A stretch of 64,000 nucleotides of DNA from a virus: positions 5,908 to 69,907 of the IMG/VR virus record IMGVR_UViG_3300027791_000015. One strand, written 5' to 3'. Below the pieces are notes generated by a model. That model did no database searches, had not been told where the DNA came from, and saw nothing but the letters and a program-made list of their open reading frames with translations. The first letter of the stretch is position 1; each line of letters opens with the position of its first letter. The position numbers were made by a program, and so were the translations under genes. Shown here one piece after another: positions 1 to 64,000 of the stretch.

Positions 1-293
1 TTGGAGATTGCATTATTTGCTTGTCATTACTTAAATCTTGCCGAAATTCTTATCCAGATCACAATATTAACATAGTTACAGAACCTAAATATTTTAATGT
101 ATTTAAGGGCTGTGCTTTTGTTGATAATATGGTTCCCTTTAATCCCCTACTAGAACAAGAAATGTATGTAATCGGTGCCAGTAAAGAAAAAGGCTTTGGG
201 GTTTTTGTTATGCCTGCTGTTGGCAGTCAAAAACATCTAAATTACCTAAGCAACAATAGTCCAGAAATGCTGGCCGAACCTAATTTCAAATAA
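1..293 (+). CDS. 5'-partial glycosyltransferase, GT9-like N-terminal lobe
   Basis: Frame is open from base 3: GDCIICLSLLKSCRNSYPDHNINIVTEPKYFNVF resembles the GD..L...L...YP..I N-terminal motif of GT9 enzymes. The true start lies upstream of the window. Confidence 0.6.
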   Translation, partial: GDCIICLSLLKSCRNSYPDHNINIVTEPKYFNVFKGCAFVDNMVPFNPLLEQEMYVIGASKEKGFGVFVMPAVGSQKHLNYLSNNSPEMLAEPNFK

Positions 294-355
294 AACAACA
301 TTAATTAAAAAATGAAATATATTTCCCATCTAATTCAAAAAAATATTATACTAGT

Positions 356-1495
356 ATGAATCTTTTAGAAAGATATTCACTCTCGACTGGGTTTAAAATC
401 AACAAGCTAGCTCCAAGTGAAGATTTTTATCCAGTCCCTTCTAAATATATTACAATCCAAACCTCGTCTGGGATGGAAAGTAAAAACTATGATTATTATA
501 GCGATGTTCTTGATATCATAGCTCCCAAACTAAAAGAAATGGGCTATGAGATTTTACACATTGGTCTTGATTGTAATGAGTATCCTCACTGCATAAATTT
601 GATTAACAAGCTTAACATTAACCAAACATTCTATGTATTGCGAAATTCTAAACTGCATGTTGGAAATGATAGTTTTGCTGTTCATCACGCAGGACTATAC
701 GATATTCCAACTGTTGCTCTTTACGGTCCAACGACTCCTGTTAATCACGGACCTTACTTTAGAAAAAATGCTAAACTAATTGAATCACACAGAGATGGTA
801 AAAATCCTTCATTTTTGCCCCAAGAATCACCTAAGACTATTAATTATATAAAACCAGAAGAAGTGATTAATTCTATCTTTAATCACTTGGATATAGATCC
901 GATAAAGTCAGAGACTATTTTTATCGGCTCTGCTTATGGAAATCAGGTAATCGAAGTAATCCCCAACGTAGTGGTCAATCCCAATGCTCTTCAAGGGAAA
1001 ATGCCAATAATGAGATGCGACTATGAGTATGATGAAAAATTTGTCTGTGAAAATTTGTCAAGATGTAAGTATTCAGTTGTTACTGATAAAGAAACTCCTT
1101 TAAATTTATATCAACAATTTAAAAATAATATTCATGAAATCAGCTTTAAGGTTGACATGAACTCCGATATAGTATATATTAAGAATTTACGTAAAATTGG
1201 GCTCCCAGTTCGCCTATGGTCAGATGATAAAGAAAATATTAAAGACATTAGATTCAGGTTTTTGGACATTGATATGGTTTATATGAACAAGTATGAAGAA
1301 TGTAGTGTTGAAATTCCAGAAGGAGCTAAATATAAAAGCCATAAATATATTCTTAGTGACGGAAAAGTTTATATAAGCAAGGAAGATTGGAAAAATGATC
1401 GCTCGTTAAAAAATCCAGAAGAAAATATTTTAGAAATTAAAGAAAAAAGTCTTGACTTTCTTAAAGAAATACAGCATTTTAGAATCATATGTTAA
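356..1495 (+). CDS. Glycosyltransferase family 9 (heptosyltransferase-like) protein with C-terminal extension
   Basis: HVGNDSFAVHHAGLYDIPTVALYGPT matches the GT9 C-terminal signature (G.DSG..H.A.A...P.V.L.GPT). Confidence 0.8.
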   Translation: MNLLERYSLSTGFKINKLAPSEDFYPVPSKYITIQTSSGMESKNYDYYSDVLDIIAPKLKEMGYEILHIGLDCNEYPHCINLINKLNINQTFYVLRNSKLHVGNDSFAVHHAGLYDIPTVALYGPTTPVNHGPYFRKNAKLIESHRDGKNPSFLPQESPKTINYIKPEEVINSIFNHLDIDPIKSETIFIGSAYGNQVIEVIPNVVVNPNALQGKMPIMRCDYEYDEKFVCENLSRCKYSVVTDKETPLNLYQQFKNNIHEISFKVDMNSDIVYIKNLRKIGLPVRLWSDDKENIKDIRFRFLDIDMVYMNKYEECSVEIPEGAKYKSHKYILSDGKVYISKEDWKNDRSLKNPEENILEIKEKSLDFLKEIQHFRIIC

Positions 1496-1629
1496 TTCAA
1501 ATTGAATATTGCCAGACAGATCAGGCTTTTTTTTGTCTGTTTCGAGAAAAAACTTTCTGGGGAAACTCTGAAGCAGAATTGCTACTTGAATTAGCAAAAT
1601 TTCTAGACCCAAAGGTCTTTTTAAAATAA
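1489..1629 (+). CDS. Small hypothetical protein (46 aa, below ORF-track cutoff)
   Basis: MLIQIEYCQTDQAFFCLFREKTFWGNSEAELLLELAKFLDPKVFLK; overlaps the preceding stop and fills the gap in a plus-strand run. Confidence 0.45.
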   Translation: MLIQIEYCQTDQAFFCLFREKTFWGNSEAELLLELAKFLDPKVFLK

Positions 1630-1653
1630 AAACTCCTAACTTAATAAACAATT

Positions 1654-1974
1654 ATGCAATCATCAATATTAAAAAACTCTGAAGATTTCGAGAAGCTAAA
1701 AGAGATGCTTATTCAAGACGCTGAAAGCAGTAATATGAATGCTGGTTTTTTTGACGAAGAACCAGAAGACTATCCTTGTTTGGTAAAAATCAGAGAACTC
1801 AATCATCACGTATTGGATTTACAGATTGATGAAACCGACGACGAAACCGACGACGAAACTGAACCAAATAATATGGAAGAAATGATTAACGATGGGCTCG
1901 AAGATATGAGTGGCTATTATTATGAATTTCATTTCTTAACACAAAAAGAAATCAAACAATTATTAGACGCTTAA
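1654..1974 (+). CDS. Acidic hypothetical protein
   Basis: 106-aa D/E-rich ORF in a co-directional run; contains a DETD repeat. Confidence 0.65.
   Translation: MQSSILKNSEDFEKLKEMLIQDAESSNMNAGFFDEEPEDYPCLVKIRELNHHVLDLQIDETDDETDDETEPNNMEEMINDGLEDMSGYYYEFHFLTQKEIKQLLDA
1828..1860 (+). repeat. 12-bp in-frame tandem repeat (~2.7 copies)
   Basis: GATGAAACCGAC GACGAAACCGAC GACGAAACT encoding DETD DETD DET. Confidence 0.8.
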
Positions 1975-1975
1975 A

Positions 1976-2830
1976 ATGCCAAAAAAGAAAAAAGAATATT
2001 ACGATCTTAAAAGATATATAAAGGAATCTGGAGTCGGGAATGTGATTCCTCTGGCCAATGATATTTATGAAACTTGGCTCAAAGACAATACTAAAGACAT
2101 TATTGAATTAGCTTCTACAAGCATAAAAAATTCTCCATCATCTGAAACAGAAATTATGAGTGAAAAAACAAAACATAAAGCAACTTCCACACCTTCGATC
2201 AATATTACCAAATTTGATTGGGAAAAATATCTAGATGAAAATCCTAAATTTAAGGGCAAAGACGAAAAGTCGGGAGTAGAAGTTCTGTTGTTGCAATTTT
2301 TTAAAGATTTGCTCCACAAAGAGGGCTTTACCTCTATTAGGTATGTTCCCCTAGGAGCCGCCGATCAAGGCTACTGTGGGCTCTCCTGTGAGATCCTATG
2401 GCAGAATGGGCAACTGACCTCTGGCATTGCAGACACCCATTTTAATAATTGCAAAAGCTTTACAAAATACTATCTCGCCGCAATGAGTGAAAATCGATCT
2501 TTCATTCGTGCGGTAAAAGCTTATTTTAACATACCCTATCTTGGCAAAGATGAAATTGGTGATGCACCAAAAGAAGATGAACCCAAGCGAGGAAAGGATG
2601 CTCCAACTGGACCCGATGTAACTCTAAAAAATAAGGTTAAGTCTATTCTTAAAATTTCAGAATTTGATAGTTTTAAAACTTTTCTACGGAAACAGGTTAA
2701 AGAAAATAAAGAAACCGCTTGGCTTAAAGAGGATGAATATTCTGATTGGGCAAGCTATTCCGACTGGCACGAGATTAATAAGAAAAAAATACTTGAGTTA
2801 GTTGGGTTGATCAATCAATACAAGAGATGA
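1976..2830 (+). CDS. Hypothetical protein, possible single-strand annealing recombinase (Rad52/Sak/RecT-like)
   Basis: AMSENRSFIRAVKAYFNIPYLGKDEI resembles the A.T/NRA..RA.R..F.I....E helix of phage SSAPs, followed by a flexible linker and a small C-terminal domain. Weak, motif-only. Confidence 0.4.
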   Translation: MPKKKKEYYDLKRYIKESGVGNVIPLANDIYETWLKDNTKDIIELASTSIKNSPSSETEIMSEKTKHKATSTPSINITKFDWEKYLDENPKFKGKDEKSGVEVLLLQFFKDLLHKEGFTSIRYVPLGAADQGYCGLSCEILWQNGQLTSGIADTHFNNCKSFTKYYLAAMSENRSFIRAVKAYFNIPYLGKDEIGDAPKEDEPKRGKDAPTGPDVTLKNKVKSILKISEFDSFKTFLRKQVKENKETAWLKEDEYSDWASYSDWHEINKKKILELVGLINQYKR

Positions 2831-3150
2831 TGCTAGAAATCATAAACTTAAGTTGCTTAAACTTTTTAATACTTTCTGCCTTCTTTTTAACAGACTTCAA
2901 GGTACATATTGTAAATACCATTTTTAGAAAAGACTTTGAAAGTGTAAGTCAAGCCGAGAATTATATTTTTCTTCATAAGGATATCAGAATATTATGGTCT
3001 GACTTCACATTATCTGGACTAATAAGGTGTCCAATTTGTTTTAATATTTGGGTTTCATTTTTTGTTAGCCTTATAGGACTCAATATCATATATTTCCCAA
3101 TAATATTCTTCATCTCGATTATGAGCTTTAAAATATTTAATAAAAAATGA
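2827..3150 (+). CDS. Membrane protein with CxxC (DUF1360-like)
   Basis: Hydrophobic N- and C-terminal segments around LIRCPICFNIWVSF; ATGA overlap with the previous gene. Confidence 0.6.
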   Translation: MMLEIINLSCLNFLILSAFFLTDFKVHIVNTIFRKDFESVSQAENYIFLHKDIRILWSDFTLSGLIRCPICFNIWVSFFVSLIGLNIIYFPIIFFISIMSFKIFNKK

Positions 3151-3407
3151 AATGTAAAATAACGAACACCTCAATAATCTTATTAATTGTAATCTCATTC
3201 GCTGTTGCCTGTTTTAATACAACCAATGGAATCTTTTTTGCAGTATTTACAAATACGATATTAAATTATATTAGCTTTTTAAGACAAAAACCAATAAAAA
3301 CGAAAGCAAAGAAACGAAAAATTTTAACTGTGGATGAATTTCGTCAAAAAGAAATCAAGGCTAATCCACACCGCCCTTATCCATATGCCGACGAATTTAC
3401 AGACTAA
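3147..3407 (+). CDS. Small membrane protein
   Basis: Two hydrophobic stretches then a basic tail; overlaps the upstream stop. Confidence 0.6.
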   Translation: MKCKITNTSIILLIVISFAVACFNTTNGIFFAVFTNTILNYISFLRQKPIKTKAKKRKILTVDEFRQKEIKANPHRPYPYADEFTD

Positions 3408-3559
3408 TGAAAAAAGATAATAAATGTTGCGTATGTTCTACCAAGTATGGTTCAATGACCTTTTGGAAGAATAAAGATTTCTGGCAAACGATGCTCATGT
3501 ATGCATGTGGTGTAGTTATGCTATTGCTTATGTTAACTCACTGCGGAAAAACAATGTAA
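3407..3559 (+). CDS. Small membrane protein (50 aa)
   Basis: TAATG-coupled ORF MKKDNKCCVCSTKYG...MLMYACGVVMLLLMLTHCGKTM. Confidence 0.5.
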   Translation: MKKDNKCCVCSTKYGSMTFWKNKDFWQTMLMYACGVVMLLLMLTHCGKTM

Positions 3560-3560
3560 T

Positions 3561-3725
3561 ATGAATATAGGAAAATATTGTTTAGACATAACCGAGTTTG
3601 AATCACGTCCGTGGTTTAGAGTGGAGATTGAATATGAAGGAGAAGATGAGGAAAAGGGGTATGCTTACGTCCACCGTGGCTGGTTGTGGTTTGTGATATC
3701 ACGTAGAGAGGGCTTTGGCTGGTAA
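3561..3725 (+). CDS. Small hypothetical protein (54 aa)
   Basis: MNIGKYCLDITEFESRPWFRVEIEYEG...WLWFVISRREGFGW; starts 1 nt after the previous stop. Confidence 0.5.
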   Translation: MNIGKYCLDITEFESRPWFRVEIEYEGEDEEKGYAYVHRGWLWFVISRREGFGW

Positions 3726-3753
3726 GAGTCCCAATAAAAAACAAATCAAGGCG

Positions 3754-3782
3754 TTGACGACGACAATAAAATTTTTTAAAGT
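3754..3782 (+). promoter_or_regulatory. Putative sigma70-like promoter
   Basis: TTGACG-N17-TAAAGT, 8 nt before the ATG at 3791. Confidence 0.4.
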
Positions 3783-3790
3783 ATAAACAA

Positions 3791-4228
3791 ATGGAAAAAA
3801 TAGTATTAGTAACTGGTGGCTTTGATCCACTTCATTCTGGTCACCTTGCTTATTTAAAAGAGGCAAGGAAACTTGGGGACAAGCTTATCGTTGGAATAAA
3901 TTCTGACGATTGGCTGACTCGAAAAAAAGGTAAAAGCTTCTTGCCAGAAAAAGAACGGCACGAAATATTATCTGCGATTAGATATGTAGATGGTTGCATC
4001 TTGTTTAACGATAGTGATGACACGGCTATTGAAGCTATTAAAAATGTTAAAATGTTATTTCCATTTGCTCAGATAATTTTTGCTAATGGTGGCGACAGGT
4101 CAACCGACAATATTCCAGAATTTGGAGATGACTTGTTTTTCGATGATGTCGAATTTGTGTTTGGTGTCGGCGGTGAAGATAAAAAAAATAGCAGTAGTTG
4201 GATTCTAAAAAAATATGAAAAAAATTAA
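3791..4228 (+). CDS. Cytidylyl/adenylyltransferase (RfaE domain II / TagD-like)
   Basis: VTGGFDPLHSGH (HxGH), GINSDDWL.RKKG, FANGGDR, GVGGEDKKNSSSWIL. Confidence 0.9.
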   Translation: MEKIVLVTGGFDPLHSGHLAYLKEARKLGDKLIVGINSDDWLTRKKGKSFLPEKERHEILSAIRYVDGCILFNDSDDTAIEAIKNVKMLFPFAQIIFANGGDRSTDNIPEFGDDLFFDDVEFVFGVGGEDKKNSSSWILKKYEKN

Positions 4229-4254
4229 AGTATTCGTATAGAAAGTTTTAGAAA

Positions 4255-4524
4255 ATGACCAAATTTGATTATAAAAAGCCCACAGCGCAAATGCTGGGTA
4301 GATGGCAACCTTGGCATAAGGAGCATACTGAATTATTCAAGAAGGCGTTAAGTAAAACTGGACAGATTTGCATTATGTTAAGCCTTGCAGAACAAGACGA
4401 CAGTAATCCATTCGATCCACTCACAGTTACAAATAATATTAAGAAGGTTTTATTGAACGAAGGATATACGTTTAACAAACAATATACCATTATTGTTGTG
4501 CCAAATATTATAGATATCAGTTAG
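4255..4524 (+). pseudogene. Probably truncated nucleotidyltransferase-like protein
   Basis: QMLGRWQPWHKEH is a degenerate HxGH; the ORF stops at VPNIIDIS-TAG-GGA exactly where the convergent LRR gene ends, and lacks the usual C-terminal ISAT.IR motif. Confidence 0.5.
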
Positions 4525-7500
4525 GGAGTAGCAGGCTTGGCCTCTTTCCATGCACGAACTGAAAAACCAATCCGATCTCTAATTGCTGTACCGCCACCAG
4601 GGGTGGGATTAGTCTGATCTGCAGTTACCAAAGCATCACCATCAATACTCGCGATTGCCGATATATTACCACCTTGGACAAAACTGGGTGGGGACTTGCT
4701 GGGGTCATACCAGTAATAACGTATCCTCAAATTGTAGCCCGCCAAAGAACCGGTCGATTTAGCTGTAACTATCGCTCGACCGTATTGCTGACCACCGATT
4801 GCTTCGCTATTAATAAACTCAACTACTGTTTGGCTATCGTTGTAATTAATACTTGAATTGGTTGAATGTATTGGGGTGTTTATAGTAGAGATTATTGCAA
4901 TGGTATCATCATCATAAAATGGGGTAAAATCATGATTATTGTTTGTGCGAATAGAAGTAAATTCCACAGAATTATTTATATCAAATATTGGTATGTATAA
5001 ATTACTCGGAGTGTGATTTTTATAATAAGCATTGTTATTTGAATCCAAGGCTATATGAATACCCCATCCACTTTTAAAAGAATCATACGTAACTTTACCT
5101 GAATAGCTCGTCGCGCCTGTTGTTCTGATCGGATCGGTTTCAAAAATTGCTGAAGTAATTTGTACATTGCCTGGGTCATAATATTCATGTGTTGCAAAGG
5201 TTGGAGCGTCTCCTTCAAATCTAACAATTAACAGGTTGTCGCATCCAAAAAACACACGATATCCAATCGAGGTCACATTGTCGGGAATCGTGATATCGGT
5301 TAGTTTTGAGCATCTAAAGAATGCAAAATCTCCAATCGAGGTCACACCACTGCCAATCGTGATATCGGTTAGGCTAATGCATCTATTGAATGCGCTCTTC
5401 CCAATCGCTGTTACGCTGTCAGGAATGGTAATGCTAGGCAGGCTTGTGCAGGTATTGAATGCATCCCTTTTAATAGTGGTCAAAGTATTGGGTAGCGTGA
5501 CACTTACCAGATTTGAGCAGAATCTGAATGTCCCATCTTCAATCGAGGTCACGCTGTCTGGGATGGTAATACTGGTCAGGCCATCGCATTCCCAGAATGC
5601 ATTAGTTCCAATCGAGGTCACGCTGTCTGGGATGGTAATGCTGCTTAGGAATGTGCAGTTTTGGAATGCCGCCGTTCCAATCGCGGTCACGGCTAAGCCA
5701 TTATAAGTGCTGGGAATATCCAAGGTTCCGAAAGCAGTTTCTATACAATCGGCCACTCTATACGTTCCATCACCCCTTAAGGTAAACGTTAGGGAAGCTA
5801 CTGATGCTAGCGTTCTAACACCCAAACCTCCATACTTGCTTACACCATCTCCACCATTAGCTGGGGATATGTAGCTGCTAAACGCTCCAGATGGGACGCT
5901 AGCAAATTGTCCGGAAACATCGGGACTTTCTATACGGCCAAATGGACCCACTAGATAACTAGTAGTGCCCTCAAAGTCAATCTCTAAAACTGGAGCGGTT
6001 GTACCCTCAAAGTTAATTAAAGTGACACTATCTAAGTATCGTAAAGCAGCAAATCCAATATTAGTAACACTGCTTGGTATCGTAATGCTGGTCAGGCTAG
6101 AGCAGCCATAGAATGTCTCCTGTTCAATCAAGGTTACACCGTCGGGTATCGTAATGCTGGTTAGACTACTGCATCTAGTGAATGCCCCTTCTCCAATCGA
6201 TGTCACACTGTCGGGAATGGTAATACTGGTTAGGCTAGTGTTACCACCGAATGCAGTATTTCCAATCGAAGTCACGCTGTCTGGGAGGATAATGCTAGGC
6301 AGGCTAGAGCAGCCGTTGAATGCGCCTTGCCCAATAGAAGTCACGCTGTCGGGGATCGTAACGCTGGTCAGGGAAGTGCAGGAACTGAATACACCAATTG
6401 CAATCGAGGTCACGCTATCGGGTATGGTAATGCTGGTCAGGCTAGTGCAGTAACTGAAAGCAAAAGCGTCAATCGAGGTCACGCTGTCTGGGAGGATAAT
6501 GCTGCTTGCGCTAAAGCAGGATCTGAATGCACTAGTTCCAATTGAGGTCACGCCATCGGGGATCGTAATACTGGTCAGGCTAGTGCATAAAAAGAATGCA
6601 ATATCCCCAATCGAAGTCACGTTATCAGGAATAGTAACGTTGGTCAGGCTAGTGCAATTATGGAATGTAGCATTTTCAATCAAGGTCACGGCGTCGGGGA
6701 TATTAATGCTAGTCAGGCTAGAGCAGTTTGTGAATGCACTATTTCCAATCGAGGTCAAATTGCTACTACTACCAATCGTTATACTAGTTGCGTTTTTGCA
6801 GTTATAGAATGCCCGTATTCCAATCGAGGCCACGCTGTCTGGCAGCGTAATGCTGGTCAGACTTTGGCAATTTTCGAATGCATTATATCCAATCGAGGTC
6901 ACTGGTAATTCATCCGGTGATTGTGATGTATCTAGATGGGTACTGGGAACATCTATTGTTCCGCTAGCAAATGTCGGGCAATTAGTCACAGAATACTCAG
7001 TGCCATCATCATTCAAGGTAAAAGTAAGACCGACATTAGAAGCGTCGATTGATTCGTTTATGTCTAAACCTGCGTATGTTGTTCCATTTCCTGCATTTTG
7101 GTAACTTACTATTGTATTCAGTGGGACGGTAATTGTTGTGGTCAAAATGCCTTGCCAATCAGGGTATGGTATTTTGTTGGATAAGACGGGGGCAGATGTT
7201 GCTAGACAGGTTATGCTGCCTAGACTAGAACACTGGTCGAACGCTGAGATTCCAATCGAGGTCACGCTATCGGGAATGGTTATGCTGCTTAGGCTAGTGC
7301 AATTTTCGAATGCATTGTTTCCAATTGTTTCCAAGTCTTCGGAAAGATCAATATTAATTAGGCTAGAGCAGCTTTTGAATGCACTGCTTCCAATCTCGGT
7401 CACACCGTCGGGGAGGGTGATGTTGATTAGACTTGTGCAGCTTTGAAACGCATTATTGCCAATCGAGATCAATTCTTCGGAAAGGTTAATACTGATTAGG

Positions 7501-9506
7501 TTAATGCAGTTATTGAATGCGTAAGTTTCAATTGCGGTCACATTGTCGGGAATCGTAATACTATTTAGGCTTGTGCATAATCGGAATGACCCAGATTCAA
7601 TCGACGTCAAACTGTCGGGAAGGGAAACATCATCTAAGCTAACACATTCATTAAATAACCTACATGCAATCTCGGTCACACCTTCAGGGATTACAACTTC
7701 GGTTAATCCGGTCCTTTCGAATGCGGCTTCTCCAATTGAAGTCACACTGTCTGGAATTGTGACTCTTCTTAAGAAAAGGCAGTCACGGAATGCAGCATCC
7801 CCAATCGAGGTAATACTGTTAGGAATCACAACACTTGTTAATAAAATGCAGTTTTCGAATGTGCTATCTTCAATCGAACTTATATTTCCGATTATGTTTT
7901 CAATGCTTTCCAAGCTAATGCAGTTTTCGAACGCAAAGGCCCTAATCCTAGTTAAGCTGTTGGGAGTTACAATGCTTTCCAAACTAGAGCATCCTTGGAA
8001 AGTGTATAGTGGAATTGTTGTTATACCGTCCCCCATATCTACGGTTGTTAGAGCTATACAATCTTTGAATAAAGCTATCCCAATCGAGGTTACACTGTCT
8101 GGAATTACTACACTTGTTAGAGCTATGCAATCTTTGAATGCACAGCTTGCAATGGAGGTCACTGGTAATGTATCCTCTGATTGTAATGTGTCTAGGTGAG
8201 TACTTGGAATATCTAATGATCCATTGTATTCTGTTCCACAACTAGTTAAGACGTAAGCCGTACCATCTTCATTTATCTCAAATACTATGTCAGATCCTGA
8301 ATTAGAATAATTATTAGATACCGTCGCCTTTATAGTTGCAAAATATCTTGCATCGTCAGTTGATCCCTTGTCTGCATCTCCCCTAGATGGATATTGCACT
8401 ATACACTCTTCATTTACATTTGCGGAAGCTCCATATACCACTGGAAATCCATTGTTAAACTTATGATATACATTTTCCTCTGGATCATAAGCCAAAGGTG
8501 CCGAAGCTTCAGATGGGCTAAATATGGCAAATTTTTTCAATTCTCCAGTTACATTCAATTCTAATGTAGCTGCATCGGCAAACCAATTATTGCTTTGAGG
8601 AGCAGACAAAAGTCTAGGATCATAAGACCCAAACTCTGCAGGATCAAAATCTAAAGTCTGTTGAATTCTAGTTATAGGATTAAATGCTAAAATAGTAGTT
8701 CCGTATAATGGCGGAAAAACCGCCCATTCACCAACTGTAGTTGGGGGAGCAAATCTGGAAATAAATGCTGCATCATCAGCTTCACCAGGTGTCAGTTCTT
8801 TTTCAGGGATTTCTTCCGTGTGTACATATAAGTCATTTTGACTTGGATTATAACATATTACGTTCCCAGTGCGTCCAGCCATGACCGCCCAGTCCCCAAC
8901 AACAGATGGCCCTGCAAAGAAGTATGGGCCAAGTGTACCATTATCTGCACTTATCTGGGGCTGACCATGTGTAACTTGCTGAACAGATTGAAAATATGGA
9001 TTGACTGCAATAATTTGTGGCGAAAATGTTGGAGCAAAAACTGCCCAGTCTCCTACCGTCGCAGTACCTCCAAATGGATTAGGCGAGGATTGTGGATCGT
9101 AATCTCCAGTATAATTTAGTTCAAAGCCACCCTCATTTACTGGATCAAAACAATAAGCTATACGCTTAGAAACACTATAATCCACTATCTCAAATACTGC
9201 ATATTGTCCAACTCCAGCAACCCCACCAATTGATCTATCAAAACTTAAAGGGAATTGTTTAACAATATCATTTTGTGGATCGTAAAATACAATAGAGTCT
9301 GGACCGCCAGGAACATTCATCCCCATAGTAGCAAAATTACCAACAGCAGCTATTCCATAGGTAAATCCCCCAGTGACGGTTTGGGATGGTGTTTGATATA
9401 GTCTCTTATATGGGTTGTAAGAGGGTATAATAGAGGTTTCTTCTTCTACGTTATATGATGGTGGAAAAACCGCCCAATCTCCTATAGATGCACTTTTTTT
9501 TGACAT
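4521..9506 (-). CDS. Large adhesin/receptor-binding-like protein: N-terminal beta-propeller-like repeats, three BspA-type (LRR_5) arrays, unique C-terminal domain
   Basis: About 8 xxVGDWAVFxP...YNP repeats in the first ~390 aa; 14+13+7 units of [23 protein letters not shown], each array with its own N-cap and a C-terminal AP motif. Confidence 0.85.
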   Translation of the reverse strand: MSKKSASIGDWAVFPPSYNVEEETSIIPSYNPYKRLYQTPSQTVTGGFTYGIAAVGNFATMGMNVPGGPDSIVFYDPQNDIVKQFPLSFDRSIGGVAGVGQYAVFEIVDYSVSKRIAYCFDPVNEGGFELNYTGDYDPQSSPNPFGGTATVGDWAVFAPTFSPQIIAVNPYFQSVQQVTHGQPQISADNGTLGPYFFAGPSVVGDWAVMAGRTGNVICYNPSQNDLYVHTEEIPEKELTPGEADDAAFISRFAPPTTVGEWAVFPPLYGTTILAFNPITRIQQTLDFDPAEFGSYDPRLLSAPQSNNWFADAATLELNVTGELKKFAIFSPSEASAPLAYDPEENVYHKFNNGFPVVYGASANVNEECIVQYPSRGDADKGSTDDARYFATIKATVSNNYSNSGSDIVFEINEDGTAYVLTSCGTEYNGSLDIPSTHLDTLQSEDTLPVTSIASCAFKDCIALTSVVIPDSVTSIGIALFKDCIALTTVDMGDGITTIPLYTFQGCSSLESIVTPNSLTRIRAFAFENCISLESIENIIGNISSIEDSTFENCILLTSVVIPNSITSIGDAAFRDCLFLRRVTIPDSVTSIGEAAFERTGLTEVVIPEGVTEIACRLFNECVSLDDVSLPDSLTSIESGSFRLCTSLNSITIPDNVTAIETYAFNNCINLISINLSEELISIGNNAFQSCTSLINITLPDGVTEIGSSAFKSCSSLINIDLSEDLETIGNNAFENCTSLSSITIPDSVTSIGISAFDQCSSLGSITCLATSAPVLSNKIPYPDWQGILTTTITVPLNTIVSYQNAGNGTTYAGLDINESIDASNVGLTFTLNDDGTEYSVTNCPTFASGTIDVPSTHLDTSQSPDELPVTSIGYNAFENCQSLTSITLPDSVASIGIRAFYNCKNATSITIGSSSNLTSIGNSAFTNCSSLTSINIPDAVTLIENATFHNCTSLTNVTIPDNVTSIGDIAFFLCTSLTSITIPDGVTSIGTSAFRSCFSASSIILPDSVTSIDAFAFSYCTSLTSITIPDSVTSIAIGVFSSCTSLTSVTIPDSVTSIGQGAFNGCSSLPSIILPDSVTSIGNTAFGGNTSLTSITIPDSVTSIGEGAFTRCSSLTSITIPDGVTLIEQETFYGCSSLTSITIPSSVTNIGFAALRYLDSVTLINFEGTTAPVLEIDFEGTTSYLVGPFGRIESPDVSGQFASVPSGAFSSYISPANGGDGVSKYGGLGVRTLASVASLTFTLRGDGTYRVADCIETAFGTLDIPSTYNGLAVTAIGTAAFQNCTFLSSITIPDSVTSIGTNAFWECDGLTSITIPDSVTSIEDGTFRFCSNLVSVTLPNTLTTIKRDAFNTCTSLPSITIPDSVTAIGKSAFNRCISLTDITIGSGVTSIGDFAFFRCSKLTDITIPDNVTSIGYRVFFGCDNLLIVRFEGDAPTFATHEYYDPGNVQITSAIFETDPIRTTGATSYSGKVTYDSFKSGWGIHIALDSNNNAYYKNHTPSNLYIPIFDINNSVEFTSIRTNNNHDFTPFYDDDTIAIISTINTPIHSTNSSINYNDSQTVVEFINSEAIGGQQYGRAIVTAKSTGSLAGYNLRIRYYWYDPSKSPPSFVQGGNISAIASIDGDALVTADQTNPTPGGGTAIRDRIGFSVRAWKEAKPATP
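6900..6949. repeat. 50-bp exact direct repeat shared with 10549..10598
   Basis: cactggtaattcatccggtgattgtgatgtatctagatgggtactgggaa in two different LRR genes (PSTHLDTSQSPDELPV); diverged third copy near 8160..8209. Confidence 0.9.
7073..7110. repeat. 38-bp exact inverted repeat shared with 53835..53872
   Basis: agtaagttaccaaaatgcaggaaatggaacaacatacg ([12 protein letters not shown]) in LRR C-caps on opposite strands. Confidence 0.88.
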
Positions 9507-9564
9507 TTTTTTTATTTTCTAATTGATTTGGTTATATTATTTTATCGTATTTTTTACTATAATG

Positions 9565-12500
9565 TTATGCATTCGGTAAACTATATGAGACACTTAAACC
9601 GTCATAATTTGTTCCATATCCAATTGCATTAGCTGGAACATTAATGGTTGTGGCTGATATCCTTTCAAAATTCGTCGCGTTGGGCTCGGCGATGCTTGTG
9701 TCTATTGGGTTTAATGTTGGGGCGTTTTTCGAAAGGAAGTTAACTGTGGCTAGATTATTACAATCCTTGAAAGTATAAGGTCCAATCGAGTTCACGCTGG
9801 CTGGGAACGTAATGGTAGTCAAGTTAGGCATGGTAGTGAAAGCACCCCGTCCAATTTCCCTTACGCCGTTGGGAATCGCAATAGTGTTGAAGGCAGTGTG
9901 GCCGAACGCACCCTCTTCAATCACTTTCACGCTATTGGGAATCGTAAAGCTGTTCAGGCTATCGCAGTGACCGAATGTACCCCTTGGAATTGAGGCAAGG
10001 TTGACGGGTAAGACAGCGCTAGTCAGGCTACTGCAGTCAAAGAATAACTCTGTTCCAAGTGTTTGTACACTATAAGGGATGAAAATACTGGTCAGGCTAC
10101 GGCAGTTGGCGAATGCCTGAGCTGCGATCAATTCCACGCTGTTAGGAATCGTAATACTACTTAGGCTAGTGCAGCCTCGAAATGCAAGAGAATAAATAAA
10201 TCTCACACTGTTAGGAATCGTAATGCTAGGCAGGCTAGAGCAGCCGTCGAATGACTGTTGCCCAATATGGGTCACTCCGTCGGGGATCGTAACGCTGGTC
10301 AGGGAAGTGCAGTTACCTAATAACATACCTGCAATCACTCTCACTCTGTCGCCGAAGGAAATGCTGCTTAGGCTTGTGCAGCGATTGAATGCACCAATGT
10401 CAATGAAGTTTACGAAGTCGTGGATCGTAATACTGGTCAGGCCAGAGCAGCCAAAGAATGCCCAACTCCCAATTGTGACCACGCTGTCTGGGATTATAAT
10501 GTTAGTTATGTTAGCGCAGTTTAAGAATGCAGAATTTCCAATCGCGACCACTGGTAATTCATCCGGTGATTGTGATGTATCTAGATGGGTACTGGGAATT
10601 TCTTTGTCACCTGAGGCGGATTTAAGACATTCGATTAGAGTATATTCATCGCCTCGATCGTTCAGTTGGAAGGTAAACTCTGGAGCAAGGGCATAAATTG
10701 TTCTGTCTATATTGAAAAAGTCTCTAATATTACAATTATCATCGCCAAGGAATTCAAATTCATCAATTCTATACTCTCCGATTGCTTCATCAAAGAGATA
10801 ACTTGGCCGATCTACATCTCCGAGATTTCTGTAAGGAAAGATATGAATATCAGAGATTTTATTTCCTACATATATCTCTTGATTTAACCCAATGCCGTCT
10901 ATAAATAAATGTGAATCTATAGGATTTGCAGGAATAGTAACATTTGTACCAAAGGATTTGTATATTAATTCGTCCTGCATACTAATATCCCATCCTCTAT
11001 TTAAATTTTCAATATCTATAGATGGATTGTAATAAGAAGATCCAGAATATCCAACACTACCTCCGCTAAACTCAATTGAATACGCATTTTCATCAACAAA
11101 GCCCAAGGGGTTGATTGTTTTCAACAAACTTCGATCAAAACATATACCAGAATTAAAAACTGCAGCACCAGTTAATAATTTTGGTCTTTCCGTTATATTT
11201 GGAACATAATTATTTTTATTTAAAGATTGGTCTTTCCACTCGGTAACAAAAACCTCTCCACTCTGTGCAAACTGTTTTACATTTTCAATATTAATATAGT
11301 TATTGTAAAAATAAATATCTTTACTTTCTCCATCACTAGCTCTTTGTACGGTCATAATGCACCCAGTAAAGCCTGGATTCACCCTAGAAAGAGATAATAG
11401 CAAATTAGCGACGTGAAAGTTATAAGGATAGTTGGTGTTATAGCCTGAAACCTCAATCGTAGGTAGGTCTTCGAAACATGCACCACTTTTAGAAGCTATG
11501 AAATCTCCAGTTAAAGTAAATCCAACGTCATCGCCAGTAGCTTCTGGAAGCTCTCCAAAAACTACTTCACCAACTGTATCCGCCATAAATAAATCTTCAA
11601 AACCAGAAATAGTCGTGTCATATATTTTTTCATATGTATATACACCTCTTTTAACAGCTGAAAGGAAATTCTGGTCGACTATACCAGTTTCTGTAATATA
11701 TCCAGCGATCCCGCTTCCCGTTATATCGTAATATCCAGTGATTTCTCCAGTATATGATATAAATTTTCTTACAATTTCTGTGGTGTATGCGCCTGGCTGA
11801 AGATTCACTTCTCCGTCTGGCAAAAAGTTGGCTGGATCAAAGAAAGATGCGCCGTAACCAGTTCTAATAATCCCAGTAAGCTGTTCTTCGTTAAAAGTTC
11901 CAGTGCCAATAATATTATTGACTATTCCTGTAATTACCTGCGATCCAAAAGGAACGAATCCAGAAAAACGAGTTGTTGACATTCCTGCTAAATTAATATC
12001 GGTATCAACGATACCACTTCCAAGTCCAGTTAAAAGCAGCTCATAATCATTAACAATCTGTCCAGTAGGTTCAGCATAACCAGTTAAAATTCCTGTTCCT
12101 ACGCCAGTTTGAATAACACCAGAAGCATCTAAGCCAGAAACCAAACCAGTCTTAGAAATAGAAACTGTATTTATTCCTGTAACTACAGCATCTTCGGTAT
12201 GAGAAAAATCTCTAAAAAAAGCCTTATCTCTAAATATGTCACCAGTCTGCCCAGAAAGATGAGACAGCGAAACACCAATGTTTGCACCATTAAAATCGGC
12301 GTAATAGCTAGTAACAGTAATAGATCCAGATAGTCCGTCGAAGTCTGCAACAAAAGGCTGTATGTTCAAATAAGAACTAGACCTTATAGTTGAAGGTAAA
12401 TTTCCTCCAGTTAGACTATAAGCATATTCTATTTGGCCAAAATTTGTATAAAATAATAAATCAGCTACTCCGCTTAAATTTTGTGACTGAGAAGGGGTCA

Positions 12501-13065
12501 AAAGAAATTTTGCTCCGCCTAACAGTTCATATCCCGTTACTTCTTGATAAGTGTCTATGGAAAAATCTACTGGAACATCTGAAGAAACTAGTTCTCCACT
12601 AAATACCGTAAAAGATAATGGTGGGTCAATATTATTTATAAAACCCGTTAAGGTTTCATCGGCTACTATTTTATCAGAACTTGTAGTAATTGAATACGAT
12701 GGGGTTTGTCCAAAAAAAGTAAATCCAATATTTTCTGGTTGCTCGTTAATAGCAAATACTCCAGATATTTTTCCATTCGGTAAGGTTTCTCCTACAACTT
12801 TTGGAACCCCGTTTATGAAATATTCGTGTTGGTTATTCTTTAAATTTCCAGAAATAATAAAACTACTATTATTAGAATAACTATCTACAAAGCCCGTGTT
12901 TCTGTCAAAAATTTTACCACCAGCAAATTTATAGTCTATGTTATAGTCTCCAGTTAAACCAACATGAATATCTGAAGATCTGGTCTTGGTTATAACGTTA
13001 AAAACATAACTATAATCACCAGTTTGATCTGCAATGCTTCTAAAATTTTTGCCGCTTAATATCAT
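9565..13065 (-). CDS. SG/TG-rich tail-tip/fibre protein with lectin-like domain and C-terminal BspA LRR array
   Basis: SG/TG-rich N-terminal half; LSLSRVNPGFTGCIMTVQRASDG...VFVTEWKDQS resembles the concanavalin-like (arabinofuranosidase-B-like) module of phage fibres; 12 LRR units at the C-terminus; TAATG-coupled to the upstream gene. Confidence 0.75.
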   Translation of the reverse strand: MILSGKNFRSIADQTGDYSYVFNVITKTRSSDIHVGLTGDYNIDYKFAGGKIFDRNTGFVDSYSNNSSFIISGNLKNNQHEYFINGVPKVVGETLPNGKISGVFAINEQPENIGFTFFGQTPSYSITTSSDKIVADETLTGFINNIDPPLSFTVFSGELVSSDVPVDFSIDTYQEVTGYELLGGAKFLLTPSQSQNLSGVADLLFYTNFGQIEYAYSLTGGNLPSTIRSSSYLNIQPFVADFDGLSGSITVTSYYADFNGANIGVSLSHLSGQTGDIFRDKAFFRDFSHTEDAVVTGINTVSISKTGLVSGLDASGVIQTGVGTGILTGYAEPTGQIVNDYELLLTGLGSGIVDTDINLAGMSTTRFSGFVPFGSQVITGIVNNIIGTGTFNEEQLTGIIRTGYGASFFDPANFLPDGEVNLQPGAYTTEIVRKFISYTGEITGYYDITGSGIAGYITETGIVDQNFLSAVKRGVYTYEKIYDTTISGFEDLFMADTVGEVVFGELPEATGDDVGFTLTGDFIASKSGACFEDLPTIEVSGYNTNYPYNFHVANLLLSLSRVNPGFTGCIMTVQRASDGESKDIYFYNNYINIENVKQFAQSGEVFVTEWKDQSLNKNNYVPNITERPKLLTGAAVFNSGICFDRSLLKTINPLGFVDENAYSIEFSGGSVGYSGSSYYNPSIDIENLNRGWDISMQDELIYKSFGTNVTIPANPIDSHLFIDGIGLNQEIYVGNKISDIHIFPYRNLGDVDRPSYLFDEAIGEYRIDEFEFLGDDNCNIRDFFNIDRTIYALAPEFTFQLNDRGDEYTLIECLKSASGDKEIPSTHLDTSQSPDELPVVAIGNSAFLNCANITNIIIPDSVVTIGSWAFFGCSGLTSITIHDFVNFIDIGAFNRCTSLSSISFGDRVRVIAGMLLGNCTSLTSVTIPDGVTHIGQQSFDGCSSLPSITIPNSVRFIYSLAFRGCTSLSSITIPNSVELIAAQAFANCRSLTSIFIPYSVQTLGTELFFDCSSLTSAVLPVNLASIPRGTFGHCDSLNSFTIPNSVKVIEEGAFGHTAFNTIAIPNGVREIGRGAFTTMPNLTTITFPASVNSIGPYTFKDCNNLATVNFLSKNAPTLNPIDTSIAEPNATNFERISATTINVPANAIGYGTNYDGLSVSYSLPNA

Positions 13066-16000
13066 TAATTTATAAGTCCTTGTGTAGCCTGAGTATAATT
13101 CGAGTGCCTGCTAGTTCTTCTTTGTAATGAATCTATCAATCTTCTTGTAACATCTATAGAAACTGGCTGCATAATTCTATTTCCAAAAACGTAATTTGAA
13201 GTGACTCCATCTGAAGATATATTAATATTAAAAGACTCCAGACCTTTAGTTATCATCTCTGACCCTATTTGGTCAGAGATACCAGCAATAGATATTTTTA
13301 TACTTCTACGAGGTTGTTCAATATTATGTGTCAAATTGAGATTAAACTCTTCATGCAATTTTTCTAATAATTCGTCGCTAGGAGTACATTGTTGGGTACT
13401 TAAATCTTTTCTATAAAATAAATTTAGATCGTCTACTGGAGTTTGATACAAGTTTATATTAAATTTGGCGAAGCTCGTTTCAAATTGTTCTATATTCTCT
13501 TGAATCATGTGTTCTACTTTAGGAATAAAAACTTCAACTTGTTTTTGATATTCTAAAATAGCTCTGTAACTTCTAGGGTCGAAAGTGTCCAATGAAGGTA
13601 TCATGATTCGTTTGCCCGATGGAGTGTCAAATCCGTGAGGTGGAGCATAAATTTTAAATCCATTTACTTCCACTCTTGTACATACAGATGATTGTAAACC
13701 CAACTTTTCAATGCACTCTCCCTTTATACATTGGTATTCAGAAAAGGTTTCTCCATCTAGAACATCAAAAGATCCACAGGTTACATCATCTGAGCAAAAA
13801 TTGGAATCTACACATTCCCCCTGTTTACATGTATCTCCGTCAATCTCTCTTTTGGTGGCTCTCCAAGCAGTAGAGTTTTCTTTCAACTCACTCAGTTTAA
13901 TCTCTAATTTCGCAAGTCTCTCTGGGTTTTTCTCTCCTGAGAAACAATCTGTATCATCTTCACAGTCTCCATAACAGCCAGAAGATACGTCTCTGCCTCT
14001 ACTCTCCGTAGAGTTTACTTTTATTGAAGGATGTAATTGATCTCTCTCTATATCGAATCCGCTGCTAAAATCATCTGGATATACAACAAATAGCTTGACG
14101 TTATCATCACTAATATGTTCTGGAGCATAATTTTTTATTAAGTTGGCAAACGTCGCTTTATCTGTTACTTTTATCTCTTTCATCCTCTTCCTTTCGTAAA
14201 TATCAAGGAGTGTCTTTATTTCATTTGTAGCGCCTTCCTGCGGGTACCAGTTGTTTGAAGCTTGTTGTATTACTACTCCTTGATCAAAAACATTTTCATC
14301 ATCTTGGACAATTCGAATCTCTTTGTTCTGCACTTTTTCTTGCAATCTTCCAACAACCGAGCCCTGACTGTGACCAAAATCAAATAGAGGGCTTTCTAAA
14401 AACTTTTTAGTACTTGGGTCATCAAAATCATAGTATGTTCCACCCCCTTTTATCGTAATATTCTTTCTGCTATAATCTTTTCGTTTATATTTGTCATATC
14501 CACAAAAACTTAATTTATCAGTGGCGTCTATTTCTTTCGCAAAATATTTTCCAATGAATTCAGATCCTAATCTTTTTTCATTTTCTATGACCTTGTCCAA
14601 GAGCGCATCTTTTCTAGAAGCCAACATAAAATATCCTCTAGAAAAGCTTTCAACAGCAATTGTACTGCCCCCGTCTCCTTCTTGTGTCACAGAAATATCC
14701 TCACCTCCAAAAAGTGGAACCTTAGCGAAAAAGTCTTCTTCTTCTGGAGTAGGGTTCCATAATTCCTTAATTTTACGGATTGCCTTTGCATCATGGTCAA
14801 GAATCTCACCCGGCCCTTGACCAAAACGAGTTCCCTTGTTATAATATGTCACCGCTGGTGTGTCATCCGCATCCCTAGGAAAAAAGAAAGCCAAGGCCTT
14901 TAGTGATCCAAGCTGCGGAATCCCTCTTTGTTGCGCTATCTCAACCAAAGTGTCTGGTTTCAATCCGTCTATTCCTTCTGATCTTGTAAGTCTAAAATCT
15001 CCGCCTAATCCTTCTTCGCCTTCTATATCATCGCGAAGTTGGAATGTTAGATCTTCTCCCTCTGCACTTGGCGAGCTTGTGGTTTCCGCAGGACCTATGT
15101 ACTGGAGTTGAACAATAGCTTCACGATTCCTATCTGCCCCATACATTTTTCCCCACCAAAAATGTTCTCTTAAAGCTGTGCTATATTTTGCAAGGGCAAT
15201 AGATATTTCTAAGTCCTCAAAAGATACTAAATCGCTTCCGTCTTCTGGCTCTTTTCCCATAATGGCTTCATCGTTTGTATCGTTGTATAAGTCTGATAAA
15301 GTGATAGGCTTTAAGTCCAATTTAACACTAGTATTACAGTTATAGACTTTCCTTTCTCCGCCTTGCTTATAAAGAGATACGCTACCAGAATTTTTAGTAT
15401 TTTCGATGCTTTGTGTTTCTTCGAAAGTTATGATGTTTTCATTTTCTAGCTCTTCTTTGCCAATAATATCGGCCTCAACTTTGGTGTCAATAAATTTAAG
15501 AACAGGTTCCCCTTCAGCATTATGCTCGAAATAAAAGTTGAAAGAAAAGTCTGCTCCCCATCTTTTTAGAACTTCCCTCAAGGTTCCTTCATACTGTGCA
15601 TAATACTTATCATTAGTTTCTGGTATACTTTCATCCACTACTATCTCTATATTAGCTTCCTCAAAAAACGCTTTAATTGCTTCGATTAATGAAGCAAAAT
15701 TATATCTAACATCAAAAATCTCAGTACACTCCAAATCTAAACATCTTTGACGATCTAAGCTACCATCATATTTATCTTCTGGACAATTTGGACATGGATC
15801 ACACCCATCTACTTTAAATATATCTTCGTCAAGATTTAAATATCCGTCTCGATTAGTGTCACAGGGATGAAACTCTCTCCCCATTAAAATTAAAGGTGTA
15901 ATCTCTTCATCTTCGGTACGTTGAATGTGAAAGGCTGGTCTTTCTTGATCGGAAGCGTCTAGACCATCTAGTGAAGCTAATATATCTTTTTTATTATAGC

Positions 16001-16394
16001 TCTTCTTTCTTGCTTCTGTCCCACTCTCATCAACGGGGAATCTTGGTATAATTCCGTGCTTCTTGTGTAGTCCAATATAAATTTTATCAAGGCTCATACT
16101 AGCGTCAAAAAAGGTTAGCTCCAGTACTTTCCCCGATTTGTTTACGCTTGTTCGCGTCTTAATTAGAGAGTATTGTCCTAAATTTTTATCCCCTACTTCT
16201 ATTTCATAAGCCTCTTGAACAGATCTGGCATTTAGTGTTGGAGTTTCATAATCGCCTGTTTCATTAACAATATTTATAGTAATGGTAGATGGCGAATTTG
16301 AAAAATTATTTGTAAAGGAAGCATTATATATTTTGCCTCCAAATATTTCAGGATTACCGTCAATTTTTATTGCTTCTGTTTCTATTTCTTTCAT
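13065..16394 (-). CDS. Putative tail tip/baseplate hub protein with Cys-rich inserts
   Basis: 1109 aa at the distal end of the tail module; YEGTLREVLKRWGADFSFNFYF is hub-like; DxNxDG loop and Cys clusters present. Function inferred from position. Confidence 0.55.
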   Translation of the reverse strand: MKEIETEAIKIDGNPEIFGGKIYNASFTNNFSNSPSTITINIVNETGDYETPTLNARSVQEAYEIEVGDKNLGQYSLIKTRTSVNKSGKVLELTFFDASMSLDKIYIGLHKKHGIIPRFPVDESGTEARKKSYNKKDILASLDGLDASDQERPAFHIQRTEDEEITPLILMGREFHPCDTNRDGYLNLDEDIFKVDGCDPCPNCPEDKYDGSLDRQRCLDLECTEIFDVRYNFASLIEAIKAFFEEANIEIVVDESIPETNDKYYAQYEGTLREVLKRWGADFSFNFYFEHNAEGEPVLKFIDTKVEADIIGKEELENENIITFEETQSIENTKNSGSVSLYKQGGERKVYNCNTSVKLDLKPITLSDLYNDTNDEAIMGKEPEDGSDLVSFEDLEISIALAKYSTALREHFWWGKMYGADRNREAIVQLQYIGPAETTSSPSAEGEDLTFQLRDDIEGEEGLGGDFRLTRSEGIDGLKPDTLVEIAQQRGIPQLGSLKALAFFFPRDADDTPAVTYYNKGTRFGQGPGEILDHDAKAIRKIKELWNPTPEEEDFFAKVPLFGGEDISVTQEGDGGSTIAVESFSRGYFMLASRKDALLDKVIENEKRLGSEFIGKYFAKEIDATDKLSFCGYDKYKRKDYSRKNITIKGGGTYYDFDDPSTKKFLESPLFDFGHSQGSVVGRLQEKVQNKEIRIVQDDENVFDQGVVIQQASNNWYPQEGATNEIKTLLDIYERKRMKEIKVTDKATFANLIKNYAPEHISDDNVKLFVVYPDDFSSGFDIERDQLHPSIKVNSTESRGRDVSSGCYGDCEDDTDCFSGEKNPERLAKLEIKLSELKENSTAWRATKREIDGDTCKQGECVDSNFCSDDVTCGSFDVLDGETFSEYQCIKGECIEKLGLQSSVCTRVEVNGFKIYAPPHGFDTPSGKRIMIPSLDTFDPRSYRAILEYQKQVEVFIPKVEHMIQENIEQFETSFAKFNINLYQTPVDDLNLFYRKDLSTQQCTPSDELLEKLHEEFNLNLTHNIEQPRRSIKISIAGISDQIGSEMITKGLESFNINISSDGVTSNYVFGNRIMQPVSIDVTRRLIDSLQRRTSRHSNYTQATQGLIN

Positions 16395-16401
16395 CTTTTA
16401 T

Positions 16402-16429
16402 ATTATCTTATAAATTGTTTTTTTTTCAA
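16402..16429 (-). promoter_or_regulatory. Putative sigma70-like promoter
   Basis: Minus strand TTGAAA-N16-GATAAT, 7 nt before the ATG at 16394. Confidence 0.4.
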
Positions 16430-16435
16430 TCAAAC

Positions 16436-18484
16436 CTATGCTCGCTCTAAATTTTCCCTGTTTTCGGTCAAAAGATTATTTCTATTTTGTAGCAGTATAG
16501 TATTACCCAAAATAGATTCTTGAAAAAACTTGTTTATACTGCCGAAGGAGTCTCCCCTTATTTCAAATATCCCAGATTTTAACCTTTTGTTATTGGCTGT
16601 TTCTAAATATTCCAAATTATGCAACATCTTTTTACCATTTGAGAATACCATTGAGCTTTTTTCAAAAAATTTATTAAAACTTAAATAATTATGATCTCCA
16701 CTATTAATTTCAAAATCATCATTAAACTCCATAGCTTTGAATTGTCCGACTGGTAGAGTATGAACCGATCCAGAACCGGTCAAGATTGTATATAAAGTGT
16801 TGTTTTCTCCAGTAAATAGCATAGAAGTCTCACCTGACAGGGTATACGTGTTACTAACATCTCTAATTTTTAACCCAGATAGATTTCCATAAGTAAAGGC
16901 TTCGGAAGAGTTTAGGCCGCTTCCAGTGATTTTATTATCTATTACATCATAATTCTCTCCCGATATCTGCAAGTAACCGTTATAAAATGAGAAAAAACCG
17001 CTATTTAAATCATTTTGTGGAATCTTGAAAGATCTTTTAGTATTATTGTATGTTACAATATTATTTAGGTTTAAATCCCCCGAAGAAACCAAAGATTGAT
17101 TTGAAAAAGAGGGGGCCATATTTTTTTTAATAAAAATAGAGTCAAATCCATACTGATCAGTGTAGCCTTCATCAGCATAAAATCCGCACGATTGATCAAC
17201 AAGATCATTCGCAACGACTTCCTTAGTGGTTCCGCTCTCAACCGTAGTAGATTCAATACCGCTTATGAAACCAGTTAGAGGTATAAAGTTAAAACCACTT
17301 ATAATTCCAGTGCCACTTTCAAATGAGAATATAGGCTCAACATTTCCACATTCGTTCAAGCAATTGTATTCAAATATAAGATCTGTAAACTGTCCAGTGC
17401 TTAAAGTTATTTGAGTCTCAAAACCAGTAACAAGCTGTCTCTGTAAAAGAATAGAGATATCTTCTTCTTCATTTCGAATATTTGACTCTGTAAAATTACC
17501 GCTATACTCAATAAAAAAGTTTCCTTTTTTTACTCCTATTTTATTTCCATTTCCATAAAGTGTCTCTCTATTTCCACAAAGATCAGAAATGTATCCAGTT
17601 TTTACAATACTACTATCAAACGGAATGTTCTCTTTTAAAACTGAAAATTGTCCAGAGATATCAGTATATTCTTTAAAAAGGTATTTAACACCACTGTTAA
17701 TATATCCAGTTTGATATACCTGCGTTCCAGTTAAACTGACTAAGCCCAAAGAATCCTCGCTTACAGCGAAAAATCCAGAAAATATCTTATTTAATTTTGT
17801 AGAATTTATTTTTTTATTGAAATAAACAAAGTTGTCTATTGTTCCGCTAAAACTTGACTCCAATATTTGTTCGTTCGGAGTTCCGCCAATGAACCATTTT
17901 TCACCATGAGAAATCCCTCCTATTGAGAAGCTCTCTAAGTCAAACTGTTTTCTATCAAAATTATATCTTCCTATATTAAAGTTTGTTCCGTTTTTATTTA
18001 CAACCAATCCATTGTAGCTGGCATAATTCAATTTTGAAACAAAAATTCCAGAAGGTGACTCAAGATATAAGTTATGAGTATCATTAAATCCTATGTTAAA
18101 GCCTTTCTTGCCAGACAGACTGCTAAAGATAATACCATTATTGGTCCCAGACTTGTTAGCGGTAATCATAACTGTCCAGTTTGAAGCGCCAGATAAATTA
18201 TTTGAATTATCAATTTCTAAAAAACTTGAGCTTCCGTTAGAAAATTTATTAAAATTTCCACTGCCCTTTTCGTCATAAAATCCATCATAATTTTCGCCAA
18301 TAGCATTATAGGGTGTTATTCCTGAATTTTTATTGTAAACTATGGGTCTATAAGTATCGCCTGCCGCAAAGAAGCCGTTTGATGGTAATTCTTCAAGGTT
18401 TCCAGTTTCAAAATCATAATATATGTCGATGTCCGACAAATTATTACCCTTGCTCCCATAAAAATCCAAAAAATCCTTTACCAT
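16436..18484 (-). CDS. LamG/concanavalin-A-like domain virion protein, SG/TG-rich
   Basis: NWTVMITANK...GIIFSS...WFIGG...SFSGTIDNFVYFNKKINSTKLNKIF is a LamG-type pattern. Confidence 0.7.
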   Translation of the reverse strand: MVKDFLDFYGSKGNNLSDIDIYYDFETGNLEELPSNGFFAAGDTYRPIVYNKNSGITPYNAIGENYDGFYDEKGSGNFNKFSNGSSSFLEIDNSNNLSGASNWTVMITANKSGTNNGIIFSSLSGKKGFNIGFNDTHNLYLESPSGIFVSKLNYASYNGLVVNKNGTNFNIGRYNFDRKQFDLESFSIGGISHGEKWFIGGTPNEQILESSFSGTIDNFVYFNKKINSTKLNKIFSGFFAVSEDSLGLVSLTGTQVYQTGYINSGVKYLFKEYTDISGQFSVLKENIPFDSSIVKTGYISDLCGNRETLYGNGNKIGVKKGNFFIEYSGNFTESNIRNEEEDISILLQRQLVTGFETQITLSTGQFTDLIFEYNCLNECGNVEPIFSFESGTGIISGFNFIPLTGFISGIESTTVESGTTKEVVANDLVDQSCGFYADEGYTDQYGFDSIFIKKNMAPSFSNQSLVSSGDLNLNNIVTYNNTKRSFKIPQNDLNSGFFSFYNGYLQISGENYDVIDNKITGSGLNSSEAFTYGNLSGLKIRDVSNTYTLSGETSMLFTGENNTLYTILTGSGSVHTLPVGQFKAMEFNDDFEINSGDHNYLSFNKFFEKSSMVFSNGKKMLHNLEYLETANNKRLKSGIFEIRGDSFGSINKFFQESILGNTILLQNRNNLLTENRENLERA

Positions 18485-18492
18485 GACACATT

Positions 18493-18520
18493 ATTACACA
18501 TTTTATCTGCGTGTAAGAAA
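18493..18520 (-). promoter_or_regulatory. Putative phage late promoter
   Basis: TTTCTT-N16-TGTAAT, 8 nt before ATG 18484. Confidence 0.7.
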
Positions 18521-18548
18521 TTTCTCTTTTTGTAGGAAAAACTGTAAT
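18521..18548 (+). promoter_or_regulatory. Putative phage late promoter (divergent partner)
   Basis: TTTCTC-N16-TGTAAT, 8 nt before ATG 18557. Confidence 0.75.
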
Positions 18549-18556
18549 ATCCCCTT

Positions 18557-18778
18557 ATGAGAAGGATTATTAGGGATAAAGGAATAGAAAAAAATGTTAA
18601 TGATGTTAATGATGTTGTAAATATTTTTTTTGGACTTAAAAAGGGAAAATTGCCAGAAAAGTTTAAGGATCTTCATGAGCAATATCTTAAAGAATTAGAA
18701 TATAGAGGTGGTTGTTCTGGTTGCAGAAAAAACGCAATTCAGAAGAAGTATAGAAACAACATATTACAAAATAGTTAA
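18557..18778 (+). CDS. Small basic CxxC protein
   Basis: 73 aa, GGCSGCRKN; preceded by the promoter motif and directly abuts the next ATG. Confidence 0.7.
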   Translation: MRRIIRDKGIEKNVNDVNDVVNIFFGLKKGKLPEKFKDLHEQYLKELEYRGGCSGCRKNAIQKKYRNNILQNS

Positions 18779-21700
18779 ATGGGACAGTATTATACATCAA
18801 CTGGAAGATATGATCTATCTACTGGAGATATTTTGGATGTAGAAACTAATCTATCCTTAGACGCTTTCGAATTACCAGATTTTTTCCAAAAGGGCAATAG
18901 AGTTTCTAGTAATCTCTTGTACGACCCAGATCTTGATGTTGGCAGTTATTATATTGAGCCGTTTAATAAATTTTATCCTGAGACTGCGAGTACTGGAAGT
19001 TTAGAATATAGAAAAGCGGAAATCGGCATTAACAGTATATGGAAGACCGATTTTGAAAAAAGTAAAAGAATTCACGACTATTATACTTGGACTGGTATTC
19101 ACTTCTCTGGAGAAATTGATGGTCACGCTGTTGTTGAGGTCGCTGGTCTTGTATATTCTGGATATTCAGAAGGGACATTGGCTGGAAAATATTATCCTGA
19201 AACTGGAGAGACTCCGACATTTTCATCTAAGGGCAAAAGCACAGTAATTGTGAGCCGCACAGACGGTGCAAGTTCTTCTAATTTTGCAAAGACCTTTTTT
19301 AGTGGCTTAAGAGGTGAGGTTCAAGTAGTTCCTCTAGGTAATTCTTGGCAAAACAATCCGTTTGTAAATTCTGAAACAGAAACTGGAAAAGCATATTTAA
19401 AGGAAGCTTTATCAACTGCGATTGTTAATGGCAATACCACGGCCCCTAAATTTTACAAATGGATATCAACTATCCTTGATAGAATAGACAGTTCTAGAGA
19501 TAGTAAGATTTTTATATTGAGAGATTTTGACACTAGCACTGTTAATTATACGGTAGGCGACAAAGTTGTTTCGGAGCAAGACCTAATAGACCGCATTAAA
19601 GGTTTACAGATTCCCGTATACGATTATTATAATACATCCACAAACACTGATGAATCTTCAAACCCTTTATCAGGTATTACTACATTTTCTTCTGGTTATT
19701 CACCTACAGATAATGCCTATGTAGATCGACCTAATCGAATACCCGACTGGATTAGTGATCAACAGATCGATATGGTTGATGAACCTTCTAACTCCAAATG
19801 GCTATCTCCAGAAAATGTTTTTCAGTTTGATACAAGTTTATATAGTTTTGTTGGAAGTGGAATGACTTCAGGACTAAAAACTGGAGAAATTACTGGCGGG
19901 GGTATAATTAACGCTACTACTGAACCATTACTATTAAAAACCAACACTTATGGCAATTATTACGAGGATAAATTTAGAGGGCATCTAGATATCTCAGCAA
20001 GTGGCCGCATTTCATTTGAAGATATATTTCAGCAATACTTTCTTGGTGATTATAATAGGCCTGCTGGTAGTTATGGACTTAAGGTTTCTGGAACAAATCA
20101 CAGCAATTCATTAGTAACTGGAGATATGTTATATATTCCATATTCTGGAGAGGATTACATAGAGGGAAAACAAACACAAAGAGCTGTTAATTTTAATGAT
20201 TTTTGTGTTTTTGCCCCAGTTAACTTGGACGGATTTGAGACCTCCTTCCTTTCTTCAGTTACTGTAACTGGATCCCCGATAATTTCTGGAGAAGTTTACT
20301 TGGCTTCTGGATTGCTTGATATTGACTCTACCTTAAATACTGGGATAACTGGAGAATTTGATTTCTTTGATATAAATTTTTTAACTGGAGACCCTAAATA
20401 TTTTGTTGAGACAGAAGGATCTACAGGCATGTTATCTGGAGAACTTTTTCATACTTATCTATTATCAGATACTGGACAGGTAGATTTCGAAACTACACTT
20501 ACATCTGCGAAAATATTGCCTGTAGATATGCCAGAAGGTATTTTTACTACGAGTATAGATCCATTCTTTAGTAATAGTATCTCTGGAGATCAAGTAGTAT
20601 CTGGGATTAAGGAAGAGAGGGTCGAGGATTTATTACCAGACAGTACGAATATATTAAAAACTTCAATAAGAGATAAAGGTACGGGTCGTGCGTTTATAAG
20701 CGGAATTTTTCAGGGAGATATGACTTATACTGGGATTTATTACAAAGATGATGATGCTTTAACTGGATACATAAATCCAGCGCATGATTACCATTATAAA
20801 ATTTCAGATTTAAGTGACTTTAACTTAACTAATTTAACGGGCGATGGTAAGGTTAGAGTTGTAGATAATAATGGGGGCAATGTACAAATTTCTTCAGACG
20901 TGGACATCATATTTTTATTTGATCGGTCTGGCTCTATGGGTGACAACATAAGAAGTTGTTCTGCTGCTATATCTGCATCTCAACTTTTTGATTTTCGCAT
21001 AATCAATGCAAGTGTCTATTCATATGACTATTATAGCTCATTGCCCTATTACATTCCCGGTGTACGCTTAGCGTATTCAGATAGTGATATGGTGGAAACT
21101 GAAGGCTCTTATGAAAGATTTCAGGGCGTGTTGAATGATATCACTAATTACATTCAAATTGGCGGTGGTTTTGAGAAACTGTCGGAAGCAATTTTAGAGT
21201 TAGATGCTGCTGGTAGATTTGATGGTTATAACGATAGGAACGTGATTTTGTGTGCATTTACAGACGAAATCGATGCTTCCACTACGTCCCAAAAATCGCA
21301 GGCTTTACAGGTCTTGGGAACCAAGGAGATTCAAACTATTTTTTTTACTACGACTTTTGATCAGTATGGATATGCTCATCCCCTAGAGCCTATTTATACC
21401 GCCTATTTAGATCAGTTACCAGCCGAATGTAATGCTCAATGGATAAATATGTCTAACGTTAGCGCTGCGAATTTCAGTAATCTTATTAATGAGGTAGCTA
21501 CTAGGGGTTTCGCTAATCTTGATATAATTTCAATATTATCTATTGATAACCAAGAGTTAAATGATTATTTGCCTGATTTATTTTTTGCAGATGCTACTTT
21601 GTCGAGACAAGAATATTATGCTCCAGGAGCTATATTTGTTACATCATTAGAATTGACAGGAGACACTATGATAGACAGTGGTGGTGATAATTTAGATGAT

Positions 21701-24700
21701 GACTTTGCAATACTCAAAAATGACGAAGTAATTCTCTCTCCCGCTAGAAATATAGGGTGGTATTCAAATCAACCGCCTTATTCAGTGTACGTAGTGGGCG
21801 GTAAAATTACTGCAAATAATGTTGACTATCCAATAACAAATTTAAGTAATAATATGGATACAGTATTCAAAGTTACTGATAGTTGGTACGGAAGGGGGGA
21901 ATTTAATGTTTCTTATCAAGATAGAATAGATGAAATTGAAGCTTCTAACGGTCCCGTTGAGTCTTCAAGTTTGGAATTGGTAGTGCTTAGTGATAGAGAC
22001 ATAATAAGAGGCTGGAACGCAAAGCCAACACTGAATACTCCCGATCAAGATCTTAACAGCTTATCTGTAGGAATTTTTTCACAGCCATCCATCCCTGATG
22101 GTTTTAATTTATCTACGCAAGGTGGTGGTACATTAGATAATGCCTCTAATAGAGGTTCGCAAAGACTTTCTGAAACTTCCAGAGCTTTTCTTGATAACAG
22201 TATTCCTGATTGGCCTTACAGTGGTGTACAGACTGGAAACTCATCTCCAAACTATGTTTGGTCATACACTGGTAATATTTTTACTGGTGATAAATTAGAG
22301 GTGGCAGTGTTTGATGGTTGGGGGTCTACACTTAGACTAATTCCTTGGACTGCCAAACTTACTTGGAGCGACGGCTTTACTAGTTTTGTAAACGGGGGAT
22401 ATAAAGAATCTTTTCCTAGTGATTCAGCTAAGATTCGTCAACTTCAAGATACAAGTTTAACACAGACACAATATTATTCGGCAGATGGGGGTGGTCCTTG
22501 GGGAGAATCTTATAAATTTTACGAAGGCGGTAGCGGTATAATTCCTGTAACAAGAAATATTGAACAAAAATTTGTTCAAGATATGGCATATCTTCAATAT
22601 GACACTAATGAAGTACCCTTTAACATAGTCCAGGGATTTGGTTTTTCTGTTAAGGACAAAGAAACCATTTCTTCCTCTGATCCAATATTTGTTGGAGACA
22701 ATAATAGACCCAGAGCAATATGGCAAGACGTTGGTTTTGTTTGTAATTTAGATCCAATTAAGTTTACTGACACCAACGAGAATGAAGAAGATGGCGACGA
22801 CGACGGCAAAGATAACGCTTTTGATCCTTGCATCCCAGATCCGGGTTGCCCCGAAGAAGACAGCGGCGGTGGCGGCGAAGGGCCTGGTGATGGCGGCGGC
22901 GGTGGCGGCGACGGAGAGAGATCAAATATAGTTTCTGGGGTTCTTTATAGTGGATCGATAACTTTCAATAAAATGTCTATTGGTGATTATCTAGAATTTA
23001 GTCCATATAACTTTGATTACTCTGGTGATTATCTAGAAGCTTATGGAACTGGTTTTCCTGATATCCATAATTTAGATAATAGGTTTTTTTATGACAGAAG
23101 AGGTAATAATATAAGTACATTCAGTAATGCTGTAGAGCTAGCCTATTTACTTAATGGTTTTTATAATAATTTTTCATTAGGCACAAATAAAAGAGGGGTA
23201 TGGCAAAAATTTAAAACAGAATTTGACGAATATGCTGGGGATACGGCTGGGGATTTTTATAGCGGCGCATTGTTAGAAGCGACGGCAATTACTCCTAATT
23301 TTTTAACAATAAAGTCCCTAATATTCAGTGATATGGGTGCTTACAAAATCAAGTTTCAAGATGACAATCTCTCAATTGCTAGTCAGTATCAATACTCAAT
23401 GCCTAGGTCAATAGGTTTTCAAGGAAGTTATGACGGTCTGAGGTGGAAAAACCTATTCTTAAAAGATTTTGATTATACCTCAAGCAGCCATGAGCTCATA
23501 ACTGACGGATATGAAATAGAAAAAAAACCTATGGAATTTGGTTTTGGTCCCGAATTAAGAGTTGACAACGAGAGAGACGGGGTGGACTCAATAACTGTAA
23601 CTGCAAATGATCACGTAATTGAATCGGGGGATGGAGTGTTTTTAAATCAAGTAGAATCTATAGGGATAACAATTTCAAGTTTTGGAAACGGCGTATTTAG
23701 TGGGGTTGAGTTTCCCTCAGGGATAGACGTGCAAGATTTTTTCGAAGACACTATTCGATATGAATATAGCGGCAATAATTCTGGTTCTTTACTTGGTTTT
23801 ATTAGCGGTTACGAAGTAAGAAATCCTCTAGCGAAGGAAGATGATGAAATTGTGATAGAACCCGTTGAGGTTGTTTACCCCTGTCCAGGCCCTCTGACTA
23901 CAATAATAAGAACTCGACAGGTCATTGTTGATAGTGGTATTGATGAGTTTGGTAACTACTTCCAAGTTACTCAAGAAGAAGAGGCGGGTTGTGAATTTTG
24001 CTTTGGCTACAAAAAAGTCGCCTTGCCAATCGGTCACGAGGCTAACGAAGGCTTGTTCCCAGGAGACCCAGACTATGTATTTAGTGGCTATTCACTCTGC
24101 GATGCGGAGGGACTTCCAGAGTTAGGGGAGGAAGAGGAAGAAGAAGATAAATTTCAAACTATAGCATTTAGTGGATTTTTTACAGGTTTTGAGGGCGAAG
24201 AGATATTTAGTTTAGACCTTTATGATTCAGATGACACATTTTTCCGTGGGACATTTAAAGCTCCCTTGGAACCAGAAGCTATTTTTATAGTTCCAAATCA
24301 AACGGCAACTTATTCGATTAATGAATTGGAATTTTTCTTTGATCTAATCTCTGTTAAAGATCGCGAAGCTTTATTCGAACAAGACGAAAATGGTAATTCC
24401 ATAATACCAGTAGGACAAGAATCGAACGATACAAACACCAGTTATAGAACTGGATTCATTTTTGACAACGAAAGAGACTACAGGTACTATAGGTTTATCT
24501 ACAGCGGATTTAATATTCCAGATGGAAGCAGTTCAGCCGAAGAAACCTTTGCCCCCCAAAGTGGAGTAGTTGTATTCGACGAAGTTAATTTGTATGGACC
24601 AACTGATTATGAATTTGCTTTGAGTGGAGCACAGGAAATAACTTTATTTGACTCTATTTATTCTGGAGACTTATTGATTCCAGTCAGTGGGCGCATGACT

Positions 24701-25999
24701 GGTATGCATGTTGGCAGTAGCTTTAGTGGAATACTGCCTGTTAACTCAAATAAAACTGAAACTATTCTCGAAGACTTTTTCTCTGGTACTCAACAAATTT
24801 ATCCTACCCAATTTGTTGGGAACTATCAAGACACCTTAACTGGAATAGGAGAAGCTTCTGGAATTATTACTGGATTATTTTATGATACAGGTACTAACAG
24901 GTTGTTTAATGAAATATTAATTCAACAAACAGTTACTGGATTTGAAAATGTCGACACTGAGGTTAATCGAATAAACGATATCACAGATATATTAGGTTTA
25001 ACTGACGAAGAGGTATTTATAGATTTCACGGGCCCAGCAAGATTCACTGGTATTGGGGCGGTCAATGCACTTCAAACTGGAGTTAAAAGCTTTACAATAG
25101 TCACTGGTACAGAGACTGGATTCATAAATGATGGAAGCGGTAGCTATGATTTTTATAGATCTGAATCTAGACTTTTCGGAGAAAAAATTCTGCTTCAAGA
25201 TAGTGGCAAAATTTTAAATCAAGACTTTGGTAATTTACTTCTAGAATCATTAGATACTAGTCAAGTATTTAGTTCTATTCCTTCTGGATATATTAATTCC
25301 CAATTAACATTAAATTATAACAATCCGATTACAGGTGATAGAGTGATAATTGATAGCAATGGCTTTGTAAGAAGCACAGGTAATCAGCTTCCAAATTTAT
25401 TTAAGGATATAACCGGTTTGTCTAAGGTTATTAATAGTGGTGAATTTGGATTTAGCACATCAATAATTGATAATGACACATTACAAATCTTTACAAATAC
25501 CCTAGGTGAGCTTGGCAACTCAATACGGGCTAGTTCAGACGGAAGTCTTAATAAACCAACGTTTGAAACCGATACCTTTACTGGCGGACAAAATTTCTAT
25601 CAACCATTAATTGGTTACGGGTTGTTTTCTGGCAATGCCTTCGAAACAGTTAATAATACTGGGATTTATGAAGTAGATTACACAGGAGAAATTACTGGTA
25701 TAATTAACATATTTACTGGAAATAAAAATTTCAACGATACATGGAATCTTCATACTGGAAAATTCAATAAAAATTATAATTTTAGATCTAATCTTCCTGA
25801 TGGAGTTATAACTTCCATCTATGAAGACGGTTTTCATTCTATGGGTATTTACCCAAGTCAATTTGCTACATTTATTGACTACGTTCCTAGCGATTTAGTA
25901 GACTATAATAATACGGAAAATGAGCCCGATGTCGCTGAATTAATCATTACTGGAATAAATTTAACTGGATATACAATTCCAATACACGGAGACAAATAA
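18779..25999 (+). CDS. Giant SG/TG-rich virion protein with VWA domain and split discoidin-like motif
   Basis: 2406 aa; DIIFLFDRSGSMG (MIDAS DxSxS) with later AFTDE; PRSIGFQGSYDGLRW and DYRYYRF...DEVNLYG; poly-Gly linker. Confidence 0.7.
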   Translation: MGQYYTSTGRYDLSTGDILDVETNLSLDAFELPDFFQKGNRVSSNLLYDPDLDVGSYYIEPFNKFYPETASTGSLEYRKAEIGINSIWKTDFEKSKRIHDYYTWTGIHFSGEIDGHAVVEVAGLVYSGYSEGTLAGKYYPETGETPTFSSKGKSTVIVSRTDGASSSNFAKTFFSGLRGEVQVVPLGNSWQNNPFVNSETETGKAYLKEALSTAIVNGNTTAPKFYKWISTILDRIDSSRDSKIFILRDFDTSTVNYTVGDKVVSEQDLIDRIKGLQIPVYDYYNTSTNTDESSNPLSGITTFSSGYSPTDNAYVDRPNRIPDWISDQQIDMVDEPSNSKWLSPENVFQFDTSLYSFVGSGMTSGLKTGEITGGGIINATTEPLLLKTNTYGNYYEDKFRGHLDISASGRISFEDIFQQYFLGDYNRPAGSYGLKVSGTNHSNSLVTGDMLYIPYSGEDYIEGKQTQRAVNFNDFCVFAPVNLDGFETSFLSSVTVTGSPIISGEVYLASGLLDIDSTLNTGITGEFDFFDINFLTGDPKYFVETEGSTGMLSGELFHTYLLSDTGQVDFETTLTSAKILPVDMPEGIFTTSIDPFFSNSISGDQVVSGIKEERVEDLLPDSTNILKTSIRDKGTGRAFISGIFQGDMTYTGIYYKDDDALTGYINPAHDYHYKISDLSDFNLTNLTGDGKVRVVDNNGGNVQISSDVDIIFLFDRSGSMGDNIRSCSAAISASQLFDFRIINASVYSYDYYSSLPYYIPGVRLAYSDSDMVETEGSYERFQGVLNDITNYIQIGGGFEKLSEAILELDAAGRFDGYNDRNVILCAFTDEIDASTTSQKSQALQVLGTKEIQTIFFTTTFDQYGYAHPLEPIYTAYLDQLPAECNAQWINMSNVSAANFSNLINEVATRGFANLDIISILSIDNQELNDYLPDLFFADATLSRQEYYAPGAIFVTSLELTGDTMIDSGGDNLDDDFAILKNDEVILSPARNIGWYSNQPPYSVYVVGGKITANNVDYPITNLSNNMDTVFKVTDSWYGRGEFNVSYQDRIDEIEASNGPVESSSLELVVLSDRDIIRGWNAKPTLNTPDQDLNSLSVGIFSQPSIPDGFNLSTQGGGTLDNASNRGSQRLSETSRAFLDNSIPDWPYSGVQTGNSSPNYVWSYTGNIFTGDKLEVAVFDGWGSTLRLIPWTAKLTWSDGFTSFVNGGYKESFPSDSAKIRQLQDTSLTQTQYYSADGGGPWGESYKFYEGGSGIIPVTRNIEQKFVQDMAYLQYDTNEVPFNIVQGFGFSVKDKETISSSDPIFVGDNNRPRAIWQDVGFVCNLDPIKFTDTNENEEDGDDDGKDNAFDPCIPDPGCPEEDSGGGGEGPGDGGGGGGDGERSNIVSGVLYSGSITFNKMSIGDYLEFSPYNFDYSGDYLEAYGTGFPDIHNLDNRFFYDRRGNNISTFSNAVELAYLLNGFYNNFSLGTNKRGVWQKFKTEFDEYAGDTAGDFYSGALLEATAITPNFLTIKSLIFSDMGAYKIKFQDDNLSIASQYQYSMPRSIGFQGSYDGLRWKNLFLKDFDYTSSSHELITDGYEIEKKPMEFGFGPELRVDNERDGVDSITVTANDHVIESGDGVFLNQVESIGITISSFGNGVFSGVEFPSGIDVQDFFEDTIRYEYSGNNSGSLLGFISGYEVRNPLAKEDDEIVIEPVEVVYPCPGPLTTIIRTRQVIVDSGIDEFGNYFQVTQEEEAGCEFCFGYKKVALPIGHEANEGLFPGDPDYVFSGYSLCDAEGLPELGEEEEEEDKFQTIAFSGFFTGFEGEEIFSLDLYDSDDTFFRGTFKAPLEPEAIFIVPNQTATYSINELEFFFDLISVKDREALFEQDENGNSIIPVGQESNDTNTSYRTGFIFDNERDYRYYRFIYSGFNIPDGSSSAEETFAPQSGVVVFDEVNLYGPTDYEFALSGAQEITLFDSIYSGDLLIPVSGRMTGMHVGSSFSGILPVNSNKTETILEDFFSGTQQIYPTQFVGNYQDTLTGIGEASGIITGLFYDTGTNRLFNEILIQQTVTGFENVDTEVNRINDITDILGLTDEEVFIDFTGPARFTGIGAVNALQTGVKSFTIVTGTETGFINDGSGSYDFYRSESRLFGEKILLQDSGKILNQDFGNLLLESLDTSQVFSSIPSGYINSQLTLNYNNPITGDRVIIDSNGFVRSTGNQLPNLFKDITGLSKVINSGEFGFSTSIIDNDTLQIFTNTLGELGNSIRASSDGSLNKPTFETDTFTGGQNFYQPLIGYGLFSGNAFETVNNTGIYEVDYTGEITGIINIFTGNKNFNDTWNLHTGKFNKNYNFRSNLPDGVITSIYEDGFHSMGIYPSQFATFIDYVPSDLVDYNNTENEPDVAELIITGINLTGYTIPIHGDK
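22862..22915 (+). repeat. GGC-rich poly-glycine linker
   Basis: Encodes SGGGGEGPGDGGGGGGDG; GC-rich island in an AT-rich gene. Confidence 0.8.
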
Positions 26000-26001
26000 T
26001 T

Positions 26002-26907
26002 ATGGCGGGTCGATTTCAAATTATAAAAACTGGTGCATCTACGGTTCGAGTTGCTGAAAACAGTAGTATTCTTACTTCTAAAATAAGGTATCGACCTAAT
26101 GGCTCTGATGTATTTTTGGGCCACGGTGAGGATGGTAGAGATCAAGATTTGAGGATATCTTCTCGAAGTTTTATGACCGAAAAACAAAAAGAGGCGGAGA
26201 AAGCATCTATTGCATTTGCTACATCTTTAGAGATTGTAGTTGAAGAGAGTATTACAGATGTTATACATAGTAAGGATAATGAAGCACAAACTAGACAAGC
26301 CCCATACGAGGCTTTTCATATTAAAGGCTTGGGAATTGATTTTACACCGAAATACGACGATGATGTGCAAAAAAGGGATTTCATATATTTAGAATTGGAC
26401 CTGCACAGAAGCTTAGATGTTCGTTCCGCAGTAATTGTTGTCGGACCTGTTAATGGTAATGGTCCTGGAAAAATTCCCGGAGAAAGAAATGAACGCACTG
26501 ATTTCATCGAAGAAGATAAAGATTTATTAGGTTGGCCCTCCTTTCCTTCGTCCTATCTTTTTAACATGGATCTAAACAAAGATGGCGAGTTAATTTACAC
26601 TCCCACAAATGCAGAGCCCACCAACGAAGAACTTAGGCAGGGTAAATTTCAGAAAAAAGCATACTTGATGATTGGATATTTAACTAAAGATGTAGTAGGG
26701 GGTAGCGAAGGTCTTGTGATTTTTGATGAAGACAATAGCGACGCCCCCTATATGAATGTAGTTGGCTGTTTAAATACTAACTTAGAAATATCTCATGGGC
26801 TTTCTAACGAATTACCTGTTGTCAACCTTTCTCCAAGCCACGATCCCGTACACTTGAGTTCAAATTATTTTGAGGAAGTTGAGCAAGAATCTGAATCGGG
26901 GGAATAA
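26002..26907 (+). CDS. Hypothetical protein (probable tail-associated)
   Basis: 301-aa ORF starting 2 nt after the giant gene. Confidence 0.65.
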   Translation: MAGRFQIIKTGASTVRVAENSSILTSKIRYRPNGSDVFLGHGEDGRDQDLRISSRSFMTEKQKEAEKASIAFATSLEIVVEESITDVIHSKDNEAQTRQAPYEAFHIKGLGIDFTPKYDDDVQKRDFIYLELDLHRSLDVRSAVIVVGPVNGNGPGKIPGERNERTDFIEEDKDLLGWPSFPSSYLFNMDLNKDGELIYTPTNAEPTNEELRQGKFQKKAYLMIGYLTKDVVGGSEGLVIFDEDNSDAPYMNVVGCLNTNLEISHGLSNELPVVNLSPSHDPVHLSSNYFEEVEQESESGE

Positions 26908-26908
26908 T

Positions 26909-27799
26909 ATGCACGAAGAAAATAATATTCCCAATACTCATGACCCAGGTCAACCAGAATACTTCGACGAGATTTCTAAGAAACAAAAGAAAAGTCAGCC
27001 CATTAATTTTGAAAATACAATCTGGCAAACTTTGGACCAAAAACCCAGAATAGGAAATCTATATTTCATGGATAGCTTGCTATTCAGTTCTTGCAAATTT
27101 AAGGCAGAAAAAGAATTGGGATATAGCCAAGAAGAAGAAGCTATTAAAGAGAGAGAAGATAGAATCGTAGAACTTTATGAAGAAGAGGATGGCGATATAG
27201 AAAAGTTTACCCGCTCCAATTATTTGACGGCGACCAAAGAACAGATTCATCAAATTACTTTTAGAGATAGAATGTATAGGATAGAAGTTCAGATTATTAC
27301 TATGGAAATGAAGTTTTTTCAAACTGGCTCTCCTTTTATCGGACCTATACCATATTTCCAGCCGCGAACGTATCGAACCACTGGTCGTAGCTTCCCAGTA
27401 TTTACAGAAAGTCACGAAAGAATGGCGGGACAAAGACACTCTGGACGAGTCAATATAGATACTACACGTATTATGAGACAACAAAATGGTACATATTTAA
27501 TCAAAGTGACTGTTGTAGGAAATGGTTTTACTACAAGTGGATTTGGCTTTCCTGTGGGAATAATCCCATTTGCAAGTGACAGTATTCCTATCCTTTTCAT
27601 AAATGCAAACCCAAATGAAACACCTTTAGCTGCTTTTGGCAGTATTATACCAGTGAATTACAATAGTGATGGCGAAGCAGTTGAAGACGTTTACAACTGG
27701 TCACTTTCTGAAGAATTAAAAAAACATAAAGATGGGGATATTCCCCTCAATGAGCTGTCTATGCTAGCTCAAGAAACTTTGGACTCTATCGCAGAATAA
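26909..27799 (+). CDS. Hypothetical protein
   Basis: ORF track starts at 26870; the ATG at 26909 (MHEEN), 1 nt after the upstream stop, is more plausible. Confidence 0.6.
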   Translation: MHEENNIPNTHDPGQPEYFDEISKKQKKSQPINFENTIWQTLDQKPRIGNLYFMDSLLFSSCKFKAEKELGYSQEEEAIKEREDRIVELYEEEDGDIEKFTRSNYLTATKEQIHQITFRDRMYRIEVQIITMEMKFFQTGSPFIGPIPYFQPRTYRTTGRSFPVFTESHERMAGQRHSGRVNIDTTRIMRQQNGTYLIKVTVVGNGFTTSGFGFPVGIIPFASDSIPILFINANPNETPLAAFGSIIPVNYNSDGEAVEDVYNWSLSEELKKHKDGDIPLNELSMLAQETLDSIAE

Positions 27800-27806
27800 A
27801 ACTTTA

Positions 27807-29438
27807 TCAGATGTTAATAAATTTTAGGTCTTCTATACTGTTTACTGGTGATTTGAAATAATCCCAAGAATAATTAAGTGTAATCTTTTTCCCGAAACTC
27901 GGATTTGATCCTATATTTTTTTGGGTCAAAACTTCATCTCCCCCCAAGAAACCCTCTGAGATGCTTATAATTTCATTATGAGCTGACTTTATTCCTTCTT
28001 CGATATCTGTATCGTCATTAATCACGGCATTAACACTAATTGACAATTTGGCTCTTTCATAGGATTCTAGATGTTGAAGCACATATTCTTCTGAATCTCC
28101 TGCTTCTGCTAAATATACTTGACCAACTAGCGCATAAGGTTTCGCTTTAAAGTATGGATTCTCTACATTAATAACATAGTCAAATTTTTCGAAACCCTCT
28201 GGAGGCTCTTCTTCATCTGTTAAGTTAACGGAAAAATTTATTTCTCCCTTAAACTTGTTTTTTGTAACACTTGCTGATGTATAACGTTTATTGATGTTGT
28301 CAATATCATAATAATTAGAAAAAAGTCCAATCACATTCTCGCTTTTATAAACATTTATTTTTGAATTGTAAGCTTCTTCTACAAGCGCCCACCTGTCTGT
28401 TAAATCCGATCTGCCCCTTAAAGATCCTTTTAGTGAATATTTTGTTATGTTATCTTCCCCTTTGTTTTCATTTAAAGAAAGTTCCAGTATTAATGTATCT
28501 TGTCCAATATTAGTTACAGCGTCGTCATATTGTAGAGTAAAAGATATAGACTGATTTATTTCATTTATATTTTTTGTTCTTACAACGGGGGTTGTATTTA
28601 ACGTTATATCGTGACATTCTTCTATTTTTGCTATAAAATTATAAGCATCAAAAATCACCTCTAGTTCTGCTAATGTTGTATTTATTCCTCCAGTAATGCT
28701 TCCAGATATAGAAGCCGTGTGAAAGCCCTGAGCCTGTTCATTTATATTGATGCTATAATTAATCTTGGATTTACTGCTTTGAAGCAAATCAAGCTCATAA
28801 ACTTCGGTAACAGAATATTCTCCATTAACTCTGTTTATATTCTCTGATCTGCTTATTAATACAAGATTGCTATTGTTAATTGAAACCTCTTCAGGATTTC
28901 GATTTGATCCAGCAGACCTTTCTCCAAAACACATTGATAAGTTTGCAGGAACCGTTGGAGAACCTCCACCAAGGTTGGCAGTAACAAACGTACGAGCATT
29001 TTCGAATCCCGTTTCATCTAAACCCCCGGTATTTATTCCAGCCGCAGATACTGTATGAGTAACTGTCAAAACCCTCTCTTTGTTCTCTGAAAAATCCCAT
29101 GTATTTGATGGGTTAATTATTCCCTCCGATTCAAAGTAATCTGCTGGATAGCACAGCAAGACTATGGTATAATCAATCTTGGATAAATAATCTGATGGTG
29201 CGAAATCAATGCTTTGTAAAAACACGTTGGTTCTTGTAAGCGTACCATAAGTGAATAAACCATCTGTTATTTCATAAGTTGTAAGAATGGTGGCTTGCAG
29301 TGCCGACAAACTGGTGTAGCCTCCGGTATCAATAGCTTGCCCATTTAAAGTTATGTTTTCTACAAATCCCCATTTTTTATTATAAAAAATAGGAGAATGA
29401 GTAATGGAAATTCTTGGTTCTGTTATTTTAGATGTCAT
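27807..29438 (-). CDS. Putative tail/baseplate structural protein (paralog-like of 29428..31077)
   Basis: Beta-rich with repeated ...ENINRVNGEYSVTEVY / KNINEINQSISFTLQY / KNKFKGEINFSVNL segments; in the tail module. Confidence 0.6.
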   Translation of the reverse strand: MTSKITEPRISITHSPIFYNKKWGFVENITLNGQAIDTGGYTSLSALQATILTTYEITDGLFTYGTLTRTNVFLQSIDFAPSDYLSKIDYTIVLLCYPADYFESEGIINPSNTWDFSENKERVLTVTHTVSAAGINTGGLDETGFENARTFVTANLGGGSPTVPANLSMCFGERSAGSNRNPEEVSINNSNLVLISRSENINRVNGEYSVTEVYELDLLQSSKSKINYSININEQAQGFHTASISGSITGGINTTLAELEVIFDAYNFIAKIEECHDITLNTTPVVRTKNINEINQSISFTLQYDDAVTNIGQDTLILELSLNENKGEDNITKYSLKGSLRGRSDLTDRWALVEEAYNSKINVYKSENVIGLFSNYYDIDNINKRYTSASVTKNKFKGEINFSVNLTDEEEPPEGFEKFDYVINVENPYFKAKPYALVGQVYLAEAGDSEEYVLQHLESYERAKLSISVNAVINDDTDIEEGIKSAHNEIISISEGFLGGDEVLTQKNIGSNPSFGKKITLNYSWDYFKSPVNSIEDLKFINI

Positions 29439-31077
29439 CTATGTCGGCTACCTCCCTTAGCCAACTCCAAGTAACGCTAAACGTCATTAAATTTTTTTTA
29501 GGAGTGAAAGATGTTTTTGGTGCAGAAGAAATGTGCAGTAATTCTTCGTCTGGCGTATACTTCGAAATATTAGAGTTAACAAACGTGGCATAATCAGTGA
29601 AAGCGCTCTCTTTTTGGCCCCTTAATTCCATATTCAATGTAGTGTTTCCTACTGTGGCTAAGTTTAGTTTTTGAGATATCTGTTTGTCTTTTAATATATT
29701 AAAATTATTTTTCAAATCAACTGGATAAGAGTGTGTTACAGTATTTTTGGTTGTAATTTCTTCTGGATTGCCTTCTTTAGGTTCGCTTGAGTAGGTAAAT
29801 GCATAAGTAATGGTGCCATCTATTTCGGAATAATTAACATCTTCACTCGAAATAAAGATCTGTCTAAAATCTATTGTATTGTTTCTAAATTCAGTTTCTA
29901 CCCTTGTTTGAATGTCAGCCTTTATTGTATCCCAAGCGGTTTTTGCGACATCTATAGAAGAGTTTCCAGCGGGAAATGGTTTTCCGTCTCCAACTATCTG
30001 CCCTCTTTCAGATATTAAGTAGAAGCTTTCTGTTTTTTTAATTTCACAATTGTAAGACCAACTATAAGTGTCTTGAATAGATATGTCGTTGGAATAAGTA
30101 ACCGTATAATTGATAGTTAAATTTCTCTCGTTTATATCTCTGACTACTGATATTCTTTTATCAACAAGTTGGTTAGGGGAACCATAAGGAGTAATGGTAA
30201 TTCCTGTATTATCAGCATCTCCATCGAAACCTTGAAATGCAGTCCTACATCTCGCAAAAGAATTTGTTTCGATTTGGGTTGTCGCCTCCGTTTTGAGTTC
30301 TCCCATTGAGCTTGCAGTGATTGGTCCGATATGACGAATAACCCCCTTTTCTGTTACTTTCGTTATTCCATCTTGGCCTGTAGAAACCGAAGTGTCTATT
30401 GTTTTATCAAAATTTACGTCATCTTCACCAGTACCTCTCTTAACAAAATCATATTGATGAGATAAAGAGTATGATCTAGATATTTCATCAATATTTTCCG
30501 TACAATATAATTTATATCCTGTTAGGCTTGGATTATAACCGTCAATCAATTGGCTAGCCAGAGCTTTTGCAATTAAATCTATTGCTAGCGTTTGCGACAA
30601 GTCTAATGGATCATTAGTCTCGCTGTCCAAATATAAAATATTGACTGAATAATTAAAGCTTTTATTAGAGATAGATTCGCTAAAAGAAAAAGACTCACTT
30701 AAACTTTCTAAAAAATTTGTACTTGCAAACAAACTATTTAATCCATCATCACCAGCAGTTATTGAATTTTCATAAATTTCTATAGTAGCTGATACCTTTT
30801 TTAAATTTGGGCTAAGATCATCATCAGAAAAGGAGATTTGAGTTAACTTACCTGTGCCGAAATCTACTTCGTTAATCGTAACACTTTCCATTGTTGCCGT
30901 ATCTAGAAAGTCATCAATAGTAGCGATATTGGTTGATGATTCTTCATCTAAAACAGTATCATCAATTAAAAAACCTTCAACCTTTAGGGTTTTGATTTTT
31001 TTATAATTATATAGATTTGACCCGAAATACTTATATTCGGTAGAAGATCCTAATATTGTTGTTTTATCGAAAATCAT
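29428..31077 (-). CDS. Putative tail/baseplate structural protein
   Basis: Repeated ENIDEISRSYSLSHQY / DINERNLTINYTVTY / NYSEIDGTITYAFTY segments, as in the next gene. Confidence 0.6.
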   Translation of the reverse strand: MIFDKTTILGSSTEYKYFGSNLYNYKKIKTLKVEGFLIDDTVLDEESSTNIATIDDFLDTATMESVTINEVDFGTGKLTQISFSDDDLSPNLKKVSATIEIYENSITAGDDGLNSLFASTNFLESLSESFSFSESISNKSFNYSVNILYLDSETNDPLDLSQTLAIDLIAKALASQLIDGYNPSLTGYKLYCTENIDEISRSYSLSHQYDFVKRGTGEDDVNFDKTIDTSVSTGQDGITKVTEKGVIRHIGPITASSMGELKTEATTQIETNSFARCRTAFQGFDGDADNTGITITPYGSPNQLVDKRISVVRDINERNLTINYTVTYSNDISIQDTYSWSYNCEIKKTESFYLISERGQIVGDGKPFPAGNSSIDVAKTAWDTIKADIQTRVETEFRNNTIDFRQIFISSEDVNYSEIDGTITYAFTYSSEPKEGNPEEITTKNTVTHSYPVDLKNNFNILKDKQISQKLNLATVGNTTLNMELRGQKESAFTDYATFVNSNISKYTPDEELLHISSAPKTSFTPKKNLMTFSVTWSWLREVADIDDI

Positions 31078-31866
31078 TTATCTAAAGCTAATTATTGATA
31101 TATTTGTTGAAACAACGTCTTCAGCACTCAAGCTAAATTCGGTTGATTGAATTTTTCCTTCAATTGAATAGTCCTGTAACTCATTTCCATCTAAATCTTT
31201 TACCGTAAAAGAAGCTGAAGCGTTATCTCCGTGTGTAGTAACAAAATTACTTATATCATTACTTGTAAGGCTGCATTCCGATCTTCTTTCTGTAATATCA
31301 ATAAAATCCGGGGAAGTGCCGTCATTAGTTATTAAAAATATAGGGTTTTGTTTTAAGGACACACTGAAAGATAATGCTGATACACCATCAACTCCTACTA
31401 CTGGGCTGGCAGCAGAATGACCAACACTCATATCATCTTCAAAGTCAACACTTACCACTTCCTCTGCTTCTTCAATTTGATCATTTATATTTCCATAGTA
31501 AGTTAAACTGGCGCTAGCATTAAAAAGCGAGTTGTCGCTTGCGGAAATGGACAAACTTTGTGGACACAATCCAGTAAATGTATAATCTCCGATAATCAAT
31601 GCCGTGTCAGTTTGATTAGTAAAATTTTGTGATCCATCAAAAAGCCCTGAAAATTCTTGATAAAAGAGGTCTCCATCGCTACCTATTAAATACTCTAAAT
31701 TAATTACAGTAGTAGGCCTTTGATTTGCGTAATACACCCCAGTGCTAGTAGATAAGCGATCTTTGCCAAAACCCAGAGAGTTGGAATTATTAATGCTTAA
31801 ACTTTTGCATAATATTTCTGTACTACCATATGTTACATTAACATCTTTATAGCTTCTATAACCCAT
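31078..31866 (-). CDS. Tail tube-like / distal tail protein
   Basis: S/T-rich beta pattern (PQSLSISASDN, SALSFSVSLKQNPIF) echoing the tail tube; coupled to its neighbours. Confidence 0.5.
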   Translation of the reverse strand: MGYRSYKDVNVTYGSTEILCKSLSINNSNSLGFGKDRLSTSTGVYYANQRPTTVINLEYLIGSDGDLFYQEFSGLFDGSQNFTNQTDTALIIGDYTFTGLCPQSLSISASDNSLFNASASLTYYGNINDQIEEAEEVVSVDFEDDMSVGHSAASPVVGVDGVSALSFSVSLKQNPIFLITNDGTSPDFIDITERRSECSLTSNDISNFVTTHGDNASASFTVKDLDGNELQDYSIEGKIQSTEFSLSAEDVVSTNISIISFR

Positions 31867-32714
31867 TACTCTTCTAACTCCTCCAATGTATTAACAAATG
31901 ATCTAAAATTGATAGTTCCCTCCAAGAAGCCGTTAACATCTGCGGTCAGTCCTTCTGATTCCATTCTGGCTTTTGGCATATGATATACAATGTCTGAACC
32001 CCCTTCACATTGAACTATCTTGATTTCCAAGTCGCTTGATCCGCTAACGAATGCTTCTTCAAAACTGTTTGAAACATTTTGTCTATCATCGCTGCCGACT
32101 ATCAAATCTAGACTCAAAGAAAGTTCGAATCCTGCAACACTAGAAACATCGACTGGAAGATGACTTCCCATCGCATAAGATGGCTTCCAATTTGTTGAAA
32201 TAGAATACTCAAAAGACTGAATGTGCCCCGACTCTAGTGCGCTGATACCTTCAATAAGAACAGATTTATTTCGCAATCCTAATGCACTTTCTTCCACCAT
32301 ATCTGCTAGTAATTGGTCCTTTTCGTTTTCTTCTGTAATTGATGCTATCTCTCCGTAAGTAACGAATTCAATAGAGTCGGATGGTGGACTAGAGATTCCC
32401 CCATTCAATTTATAGCTATTTATATATCCACTGGTGAAAGAGAAATTACTAAGATGAGATCCCATAGTTCCAGCAGTTATAATACCACTGTTTTCAATGA
32501 ACGTATTGTATAAATTATTTCCTGCAGTTAATATTAAAGCTGATATAGATCCTTCAGACTGGTTTTTGCCCTTGTAACTTCTAGTCGCCAGACCCTTTCC
32601 AATAATTTCTGTTTTGGGACTAGAATATGAGGAATCAAAAGAAAAAGAGTTTGCTCCCTTAATTCCTTCTCCACCTAAGCTTACAAAAACGTCTTGACTT
32701 CTAGAATACCTCAT
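31866..32714 (-). CDS. Tail tube-like / distal tail protein
   Basis: IQSFEYSISTNWKPSYAMGS...LSLSLD and GYINSYKLNGGI parallel VQSFSVSVDLPREALERLGS...VSLD and GFVSSYSVSASVGG of the tube protein. Confidence 0.55.
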   Translation of the reverse strand: MRYSRSQDVFVSLGGEGIKGANSFSFDSSYSSPKTEIIGKGLATRSYKGKNQSEGSISALILTAGNNLYNTFIENSGIITAGTMGSHLSNFSFTSGYINSYKLNGGISSPPSDSIEFVTYGEIASITEENEKDQLLADMVEESALGLRNKSVLIEGISALESGHIQSFEYSISTNWKPSYAMGSHLPVDVSSVAGFELSLSLDLIVGSDDRQNVSNSFEEAFVSGSSDLEIKIVQCEGGSDIVYHMPKARMESEGLTADVNGFLEGTINFRSFVNTLEELEE

Positions 32715-32726
32715 ACCTTGGTATTT

Positions 32727-32754
32727 ATTACACTTTTATCGAACCTTATTGAAT
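32727..32754 (-). promoter_or_regulatory. Putative phage late promoter
   Basis: ATTCAA-N16-TGTAAT, 12 nt before ATG 32714; upstream box is degenerate and lies in the end of the previous gene. Confidence 0.6.
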
Positions 32755-33635
32755 TGTGCAGACCTGTCAGCGACTTGAATACCAGCCCTTCTCAATTTTT
32801 CGGAATCAGCTCCTGTAAAACTTTTATTTTTGCCTGTATTTTTTTCGGCTTCGTACCTCATTTGTGCAAATTCAATTATCTCGTCTGGATCTTCAGATTC
32901 AATACCTGGATAGTTTTTAAAAATACTTGAAAATGTATTTGCATTTGTTGCCAAGTTTGTTTGAAAATATGTAATTTGACTAATAGGTTTTCCAAAATAT
33001 TGATATGTGTTTTTTGATAGGTCCCAAGAACTTCGAAAAAAATGTTTAATAGATATTCTTTTAATATTTGATTCTTTTAATTTTTCAGTATATTTAGTAT
33101 AACTTTTGTTAATTTTAAATAACTCTTCTGGCTCTATTTCATCAAAGTCTTTTTCATTAAACTTTTTTTGAGAAAGATCTCTGTCTAAATATAAAGAATT
33201 CACAATGTAATGTTCATGCATTCTTCTATCAGTAATTTTTTCTATTGAGCTGGATGTAATTGAGTATTTTTGATCCAACAAATTCTGATATTCTTTTTCA
33301 TTCGCTTCAAGTTCACTCTTTGCATGTTTTTTCATGTCTTCCGCCAGTGACTTCTGAATAGTTTTTTTTAGTTGGTCATTTAATTCTTCTAGATCTTTAA
33401 TCTTGCTTTCCTTCTCCTCTGACCACAAATCTTGAGAAATAGCCCTTTCTATTAAACTTTCAGAAGTCTCTACTCCTCTTTTTTTTAATCTTTCGTAAAA
33501 AAAAGAATATACTCTTTCGTAATCTACATGATCATCCAGAGACATGTGTTTTATATAAAGGCTATTCTCAATATCATAAGAATAGCCTTTTAATATTTCC
33601 GAAAGCGCACTTCGAAGAATAGAATCTTCGTTCAT
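32736..33635 (-). CDS. Helical/coiled-coil protein, possible tail assembly chaperone
   Basis: Charged helical protein near the tape measure; YQYFGKPISQITYFQ resembles chaperone-type C-termini. Confidence 0.5.
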   Translation of the reverse strand: MNEDSILRSALSEILKGYSYDIENSLYIKHMSLDDHVDYERVYSFFYERLKKRGVETSESLIERAISQDLWSEEKESKIKDLEELNDQLKKTIQKSLAEDMKKHAKSELEANEKEYQNLLDQKYSITSSSIEKITDRRMHEHYIVNSLYLDRDLSQKKFNEKDFDEIEPEELFKINKSYTKYTEKLKESNIKRISIKHFFRSSWDLSKNTYQYFGKPISQITYFQTNLATNANTFSSIFKNYPGIESEDPDEIIEFAQMRYEAEKNTGKNKSFTGADSEKLRRAGIQVADRSAQFNKVR

Positions 33636-34405
33636 TACTTCTTACTATCTTTTTTTACTTTCTTTTTAGCTTTTTTTTCTTCTGATTCCGCCTTGACTTC
33701 CTCTACTACTTCTTTTTCTATTTCCTCTTCTTCAATTTCTGTTTCAATTTTTTTACCGAAATTTTCTTTATAAAATCCTTCGAAATCTTGTTCGGTGTCA
33801 GCGATTCCCATAAACCACAAAGTAAATAGAAAAACTAGTTTGTTATAAATTTCAGACCATTCGTCTCCATTTTCGCCATCTTGCTTTTCTTCCATATGCT
33901 GGAACTGCTCAATCATTCTTTTTTGTGGATGCTCATTATCTGATTCAAACATAGCTTTTTCATCAATCAGAGAAAAGTTTAAAAAAGCATAGTCAATTGA
34001 TTTGTTGCGAGCTTTAGTCTCAACAGTATCATCATAAATTGCCGAATAATATTCATTGAAATTTCTAATCTGATCTGACAACTTATTTATCTCTTCGTAT
34101 AATTTGATTCTAGTATCTTTGTTTTTATCGCCCGTACTAGTTAGCAAATCTTCTTCTTTTCTTACAAGCTGTTGGCGTAATTTGGTAATTTCATACTCAT
34201 CACCTTTTGTCATCGCTCCGTCGCAATTATCCATGTAATACTTATCAACAGCCGCTTTTGTTTGAACGCCCATGTTCATAAGTTTCGACTTAATCGCAGC
34301 TTGAAAGATTTCTAAATCTTCCATTTCGCTTCTATTTGGCTTTTTAAGACCAAAATCAAAAGTTTCTTCGCCTATTTTCCCCTTGAATGTATATAATTTT
34401 TTCAT
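33635..34405 (-). CDS. Helical protein with E/K-rich tail, possible tail assembly chaperone
   Basis: FGLKKPNRSEMEDLE N-terminus; coiled-coil; TAATG-coupled to the next gene. Confidence 0.5.
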   Translation of the reverse strand: MKKLYTFKGKIGEETFDFGLKKPNRSEMEDLEIFQAAIKSKLMNMGVQTKAAVDKYYMDNCDGAMTKGDEYEITKLRQQLVRKEEDLLTSTGDKNKDTRIKLYEEINKLSDQIRNFNEYYSAIYDDTVETKARNKSIDYAFLNFSLIDEKAMFESDNEHPQKRMIEQFQHMEEKQDGENGDEWSEIYNKLVFLFTLWFMGIADTEQDFEGFYKENFGKKIETEIEEEEIEKEVVEEVKAESEEKKAKKKVKKDSKK

Positions 34406-34414
34406 AAATTTCCC

Positions 34415-34633
34415 TTACCTATTGATTTTATAGTAATTCTCAGCCTGATCTTCGAAAAACCTAGCTTGATCATTGCCAACATCTAGAATTCTCTGTCTTG
34501 CCTCTTCATAATCATCATTAGAAATGCACTTTTTATCAAGTAAATCTTCTAAATGATACAAATATTGTTTAAACATGTATTTGATACACCGTTTGCCCAA
34601 AAAATTGAAATATAAATAATCCTTTTCTTCCAT
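34415..34633 (-). CDS. Small hypothetical protein
   Basis: 72 aa with GGAGG 6 nt before the ATG and the promoter motif upstream. Confidence 0.75.
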   Translation of the reverse strand: MEEKDYLYFNFLGKRCIKYMFKQYLYHLEDLLDKKCISNDDYEEARQRILDVGNDQARFFEDQAENYYKINR

Positions 34634-34650
34634 ACCTTGCCTCCAAGGTA
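34633..34650 (-). promoter_or_regulatory. Hairpin over the ribosome-binding region
   Basis: Minus strand TACCTTG-GAGG-CAAGGTA: perfect 7-bp stem whose last base is the A of the start codon. Confidence 0.55.
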
Positions 34651-34652
34651 GT

Positions 34653-34680
34653 ATTACATTTAAAAGGGTAAAATGAGAAA
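34653..34680 (-). promoter_or_regulatory. Putative phage late promoter
   Basis: TTTCTC-N16-TGTAAT, directly after the tape measure stop. Confidence 0.75.
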
Positions 34681-37600
34681 TTATGCAGGTGCTACAACGT
34701 CACCTCTCAATGAGGCTTCTAAACCCTCCAGCCTTGTTCTCATTGATTCGATCATAGCCTCTGTATTTGCAAAGTTTTCTTCTACTCCATCAAAAGATAA
34801 TGTAAAATTATTAAATGTCTCCACCTTACTTTCTACACCTTCGTTTAGAGTGGTAATGAATGTGGCAATATTTTGATTCAGATCTGCAAGTTGTTCAACG
34901 TTACTGTTTTGCTTGTCTTGTTTAATTTGCTCTAAAAGCTCACTAAATGTAATTTCTTGATTTTCAACAAGTTTTTGTATAACTGCTTCAAGATTTCCCC
35001 TATCACCTTGCGTCTTATCTGATGATTTAAAATCGTCTATCGCTTTTATTGCTGTACCCATCTCGTCACCAGTTATAGTTTTATCTGACTTCCCTTGTTC
35101 TAAAGACCTTAAAATTTCTGTCAGAAAGTCGGTATTATTTTTTGACTCTGCAAGCGCCGATAACGCTGTATTAGTTTTCTTAAGTTCTTCTATTAAGGGA
35201 TTTGTGGTTTCTTCAGGTGCTGGCTTAGTATCTTTAACAGCACTGTCTGTTCCATACTGATAAGCGTTAGCATCTCCACCTTCGATTAAATTAGGAAGTC
35301 CCATCATTGATCGGAACGCTGCATTATCTGATTTTCCCTGACTCTGTGAGAACATATAATTTTCCCTTGGATCGTCGAGATCGACGCCGACGGGTGCCAT
35401 ACTTGCTGCGCCATATCCAAGACGTGCGTTATTCTTATTGAAGTCTAATGGCATTCCACTCTTAATATCAAAATCTCCAGATTCCAAGACAGATGAGTTA
35501 AATATTTGGTCATACATCTCAGTTCCATGATTAAACATTCCTCGTTCGCTATATGCGTTTTTAAAGGGATTGTTGAAAATGGCACTTTGGTCTATTTGAT
35601 GCCTTTCTGTTGTCTCCATGCCACTTTTAGTATGAAAACTCTTAGGTCCATCGTAACGCCCAAGATTGTTATTGTTTTGTATTCTGGAATATTCTTTGAT
35701 ATATTGGTCTCGTAACCTTGCCTGTTCTTTGTTTTGGGGGACTACCAATCCACTCAAACCAGCATCCCTGTTTACGACATCTTTTCGTTCTGTAAATGCT
35801 TCTCTTACGCTCGATGGAGTACTTGCAATTAAGGCGTCATTAGTTTTGCCCCTGCTGGTTATTTCGTTTGTTAAGACTCCAAATCCAGCAGTTTCCATTC
35901 GTGAGCCATATTGCCCTTCTCCCATGCGTCTAATAGCTTCGTTAGCTCTTCCAGCAACATCATATTTATTGAATTTAAATTGTCCGTTCTCGTCAACCTC
36001 CGTTCCAGTATTTTTTATATTTCTGTCAAATTCAGATAACATACTTGCTTGCGTAAATCTATCTATTTTAAATTTTCCGTCTTCGTCTTTCTCTTCCAAG
36101 GCAGCAACAAAACCCTCTCTAATTTCTCCAGCCTCATTTGTCAATACTTTCTTAACTCCCTTTGTACTTGTATATTCTCCTTGAGCTCTAACTTTACCAG
36201 CGATAGTTGGATCATCTCTGCCCATCACTTCTGACACGCTCATTCCCATTTCAGATCCTTGTTGAGATCTTACGGATTGGTCTGTTCTTAACTTCCTAAG
36301 AATAGCTTCTTGGTTGTTAGAAATGTTTATGTTTTCCCTTCTATCATTCGACGCTATTTTTTCAAGTTCAAGACTCTCGGCAGCTGATAATACTAAACTG
36401 TTCAGTGTTGTTTCTACACCCTCGGTCCCAGAGAAAATGTTTTTTAGTTCGGTTCTTATATTATTGAGCTCTTCTAGGCTAGAAATTCCTGTTGCCATTT
36501 TCGCTAGAACTGGGGTCAATTTCTCTTCATCAAAACTAGTGCCAGAAGTAACTATAGGGTTTATGAGTTCGTCTATTCCCCCAATGGTGTCGTCAAAAAT
36601 TTTATTTTTGTTTGTTCCAGTTAAGACCTCTTCTTCCTTAACTTTTAATGCTTGTATCTTATTAAAATTATCATCCCTTCCTGAGCCTGTTAGTCCGAAT
36701 CTGCTACCAGACATTAATAGAGCACTTCTTTCTCTGTTTATTTCGGTTGGGCCAGATAATTGATCCCTGAATGAGCTTGCATTGTTTATACTTCTTTGTA
36801 CATTAAAGTTCTCCATTTGCGCCCTACCAAACGCAGCACTATTAATTCCCAACCCTACCCTTGTTCTTGTCATCGACCTTCGGTTTGCCATGTCTTGGAA
36901 TCCACCTCCAGATTTAAAACTTTCGCTTATAATATTACCGTATTCGTGTAGTGCATCAGATGATTCTCTAATCGCAGAAGGCAAATCGTCTATGTCAATT
37001 CCCAAACGCATTAACGCTTTTTGTATCCCGCCAAAACGGCCGGAACTGAGTCCTTCGGATATAGATTTTGAGAATTCACCTATAGAATCACCAGAATTCT
37101 TCATAGCTTGATCCATTGCACTAAAATCAACATTACTTAAATTTATGTTTTTTAGTTCCTTTTTTTGATCTTCGGATATGTCAGAGAAAGGATCGTCCTC
37201 TACAATAAAACTGTTGCTACTCATTCCCATCTTCGACAGAAGTTTGTCGAAGCCCTCAAGCATAGAAAGACCACTCGCCCCTTGGCCTTGGCCGTTTCTG
37301 GCTAAATTCATTATCATTTTTTCACGATTTCTGCTAAAATCAGTTTGAACAACTCGACTACCCGTTGTATCTTCGAGTATTTTTGTTACGTCAAGCCTAT
37401 TTTTAGCCTCAAATGTTTGCGAATTTAACTGTCTCTGCAATTCCACGGCTACATCGCCCCTATCGTTCGAGGTCGCAGATGTCAATTTTTCAATTTGTTC
37501 GGATGTTAAACCCGACTCTCTTAAAGTTTTGTTTGTTGCGTCTTCTATACCTAATATTTTCTGCTGATCAAGATCTCCAGAAGATATTAAGTCCGAAATT

Positions 37601-40600
37601 AGAGATTGAGACTGTAAAAAAGATTTAATCGCATTGGCGCTGTTTGCATTTGTTTCTTGAAGCTTGTCAAATTGTGCGGCTAATATATCTGAGGGTGACT
37701 CCTTTTTTCCTGCAGATGAAACACCTCCAAGTATAGCGCCTCCTACAGTCCCAGCTATCATTGCAGGCAGTCCAAACAATGATCCAGCGGACATGCCCGT
37801 CGAAGCTCCTTGCGCCGCGCCTTCGAAAATATTTCCAGTTCTTTTAGCAGCATCTTCATCTTGACCCGCTTTTCCAGCTATGAATTCAGCGCCACGACCT
37901 ATCGTTGGAGCAGACATACTCAAAACCATACTGCCTAAAAATCCCCTTTGAGCAATTCCTTGGTTTCTTTGGAATCTCCTATTTGAAATATCGGCTTTTA
38001 TCATTTTCTTAGCCATAGGTGTCATAGTCTTATCCTGCTCAAAACGTTTTTCTATACCTCTGAAACTCGGCATACCTAATCTCCCTCCTATTCCTTTACG
38101 GCTTTGTTTATCTATTGCTGCTTGAGCTCCCTTAACTTGTTGTTCGGCTATTTGTTGGTCTATTTCAAAAAATCTATTACCAACAGAAGTTTTAACAGCG
38201 GTTCTAACTTGTTGTCTAAGCTTTTTGCCTTCTGGGGTACTATTCAAATCTTTCATGCTCATCCCCCTTCTTCCCATCTGCGTTTTTAACTCTGATCGAT
38301 ATTCATCATTTAATACCATCGATCTGTCTGCTTGCGAGAACCTAGTATTTGCATTTACTGGAGTTGCGCCTTGGAATCGACTTGTCTGATCTTGTCTCCT
38401 TACGTCTTCTTCTATGTCACGTCGCTGCAGAGCTTTCTCTCTTCGTAGTTCCTGCTCTCTTATCTTTTGCGCTTCAAGTGCTCGCCGTTTCTTGGCTTCT
38501 CTTTCTTGAGCTATACGGTCGGCATTATCAAGACTATCTTGTCTCCTTGCAAACTCACCAAAATTATCGGCTCCAGTTGGAGAACCCCTAGGTGGTCCAA
38601 TGAAACTTGAACTTCTAAGGTTTTCAAAAGCTCCTGAAGCTCCTTTATTTATTAGGTTTCTTTTGGTAGCTTCTTTGGCAGTTGGTCTGCCTACTGGATT
38701 TACTCCCTGAGACCTTTCTTTAAATCTGTTTGTTCTAACAGATCCAATAGTATTATCGGCATAAATACTATTTCCCCCTCTTTTAATAATAGCACTAGCC
38801 GTAGCGGGTAAAATTTTGTTCTGATTTCTACTTGAAGCCCCTCCTGGATTGGTACCAGCATTCTTTCGTAGCCATTCTTTATCCTTAACGGTCAAGGGTA
38901 ACCCGTTTTCTAGTTTGCCTTTTATAGCGATTTCTCTCTTGCTTCCTGCAGCATAATTAAACGTGCTCTTATTCATCATACCGCCCTTCATCATTTCTTT
39001 ATTTAAAACGATGTCCCCAGACTTATTAGGTATGATAAGCTCTTCACTATTTACAACTGCTGGACCTTTTTTTCCTCTGCCATAATTAAATTTTTCAATA
39101 ACCCTTGCTTGCGCTTTCGATGTAGCACCTCCTACATTTCTACCAATAGCATTTTGTTCTCTAATAATTGCTTCTGGAATTGTTCCGCCCGCGTTATTAG
39201 ACACTCCACGATTAAGCGCGATAGCCTTGGTTGAACGCTTTATATTATATCCTCCAGCGCTACCTGATATAATTAATCCCCTCTTTCTTAAGTGTTCTGA
39301 AAATCTAACTTCGGATCTTTCTTGAGCTTTTTGAATGGCAAGTTGTCTTTCTAAAATACCAAGAATAACTTGTTCTTTTTGTGCTTGCGAAGTAGCTAAA
39401 GCAAACTGCTTTTTCTCTTCTTCCGTACCTTGTTTTAATAAAGCTACAGTAGCGGTTTGAGTTTGTTCTCTATTTTTTTGTCCTTTGTTAAGTCCAGTTA
39501 ATGAAAGTAGAGAAGCACCGCCTTGAACCAATGTGTTAGCAAATAGATTTTTAACAACTGCAGCAGCAGCAACAAGTCCAGGTCCACTTAAAACCTTCGC
39601 GAAGCCTTCTGCGGCATCACGTAAAAAGCCGAAATTCTTGGCTCCTATAATAGCATCATTTAAAAGACCAATGAATGCATTAGACGCACCAAGTTTGTTT
39701 CCTTGAAAAGCTTCTAAAATAGAATTTATGTTCCCAACAAGATCTTTAATTGCGTCACCAGTCCCCAATGCTCCAACGCTGTTAAAAATTTTTCCAATAT
39801 TGGAATTAATTTGTTTGCTTATTCCCCCAATAGTTTGGTTATACTCTTCGTTTGCCTTATTAGCTTCATTGGTAGCCTCACCTGATTTTAAAGCTGCACT
39901 ATCAGCGACACTATACGCACTAGACAAATCTTGAAATGCGGAGATTAACTTAGAAATTTGAAACCCGCCAGCAGCCACTTGACCAATTTGAGCAGCTAAA
40001 GATTGATTACCTGCATCTTGAGCCGCTTTATAAGCAATTGAGACTTGACGCAATTTTTCCATTCCGCTTGAGTTATCATCAATTGCAACTTTTAAGTCTT
40101 TTAATTCTGCTATACGATTCGGTAAGCTCAGTCTAGTAAAAGCAGTCTTAAGGCCTTGACCCAAGGTTGCGCCACCAAGACCAGTTCTCTGCTTCATGGC
40201 CGTAATAACACCCAGTAACTCATTAAATGAAACTCCAGCACCCTGAGCTACAGCAGCAGAACGAGCCAGCGCAGCTGCTAAATCATCCGAAGAAACGGCG
40301 AAAGATGTTTCAACAGCACGAAGTTTGTTGATAACTTCAGTTGACGTCAGAGCTTCTTTCGCGAAGCCATTCAGGGTTGCCGTAATTGCGGCAACTGCTT
40401 CGTTAGTTTTTAAAGTTGTTAATCGGACCAGAATTAGGGAATCTTCAGTACGTTTCAATGTTTCTCCCACCGCCAAACCCTGACGAGCAAATTCTTGAGC
40501 AGTTTGTGCTACCGTTTGAAAAGATTGTCCAGTTTTTTTCGCAATATCAAATAATTCATTTCCAAACTTTGAAATTGTACCGCTTGATTGACCCAAAATA

Positions 40601-40902
40601 CTATTAATAGCTGTAAGCTGCGATTCAACCTCTACGATTGTACTTACTAGCTTTGTGAAAGATCTTCTTACTCCCTCAATAACTGCAACAGACGCTCCGA
40701 ACGCAATAACACGGGCATTAGAAGCTTCTAGAGACTTAGTAAACTCATCAGCCTTCCCCGTAATACGACCCAAGGCCATCTGACCCTTTTTAGTGTCTAA
40801 ATTAACGCCTTTACGTTCGAGTTTGCGGACAGCGGTATTTACGTTCCGATTTAAATTCCGCGTATCCGCTCCTACTATAATGTCTAAGTCGCTTTGAGCC
40901 AT
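34681..40902 (-). CDS. Tail tape measure protein
   Basis: 2073 aa; TP901-type core (LFDIAKKTGQSFQTVAQTAQEFARQGL...FAVSSDDLAAALARSAAVAQGAGVSFNELLGVITA...GQGLKTAFTRL); Gly/Ala-rich hydrophobic segments; follows the tail tube. Confidence 0.93.
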   Translation of the reverse strand: MAQSDLDIIVGADTRNLNRNVNTAVRKLERKGVNLDTKKGQMALGRITGKADEFTKSLEASNARVIAFGASVAVIEGVRRSFTKLVSTIVEVESQLTAINSILGQSSGTISKFGNELFDIAKKTGQSFQTVAQTAQEFARQGLAVGETLKRTEDSLILVRLTTLKTNEAVAAITATLNGFAKEALTSTEVINKLRAVETSFAVSSDDLAAALARSAAVAQGAGVSFNELLGVITAMKQRTGLGGATLGQGLKTAFTRLSLPNRIAELKDLKVAIDDNSSGMEKLRQVSIAYKAAQDAGNQSLAAQIGQVAAGGFQISKLISAFQDLSSAYSVADSAALKSGEATNEANKANEEYNQTIGGISKQINSNIGKIFNSVGALGTGDAIKDLVGNINSILEAFQGNKLGASNAFIGLLNDAIIGAKNFGFLRDAAEGFAKVLSGPGLVAAAAVVKNLFANTLVQGGASLLSLTGLNKGQKNREQTQTATVALLKQGTEEEKKQFALATSQAQKEQVILGILERQLAIQKAQERSEVRFSEHLRKRGLIISGSAGGYNIKRSTKAIALNRGVSNNAGGTIPEAIIREQNAIGRNVGGATSKAQARVIEKFNYGRGKKGPAVVNSEELIIPNKSGDIVLNKEMMKGGMMNKSTFNYAAGSKREIAIKGKLENGLPLTVKDKEWLRKNAGTNPGGASSRNQNKILPATASAIIKRGGNSIYADNTIGSVRTNRFKERSQGVNPVGRPTAKEATKRNLINKGASGAFENLRSSSFIGPPRGSPTGADNFGEFARRQDSLDNADRIAQEREAKKRRALEAQKIREQELRREKALQRRDIEEDVRRQDQTSRFQGATPVNANTRFSQADRSMVLNDEYRSELKTQMGRRGMSMKDLNSTPEGKKLRQQVRTAVKTSVGNRFFEIDQQIAEQQVKGAQAAIDKQSRKGIGGRLGMPSFRGIEKRFEQDKTMTPMAKKMIKADISNRRFQRNQGIAQRGFLGSMVLSMSAPTIGRGAEFIAGKAGQDEDAAKRTGNIFEGAAQGASTGMSAGSLFGLPAMIAGTVGGAILGGVSSAGKKESPSDILAAQFDKLQETNANSANAIKSFLQSQSLISDLISSGDLDQQKILGIEDATNKTLRESGLTSEQIEKLTSATSNDRGDVAVELQRQLNSQTFEAKNRLDVTKILEDTTGSRVVQTDFSRNREKMIMNLARNGQGQGASGLSMLEGFDKLLSKMGMSSNSFIVEDDPFSDISEDQKKELKNINLSNVDFSAMDQAMKNSGDSIGEFSKSISEGLSSGRFGGIQKALMRLGIDIDDLPSAIRESSDALHEYGNIISESFKSGGGFQDMANRRSMTRTRVGLGINSAAFGRAQMENFNVQRSINNASSFRDQLSGPTEINRERSALLMSGSRFGLTGSGRDDNFNKIQALKVKEEEVLTGTNKNKIFDDTIGGIDELINPIVTSGTSFDEEKLTPVLAKMATGISSLEELNNIRTELKNIFSGTEGVETTLNSLVLSAAESLELEKIASNDRRENINISNNQEAILRKLRTDQSVRSQQGSEMGMSVSEVMGRDDPTIAGKVRAQGEYTSTKGVKKVLTNEAGEIREGFVAALEEKDEDGKFKIDRFTQASMLSEFDRNIKNTGTEVDENGQFKFNKYDVAGRANEAIRRMGEGQYGSRMETAGFGVLTNEITSRGKTNDALIASTPSSVREAFTERKDVVNRDAGLSGLVVPQNKEQARLRDQYIKEYSRIQNNNNLGRYDGPKSFHTKSGMETTERHQIDQSAIFNNPFKNAYSERGMFNHGTEMYDQIFNSSVLESGDFDIKSGMPLDFNKNNARLGYGAASMAPVGVDLDDPRENYMFSQSQGKSDNAAFRSMMGLPNLIEGGDANAYQYGTDSAVKDTKPAPEETTNPLIEELKKTNTALSALAESKNNTDFLTEILRSLEQGKSDKTITGDEMGTAIKAIDDFKSSDKTQGDRGNLEAVIQKLVENQEITFSELLEQIKQDKQNSNVEQLADLNQNIATFITTLNEGVESKVETFNNFTLSFDGVEENFANTEAMIESMRTRLEGLEASLRGDVVAPA

Positions 40903-40914
40903 AACCTAGTTATT

Positions 40915-40942
40915 ATTACATTAAATACAAAACAAAGTGAAA
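40915..40942 (-). promoter_or_regulatory. Putative phage late promoter
   Basis: TTTCAC-N16-TGTAAT, 12 nt before ATG 40902; upstream box overlaps the terminator U-tract. Confidence 0.75.
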
Positions 40943-40971
40943 AAAAAATCCCACCGTTTCCAGTGGGATTT
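40940..40971 (-). terminator. Rho-independent terminator after tail tube gene
   Basis: Minus strand AAATCCCACTG-GAAA-CGGTGGGA then T9 (GNRA loop). Confidence 0.85.
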
Positions 40972-41000
40972 AATAATATATTTTAATAGATCTTTAATTA

Positions 41001-42074
41001 CTATTCACTACTACCATCCAAGAAAATACCTCTTGTAGTATCGCTAGCCGCTCCAATTGGAACCGTAAAGCTTACCGAACCGTTTCTGTCAGAACCAATA
41101 TCTGTAGAAGTGTTCTCGCTTTCAAAGAATGCGCCTTTAATCTCAATCTTAAATGTCTCAGATTTTGCGCTACCTACACATGGTGAAGCAGTAATAGTGA
41201 AGTCAAAACTGGTTGCTGAGCAGGAAGTAAAAAGGTCTGAAAGACTACCCTCAACTATGTCGGTTACTGCAAAATCCAAAGATACTGTTGCATTAATAGG
41301 TGTTTGAAGCGGACGAGCAAATACGAAGTCACTACCAAGTCTTTCCAGCGCCTCACGAGGCAAATCAACAGAAACTGAGAATGATTGAACATTTGCTTTG
41401 CTAAGATCTACACCCAACAAAGTGGTTGGTAGTCCAGCAATTGCAATATCGCCCTTTTTGATAACTGATGGCATCCCAACTTCCCCAGTTGTTCCAGCAG
41501 GTATTGTATAAGTCGTGGTAAGAGCTGTTCCGTCAGTTGGGTTAATCGCAGGAATAACAACAGCTCCAGCCGCGTCTTTAATTGAGTAGTTTGATCCTTC
41601 GATAGAAACACTAGATTCCATAAATCCTCCAACAGATGCGGAGACGGAGTAAGAGGAAACAAATCCATTTCCGATACCTACAACAAAATCTTCTGTAGCT
41701 ACTGGAGTACGACCAACGACATCTACGCCCTGCTTTGTAAACAGAGAGAAATAATTCTTATCATCTTGAGTTCCATCTAAAAAGAAGCTGGCAATGGACT
41801 TGCTGCCATCGATTGGCATTCCTAATGCTGCTTCATTATGACCGTCAGTTGTGTAATATGTAAACTCCATTGTCGGAGTAGGTGAAGAATTTACCACCTT
41901 GTCCAAAGCCGCTGTCTGACCAAATTGATTAACGTCCTCCAAGGGGAGGTCAAAAGTGTCACTAACAGATTGGACACGGTGTAATTGTATAATAGCGGCG
42001 TGAGCGCCTGTTGAAGGGGTGGGACCAACAAAAAGTCCAGCTGATCCATATTTTACTTGTGTTCTTGATGCCAT
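41001..42074 (-). CDS. Major tail (tube) protein
   Basis: 357 aa, S/T/G/V-rich, upstream of the tape measure, with its own promoter and terminator; internal duplication of VQS.S...DLP.E....G. Confidence 0.8.
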   Translation of the reverse strand: MASRTQVKYGSAGLFVGPTPSTGAHAAIIQLHRVQSVSDTFDLPLEDVNQFGQTAALDKVVNSSPTPTMEFTYYTTDGHNEAALGMPIDGSKSIASFFLDGTQDDKNYFSLFTKQGVDVVGRTPVATEDFVVGIGNGFVSSYSVSASVGGFMESSVSIEGSNYSIKDAAGAVVIPAINPTDGTALTTTYTIPAGTTGEVGMPSVIKKGDIAIAGLPTTLLGVDLSKANVQSFSVSVDLPREALERLGSDFVFARPLQTPINATVSLDFAVTDIVEGSLSDLFTSCSATSFDFTITASPCVGSAKSETFKIEIKGAFFESENTSTDIGSDRNGSVSFTVPIGAASDTTRGIFLDGSSE

Positions 42075-42106
42075 AATTTAAAAAATGTTTGAGGGTTGTA
42101 TTTTAT

Positions 42107-42134
42107 ATTACAAATTTTTTTATTAAATGAGAAA
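42107..42134 (-). promoter_or_regulatory. Putative phage late promoter
   Basis: TTTCTC-N16-TGTAAT, directly after the upstream stop. Confidence 0.75.
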
Positions 42135-42989
42135 TCAAATTCTTGGAAATTTATAGCACAACAATCTAAACTCTGCATAACCTAAATAAAAGTTATCTGC
42201 ACCCTTAGATGAAATTTTTGTGGTATTAACTATAACTCTATCTACGTTTGCTTTTTGCATTGAATCTGGATATTTCGAATATAAACCAGTATAATTAAAT
42301 TCACCATTTTTCAAATCTCCGTAAATATTAAAAGGTATATCTTCAAAATCTATAATTGGAAAGCAAGTTTGAGTCAAGTCTTCAAAAATACTTAATGCTC
42401 CATCCATTAAATAGGCATTGTCCGAAATAACAACAGCTTGATAATTTGATTCATTCTCGTCCATTCCCCCCAAAGCGAATGGGTTATTTCTGCTGTCTTT
42501 ATGGCTTAAAATAACACAGGGAGCATTAATCTTTAGATCGTTTGATCCTGTAATCGGATCTATAGGATCTTCGGAGTTAAAAGATTTCTCCATAAATAAC
42601 TCCACATCTTTTTCGTTTCTAAAGTAAAAGTTTAAGTCTTTCTTTGCATAAGTTGCTGATCCTGAAATAGTTCCGCTATGATATGCTCCTCCGTTCATAA
42701 AGTTTAAATTAACTCCGCTAACATCTCTATCAATAAAATTGGTCACTATTTCGCCTGATACTATCTCTGAATAACTAACCCCAGTAGGAATAGCGGCTCC
42801 CAAAACAGACGAATCATAAACCCATTGTGCGTCAGAACTAGATGAAAAATTCAGTCCATTAAACGGCATTTGGTTAGAAGGATAAAGTTCTCCAGTTACA
42901 TTCGTATAAGCCTGCCCTTTGTTAAGAACTTTATGTTCTAAAAAGAAAGCCAAGCTGGAACCTAATTTATGTTTAAACTGTGGATTCAT
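42135..42989 (-). CDS. Putative tail terminator/completion protein
   Basis: Directly upstream of the tube gene; APCVIL...NPFALGG...YQAVVISDN pattern. Confidence 0.55.
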   Translation of the reverse strand: MNPQFKHKLGSSLAFFLEHKVLNKGQAYTNVTGELYPSNQMPFNGLNFSSSSDAQWVYDSSVLGAAIPTGVSYSEIVSGEIVTNFIDRDVSGVNLNFMNGGAYHSGTISGSATYAKKDLNFYFRNEKDVELFMEKSFNSEDPIDPITGSNDLKINAPCVILSHKDSRNNPFALGGMDENESNYQAVVISDNAYLMDGALSIFEDLTQTCFPIIDFEDIPFNIYGDLKNGEFNYTGLYSKYPDSMQKANVDRVIVNTTKISSKGADNFYLGYAEFRLLCYKFPRI

Positions 42990-42992
42990 AAT

Positions 42993-43568
42993 TTATTTTT
43001 TTGTTAAATTTTCTGAGAAATACTTCCTAATTCTTTGGATATATCCCCCATCCATAAGTGGTGTTATTGGGTCTTCAACATTTCCTTTGAGCTGCAAACC
43101 AAATTCTGAACGACCTTTTCCTGGTCTGAAAGCGAACTTTTCTACTCCACCCAATCCTCTTTCAACCCCCTCGACCCAAGTTTTTGATATCCAAGGAAGA
43201 CTTAAAATAGATTCTGAGTAAATATCTTTAGAGCTGGGAAACTTTATTTTAAATTCATATGTGGCTTGCCTCGCAGAGGCAGTTTTTCTAGTTCTTACAG
43301 TGCTATTAGAAGTGATTCCAATTCGGCTGTCCACAACTCGTTTTAGGTTTTCTACTGGTAATTCTCCCCCTTCAAAACCAAAATATCCGATAGTTTTTGG
43401 ATCTCCTTCTATTTTCCTAGATACAGGATCAGCATCGATATCTGCATCTAACATTGATTTAGCAATATTTACCTGTCTTTCAGCTTTGCGTCTCATAAAG
43501 TTTTTAGCCTTTTGACCAGTCAAACTTTTTTGGATCTTAGCATTTATTCTTCTTTTAAAAATTGCCAT
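42993..43568 (-). CDS. Putative neck/tail completion protein (basic)
   Basis: Basic 191-aa protein in the canonical slot between stopper and terminator. Confidence 0.5.
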   Translation of the reverse strand: MAIFKRRINAKIQKSLTGQKAKNFMRRKAERQVNIAKSMLDADIDADPVSRKIEGDPKTIGYFGFEGGELPVENLKRVVDSRIGITSNSTVRTRKTASARQATYEFKIKFPSSKDIYSESILSLPWISKTWVEGVERGLGGVEKFAFRPGKGRSEFGLQLKGNVEDPITPLMDGGYIQRIRKYFSENLTKK

Positions 43569-43575
43569 AGATATT

Positions 43576-43603
43576 ATTACACAAAAGCATTCCTCCAGAG
43601 AAC
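43576..43603 (-). promoter_or_regulatory. Putative phage late promoter
   Basis: GTTCTC-N16-TGTAAT, 7 nt before ATG 43568. Confidence 0.75.
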
Positions 43604-43607
43604 TTTG

Positions 43608-44063
43608 CTATCTTATCTCTTCAAAGTAAAATCTATAAAAATTATCCTTCAAAAGACCGTGTTTTGAAGATTCAGATCTACGACGGTAGTAACTTCCATT
43701 CCATTCAATCTTTTCTGCATTTTCAAGTAGAGAGTTGCCTGTTGAATCTGTAATAACCTTTAATATTGTCTGTGCAGTCTCTGGCAACGGCTCCGAATTT
43801 CCTGCAAAATTTAGTTTGTAAAAATTTTCAGACCCATTAACAAAGGATGTTCTTGCATAAAATAATCCACTCTGCTTTGTAGTAACAACCTCACTATTAA
43901 GTGGGGAATTATCATAAAACGCATTATGATTTATATTGTGAGAAACTACCGTTTGAGTGCCTTCTGAAATTGCATAAAAAGGATTTTTCGTAGCAAAGTT
44001 ATAATGAAGTTGCGAGAATGCCTCATTTACTGCTGATTCCTGATCTTCTGTCAAATAGCCCAT
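43608..44063 (-). CDS. Putative head closure (stopper) protein
   Basis: Beta-rich, KIEWNGSYY near the C-terminus; the ATG at 44063 overlaps the upstream TAA (preferred over 44072). Confidence 0.5.
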   Translation of the reverse strand: MGYLTEDQESAVNEAFSQLHYNFATKNPFYAISEGTQTVVSHNINHNAFYDNSPLNSEVVTTKQSGLFYARTSFVNGSENFYKLNFAGNSEPLPETAQTILKVITDSTGNSLLENAEKIEWNGSYYRRRSESSKHGLLKDNFYRFYFEEIR

Positions 44064-44518
44064 TATTGCCAATGTCCAGTCCAGCTCTGCCTTGTATCTC
44101 TTGGTCCGCTCCTATTGTGTTTCCACAAATTTGCTAAATTATCAGCTTCCACATCTGACTCTTTAGCCAAATCGCTATAGGCACGAGCCACCTGTTTAGG
44201 CTGAACAAAGGTAACAGAAGATTGATCGTCTCTAAGAGATAAAATGTTATTATTGCTAGTTGACATCAAAGCAGTTCTAGCTTTGTTTTTATAATAAAAT
44301 CCGTAATATATAGCTTTTAAAATACCCTTTTCGTCGTCTCCAAGTTGTGGGTAATAGTCGCCAGATTCGTAACAATAGAAGGTTGAAATTTTATTATTTA
44401 ATTTTCCGACGTTTGATTCTAACCAATAAAAAATACTACCAGTTGTGGGAGTAGCTGGTGCGTCCAGTTCTTGATGTATTTCATAGGCCAAGCCTGAAAT
44501 TGGTTGAAATTGTGCCAT
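44063..44518 (-). CDS. Putative head-tail adaptor
   Basis: Helical N-terminus plus ILSLRDDQSSVTF hairpin typical of adaptors; start moved to 44518 (MAQF) by the promoter motif. Confidence 0.55.
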   Translation of the reverse strand: MAQFQPISGLAYEIHQELDAPATPTTGSIFYWLESNVGKLNNKISTFYCYESGDYYPQLGDDEKGILKAIYYGFYYKNKARTALMSTSNNNILSLRDDQSSVTFVQPKQVARAYSDLAKESDVEADNLANLWKHNRSGPRDTRQSWTGHWQ

Positions 44519-44525
44519 GTTTATT

Positions 44526-44553
44526 ATTACACAAAAAGGCAAAAATGGAGAAC
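44526..44553 (-). promoter_or_regulatory. Putative phage late promoter
   Basis: GTTCTC-N16-TGTAAT, 7 nt before ATG 44518. Confidence 0.75.
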
Positions 44554-44589
44554 CTTCTTATATTTACTTTTTTATAATTCGGTAATGAT

Positions 44590-45216
44590 TTATGGTCTAT
44601 ACGCCCAATTCATTAAACTAACGTCCCTTTTAGAAGGACAAGTAATTTGTCGTCCATCTTTTTTGATATTAGTTTTTTTGCCCTGTTCCATTCCCTTCAT
44701 GCGAGATACAAAACTTATTGTCCTGTTTGCGGATTTAACGTCGCTCATAGTCCACTCACTCTTCTTTTTAGATAGTAATCTCAAATTCCTTTCAATTGGC
44801 CCGCGAGATAGACTAGCAGTTTTGCTGCATGGACTTTCTGACCATTTCTTCAAAGAGCTATAACCCATATTTACAGTGCTTTTGTATTTGCTGTAAACTT
44901 CGTCAATCTTATCTTTATTGTCTTCTGCAATAATTTTTTCAACTTCTAAGCCAAATTCTTCACAGTAATTGCTATAATCCCTGTCTGCCGCGACTTCAAA
45001 TTCATAAAGGTCTAAATCAATTTCATAACCCTTTACTAATTTTTTAACCTGCTTGTTGCTAGGCTTCTTACCTTCTTTATTGGTTTTACCTCCCCGCTTT
45101 TCATACTCTTTAAGAACCCACATATGCTTAACATAGGAATTCTTGTTGAATTTTCTATCAGCCTCTTTCTTTACTCGTTCGTAAAGATCTTCATTTAAAA
45201 AGGTTATTTTTGCCAT
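44590..45216 (-). CDS. Basic two-domain protein, C-terminal DUF3140-like
   Basis: VNMGYSSLKKW...LLSKKKSEWT...SLMNWAYRP matches the recalled DUF3140 pattern (VNM...L..W...SLMNWGHDP); N-terminal LYERVKKEADRKF...WVLKEYEKRGGK viral motif. Confidence 0.6.
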   Translation of the reverse strand: MAKITFLNEDLYERVKKEADRKFNKNSYVKHMWVLKEYEKRGGKTNKEGKKPSNKQVKKLVKGYEIDLDLYEFEVAADRDYSNYCEEFGLEVEKIIAEDNKDKIDEVYSKYKSTVNMGYSSLKKWSESPCSKTASLSRGPIERNLRLLSKKKSEWTMSDVKSANRTISFVSRMKGMEQGKKTNIKKDGRQITCPSKRDVSLMNWAYRP

Positions 45217-45224
45217 AAAGTTTT

Positions 45225-45545
45225 TTATTTACCCTTAGCTAAGATTTTTTCTAATTCCCCTTGTTTTTTCTTGGTCATTTTTTTTCTCTCTCCAGCCTGT
45301 GTAATCTTTTGACCCATTTCTTTTCTAAAAGCGTCTACACAGCGCTTCTCGAAGCTTGGACGGCCTTTTGTACGATTATTAGGCCTTATACCATATTGAG
45401 ACATACCATGTCTGTATAACGAATCTACGTCCATTTTGGCGATCTTACATGCGTAATCTACTGCTCCAGAGCAACCTAAAACTGCCTGTTTATTCCCCAG
45501 AGCTTTATTAAGCTGGTCATTTCCTATTCTTCCATTTATTTTCAT
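45225..45545 (-). CDS. Basic hypothetical protein in head module
   Basis: 106 aa, downstream of the capsid terminator, with its own promoter motif. Confidence 0.65.
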   Translation of the reverse strand: MKINGRIGNDQLNKALGNKQAVLGCSGAVDYACKIAKMDVDSLYRHGMSQYGIRPNNRTKGRPSFEKRCVDAFRKEMGQKITQAGERKKMTKKKQGELEKILAKGK

Positions 45546-45564
45546 AATTTTACTTTCACCGCTG

Positions 45565-45592
45565 TTTACAGTTAAAACGCCTTTTAGTGAAA
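45565..45592 (-). promoter_or_regulatory. Putative phage late promoter
   Basis: TTTCAC-N16-TGTAAA. Confidence 0.7.
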
Positions 45593-45624
45593 TTTATCCA
45601 CCTCATTCCTCGTAAATAGACAAT

Positions 45625-45650
45625 AAAAAAACCCACTCCGAAGAGTGGGC
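45625..45650 (-). terminator. Rho-independent terminator after major capsid gene
   Basis: Minus strand GCCCACTC-TTCG-GAGTGGG-TTTTTTT (C(UUCG)G tetraloop). Confidence 0.9.
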
Positions 45651-45674
45651 TTTTGTAAATACTTTGGATATCGA

Positions 45675-46826
45675 TTAGACGATAAGACCGAACAGATTGC
45701 GAGGCTCTACTGCAAGGTAACCAACTTCAGCTTCACCGAACATGCCAGTCTTGCCCTCACGAGCAACAAACTGATCGTCAGGAGAAACATTGAAGTTTGC
45801 ACCAGTTTCACCGTCTGCGATTTCAACCTTAAGAAGACCGTTAACATCAATCTTACGAGAGATGCCTAGAACGAACTGTTCACTTCCACCAGCAAATACA
45901 CTGGTTGTGCTAGAGTCGAATTTTTCACCAATATCAGGGAACTCAGTATTACCAGCAAGAGTATCGAAGATGGTATTGAAGTCTTGTCCAAGGCCCATTT
46001 CGTTAAGCTGAATAATTTCAGTTCCGTAGATTGAAGGAAGACCGCCAGCAGCATAGACTGCTTCACGAACGCTTTCAGGAGCAGAAACTGCTGTTGCACC
46101 ACTAGTCGTTTCAGTACCAGCGCGAGTATTCATTGGCTGATAAGCAATTGCACGAATCTCTTCGACCATTTCAGGAGACATTACCAGAGTATCGATAGCA
46201 CGAGTGCTATTGTCGAGACCTGCTGGTGTATCACCAAGACCAGAACTTAAGACACGAGCAGCCATTGTTTGAAGACGGTTAAAGTCATCAAGTCCAAGTT
46301 GACCTGCTGTGTTCGAACGGATAAGGTGTTTACCACCGTTAGTTGTCGAATTTGCAAGTGAATCTAGGATAGGCTGGATGCCTTGGCGTTTCATCTTGAA
46401 GCGAACTTCGTTGATAAGCTTGCGGATACCGTTCTCTGCGTGGCTGATACGACCAGCTTTAAGATACTTCTTATAGAACGCAATTGCGGAACTAATGAAA
46501 GCAGTGCTGAAAGCAACGTCGTCTGCACCAGTAAGTTGGTTGTAAGCAAGATCTCCTGGGCGGCTTGAGAACGATACACGAACATAATCTGCTTCAGAAA
46601 TGTTATGATAGTCATCAAGAGGGATAGTACGAGGCTCATACTCACCAACAGAAAGAGTGTCGTAGAAACCGTCGATTACGTTTGTTTCATCAAGTACTTT
46701 CTTAGCAAGAGGACCGACAAGACTAGCGAATACTCTCATTGCATCACGAGATGCTTCGTTGTCACGAGATCCCATAGCTTTGATAAGTTCGATATGTTCA
46801 GTTTTTTCTTTTAATTTAATTTTCAT
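45675..46826 (-). CDS. Major capsid protein
   Basis: 383 aa after protease/scaffold and decoration genes; TLVMSPEMVEEIR and LPSIYGTEII are HK97-fold-like; biased codon use; strong terminator. Confidence 0.85.
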   Translation of the reverse strand: MKIKLKEKTEHIELIKAMGSRDNEASRDAMRVFASLVGPLAKKVLDETNVIDGFYDTLSVGEYEPRTIPLDDYHNISEADYVRVSFSSRPGDLAYNQLTGADDVAFSTAFISSAIAFYKKYLKAGRISHAENGIRKLINEVRFKMKRQGIQPILDSLANSTTNGGKHLIRSNTAGQLGLDDFNRLQTMAARVLSSGLGDTPAGLDNSTRAIDTLVMSPEMVEEIRAIAYQPMNTRAGTETTSGATAVSAPESVREAVYAAGGLPSIYGTEIIQLNEMGLGQDFNTIFDTLAGNTEFPDIGEKFDSSTTSVFAGGSEQFVLGISRKIDVNGLLKVEIADGETGANFNVSPDDQFVAREGKTGMFGEAEVGYLAVEPRNLFGLIV

Positions 46827-46846
46827 ATAAATAATTCCGTTTCTGA

Positions 46847-47419
46847 TTAGAGGGTTAGTTCGATGTTAACATCGCCTTGGCGAGTTCCAGCGGAAGAAAG
46901 AACTTTAGCTACAAGCGTTCCATCAGCAGCAGCGTCACCCGGAAGTACAACTCTGAATCCACCATCAGCATTAGCTGCAAGACCAGAGCCAGGCTGAGGG
47001 TTACCAGCGATACAGCTGTTAGAAACCCAGAAGTTACCGCGAGTAGCGATTTGGACTGGTTTGCCAGAAGCAACGAAGCCATTTTCGTCAGCCCAACGTT
47101 GGTTGAAGCCGTCGATTTGGTTTCCGTGATCGTCTGTTACTGCAGTTCCTTCTAGTGTGATACCTAGAATGCTACCAGCGAAATCTCCGCTGACAGCTTT
47201 TTCAACAGTCCAAGGAGATTGGAATTTATTAGAGTAGACGCCGTCATGAGAAGCGCCCACTGATTGACCTTGGGCGTAGTAGTTGTCGTTGTCTGGGTCA
47301 AAAGTTTTAACCTTGACAAGATCACCAGCTACACCAGTAAATTCTGCTCTTAGATGCGAACGAATGTCGTGCGGAGCAATATTACGAGATGGTTTTAGTT
47401 TTAAATCTTTGTATGCCAT
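46847..47419 (-). CDS. Capsid decoration/cement protein
   Basis: 190 aa just upstream of the capsid gene; ILGITL...VASGKPVQIATRG...GSGLAANADG beta-tulip-like pattern. Confidence 0.7.
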   Translation of the reverse strand: MAYKDLKLKPSRNIAPHDIRSHLRAEFTGVAGDLVKVKTFDPDNDNYYAQGQSVGASHDGVYSNKFQSPWTVEKAVSGDFAGSILGITLEGTAVTDDHGNQIDGFNQRWADENGFVASGKPVQIATRGNFWVSNSCIAGNPQPGSGLAANADGGFRVVLPGDAAADGTLVAKVLSSAGTRQGDVNIELTL

Positions 47420-47440
47420 AATTTTAGTTAGTTAGATGTT

Positions 47441-47468
47441 ATTACAATAATTGTTTTACGATGTGAAA
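47441..47468 (-). promoter_or_regulatory. Putative phage late promoter
   Basis: TTTCAC-N16-TGTAAT driving decoration + capsid genes. Confidence 0.8.
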
Positions 47469-48182
47469 TTATTTTCCTTCAAGCTCCAATTCAAAGTTGC
47501 TGAACTGGTCTTCAAGTGAAACTTTTTCTTCATGTTGGGTCGATGCTACTTCTTGCTTTACATCTTCTTGTGCAGATGCGATAAGCTTTTCAGCGTCTTC
47601 CTTTTCACGAGATTCTTTTTGCTCTTCAGTTTCTTCAGTTGAAGCTTTGGCTTTTACAGCTTCTTCTTCTTCTTGTTTCTTCATTTCTTCAGCTTTTTTC
47701 ATTTTGTAGTCTTTAGACTTTTCTTTGGCAAAAACTTTGAAATCTCCGAGCCAAGCATCGTAACCACCTTCATCAAGACCTTTTATTTGTTTAGCAATGA
47801 CTTTAGAGTCATCAGCTTCAAGATCATAATCTTTTTCTAGTGCTTCCATGCGTTCGCTGAAAATGCGACTTTGTTCTTCCGCAACAAGTTTGGCTTTGAT
47901 CTCTTCCAGTTCTTTGTCAGAAGCTTCGGATTTCTCCTTGAGCTCTGTAAGTTCTGCTTCAATTTTAGCTTTTTCTTCTGCGGCCATTGTTTTAGCTTCT
48001 TCGAGTTCTTTTTTCTCGGTAGCGAACTTGGCACTCTCATCACGGATCGCATCAGCAATTGCAGAAGCAGTCACTTTATCGAAATTTGCTTCAAGAGAGG
48101 CAAGGAGTTTATGATCAACTTCTTCGCTTTCGCAAACAGAAGCCAATACAGTTTTATAATCTTCTTGATTTTTAATTTTCAT
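47469..48182 (-). CDS. Nested in-frame scaffolding protein (237 aa, from Met386)
   Basis: In-frame ATG (MKIKNQEDY) at the start of the coiled-coil region, 13 nt after an internal promoter motif. Confidence 0.65.
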   Translation of the reverse strand: MKIKNQEDYKTVLASVCESEEVDHKLLASLEANFDKVTASAIADAIRDESAKFATEKKELEEAKTMAAEEKAKIEAELTELKEKSEASDKELEEIKAKLVAEEQSRIFSERMEALEKDYDLEADDSKVIAKQIKGLDEGGYDAWLGDFKVFAKEKSKDYKMKKAEEMKKQEEEEAVKAKASTEETEEQKESREKEDAEKLIASAQEDVKQEVASTQHEEKVSLEDQFSNFELELEGK

Positions 48183-49337
48183 AGCTGTATATTTCTTTAC
48201 ATTTATTTTTTTTGATTGTGAAATTTTTGCCTTCTTCTTATCTTTCCCTGCCATAGGGTGTGAAGTGGGTAGAAGGTCGGTATCATGTTTACCACTTCTA
48301 AATTTAAGATTTCTTAGTACGTGTAAAAATGAGTTTACTCTCGCTTGAGCCCATTGTTGTGGAGAACTAACAGTAGGTCTAACGCTAGATGGGTTAGTAT
48401 TATAAGCTCCAATACCACGATTGTAAACTATCTTAAGTTTTCCAAGAGTAGTTTGTTTGCGCTTGTCCGAGCCAACTTTTTCCTTATGATCTGTAAGTTT
48501 GGTTTGCAAAGACTTCTCTACTGTTTTGGAAACTTTAGAGCTATTGTCGTTGGCTTCTAATTTAGTTTCTACATCCTCTTTTGTTTCAGTAGTAAGTATG
48601 CCTTTAACATCAGCGGCAGGATTACCCACTATGCCAGCTCCTAAAAATAGCTTCGGGCCTTTAACTAGACGGTAGATCTCTTTGCCCTCATATTCTCCAG
48701 AGCCTCCATTATCTTTTAAAAACGGAAGACGCTTCTCTATTTCAGATTCATCATCAATTATTTCTGCTTGATCAACAAATTTTGAACCTTCCATTATCGA
48801 GAATTCTTTAAAATAAACTTCCCAACTGAATGATGCTTGACCATATTTCAAAGAATTTTTATCAGAAGCTTCTACAAGTAACTCAGCCAACTCTGGTTTG
48901 ATACTACGCCAAACAAAACCTCCACCAGAAGCAACTATAGGCTTGTTTAAATCTTCGATATCTTCTTCTGAAATCAAATTTCTTTCATTTGCATATTCTC
49001 TGAATCCATAAGAGAAAAGGGAACCAACAACAACATCTTCGTCGTGTTCAAGGTTTAAATATTTGTGAGGAATCTGCTTGGCTAGTGCTATTGTGTCTTC
49101 AGTCGTTATTGCATGTCCATTTTTATTAGCCATTCCTCCTACCCATAAATCAGCAGAAATGTAAAGAAGATCTCTATTCATCTCTATTTGTTCTTTAGGT
49201 ACATCAAGCAATGCTTTTAGAGAATCCAAAGATGCCAGTGCCAGATGTTCGTCTCTTTCTTTAGGATGAACAACTTGATATTCCGCAATTATTTTCGTGG
49301 AAAATGGATAATCTTTTTTAATTTGATCTTTATTCAT
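47469..49337 (-). CDS. Prohead protease fused to scaffold, with DUF5824-like insert
   Basis: ANKNGHAIT, LNLEHD, SFSWEVYF, FLGAGIVGNPAA protease-type motifs; E/K/A coiled-coil C-terminus; lies between portal and capsid. Confidence 0.8.
   Translation of the reverse strand: MNKDQIKKDYPFSTKIIAEYQVVHPKERDEHLALASLDSLKALLDVPKEQIEMNRDLLYISADLWVGGMANKNGHAITTEDTIALAKQIPHKYLNLEHDEDVVVGSLFSYGFREYANERNLISEEDIEDLNKPIVASGGGFVWRSIKPELAELLVEASDKNSLKYGQASFSWEVYFKEFSIMEGSKFVDQAEIIDDESEIEKRLPFLKDNGGSGEYEGKEIYRLVKGPKLFLGAGIVGNPAADVKGILTTETKEDVETKLEANDNSSKVSKTVEKSLQTKLTDHKEKVGSDKRKQTTLGKLKIVYNRGIGAYNTNPSSVRPTVSSPQQWAQARVNSFLHVLRNLKFRSGKHDTDLLPTSHPMAGKDKKKAKISQSKKINVKKYTAMKIKNQEDYKTVLASVCESEEVDHKLLASLEANFDKVTASAIADAIRDESAKFATEKKELEEAKTMAAEEKAKIEAELTELKEKSEASDKELEEIKAKLVAEEQSRIFSERMEALEKDYDLEADDSKVIAKQIKGLDEGGYDAWLGDFKVFAKEKSKDYKMKKAEEMKKQEEEEAVKAKASTEETEEQKESREKEDAEKLIASAQEDVKQEVASTQHEEKVSLEDQFSNFELELEGK
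48196..48223 (-). promoter_or_regulatory. Intragenic putative late promoter
   Basis: TTTCAC-N16-TGTAAA inside the protease ORF. Confidence 0.7.
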
Positions 49338-49356
49338 TACTAGGCTATCTCTAAAG

Positions 49357-49384
49357 ATTACAATTTTTGTTTGCTTTAGTGAAA
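49357..49384 (-). promoter_or_regulatory. Putative phage late promoter
   Basis: TTTCAC-N16-TGTAAT, directly after the portal stop. Confidence 0.8.
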
Positions 49385-51364
49385 TTAATCGCTCGGTGCG
49401 TCCCTTCTAGAATGCCAAACTAAAGCTCCTAGAAAGGTGTCTAATTCAAAATCATCACAAATCTTATCAATCTCTTCTTGCATTTTTGGGTTTTCATCAA
49501 TTGACTTGCTTTTGATGATAGAGGCAACCGCCTTTTCCCAGTCCGCTTTATTATAATTTTCTACAACCTTTTTTGCGATTGAATTGGCAAAATCAACTTG
49601 AGAGTCTGTAAGCTTCTTAACGTTGTAACTACCCTTAAGTTTTTTAATGGCGTTTTCTTTGATTTTATCCATCTCCGTTAGGCAAGACTGTATTTCCTTT
49701 AGTGAGATACCTTCAATACCACCAACGACTCTACTTTGTCTAGGTCCACTAATCGGAACCCCACTGCCAGCTGGTCTTCCTTTTTCTTGTTTTATTTTAG
49801 TTTTACTAGATGGACCAGCTTCTTCATCTATTGGATTGTAATTCATTTGTGGCTCATAAAGACTATCGTTTTTCAATTTGCGATATTCTTTTTGATTTTT
49901 AAGACTTTCATTCTTCTCTGGAAGAATACCATCTTCAATTGCTGTATTCAGCTCTTCTGGAACTAAGAATCCCAACTCAGCCATTCGAGTATAAACTCTG
50001 TTCATTTGTGTTTGGTCTTCAAGGTTTATAGAAGAAAGTTTTACTGTTGGAGCATTCGTGTACCCCATTTCTTTGCAAACATTTCCAATTTCTCCCTCAA
50101 GCCATTCTTTAAAAATAGACTGACCCCTTTTAAGTCTCTGGCAAAATACCCTAACCTTAGTCATTTGATTGGAAAACTTCTCGTTGCTTCCAAAAATTGA
50201 CTGTAAACCTTCTCTAATATCCTCATTTACCTGAGCATATTTTTCGGCTCCAACAACTTTGGTAATATCTGGAATAACATAATCAACCTCAGTGGTGTAA
50301 TCTGCAACGAGAACTCTCTGAGTTGCCTCACTATTGAAAAGCTGTCTCATATAAGCTAAATGCTCCGGATTGGGAGGAACTTCATTACCGTCAACTTTAT
50401 AGCCCCCCATAGTAACTTTTAGAATCATATTTTCCAGAGTCTTTAAAACTTTTCTATCAGCCTTTTTCATTTCAAGCTTCAATTCAATGTCATCTAGTAC
50501 TCCATAAAAGAGTGGTACTGCAAAATATTCGTAATCTTGTTTTTGATAAAAAGCGGAACTCACATCTTTAAGAGGAACGTAAATAGAAGATGTTAAAGAT
50601 AATTCAGAACTATCTTTAATCGCTTGTTTTATTTCTGGACTTAATTTTTGATATAAAATCTTCTCACTTTGAGTTTGAGGATTTTTCAATCTTTTAATTT
50701 CGTAAGGACTTAAAACTTTATAAATGTCTCTATCGCTTGTTAAACCCCCATACAAACTTACTTGGGCTGGATTAAGAACTGTATATTTTACTGGTATTTC
50801 CGCACTAGACGCATACATTTTTAGATTTTTAGTATCTTTGCTATTGATCTTTCCTTTCATTGCATACGGAAAAACATTGCAAGATCTATACAATTCTCTA
50901 TAAAACTGTTCCGCAAACCCATTTATATTAATGGCTTTTAACCAAGTCTCGCAAAAATTTTTAGCACTCTTATTAGAGGACGATAATTTAATTTTTGACA
51001 TAGAGAATTCTACCATAGCTTCAATCGTATTTCGAAATAGCTGGAACTCCTGCCAAGCTTTTTGACATAGCCATACAGTTTCATTAATTGTAACATAGCC
51101 TCCATTATTGTTGTAAAGATTTCCTCCACCAGTTAAATTGGGAAACCTATTCGATAATTGAGTGTTGATCCCTAAAGATTTTACTCCTCTGCGACCTAAA
51201 CCGCCCTTTACCCATTCGCTACCAGCGAATCCAACCATCTTGTTATAATCTTCATTAGAAAAGTCAGATCCCAATGACTTTTGTGGTGCAGATTCCTTCT
51301 GCTCGTAATATTTCTGCCTGTCAGTGAAATAAAGATTGTCTGCCTTGTAATTATTTTTCCCCAT
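49385..51364 (-). CDS. Portal protein
   Basis: 659 aa, first gene of the head operon; LFRNTIEAMVEFS, YTVLNP, FAVPLFYGVLDDIELK helical portal-like pattern; KGRP tail. Confidence 0.8.
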   Translation of the reverse strand: MGKNNYKADNLYFTDRQKYYEQKESAPQKSLGSDFSNEDYNKMVGFAGSEWVKGGLGRRGVKSLGINTQLSNRFPNLTGGGNLYNNNGGYVTINETVWLCQKAWQEFQLFRNTIEAMVEFSMSKIKLSSSNKSAKNFCETWLKAININGFAEQFYRELYRSCNVFPYAMKGKINSKDTKNLKMYASSAEIPVKYTVLNPAQVSLYGGLTSDRDIYKVLSPYEIKRLKNPQTQSEKILYQKLSPEIKQAIKDSSELSLTSSIYVPLKDVSSAFYQKQDYEYFAVPLFYGVLDDIELKLEMKKADRKVLKTLENMILKVTMGGYKVDGNEVPPNPEHLAYMRQLFNSEATQRVLVADYTTEVDYVIPDITKVVGAEKYAQVNEDIREGLQSIFGSNEKFSNQMTKVRVFCQRLKRGQSIFKEWLEGEIGNVCKEMGYTNAPTVKLSSINLEDQTQMNRVYTRMAELGFLVPEELNTAIEDGILPEKNESLKNQKEYRKLKNDSLYEPQMNYNPIDEEAGPSSKTKIKQEKGRPAGSGVPISGPRQSRVVGGIEGISLKEIQSCLTEMDKIKENAIKKLKGSYNVKKLTDSQVDFANSIAKKVVENYNKADWEKAVASIIKSKSIDENPKMQEEIDKICDDFELDTFLGALVWHSRRDAPSD

Positions 51365-51371
51365 GACAAAT

Positions 51372-51399
51372 GTTACATTTAAAGTGAGATTTTGTGAAA
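51372..51399 (-). promoter_or_regulatory. Putative phage late promoter
   Basis: TTTCAC-N16-TGTAAC, 7 nt before ATG 51364. Confidence 0.75.
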
Positions 51400-51466
51400 A
51401 TGATTGATGTAAAAAATAAATTAAGAAAACCTAAAAACAGACAACTACCATAGTTTATTGCGTTAA

Positions 51467-51493
51467 TTTCTACATTTTTCAAAAATGTGTAAT
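51467..51493 (+). promoter_or_regulatory. Putative phage late promoter for the LRR/fibre operon
   Basis: TTTCTA-N15-TGTAAT (spacer one base short), 7 nt before an ATG at 51501. Confidence 0.55.
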
Positions 51494-51557
51494 ATAGTAT
51501 ATGGTAGATTCACGGGATTTAATTGAAAATGGAGTTTAAAATTAATATATAAATATT

Positions 51558-51881
51558 ATGAAAAATATTAGATTATTACAGGACGAAATACATACTTCTT
51601 TTGATAAAAGTCTCTTCGAAACTAGAACTTTTGATGCTAAAATTTCTTCTTTATCTACTGATCATCCTATTTCACATCGAAATGATTCTCATATGTATAC
51701 GCATATAGTTCAAGAACTTAATAGAAAATATCATTTTTTTGGTCTTGATTCATTTATTCAAATTCCTGTAGATGCTGGATTTAGACCTGTAAACTTAACA
51801 CCATTTTTCGCTGGTTCAATTTCACTTGAGAATGGATCTAGGCTTCTTTCCGAAGACTCATCTTTATTACTTCTTGAATAA
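51558..51881 (+). CDS. Hypothetical virion-associated protein with C-terminal L.xENG..LL.ED..LLLE motif
   Basis: Ends GSISLENGSRLLSEDSSLLLLE; leads the LRR/fibre operon. Confidence 0.65.
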   Translation: MKNIRLLQDEIHTSFDKSLFETRTFDAKISSLSTDHPISHRNDSHMYTHIVQELNRKYHFFGLDSFIQIPVDAGFRPVNLTPFFAGSISLENGSRLLSEDSSLLLLE

Positions 51882-51905
51882 TCTAATTAATTTTTAACAA
51901 TTACC

Positions 51906-53069
51906 GTGGCAGACAAAACAATAACAGAACTTACAGAAATTACTTCAGCTAATTCGACAAATGACTTTTTACCAGTTGTTGATACTAGCGCCGTAGAAAC
52001 TAAGAGGATCATTTTATCTAATTTGCCTATGAGCAACGAAGAGATTGGTCGATCCTACCCCTTTACCACGGACTTTCAAACAGGCAATGAGAGGACACGG
52101 AATGTATCCTCAATTGCATCAAGCGAATTCTTTAATAATACCAATTTAAGCTCTATTTATATTGGAAGCAACGTGACCTTGATTGCATTGTCTGCATTCA
52201 AAAATTGCACAAACCTTAGCAACGTTACAATCCCCGATAGCGTGAGATCGATTAACTCTTTTGCATTCGACAATTGCACAAGCCTAACCAGTATTACGAT
52301 CCCTGAAAGAGGGGTCTCTATTGGAACTAGCGCATTCAAAGGCTGCTCTGGCCTGACCAGTATTACAATTCCCGATGGTGTGACCTCGATTGAAGGCAAT
52401 ACATTTTTTGAATGCACCGGTCTTACCAGTATTACCATTTCCGACAGCGTTACCGCGATTGGAAGTAGTGCATTCTATGGCTGTTCTGGCGTAAGCAGTA
52501 TCACGATTCCCGATAGTGTAACCTCGATTGGGGCCAATGCATTCCGAGACTGCACTAGCCTGACTAGCTTTATTATTGGCAACAGCGTGACCTCGATTGA
52601 AGGTAGTACATTCAAAGACTGCACTGGCCTTGCCAGCATAACCATTCCCGATAGCGTTACCACGATTTCAAGTAATGCATTCAATGGCTGCACTAGCCTA
52701 GCCAGCGTTACGATTCCTGATAGTGTAACCTCGATTGGCGGTGATGCATTCCGAAACTGCTCTAGCCTTACCAGCATTACGATCGGCAATGGCTTGACTT
52801 CGATTGGACCTGTTGCATTCTTTGGCTGCACTGGCCTGACAAGCGTCACCATTCCCAACAGTATGACTTCAATTGGGATTTTTGCATTCAGTCAATGCAC
52901 TAGCCTAGCCACAATCACCTCTCTTGCTACAGATGCCCCAAGTGTTGAAACTACCTCGTTTAATAATGTTACGGCTACCACAATTACTGTCCCAGCTGGG
53001 TCTACACAGAGTTACAAAGATGAAGGAGATGGAACAACATACGGGGGCTTAGAAATCATAGAGGCTTAA
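51906..53069 (+). CDS. BspA-type LRR protein (12 units) with shared N-terminal anchor motif
   Basis: GTG start, ADKTITELTEITSA...DFLPVVDTS..ETKRI, then LRR_5 repeats and a YGGL C-cap. Confidence 0.88.
   Translation: MADKTITELTEITSANSTNDFLPVVDTSAVETKRIILSNLPMSNEEIGRSYPFTTDFQTGNERTRNVSSIASSEFFNNTNLSSIYIGSNVTLIALSAFKNCTNLSNVTIPDSVRSINSFAFDNCTSLTSITIPERGVSIGTSAFKGCSGLTSITIPDGVTSIEGNTFFECTGLTSITISDSVTAIGSSAFYGCSGVSSITIPDSVTSIGANAFRDCTSLTSFIIGNSVTSIEGSTFKDCTGLASITIPDSVTTISSNAFNGCTSLASVTIPDSVTSIGGDAFRNCSSLTSITIGNGLTSIGPVAFFGCTGLTSVTIPNSMTSIGIFAFSQCTSLATITSLATDAPSVETTSFNNVTATTITVPAGSTQSYKDEGDGTTYGGLEIIEA
52470..52544 (+). repeat. 75-bp direct repeat with 54860..54934 (2 synonymous mismatches)
   Basis: gcattctatggctg(t/c)tctggcgtaagcagtatcacgattcccgatagtgtaacctcgattggggc(c/t)aatgcattc. 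Confidence 0.88.
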
Positions 53070-53073
53070 TATT

Positions 53074-53907
53074 ATGTCAGATAAAAAAATATCAGAACTT
53101 ACACAAATCATTTCAGCTAATCCGATAACTGACGTTTTGCCGATTGTGGATATCAGTTTAAATCAAACCGATAAAATAACTATAGGCAAGCTTCCAATGA
53201 GTGCTTCTGCTATAGCACGGTCTTATCCCTACACTATAGACTTTATTTCAGGGACAGAACAGACGCGAGATCTGACACTTATTGATACTTCAAGCGGGTA
53301 TCAAAGCAATTCGAATTTAGAGCTTATTTACATTGGCAGTCATGTGACCTCGATTGGGGACAGTGCATTCTATAACTCCAATACCCTTACTAGCATTACC
53401 ATCCCCAATAGCGTGACCTCGATTGGGAGTCTTGCATTTAGTAACTGCTCTAGTCTAACAAGTGTTACAATTCTTGACGGTGTAGGCGCGACTTCGATTG
53501 GAACTAGCGCATTCGGTGGTAACGCTAATCTAACCAGCGTTACGATCCCAAACAGTGTGACCTCGATTGGAGAGCAAGCATTTTTTAGCTGCGGCCTAGC
53601 CAGCATTACGATCGGCAATGGCGTGACTTCGATTGGAGTTAGTGCATTTTTTGACTGCACAAGCCTGGCTAGCGTTACCATCGGCAACAGCGTTACCACG
53701 ATTTCAAGTAATGCATTCAATGACTGCACTAGCCTAGCCACAATCACCTCTCTTGCTGAATCTGCCCCAAGTGTTGAAACTAACTCGTTTAATAATGTTG
53801 CGGCTACCACAATTACTGTCCCAGTTGGAGCAACAGTAAGTTACCAAAATGCAGGAAATGGAACAACATACGGAGGTTTAATAATCGCAGAACTCGAAGA
53901 GGCTTAA
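53074..53907 (+). CDS. BspA-type LRR protein (7 units) with shared N-terminal anchor motif
   Basis: [10 protein letters not shown]...DVLPIVDIS; C-cap nearly identical in DNA to the previous gene. Confidence 0.88.
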
Positions 53908-53911
53908 TATT

Positions 53912-55531
53912 ATGGCAGACAAAAAAATATCAGAACTTACAGAACTTACTTCGGCTAATGCGGTAACTGACGTTTTACCGATTGTGGATATCAGTTCTAA
54001 CGAAACTAAGAAAATTAGCCTAGCTGATTTACCAATTAGCGATGTCGCCATCGCCCAATCTATGCCCCACACTACCGACTCTCAGTTAGGGGTGGTGCAG
54101 ACAAGAAATCTGACAACTATTGATAATTCAAGCGGGTATTCAAATAATACCAATTTAGAATCTATCTATATAGGGAATAACGTTACATCGATTGGAAGTA
54201 GTGCATTCTATTACTGCTCTAACCTGACCAGCGTTGTCATACCCAACAGTGTGACTTCGATTGGAGATAATACTTTCATTGGCTGCTTTGACCTGACCAG
54301 TATTAACATCCCAGACAGCGTGACCGCGATTGGATCTCAGGCATACATGTATTGCCAAAGCCTGACCAGCATTAAGATCCCCGACAGCGTTACCACGATT
54401 GGGAGTAGTGCATTCTATTACTGTACTAACGCAACAAGCATTACGATCGGCGACAGTGTGACCTCGATTGGAAGTGATGCATTCTCTGCCTGCAATAGTA
54501 TTACTAGCGTTGATCTACCCGACAGCCTTACTTCGATTGATAGCAGTTTGTTTACAACATGCGCTAACCTCACAAGTATTAATGTATCCAGTGAAAATGC
54601 ATTATTTTCATCAATTGACGGTGTTCTATTTAGTAAGTCTGCAGATAATTTAGTTATTTTTCCATATGGTAAAAGTAGTGCATATTCTATTCCCAATAGC
54701 GTGACTTCGATTGGAAATCGGGCATTCAGATTCTGTAATAACCTGACCAGCATTACGATTCCCAGCAGCGTGACCTCGATTGGAGATTCGGCATTCCGAA
54801 GCTGCTCTGGCCTTACCAGCATTACCATCCCCAATAGCGTGACCTCGATTGGAGATTTTGCATTCTATGGCTGCTCTGGCGTAAGCAGTATCACGATTCC
54901 CGATAGTGTAACCTCGATTGGGGCTAATGCATTCGCTTTCTGCTCAGGCTCAACCAGCATAACCATTCCCAATAGCGTGACTTCGATTGGAGAGCGTGTA
55001 TTCCTTGGCTGCACTAGCCTAACCAGCATTACTATACCCGACAGCGTGACCTCGATTGGAGTGAGTGCATTCCAAAGATGCACTAGCGTAACCGATATTA
55101 CCATCGGCGACGGTGTGACCTCGATTGGGGATTTTGCATTCAATCAATGCACCAGCCTAACCAGTATTACCATCGGCGACGGTGTGACCTCGATTGGTCA
55201 GACCGCCATCTCTCAAACTGGCCTGACTAGTCTTACCATCCCCGATAACGTTACCTCGACTGTATATCAAGCATTTGCCTTTAACACTAGCTTAACAACC
55301 GTTACAATTGGCAATGGTTTGGGCAATATTGCTGGCTTTGCATTCAGAAATTGTACGTCGCTATCAACACTCAGTTGCACTGCTACGGATGCTCCAACGC
55401 TTGGAACTACTCCATTTGATGGCTGTACTAGCTTAAGCGAAATTCAAGTTCCAAATTCAGCAGTAGCGGATTATCAAGCAAAAGGAGAGGGAAATAACAA
55501 ATATGGCGGCCTAGAAATCGTAGGCGTTTAA
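53912..55531 (+). CDS. BspA-type LRR protein (17 units) with shared N-terminal anchor motif
   Basis: [14 protein letters not shown]...; LRR_5 repeats with the typical [12 protein letters not shown]...L..FP.GK insert. Confidence 0.88.
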
Positions 55532-55558
55532 TACTTAATTTTTTAAACTTTAATAATT

Positions 55559-58213
55559 GTGTCACAAAATACTAAAATATCAAATCTTACCGAGCTTACA
55601 GACCCATCCAGTACGGATTTTATCCCTATTGTAGATACTGTAAATAAAGAGACCAAGAAAATCTCTTACAATAGTCTTACAAGTGGCTTTTATTCGGAAT
55701 CTAGTGATATCTTGCCAGACAGTGACATAACTTATGATATTGGCAGCCCCGATAAAAGATTTAGAGATTTGTATCTTAGTGAAAACTCTATATTTTTAGG
55801 GGACTCTACAATTTCTTTTTCTGGTGGACCGTCAGGTGGTTTATTTGTCAGTGGTTCAGGCGGAAATGACAGGTTAATTAACGACAAAGAAACTGGTCAG
55901 TTTTTAAGTAATGGTGGAAGTGGTAATTTTACTGAAGCTTTTATTCAAAGCTCGTTAGACATAGGTAGGTATATTTTCTTAGGTGATGAACTTAATGAAA
56001 GTAAAATACAAATGAAGGGTATGGGTCCTGTTAAGTATGAATTTACTGCGGGTGCTAATGGATTTAAATTTACAGATGAAGATTATGATATTGATCTTAT
56101 AAATATCCCTCACCCATTTATCAATAGCGACGGATCACGGAATGTTATTACGCTTGATTCTACTAGGGTGCAGGGAAACTTTTTAGCAACTGGAGGAATG
56201 TACCACAGTGACAGCATCACTGGCCCACAGTATGGATTTGGAGGAGGCTCAGACCTTCACCTTAAAACAAGTGGAGTTAGTAGATTAGCCGTTACAAAGG
56301 AGAGTGGTAATGTTGGTATAGGAACTACTTCTCCAGATGCAAGATTACACGTAGATGGCCACTTTAAATTAAATATATCATCTGCAAATCGTACACCAGG
56401 AAAAAGTGTGGCTTTAATTAAAAGCGATAATGGAACTGCAGCTAATTTAAGAGTCGAAGGGCCAATTGCAGCAACACACGATCTATTTAAAAACAGTGGG
56501 GCAGATAATGGTTTTGCAGATAACTCAAATCACTTTCATACGGTACAGAAAATTAATCGCATTACCCAACAAGTTGGCGCAGGCAAACCAAACGAAAGAG
56601 TTCAAGAACAATATTATGCGATTGCAAACAATAATCTTAAAAATAATAAAGCTGCATTTTGGAATTGGCATAGGGTTTCAAGGAGTGTCGCTTCTGCAAG
56701 TGTTAGTTTAACCAACCTAGTAGGATGGAACGTTTCGGCTATTCAAGATACCGATAATCGTTCATCAAATTCTGAAGCTTCGTTTCCCGCAGGAGGGGCG
56801 GAAGCCGCAGTACTTACTTTTGACAGCGAATCAAATAGGTCAGCAGTTTTATCTAATGGAGATCTTTTGCAAGTTACTATTTCAATAGATTTTGAAGGCG
56901 CGATTGTTGCGGCAACACTTTATGCCGAAGTTACTGCTGTAGATGCGGAACAAGCTACCGTAGTTCTTTATGGTGGCAATTATAAATCGATTGGTCAAGT
57001 TCCAGATGGTAATGATCAAATCGCACTAACCAGCGGATTTACTATAAATAAAATTGACGTAAATCAATATATGGGTCTCTCAGACGGGACTGTTACTGTG
57101 TTAACCGACAATACAAGAGCGACCGAAACCGATACATTCTCTCTTTCTTTTTCAAGCGCTCATAGCCTTGAATTAAATGATGTTATTACGGTCATAACTG
57201 ACGGCGACTCCTCTCACGGATTTAAAGATGCTGAAGTGGCGTTTGTAAAAGAGGTTACAAGCACTACTGAAGCAAAATTCGTTTACGGAAGAGTGTTTGA
57301 TCCAGCGCCCGCCTCTGCTCGAAACAATGTTACTGGTAGCTCATTTGTTGGTATATTAAGAGGCACCCTTGATGGTCTTCACAGATTTACTGCAGGTGAT
57401 CAATTAATGCATTTTAATGCAGATAACCAAGGGCGATACAAAAGTTATCAAATAGGACCAGGCTCTGAGGTCGGTGCAGACTGTATTGCAATCGGTAAGA
57501 ACGTTTATAATAAAGACGCTTCGACTATTAAGATCGGTTACGATAATAATATGTTGAACATTGATTCTGCTGGAATTGATGTTGCAGGAACAATTAATGC
57601 TACTGGAACAATTACTGCTGATGGAGATGTAAAGTTAAGCGATTTTACTTCAACGTCTCGTTCTACAGATGTTTCGGCTTTAGATCCCATACAGAACAAC
57701 CAGCCAGCGTCCGATGATACGGTAGCTAACTTATCCGTTGATTCATCGGGCAACGTTGTTAGAGGATCACAAGAAGCAACTTGGACTTTCAGTCGTGACC
57801 AGCTTAACGCATTAACAACTGCTAAAGTAAATTTGTTATCTTCTCCAGGTGCTGGAAAGTGCATTGTAGTTGAAGAAAGTAACTGGCTTATAGAAGTAGA
57901 CCTCACAAAAGCAGCACAATCAACTCCAGTTTCTCTTGCATGCGAGATAGTGAATGGGCAGACCCAATACAAAGTAGCAACGCAAATTACTGCCGCCAAC
58001 CTAACTCTAATAGCAGGACACATAAAGACTGCTAACACTGATGCATTTGGAATGTATTCTAGAGATGTTCCAGAACTGGATAGAATTTCCAAGTTTAATG
58101 AGCCTATGACTATTCGTGCAAAAAATAGTAGTGGCGTTGTTAATTTTCCAGATAATTTTGTTAGCGTAAAACTAAAAGTCAAATACAGGGTCTTCGACAA
58201 GGATACTTTTTAA
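55559..58213 (+). CDS. Tail fibre-like protein with the same N-terminal motif
   Basis: NTKISNLTELT.P...DFIPIVD; ILPDSDITYDIGSPDKRFRDLYLS and GNVGIGTTSPDARLHVDG are common phage fibre segments. A GTG at 55559 is called by the track. Confidence 0.75.
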   Translation: MSQNTKISNLTELTDPSSTDFIPIVDTVNKETKKISYNSLTSGFYSESSDILPDSDITYDIGSPDKRFRDLYLSENSIFLGDSTISFSGGPSGGLFVSGSGGNDRLINDKETGQFLSNGGSGNFTEAFIQSSLDIGRYIFLGDELNESKIQMKGMGPVKYEFTAGANGFKFTDEDYDIDLINIPHPFINSDGSRNVITLDSTRVQGNFLATGGMYHSDSITGPQYGFGGGSDLHLKTSGVSRLAVTKESGNVGIGTTSPDARLHVDGHFKLNISSANRTPGKSVALIKSDNGTAANLRVEGPIAATHDLFKNSGADNGFADNSNHFHTVQKINRITQQVGAGKPNERVQEQYYAIANNNLKNNKAAFWNWHRVSRSVASASVSLTNLVGWNVSAIQDTDNRSSNSEASFPAGGAEAAVLTFDSESNRSAVLSNGDLLQVTISIDFEGAIVAATLYAEVTAVDAEQATVVLYGGNYKSIGQVPDGNDQIALTSGFTINKIDVNQYMGLSDGTVTVLTDNTRATETDTFSLSFSSAHSLELNDVITVITDGDSSHGFKDAEVAFVKEVTSTTEAKFVYGRVFDPAPASARNNVTGSSFVGILRGTLDGLHRFTAGDQLMHFNADNQGRYKSYQIGPGSEVGADCIAIGKNVYNKDASTIKIGYDNNMLNIDSAGIDVAGTINATGTITADGDVKLSDFTSTSRSTDVSALDPIQNNQPASDDTVANLSVDSSGNVVRGSQEATWTFSRDQLNALTTAKVNLLSSPGAGKCIVVEESNWLIEVDLTKAAQSTPVSLACEIVNGQTQYKVATQITAANLTLIAGHIKTANTDAFGMYSRDVPELDRISKFNEPMTIRAKNSSGVVNFPDNFVSVKLKVKYRVFDKDTF

Positions 58214-58225
58214 TTTATTTTATGG

Positions 58226-58253
58226 TTGAATTTTAAATCATTATATATATAAT
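58226..58253 (+). promoter_or_regulatory. Putative sigma70-like promoter
   Basis: TTGAAT-N16-TATAAT, 6 nt before ATG 58260. Confidence 0.5.
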
Positions 58254-58259
58254 ATAAAT

Positions 58260-59060
58260 ATGAGCAAAAAATTACACTTTGTATCTGGTCTTCCAAGGGC
58301 TTGTTCAACCTTACTTTGCAATCTTCTTTCCCAAAACCCAAGAGTTCACGCTACGCCTACTAGTGCTTTGCACGAGATTGGCTATATCGCTCGACAAGTG
58401 TTTCAAACAGAAGAGGCAAAGGCAGTGGATATGGAAAAGGTTCTTGAGCCTATGTATTTAGATTACGTCAAGGCTGGATGCGAGAACGCATTCAATAGCA
58501 TTACAGATCGTCCAGTAGTTGCAGACAAGTGCCGTTCTTGGATTGGCCACTTAGATCAGCTATTCAAGGTTTGGCCAGATGCTAAGGTTCTTGTTCCAGT
58601 ACGCGATATTCGTGGTATTCTTTCTAGTATGGAGAAGAAACGCCAACAGCATCCAGAAGTATTTAATGCTGTCGAGCAAAAAAACCCACAAGATTGGACT
58701 ACTATTGATAAACGCGCCCAAGCTTGGTTACAAAGCCCCCCTATTGGCATTGCAATAGAGCGCCTGCATGAAGCTTATCAAAGATTTGGTGACAAAATAA
58801 TGTTTGTCCACGCAGAAGATCTCACGGAAAATCCACAAAGTGTAATGAATAATATATGGAAGTATCTTGAAGAGGAGCCTTTCATTCACAATACTTCTAA
58901 CGTAGAACAATATACTCAAGAACATGATGTAGGTTTCCCGTACGGAGACCATGTTATTCGCCAAGAAATAAAACCACTAAATAAAGATTGGCACGAAACA
59001 CTTGGCCGCCAATTGTCAGAACAACTCAATCAAAAATTTAACTGGATCAACGAATTATGA
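58260..59060 (+). CDS. Sulfotransferase family protein
   Basis: FVSGLPRACSTLLCNLLSQNP (5'-PAPS loop), ADKCRSW, VPVRDIRGILSS (3'-PB), HAEDLTENPQSVMNNIWKYLE. Confidence 0.88.
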   Translation: MSKKLHFVSGLPRACSTLLCNLLSQNPRVHATPTSALHEIGYIARQVFQTEEAKAVDMEKVLEPMYLDYVKAGCENAFNSITDRPVVADKCRSWIGHLDQLFKVWPDAKVLVPVRDIRGILSSMEKKRQQHPEVFNAVEQKNPQDWTTIDKRAQAWLQSPPIGIAIERLHEAYQRFGDKIMFVHAEDLTENPQSVMNNIWKYLEEEPFIHNTSNVEQYTQEHDVGFPYGDHVIRQEIKPLNKDWHETLGRQLSEQLNQKFNWINEL

Positions 59061-59452
59061 AAAACGCCCTAATTAACACCTCAACAAAACGAATCATCAG
59101 AGTACAAGATGGTGATTTTTTAGATTATCCCGACCACGCAGAAGTAATATCTATTTCTGATGCAAAAGCCTCTGCTTTTGAATCTTCTACTGATACAATG
59201 TTTTATATTGATAATCAATTGAAAACTTTAGATCAAAAAATATGGACAGAATCACCAGAAATTGTAAAAAATAATATTAGATATAATCGCAATAAATTAC
59301 TTTCCGATTCTGACTGGACTCAACTTGCAGACTCTCCTTTAAGTAGTTCTAAAAAAACTGAGTGGGTAACATATCGCCAATCGCTTCGTGATCTAACTGA
59401 TAATGTAGATTCAAGTGGACAGGTAACTTATCCCGCATTGCCAAGTTCTTAA
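59057..59452 (+). CDS. Phage tail fibre assembly chaperone-like protein
   Basis: IRYNRNKLLSDSDWTQLADSPL...EWVTYRQSLRDL...YP signature; ATGA-coupled to the sulfotransferase. Confidence 0.85.
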   Translation: MKNALINTSTKRIIRVQDGDFLDYPDHAEVISISDAKASAFESSTDTMFYIDNQLKTLDQKIWTESPEIVKNNIRYNRNKLLSDSDWTQLADSPLSSSKKTEWVTYRQSLRDLTDNVDSSGQVTYPALPSS

Positions 59453-59461
59453 CTTTTCTAG

Positions 59462-60613
59462 TTAAAATACAAGACGATATCCAAAGAATACTTTATTCTT
59501 AAAGACATCGGCATCTTTATTTAACAGATGCAATCCTTGATAACCAACTTCGGCATAATGGCTTTCGTTGTAATTCCAAGAAAGAGTTATACTTGACATA
59601 AACACTTCTTCTTCACGTTCTAACCCAGCGTCATACCGATTACCAATATCTTTGTATGATGTAAGAAGATGAGCGCCCATTACGTTTACTTCAAGTTTTG
59701 GCGTGATTGGATATTTTATCATAAGAGATGTTTTTAAATTCTCTTTCATGTTCCAATACGCTACAGATGAATCTAACACTTCATAAACGGTTCCTAGTAA
59801 AATCACTGTACCTTTTTCGGTAAAGTATGTTATATTGGCACCGTATGTAGGGGTTGAATATTTAGTTAGTGTCCCATATTGATCTTCTATCAATGCATCG
59901 ATAATACCATAATTAAATTTTATGATTGTTGACGGATTCATTATATATGAAAATTGTGCATAATACGTATCAGTATCAATTGCTCCACGACTTCCTTTGT
60001 AATCTAAGAACGATTTTCTACCAACTACTTCTAAAATAAAACGTTTACCAAAAATTTGCTCTGCACCAAACGTAAATGTATCTTTAGTAAAGTCACCGTT
60101 GGTTAATTCGTTGCCAACTCCTACGGGTAAGTTTTTGGACCAACGTTTAATATAATTTTCATAAGACCCTTTTAATTTTAAAAGATGTCTAGGTTTCCAT
60201 GTTAGCAAGTAAGAACTTTTATTTATAAAGTAAGTTACATCTAGGTCATCATCAATATCACTTGGTTCTCTTTCTGAATGGGAGAACGAGTTAGTAGAGT
60301 CAAGAATAAGTTTTGGTGTTATTTCATATTTACTTCTAATACCAATATTGCCAAATATTAATGTTTTATTATCAACGCTTCTGTGTCTTATTTCTGGTTG
60401 AGCCTTTAGATTTATTAAGTCTCTAAAGAACTTACCGTCGATTCCCAGTGATTGACTGAAGTAAAAAGTTGATGTTTGATCGGGCGTACCAGCCGCCCTC
60501 ATAAATACATTGTCATCGTAGAATATTCTACTAAACGATGTTAACTTAATGCCTCCTAAGCCATATGCTATGGTAGTAATCGCTAATAGTGCGGCACAAA
60601 ACAAAAATCTCAT
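59462..60613 (-). CDS. Outer-membrane beta-barrel protein (BBP2 / EPS-associated porin-like)
   Basis: Signal peptide MRFLFCAALLAITTIAYG; FYDDNVF near the mature N-terminus; alternating amphipathic strands; C-terminal beta-signal NKVFFGYRLVF. Confidence 0.8.
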   Translation of the reverse strand: MRFLFCAALLAITTIAYGLGGIKLTSFSRIFYDDNVFMRAAGTPDQTSTFYFSQSLGIDGKFFRDLINLKAQPEIRHRSVDNKTLIFGNIGIRSKYEITPKLILDSTNSFSHSEREPSDIDDDLDVTYFINKSSYLLTWKPRHLLKLKGSYENYIKRWSKNLPVGVGNELTNGDFTKDTFTFGAEQIFGKRFILEVVGRKSFLDYKGSRGAIDTDTYYAQFSYIMNPSTIIKFNYGIIDALIEDQYGTLTKYSTPTYGANITYFTEKGTVILLGTVYEVLDSSVAYWNMKENLKTSLMIKYPITPKLEVNVMGAHLLTSYKDIGNRYDAGLEREEEVFMSSITLSWNYNESHYAEVGYQGLHLLNKDADVFKNKVFFGYRLVF

Positions 60614-60616
60614 GAC

Positions 60617-61240
60617 TTATCTGCGTTTTATTGCTATATATAAAAATACAGCAAAGCCTGCCAGTAACGCATAGGATGATGGTTCAGGTATTGCGGACCA
60701 AGTTAATTGGTCATTGCCTATAACACTTACATCCAGACTTCCAAGCGTATCAGCTTCAAATGAGGTAAATAGCGCGATGTATTTAACATTTTTTTCTAAT
60801 GTAAGATCACCAACGAAACCGCTGTATGAAGAATCTTCTCCGCGATCAGGTGTTTGGACTGAATTGTCTAGTCCTGCACCAAATCCACCGCTTGAAGTTC
60901 TAAAAGCCCAAGGTTGGTCAGTGATATAACCACCTTGTGGTTCATCTAAGTAGAATAGCAATTCTGTTTCAGTTACTTCTGAATTATTTGCACTTAAGTC
61001 ACTACTCCAGTTATCAAACGAATACGTTCCTGTGACAGATGGTATAACGTTTATTATTTGGTAATATATTTTCGAACCCTCACTAGAACCGTCAAAGTCT
61101 TCAGCATCGATGTACTGATCAGACGTAAGAGTAATGTCTAAATCGTATGTATAGCCATCGCTGTTCGACCCGCTTGTTACGCTAATGCTAGCAAAAGCTG
61201 ATGTCGTGAGTAATAGTAGTAATGTAATTAGTTTTTTCAT
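60617..61240 (-). CDS. PEP-CTERM sorting domain protein
   Basis: Signal peptide (MKKLITLLLLLTTSAFA); S/D/T-rich body; C-terminal IPEPSSYALLAGFAVFLYIAIKRR (PEP, TM helix, basic tail). Confidence 0.92.
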   Translation of the reverse strand: MKKLITLLLLLTTSAFASISVTSGSNSDGYTYDLDITLTSDQYIDAEDFDGSSEGSKIYYQIINVIPSVTGTYSFDNWSSDLSANNSEVTETELLFYLDEPQGGYITDQPWAFRTSSGGFGAGLDNSVQTPDRGEDSSYSGFVGDLTLEKNVKYIALFTSFEADTLGSLDVSVIGNDQLTWSAIPEPSSYALLAGFAVFLYIAIKRR

Positions 61241-61410
61241 TTTTTAAATATATTTTTAACAAAGTTAATTGCGTCTCCTATTAAGCCGAAAAATCCAGAC
61301 TTGCTTTCGCCTTTGGGGAGAATGTGGAACACGATAGATAAAATACCGATTGTGGCTATTGTCATTTTAAATAAATTGCCTTTTGCTAATTCTATTATTT
61401 CTTGTATCAT
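61237..61410 (-). CDS. Small membrane peptide (57 aa, below ORF-track cutoff)
   Basis: MIQEIIELAKGNLFKMTIATIGILSIVFHILPKGESKSGFFGLIGDAINFVKNIFKK; its TGA overlaps the PEP-CTERM ATG. Confidence 0.65.
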   Translation of the reverse strand: MIQEIIELAKGNLFKMTIATIGILSIVFHILPKGESKSGFFGLIGDAINFVKNIFKK

Positions 61411-61415
61411 TTTTT

Positions 61416-62723
61416 TTATGTGGTTAAGGGATCAGATGGTGAGACTATAATACCATCATCTGGTGTAATTACGGGGTCTAAATCAAATATATCTCCAGTA
61501 TTATCGTTCTCTATGTCTGAGTGCGGTTTAATTGGGTCTATTTCGTCCACTGGAGCTTCTTCCACCTCTACTACCTCTGAAGCTTCTTCAATAGTTTTTT
61601 GGCCTGTTTCTGTTGATTCTGGTTGCTCTGTTTTGGGCTCTTCACCAGAATCTTCAGCTTCGGGTTCTGACTCTTCTTCTGCTATTTCTTCAACTTCTTG
61701 TTCGGACTCTGATTCTTCTTCAGGCTCTGACTCTTCTTCATCGTCATCACCTCCAAATAGTCCAAAGAAGCCGCCTTTCTTTTTCTTCTTAGGCTCTTCT
61801 TCTGCTTCCTCTTCTACAGGTTCTTCTGCTTCTTCCTCTACGACTTCTTCGCTTTCCTCAGTTTCTTCAGCTTCGCTCTCTTCTGATTCCTCTGGCTCTT
61901 CGCTTTCTTCGGTTTCTTCAGGCTCCTCAACTTCTTCTGATTCTTCGCTTTTATCAGAATCGCTTTCTTCAGATTCGGCTTCCTCTGATTCTTCTGAATT
62001 TTCTTCTTTCTCGGCTTCTCTTTCTTCTCTCTTTGCCGCCCTCTCTTCTTTAGCTTGTTCCCTTTTGGTTTCCTTTTCTGCTTCGGCCTCTGCTTCTTCT
62101 GCGGCTTCAGCCTCTGCTTCTGCTTCGGCCTCTGCTTCTTCTGCAGCTTCCTCAGTCTCTATTCTTTCTTGCTTGTCTTCAACAGTTTCCATTTTATCTG
62201 CTACCTCTAATAAGTTTTCAGATGCGGATTCTAATGCCTCACCCACCATTGGTATATTTTCAATGATTGGTATGCTTTCAATAAGGTAGGCTGCGTTTTC
62301 TATAAAGTAATTATTAAATGTTTGACCATACTCAATTTCGACTTCTCTAACTATCTCGGTAAATTCTTCTGTTGAATCAATAACAGTTTCAGCTTGGAAG
62401 TATGTAGCGGAACTCATTGCTATTGCTCCAGCTGCGCCAAGACTCTGTACATTGCCTACTATTTGACCAACGTATTGACCAGCTCCCTCTAATGCGCCAC
62501 CACCCGCCGAAGAGGCAGTTTGGCCAGCTCCAATTTTATTCTCAGTAATTTTTTGCTTTTCTTCCTCTTCTTCTGGCTCTTCCCATTCAAAGCCTTCGTC
62601 TCCACTTTCATTCAAAACTACCCACATAGCCTCTTTTATTTTAGACTCATCTGGGTCATAAGGAGGTTTGCAGAATTTTTTAATAATTCTTTCTGCTTCA
62701 GATTTTGAAAGTTTCTTCGACAT
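61416..62723 (-). CDS. Extremely acidic low-complexity protein with a Gly/Ala-rich hydrophobic segment
   Basis: 435 aa, Glu-dominated C-terminal 250 aa; VGQIVGNVQSLGAAGAIAMSSATYF; preceded by the promoter motif. Confidence 0.75.
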   Translation of the reverse strand: MSKKLSKSEAERIIKKFCKPPYDPDESKIKEAMWVVLNESGDEGFEWEEPEEEEEKQKITENKIGAGQTASSAGGGALEGAGQYVGQIVGNVQSLGAAGAIAMSSATYFQAETVIDSTEEFTEIVREVEIEYGQTFNNYFIENAAYLIESIPIIENIPMVGEALESASENLLEVADKMETVEDKQERIETEEAAEEAEAEAEAEAEAAEEAEAEAEKETKREQAKEERAAKREEREAEKEENSEESEEAESEESDSDKSEESEEVEEPEETEESEEPEESEESEAEETEESEEVVEEEAEEPVEEEAEEEPKKKKKGGFFGLFGGDDDEEESEPEEESESEQEVEEIAEEESEPEAEDSGEEPKTEQPESTETGQKTIEEASEVVEVEEAPVDEIDPIKPHSDIENDNTGDIFDLDPVITPDDGIIVSPSDPLTT

Positions 62724-62730
62724 ATAATAT

Positions 62731-62758
62731 TTTACACGACGACATTATAAATTTGAAA
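62731..62758 (-). promoter_or_regulatory. Putative phage late promoter
   Basis: TTTCAA-N16-TGTAAA, 7 nt before ATG 62723. Confidence 0.65.
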
Positions 62759-62799
62759 ATTTAGTTGATAATTTATTTAAAAAAAAAGTTAATTTTTAC

Positions 62800-62827
62800 T
62801 TGACTTTAAATTTTTTTATCACATAAT
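62800..62827 (+). promoter_or_regulatory. Putative sigma70-like promoter
   Basis: TTGACT-N16-CATAAT, 7 nt before ATG 62835. Confidence 0.5.
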
Positions 62828-62834
62828 AATATGT

Positions 62835-63005
62835 ATGGCTAAAAAAACAAAACTGGGTGCAGACTTGAGAGCCCCTAATCCAACTAAAAGAAAACTCATG
62901 GGTCGTTCAAGCGGCGCTCTCGTATACAACAGTCACGTCAAGAATCTGGTAACACCCAAGATTGACAAGGCTATAAAAAATAATCTAGATAAAAACAATA
63001 AATAA
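62835..63005 (+). CDS. Small basic protein (56 aa)
   Basis: MAKKTKLGADLRAPNPTKRKLMGRSSGALVYNSHVKNLVTPKIDKAIKNNLDKNNK; ends 1 nt before the next ATG. Confidence 0.6.
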   Translation: MAKKTKLGADLRAPNPTKRKLMGRSSGALVYNSHVKNLVTPKIDKAIKNNLDKNNK

Positions 63006-63006
63006 A

Positions 63007-63318
63007 ATGGAAGACAAGGATCAGCCTATTATATATTATTTGTTAGAGTCCGAGGACTATGTATCCTTTGACCCAGCTAAGCATAATAAATTCCACTTCA
63101 ATGTAGCTCGTATAGTAAAAGATGAAATTCGTGCATATAAATGGATAGAGGCAGAAAAAGGTCGGGGTCTAACTTGGGACATTGCCGTAAAAGAATGGAT
63201 GAATTATCATTATGATGATTTCATCGGAGCGGTTATACCTAAAAAGCGAATGATAAACTTTATTAAAAAAAGAAGTAAAGATTTTGTTAGCTTATTAAAG
63301 TTTTTAACTATACCATAA
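63007..63318 (+). CDS. DUF4032-like protein
   Basis: EIRAYKWIEAEKGRGLTWDIAVKEW matches the recalled EI..HKWIESEK.G.D.G...A..DW pattern. Confidence 0.6.
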   Translation: MEDKDQPIIYYLLESEDYVSFDPAKHNKFHFNVARIVKDEIRAYKWIEAEKGRGLTWDIAVKEWMNYHYDDFIGAVIPKKRMINFIKKRSKDFVSLLKFLTIP

Positions 63319-63407
63319 TGATTTCAGAAATACTAATGGTTACAGCAGGTTTTACCCTTACGGGATTATTTTGTATGTTTATTTATTGGTTTCTAGGCAT
63401 TCTATGA
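63318..63407 (+). CDS. Hydrophobic micropeptide (29 aa)
   Basis: TAATG-coupled MISEILMVTAGFTLTGLFCMFIYWFLGIL. Confidence 0.45.
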   Translation: MISEILMVTAGFTLTGLFCMFIYWFLGIL

Positions 63408-63529
63408 AAAAATCGATAAATCAAAGGAACACTGATCGTGGAACTCTTACGACAGTTGACAAGGTAATGATAGGGGTATTCGGTACATGTTTTGCCGTAT
63501 GTCTTTTTATGTGGTTAAGTTTACTGTGA
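63404..63529 (+). CDS. Small membrane peptide (41 aa)
   Basis: ATGA-coupled upstream and GTGA-coupled downstream; C-terminal VMIGVFGTCFAVCLFMWLSLL. Confidence 0.45.
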   Translation: MKKSINQRNTDRGTLTTVDKVMIGVFGTCFAVCLFMWLSLL

Positions 63530-64000
63530 GATGTAAAAAAATATTGGTAACAGGCGGTGCAGGTTTTATTGGGAGTCATCTATGCGAAAGACTACATAAA
63601 GACGGGCATAGCGTCACCTCACTTGACAATTACTTCACTGGTTCAGAAAAAAACCACATCGATGGAGTTGATTATATCTATTCATCTACAACTGATATTC
63701 AATACGCTGTAGAAACAACGCCAGATATCGTATATCATTTAGGAGAATACTCAAGGGTTGAACAAAGCTTTGAAGATGTAAATACAGTTCACGAATATAA
63801 TACGCAAGGTACTTTTCAAGTATTAGAATTCATTAGAAAAACAGGTGCTAAGCTTATATACGCTGGAAGCAGTACAAAGTTCAGCGATAACGGTGCAGAC
63901 GCATCTCCTTATGCATTTACTAAAGCTCAAAACACACAGCTTGTTATGAACTATGGTAAGTGGTATGATATCAACTACGCAATAACGTATTTCTATAATG
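63526..64000 (+). CDS. NAD-dependent NDP-sugar epimerase/dehydratase, 3'-partial (absent from ORF track)
   Basis: KKILVTGGAGFIGSHLCERL (GxxGxxG), LDNYFTG, YAGSS, SPYAFTK (YxxxK); runs off the window. Confidence 0.92.
   Translation, partial: MRCKKILVTGGAGFIGSHLCERLHKDGHSVTSLDNYFTGSEKNHIDGVDYIYSSTTDIQYAVETTPDIVYHLGEYSRVEQSFEDVNTVHEYNTQGTFQVLEFIRKTGAKLIYAGSSTKFSDNGADASPYAFTKAQNTQLVMNYGKWYDINYAITYFYN

What the first reader, a model, noticed from the sequence alone, without database searches (positions are those of the whole stretch)
4521..55531. Phage-encoded variable LRR repertoire: ~82 BspA-type units in 7 arrays that appear to exchange DNA (VLR-like receptor diversification)
Seen: five genes (4521-9506, 9565-13065, 51906-53069, 53074-53907, 53912-55531) carry 34+12+12+7+17 LRR units by hand count. 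They are built on a recurring nucleotide scaffold (GTGACCTCGATTGG...GCATTC...TGCACTAGCCT), while residues at the IGxxAFxxC positions vary almost unit by unit. Blocks are shared between different genes: 50 bp exact (6900/10549), 38 bp exact (7073/53835), 75 bp with 2 silent changes (52470/54860), 52 bp with 1 change (52653/53689). Known: BspA/LRR_5 solenoids bind proteins via variable exposed positions, and lamprey VLRs diversify by copying LRR cassettes. Inference: these are virion-displayed binders diversified by homology-driven cassette swapping or gene conversion, with no RT or invertase visible. This would be a host-range diversification route distinct from DGRs and shufflons.
Basis: partly seen in the sequence, partly recalled or inferred. 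Interest (0 to 1): 0.88.

Follow-up and report, generated by a model that had tools for sequence, protein, structure and literature searches.

The report
Marine phage with five LRR tail fibres
A large marine phage carries five genes built from about 80 leucine-rich repeat units that most likely serve as its host-binding fibres, and natural strains differ sharply at four exposed positions per repeat in one stretch of one gene, which looks like ordinary fibre evolution rather than a programmed shuffling system.

Summary
Five ORFs carry about 80 BspA/TpLRR-type (Pfam LRR_5) 23-residue units. Four positions per unit (IGxxAFxxC) are hypervariable. All four cited shared blocks exist, and exact blocks exceed a column-wise codon-shuffle null.

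The genes sit in an incomplete (about 47%) marine tailed-phage contig. C, D, E and a non-LRR 884-aa ORF share a tail-fibre-type N-terminal anchor upstream of a tail-fibre chaperone, so a role as fibres is likely but inferred.

Intragenomic cassette swapping is at most occasional. Units are old (mean 60%, maximum 87% nt identity). The 31-36-nt scaffold blocks are also shared with bacterial LRR genes. One cited block reflects tandem paralogy plus a 3-unit indel.

Array length is stable: all 7 full-length variants of protein A are 1661 aa. A tract of about 1.4 kb in A is strongly hypervariable between otherwise ~99% identical alleles (33/48 variable positions differ), mostly on the same unit backbones. 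None of 23 changed array-2 units carries a signature found elsewhere in this genome.

No RT, resolvase or integrase was found. The arrays use codons rare in the phage but typical of marine Opitutales/Puniceicoccaceae LRR genes, which suggests horizontal transfer and a host lead.

The parts
4521..9506 (-). Gene A, 1661 aa. It has an N-terminal domain (aa 1-440, 8187-9506) with a recurring GDWAVF motif. Three LRR_5 modules follow: array 1 (7062-8186), array 2 (6012-7061) and array 3 (5217-5786). A 231-aa C-terminal domain of unknown family closes the protein.
   Evidence: Pfam LRR_5 E 1.4e-228. 34 units. N-caps and C-caps located. Eight proteins share the N-terminal domain (47-63% identity for the seven others) but have lengths of 1086-2862 aa, and one has no precomputed Pfam family.
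5445..6818 (-). Population-level hypervariable tract of gene A (aa 897-1354). It covers units 2-12 of array 2, the linker, and the first units of array 3.
   Evidence: P0125 and P0126 differ at 102 sites, 91 of them in aa 897-1354 and 11 in the other 1203 aa. Variable positions of array 2 differ at 33/48, against 37/302 at its other positions. Against the window's allele, variable positions changed at 25/48 and 37/48, and scaffold positions at 15/228 and 32/228 (Fisher 1.4e-12 and 1.9e-17).
9565..13065 (-). Gene B, 1166 aa. An N-terminal region of about 800 aa of unknown family is followed by one C-terminal LRR_5 module (about 9568-10668).
   Evidence: Pfam LRR_5 E 3.4e-76. About 12 units. The N-terminal part is collinear with relative G001 at 74.5% nt identity, while the array is not.
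6900..6949 (-). 50-bp exact block shared with 10549-10598. It encodes the N-cap PSTHLDTSQSPDELPV of A array 2 and of the B array.
   Evidence: Flanks are 41% and 50% identical.
7073..7110 (-). 38-bp exact block, inverted with respect to 53835-53872. It encodes the C-cap [12 protein letters not shown] of A array 1 and of D.
   Evidence: translations.
51906..53069 (+). Gene C, 387 aa: N-terminal fibre anchor, 12 LRR_5 units, C-cap.
   Evidence: PDB sequence match to 4fs7 at 2.6e-90 and to TpLRR 6mlx at 4e-25.
52469..52544 (+). 76-bp tract with 2 silent differences from 54859-54934 in gene E. The 50-bp exact core is 52485-52534. The tract includes variable codons.
   Evidence: Flanks are 64% and 68% identical.
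53074..53907 (+). Gene D, 277 aa: anchor, 6-7 units, C-cap. Relative to C it lacks exactly three units (207 nt) before the C-cap.
   Evidence: The matched blocks 52653/53689 and 52896/53725 lie 243 nt apart in C and 36 nt apart in D. AlphaFold2 model: mean pLDDT 83.8, solenoid confident from residue ~50, residues 1-41 below 50.
53912..55531 (+). Gene E, 539 aa: anchor, about 17 units with one irregular insertion, C-cap.
55559..58213 (+). 884-aa ORF with the same N-terminal anchor but a non-LRR distal part. It is probably a fourth alternative fibre.
   Evidence: 58% identity to E over 36 N-terminal residues, E 3e-6. No Pfam family. No blastn alignment of 300 nt or more to G001.
59057..59452 (+). 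Tail fibre assembly chaperone closing the C-D-E fibre operon.
   Evidence: PHROG 4912 (tail fiber assembly) 9.3e-18 and PHROG 8716 5.2e-16. Pfam Phage_tail_APC hit among the ORF set.
34681..40902 (-). Tape-measure protein, 2073 aa. It marks the element as a long-tailed phage.
   Evidence: Pfam PhageMin_Tail 9.4e-17.

Best explanation
The five genes encode receptor-binding fibres of a large marine tailed phage whose distal domains are BspA/TpLRR-type solenoids.

C, D, E and a non-LRR 884-aa protein share one short N-terminal anchor. They are probably alternative fibres mounted on the same site of the tail. A and B carry their own conserved N-terminal domains with LRR modules at the distal end.

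Target binding probably uses the ladder of four variable residues per unit (IGxxAFxxC) that follows the second short strand of each repeat.

The repertoire evolves by the usual means of phage fibre genes:
- tandem gene duplication (C, D, E);
- gain and loss of whole units and modules by unequal recombination;
- occasional short ectopic conversion between arrays (tracts of 38-76 bp);
- exchange of divergent alleles between co-circulating strains;
- strong diversifying selection or relaxed constraint at the four exposed positions.

The LRR module itself was probably acquired from, or is still exchanged with, LRR genes of marine Opitutales/Puniceicoccaceae (Verrucomicrobiota). These are therefore the best host candidates.

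Shown: family membership, fold, gene context, block statistics, allele pattern, codon pattern. Inferred: presence in the virion, binding surface, selection, direction of transfer, host.
For: Family and fold:
- Pfam LRR_5 hits and PDB sequence matches to 4fs7, 4gt6, 4h09 and 6mlx.
- The model of D matches TpLRR 6mlx chains at rmsd 2.2-3.8 A over 139-175 columns.

Fibre role:
- About 60 other viral contigs encode the same ~40-aa N-terminus fused to unrelated distal parts.
- Of 6 such proteins scanned, 4 hit tail fibre, tail spike or virion-structural PHROGs.
- The 884-aa neighbour shares the anchor, and a fibre chaperone lies downstream.
- Eight proteins share A's N-terminal domain (47-63% identity for the seven others) but are 1086-2862 aa long, and one has no precomputed Pfam family.

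Ordinary array dynamics:
- Relative G001 is syntenic at 70-87% nt identity, but its arrays align only at 64-71% and in all registers. Its unit counts differ: 21 against 13 for B and 30 against 34 for A.
- D equals C minus three units.

Short exchanges: the 76-bp and 50-bp tracts sit in flanks that are 41-68% identical, and exact blocks exceed the shuffle null.

Stability:
- 7 of 7 full-length A variants are 1661 aa, 2 of 2 B variants are 1166 aa, and 2 of 2 D variants are 277 aa.
- Contigs at phage depth from 4 runs of 4 studies match pieces of C-E with 0-1 differences.
- G002 and G003 differ at 32 of 37,630 sites, none of them in the 945-bp LRR part.

Allelic hypervariation on retained backbones.

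Foreign codon scaffold:
- V-T-S at unit columns 10-12 is GTG (43/59), ACC (39/55), TCG (40/45). In the phage's other ORFs these codons make up 8%, 14% and 6%.
- Synonymous codon identity of G0 units to marine Verrucomicrobiota units is 0.55-0.63. It is 0.605 within G0, 0.51 to G001, 0.45 to G002 and 0.44-0.50 to gut bacteria.
- In a scan of 185,579 species genomes, the stretches with three or more matches came from marine Opitutaceae and Puniceicoccaceae. Their arrays align to the phage arrays at 66-74% over 224-1122 nt.
Against: - Nothing here shows that the proteins are in the virion.
- The N-terminal parts of A and B and the anchor alone match no PHROG.
- The phage capsid-like protein was not found in the four Verrucomicrobiota genomes, nor in 401 genomes of their order, so the host link rests on LRR nucleotide similarity only.
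- The bacterial loci were picked by a pattern taken from the phage, which inflates their similarity at those columns.
- Without nucleotide sequences of the divergent alleles I cannot separate three causes of the hypervariable tract: positive selection, import of an old allele, or targeted mutagenesis. The 12% divergence at non-variable positions of the tract, against about 1% elsewhere, fits allele import, but the 69% at variable positions is very high.
- The contig is about 47% complete and the best relative about 77%, so an RT or another diversifying enzyme could lie in the missing part.
Confidence: 0.6

Rival explanations
1. One reading: the seven arrays form an intragenomic cassette library. 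Homology-driven gene conversion between arrays is the main, ongoing way the phage changes receptor specificity, as in VLR assembly or segmental conversion in antigenic variation.
For: - Exact blocks exceed the shuffle null.
- Sharp 76-bp and 50-bp tracts, one of which includes variable codons.
- Units do not cluster by gene: identity within genes is 0.56-0.65 and between genes 0.56-0.64.
- Same-residue codon identity is higher within each genome than between genomes.
- Relatives G001 and G002 also hold exact intragenomic blocks of 31-77 bp among their LRR genes.
- A few allele units moved towards the family consensus, for example units 977 and 1000.
Against: - No two units exceed 87% nt identity, and the mean is 60%.
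- Scaffold blocks of 30-36 nt are also shared with unrelated bacteria.
- 0 of 23 changed array-2 units in the natural alleles carry a signature present elsewhere in the genome.
- 19 of 28 changed units in the hypervariable tract remain closest to the unit at the same position.
- Lengths do not vary among close variants.
- Pieces of C-E are identical in 4 runs.
- All five genes are complete ORFs, and no LRR segment lies outside them.
Confidence: 0.1
2. A dedicated mutagenic system targets the four variable codons per unit in the hypervariable tract of gene A. This would be a retroelement-like or otherwise unknown mechanism encoded in the missing half of the genome.
For: - Changes are extremely focused. 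33/48 variable positions differ between two alleles whose other regions are about 99% identical, and the unit backbones are retained.
- 15 of 48 positions carry three different residues in three alleles.
- The genome is incomplete.
Against: - No RT was found in 4 related contigs, including one 77% complete.
- No template-like near-copy exists. The best intragenomic matches of array 2 are 71-75% identical.
- The tract of about 1.4 kb is far longer than the variable regions I recall for diversity-generating retroelements (recalled, not from a call).
- Non-variable positions and the linker are also 12% diverged. This fits an older imported allele better than site-specific mutagenesis.
- Arrays 1 and 3 have the same unit design but are nearly invariant.
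Confidence: 0.07
3. The LRR proteins are not host-receptor binders of the tail. They might instead be decoration or adhesion proteins that bind particles, mucus or other cells. Alternatively they could be intracellular or surface proteins expressed in the infected cell that mimic the host's own BspA-like proteins.
For: - The LRR arrays resemble host-type surface LRR genes down to codon choice.
- A and B have no recognisable fibre domains.
- As I recall, bacterial BspA-type proteins are adhesins (not from a call).
- The phage also carries surface-sugar genes that could remodel the host envelope.
Against: - C, D and E carry an N-terminus that elsewhere heads proteins with tail fibre and tail spike domains.
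- They lie in one operon with a fibre chaperone.
- The pattern of a conserved N-terminal domain with a variable distal part, plus strain-level hypervariation, is what fibres typically show.
Confidence: 0.15

Closest known systems
BspA / TpLRR-type leucine-rich repeat surface proteins (Pfam LRR_5, PF13306; solved examples 4fs7, 4gt6, 4h09, 6mlx)
   Same: The 23-residue unit LxSIxIPxSVxxIGxxAFxxC is the same, with Pfam scores far above the cut-off. The fold matches solved members. The N-cap and C-cap modules also occur in a marine Opitutaceae gene.
   Different: Here the domain is fused to phage fibre anchors and lies in a phage structural region. There are five paralogous genes in one virus. 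No signal peptide or cell-wall anchor was looked for.
gp38 adhesins and distal tail fibre genes of T-even phages: hypervariable segments between conserved glycine-rich motifs, with recombination in or near the conserved motifs
   Same: Variable recognition residues are embedded in a conserved repeated scaffold. The adhesin has an N-terminal attachment part and a C-terminal specificity part. Exchange at conserved motifs gives chimeric adhesins (PMC3157838, abstract and passages read). This is what the locus works like.
   Different: There is no sequence or fold relationship. The scaffold here is an LRR solenoid of up to 34 units rather than a glycine-rich core with four loops. Several paralogous fibres coexist. 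Recombination between strains is inferred here, not shown by crosses.
Lamprey variable lymphocyte receptors (recalled, not from a call)
   Same: An LRR solenoid serves as a variable recognition scaffold, with variability focused on a few positions per repeat.
   Different: There is no incomplete gene flanked by silent cassettes. All arrays are complete ORFs. Length is invariant among close variants. The Pfam hits listed include a dCTP-deaminase-like domain but no family named as an AID/APOBEC-type deaminase.
Diversity-generating retroelements of phages (Bordetella BPP-1 type; Bacteroides phage example PMC6199706, abstract seen in the search listing)
   Same: Both give site-focused hypervariation of a phage receptor-binding protein.
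   Different: No RT was found and there is no template repeat. The target fold is LRR, and the tract is about 1.4 kb.
Bacterial LRR gene families that grow by adjacent concatenation of units (lgr genes of Protochlamydia, PMC2216083, abstract read) and the Trichomonas BspA-like family (PMC2843621, search listing only)
   Same: Both are multi-gene LRR families with variable unit number. Both have a G+C content above the genome average. Both grow by serial duplication.
   Different: Those families are cellular and not virion proteins. The unit types differ for the lgr genes (28-mers).
Uncharacterised LRR proteins annotated in metagenomic phages and giant viruses
   Same: 44 of 50,697 phage records hold a tblastn match to gene E. 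16 predicted viral structures match the model of D at E 0.001 or better, mostly named 'leucine-rich repeat protein' and from uncultured Siphoviridae, Myoviridae or Mimiviridae.
   Different: None of these is a close relative (all below 60% identity). None found in my searches has been studied as a fibre or at population level.

Membership tests
Pfam LRR_5 / BspA-TpLRR leucine-rich repeats | Profile match above the curated cut-off (27.7 bits) | tested here: met
   746, 254, 328, 143 and 376 bits for A-E.
Pfam LRR_5 / BspA-TpLRR leucine-rich repeats | 23-residue unit with the conserved pattern L.SI.IP.SV..IG..AF..C | tested here: met
   Column consensus and entropies of 69 canonical units.
Pfam LRR_5 / BspA-TpLRR leucine-rich repeats | Solenoid fold like solved members | tested here: met
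   Model pLDDT 83.8. Foldseek probability 1.0 to 4gt6, 4fd0, 4fs7 and 6mlx, with rmsd 2.2-3.8 A to 6mlx chains.
Phage tail fibre / receptor-binding protein | N-terminal attachment module shared with known fibre or spike proteins, with a variable distal part | tested here: met
   The anchor recurs in about 60 viral contigs with unrelated distal parts. 4 of 6 scanned have fibre, spike or structural PHROGs. The anchor is shared by four adjacent ORFs. The anchor alone hits no PHROG.
Phage tail fibre / receptor-binding protein | Location in the tail module, next to a fibre assembly chaperone | tested here: met
   The chaperone at 59057-59452 closes the C-D-E-884aa operon. A and B lie in a separate operon with two large unknown ORFs.
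Phage tail fibre / receptor-binding protein | Presence in the virion and binding to a host receptor | not testable with these tools
   Needs proteomics, microscopy or adsorption assays.
VLR-like cassette assembly | An incomplete expressed gene flanked by non-coding or silent LRR cassettes | tested here: not met
   All LRR sequence lies in five complete ORFs. 229 of 230 repeat pairs map inside them.
VLR-like cassette assembly | Mosaic arrays and variable unit number within a population | tested here: not met
   7 of 7 full-length A variants, 2 of 2 B and 2 of 2 D have identical lengths. Changed units mostly keep their position-specific backbone. The limit is that assembled proteins and contigs drop rare variants.
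VLR-like cassette assembly | AID/APOBEC-type cytidine deaminase | tested here: inconclusive
   The Pfam hits listed for 41 other ORFs include a dCTP-deaminase-like domain and a dUTPase, and no family named as an AID/APOBEC-type deaminase. The family was not searched for on its own, and the genome is incomplete.
Diversity-generating retroelement | Reverse transcriptase | tested here: not met
   PF00078 absent from G000, G001, G004 and G005, with controls positive. The contigs are 47-77% complete.
Diversity-generating retroelement | Template repeat nearly identical to the variable region, differing at adenines | tested here: not met
   The best intragenomic matches of array 2 are 71-75% identical. 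Adenine bias could not be tested because no allele DNA was available.
Shufflon / invertible fibre segments | Site-specific serine or tyrosine recombinase | tested here: not met
   PF00239 and PF00589 absent from G000 and G001, with controls positive.
T-even gp38-type modular adhesin | Homology to gp38 (glycine-rich motifs) | not tested
   No gp38 sequence was compared. Pfam listed no gp38-type family. The likeness is one of logic only.

The most novel reading that the evidence does not exclude
The phage may run an LRR-based hypervariable receptor system. A tract of about 1.4 kb in fibre A would be diversified in place, at the four exposed residues of each repeat. The cause could be a recombination-coupled or dedicated mutagenic process, or repeated exchange with the large LRR gene pool of its Verrucomicrobiota hosts and of co-infecting phages. 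The conserved nucleotide scaffold and the 50-bp N-cap block would act as homology anchors. This would be a third route to phage host-range diversity beside retroelements and invertases, and a viral parallel to LRR-based immune recognition.
Probability: 0.15. Interest if true: 0.85.

Novelty: new variant of a known kind. Interest (0 to 1): 0.6.

Why it matters
My searches found no study of a leucine-rich repeat solenoid as a phage receptor-binding domain, although such ORFs are scattered through metagenomic phages.

This phage lineage devotes five genes and about 80 units to the fold. It mounts several of them on a shared anchor. In nature it shows a hypervariable tract whose changes fall on four positions per repeat. 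That gives a clean and predictable map of likely specificity residues on a regular scaffold. Such a map is useful for understanding host-range evolution in the sea and for engineering binders.

The codon evidence also points to gene flow between phage fibres and host surface adhesins. It offers a host lead, marine Opitutales/Puniceicoccaceae, a group for which I recall few described phages (recalled; no search was made for this).

Tried and rejected
- The phage collection gave no DNA match for 41001-51364 and no protein match for the capsid-like ORF.
- PHROGs gave nothing for ten large neighbouring ORFs except one family of unknown function.
- PHROGs gave nothing for the anchor alone, the N-terminal parts of A and B, or the C-terminal domain of A.
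- PDB sequence searches of the 1109-, 682-, 2406- and 884-aa ORFs found nothing.
- No tRNA genes were found.
- A three-copy complex prediction of D returned 'no answer'. It says nothing either way about trimer formation.
- I tried to obtain DNA of the divergent A alleles. The search for related loci with P0126 in viral contigs found nothing. The alignment A3 in metagenome contigs gave 212 pattern matches, none confirmed. Codon-level tests on the hypervariable tract could therefore not be run.
- Host link by the capsid-like protein: not found in 4 Verrucomicrobiota genomes or in 401 genomes of their order.
- tblastn of 'non-LRR' phage ORFs against the Verrucomicrobiota loci returned hits from only five queries. 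These were an LRR gene that escaped my filter and antisense ORFs inside arrays. No real shared non-LRR gene was seen.
- In the laid contigs, the many 'joints' and high-depth pieces over the arrays (depth 100-790 against 8-15 for the phage) come from other LRR genes at 85% likeness, with sides near 30 nt. I do not read them as mosaics. Parts of the arrays without a phage-depth contig are not evidence of variation.
- Several contig ends coincide with the exact repeats of 31 nt or more (52514/52534, 53421, 54847).
- A DGR reading was considered and set aside: no RT, no template copy.
- The paper PMC12244429 on TpLRR structure is not held. I saw it only as a reference in PMC12992979.
- Supplements were not opened. 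Those of the SPLASH preprint (10.1101/2024.01.18.576133, passages read) may bear on LRR_5-linked variation in gut data.

Full report
**What the window is.** The window is bases 5908-69907 of a single 69,907-bp virus contig without terminal repeats. CheckV rates it about 47% complete.
- It encodes a 2073-aa tape-measure protein (PhageMin_Tail).
- It also has a tail assembly chaperone, a cement protein, a dUTPase and a dCTP-deaminase-like protein.
- A block of nucleotide-sugar and glycosyltransferase genes is present as well.
- It has no match in 50,697 deposited phage records, either by megablast of 10 kb or by tblastn of the capsid-like ORF.
- Its DNA is held by 24 listed seawater or marine metagenome runs from 17 studies.
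- The closest relatives are IMG/VR contigs G001 (141,669 bp, about 77% complete), G002 and G003. They are syntenic with it at 70-87% nt identity.

**The observation.** All five ORFs are LRR_5 proteins.
- A unit HMM finds 83 stretches: A 34, B 13, C 12, D 6, E 18, a few of them fragments.
- A holds three modules, each made of an N-cap (F.LN.DGT.Y...C......G.LDIPST...), units and a C-cap (...AP.L....TI.VP....Y....G..YGGL). B, C, D and E hold one each, and E's is interrupted.
- In 69 canonical units, positions 15, 16, 19 and 20 carry 3.3-3.7 bits of entropy, against 2.7 or less elsewhere. 68 of 69 four-residue signatures are distinct.
- The four cited blocks exist.
- 229 of 230 self-similarity pairs lie in the five genes.
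- When codons are shuffled within each unit column (500 times), exact matches of 24 nt or more drop from 14 observed to a mean of 1.07 (maximum 7). The longest match drops from 50 to at most 36.

The blocks are therefore more than scaffold conservation with column-specific codon use.

**What the blocks mean.** They are not all of one kind.
- *Scaffold blocks.* The 31-35-nt blocks in the scaffold (for example 53392/54818 and 5540/5609) are matched by equally long exact matches to bacterial LRR genes: 36 nt in a Puniceicoccaceae single-cell genome, 35 nt in a Puniceicoccaceae MAG, and 32 nt even in a gut Bacteroidaceae MAG. They say nothing about exchange inside the phage.
- *C/D blocks.* The blocks 52653/53689 and 52896/53725 lie 243 nt apart in C and 36 nt apart in D. 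D is thus a tandem paralog of C lacking exactly three units. C-cap plus next anchor aligns to the following gene at 76.6% over 745 nt.
- *True mosaics.* Three tracts do look like short ectopic exchanges. The first is 76 bp with 2 silent changes between C and E, includes variable codons, and has flanks 64% and 68% identical. The second is 50 bp exact in the N-caps of A array 2 and B, with flanks 41% and 50% identical. The third is 38 bp exact in the C-caps of A array 1 and D.

Set against this, units are old. Mean pairwise nt identity is 0.60 and the maximum is 0.87. Identity within a gene (0.56-0.65) is no higher than between genes (0.56-0.64). Exchange between arrays is real but rare and short.

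**Are they fibres?**
- C, D and E begin with M.DKKISELT...SAN..D.LPIVD.S..ETKKI. The 884-aa ORF that follows E begins the same way (58% identity over 36 residues, E 3e-6) and then continues into a non-LRR protein.
- About 60 other viral contigs encode this N-terminus fused to unrelated distal parts of 122-1187 aa, counting only complete ORFs. Of six scanned, four hit tail fibre, tail spike or virion-structural PHROGs.
- The operon ends with a tail fibre assembly chaperone.
- The N-terminal 440 residues of A recur in eight proteins (47-63% identity for the seven others). Their lengths are 1661, 1575, 1086, 1466, 1600, 2862, 1290 and 1557 aa, and one has no precomputed Pfam family.
- The AlphaFold2 model of D is confident from residue ~50 onwards and disordered in the anchor. 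It matches TpLRR and the other solved LRR_5 proteins.

I conclude that these are alternative receptor-binding fibres. This is inferred from architecture and is not shown.

**Comparison with relatives.**
- The non-LRR parts of A and B align collinearly with G001 at 71-75% nt. The arrays align only at 64-71% and in every register.
- Unit counts differ: 21 against 13 for B, 30 against 34 for A, and 12, 8, 8+ and 17+ for the small fibres.
- Contigs G001, G002 and G003 all end inside LRR genes.
- The two ends of G001 are 84% identical over 676 nt, and in the translated overlap many of the differences fall in the IGxxAFxx stretches. I cannot tell whether these are tandem paralogs or two alleles at an assembly break.

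**Population evidence.**
- In four runs from four studies, contigs at the phage's own depth match pieces of C, D and E with 0-1 differences. The pieces are 52124-52686, 52979-53421, 53396-53718 and 54026-54847.
- G002 and G003, from different samples, differ at 32 of 37,630 sites, none of them in the 945-bp LRR part.
- The 90% protein cluster of A has eight members. Seven are full length and all are 1661 aa. B has two members of 1166 aa with one difference. D has two members of 277 aa with 16 scattered differences.

Unit number is therefore stable among close strains. The variants of A are nonetheless not alike.
- Four variants differ from the window at 1-6 sites. P0125 differs at 98 sites and P0126 at 146.
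- Against the window, variable positions of array 2 changed at 25/48 (P0125) and 37/48 (P0126). Scaffold positions changed at 15/228 and 32/228 (Fisher 1.4e-12 and 1.9e-17). In array 1 the figures are 3/36 and 4/171.
- P0125 and P0126 differ from each other at 102 sites. 91 of them lie in aa 897-1354 and only 11 in the other 1203 residues.
- By region, P0125 and P0126 differ as follows: variable positions of array 2, 33/48; other positions of array 2, 37/302; linker, 9/75; N-terminal domain, 5/440; C-terminal domain, 1/231.
- 15 of 48 variable positions carry three different residues in the three allele classes.
- None of the 23 changed array-2 units carries a four-residue signature found in any other unit of this genome.
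- 19 of 28 changed units in the tract remain closest, at non-variable positions, to the unit at the same place. The exceptions mostly moved towards the family consensus.

This is allelic hypervariation on a fixed array, not shuffling of the genome's own cassettes. The tenfold rise at non-variable positions and in the linker suggests that old, divergent alleles of the tract are exchanged between nearly isogenic strains. The still higher rate at the four x positions suggests diversifying selection or absent constraint there. I could not obtain allele DNA, so these alternatives stay open.

**Enzymes.** No reverse transcriptase was found in G000, G001, G004 or G005. No resolvase or integrase was found in G000 or G001. 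Controls were positive in each search. All of these contigs are incomplete.

**A foreign nucleotide scaffold.**
- The arrays have G+C of 0.42-0.44 against 0.369 for the contig.
- At unit columns 10-12 (V-T-S) the codons are GTG 43/59, ACC 39/55 and TCG 40/45. In the phage's other ORFs these codons make up 8%, 14% and 6% of their residues, and usage is the same in G001 and G002.
- Codon identity at scaffold positions with the same residue is 0.605 within G0, 0.488 within G001 and 0.703 within G002. Between genomes it is 0.51, 0.448 and 0.359. G002 uses a different scaffold (GTC ACC AGC ATC GGG).
- I scanned one genome for each of 185,579 species with GTGACCTCGATTGG-N7-GCATTC. This gave 58 stretches. 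Those with three or more matches are marine Verrucomicrobiota: an Opitutaceae MAG (11 and 5 matches) and a Puniceicoccaceae single-cell genome (5, 3 and 3). Further Puniceicoccaceae genomes hold one or two matches per stretch, as do many gut Clostridia and Bacteroidales, three of which hold two.
- The marine Verrucomicrobiota arrays align to the phage arrays at 66-74% over 224-1122 nt, for example 74.4% over 969 nt. That is as close as the phage's own paralogs are to one another.
- Their units share synonymous codons with G0 units at 0.55-0.63, against 0.44-0.50 for gut bacteria picked by the same pattern.
- One Opitutaceae gene also has an N-cap like those of A.

I read this as horizontal transfer of the LRR module between this phage lineage and marine Opitutales/Puniceicoccaceae, and as a host lead. 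The direction of transfer and the host are inferred. The loci were chosen by a phage-derived pattern, and no other phage gene was found in those genomes.

**Comparison with what is known.**
- The proteins are members of the LRR_5 / BspA-TpLRR family.
- In the way it works, the locus is closest to the T-even gp38 and distal fibre system. There, hypervariable segments sit between conserved motifs, and recombination in or near those motifs makes chimeric adhesins (PMC3157838, abstract and passages read).
- It does not meet the defining features of VLR assembly, of retroelement diversification or of invertase shufflons (see the membership table).
- LRR ORFs are catalogued in metagenomic phages and giant viruses. 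My full-text searches found no study of an LRR phage fibre or of its population variation. Those searches cover only the held open-access library.

**Verdict.** This is a new variant of a known kind: a multi-fibre phage whose receptor-binding domains are LRR solenoids. It has stable arrays and occasional short exchanges between paralogs. It has a hypervariable allelic tract focused on four residues per repeat, and a codon signature that ties it to Verrucomicrobiota LRR genes.

Noticed in passing
window 356-4524 and L001 388-5948: A run of + strand genes for surface-sugar metabolism. It includes glycosyltransferases (GT9 heptosyltransferase-like, GT1), an NAD-dependent epimerase/GDP-mannose dehydratase-like protein, a heptose phosphate adenylyltransferase-like cytidylyltransferase and a sulfotransferase. 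These may be auxiliary genes that remodel the host envelope.
   Followed up: partly
window 55559-58213: The 884-aa anchor-bearing ORF has no blastn alignment of 300 nt or more to relative G001. In the laid contigs it shows many substitutions and small indels from much more abundant relatives, at depth 200-740 against about 15. It may be another fast-evolving fibre.
   Followed up: partly
L121 4100-5700 (Opitutaceae MAG contig): This bacterial LRR_5 array has the phage-like scaffold, but the reading frame changes about every unit and repeat spacing is 68, 69 or 70 nt. It is either a decayed pseudogene or indel errors of the assembly.
   Followed up: partly
G001 (L101 10-685 and L108, contig 140997-141669): Both ends of the 141.7-kb relative lie in LRR fibre genes and are 84% identical over 676 nt, with many of the differences in the IGxxAFxx stretches. 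They may be tandem paralogs or two alleles at the break of a circular assembly. G002 and G003 also end in LRR genes.
   Followed up: partly
window 8187-9506 (-), gene A aa 1-440: The N-terminal domain of A repeats a motif (I/V)G(D/E)WAV(F/M) four times at about 50-145-residue spacing. That would fit a repeated beta-structure such as a propeller. It has no Pfam or PHROG match.
   Followed up: no
window 5236-5706, 6499-6807, 7138-7446, 7543-8199, 10223-10696, 52475-52858, 53370-53810, 54418-54834: Long ORFs of 102-218 aa lie antisense within the LRR arrays. In my tblastn they behaved as repeat-driven artefacts that match the antisense strand of other LRR genes. They should not be annotated as genes without evidence.
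   Followed up: partly
window 13065-18484 (-) and 18779-25999 (+): Three very large ORFs of 1109, 682 and 2406 aa lie next to A and B. They have no Pfam, PHROG or PDB sequence match. They are conserved with G001-G003 at about 74% nt.
   Followed up: partly
window 62076-62144: A 27-bp direct repeat (62076/62118) of a GCTTC-rich simple sequence lies inside the overlapping ORFs 61402-62289(+) and 61416-62723(-). It is the only exact repeat of 24 nt or more outside the LRR genes.
   Followed up: no
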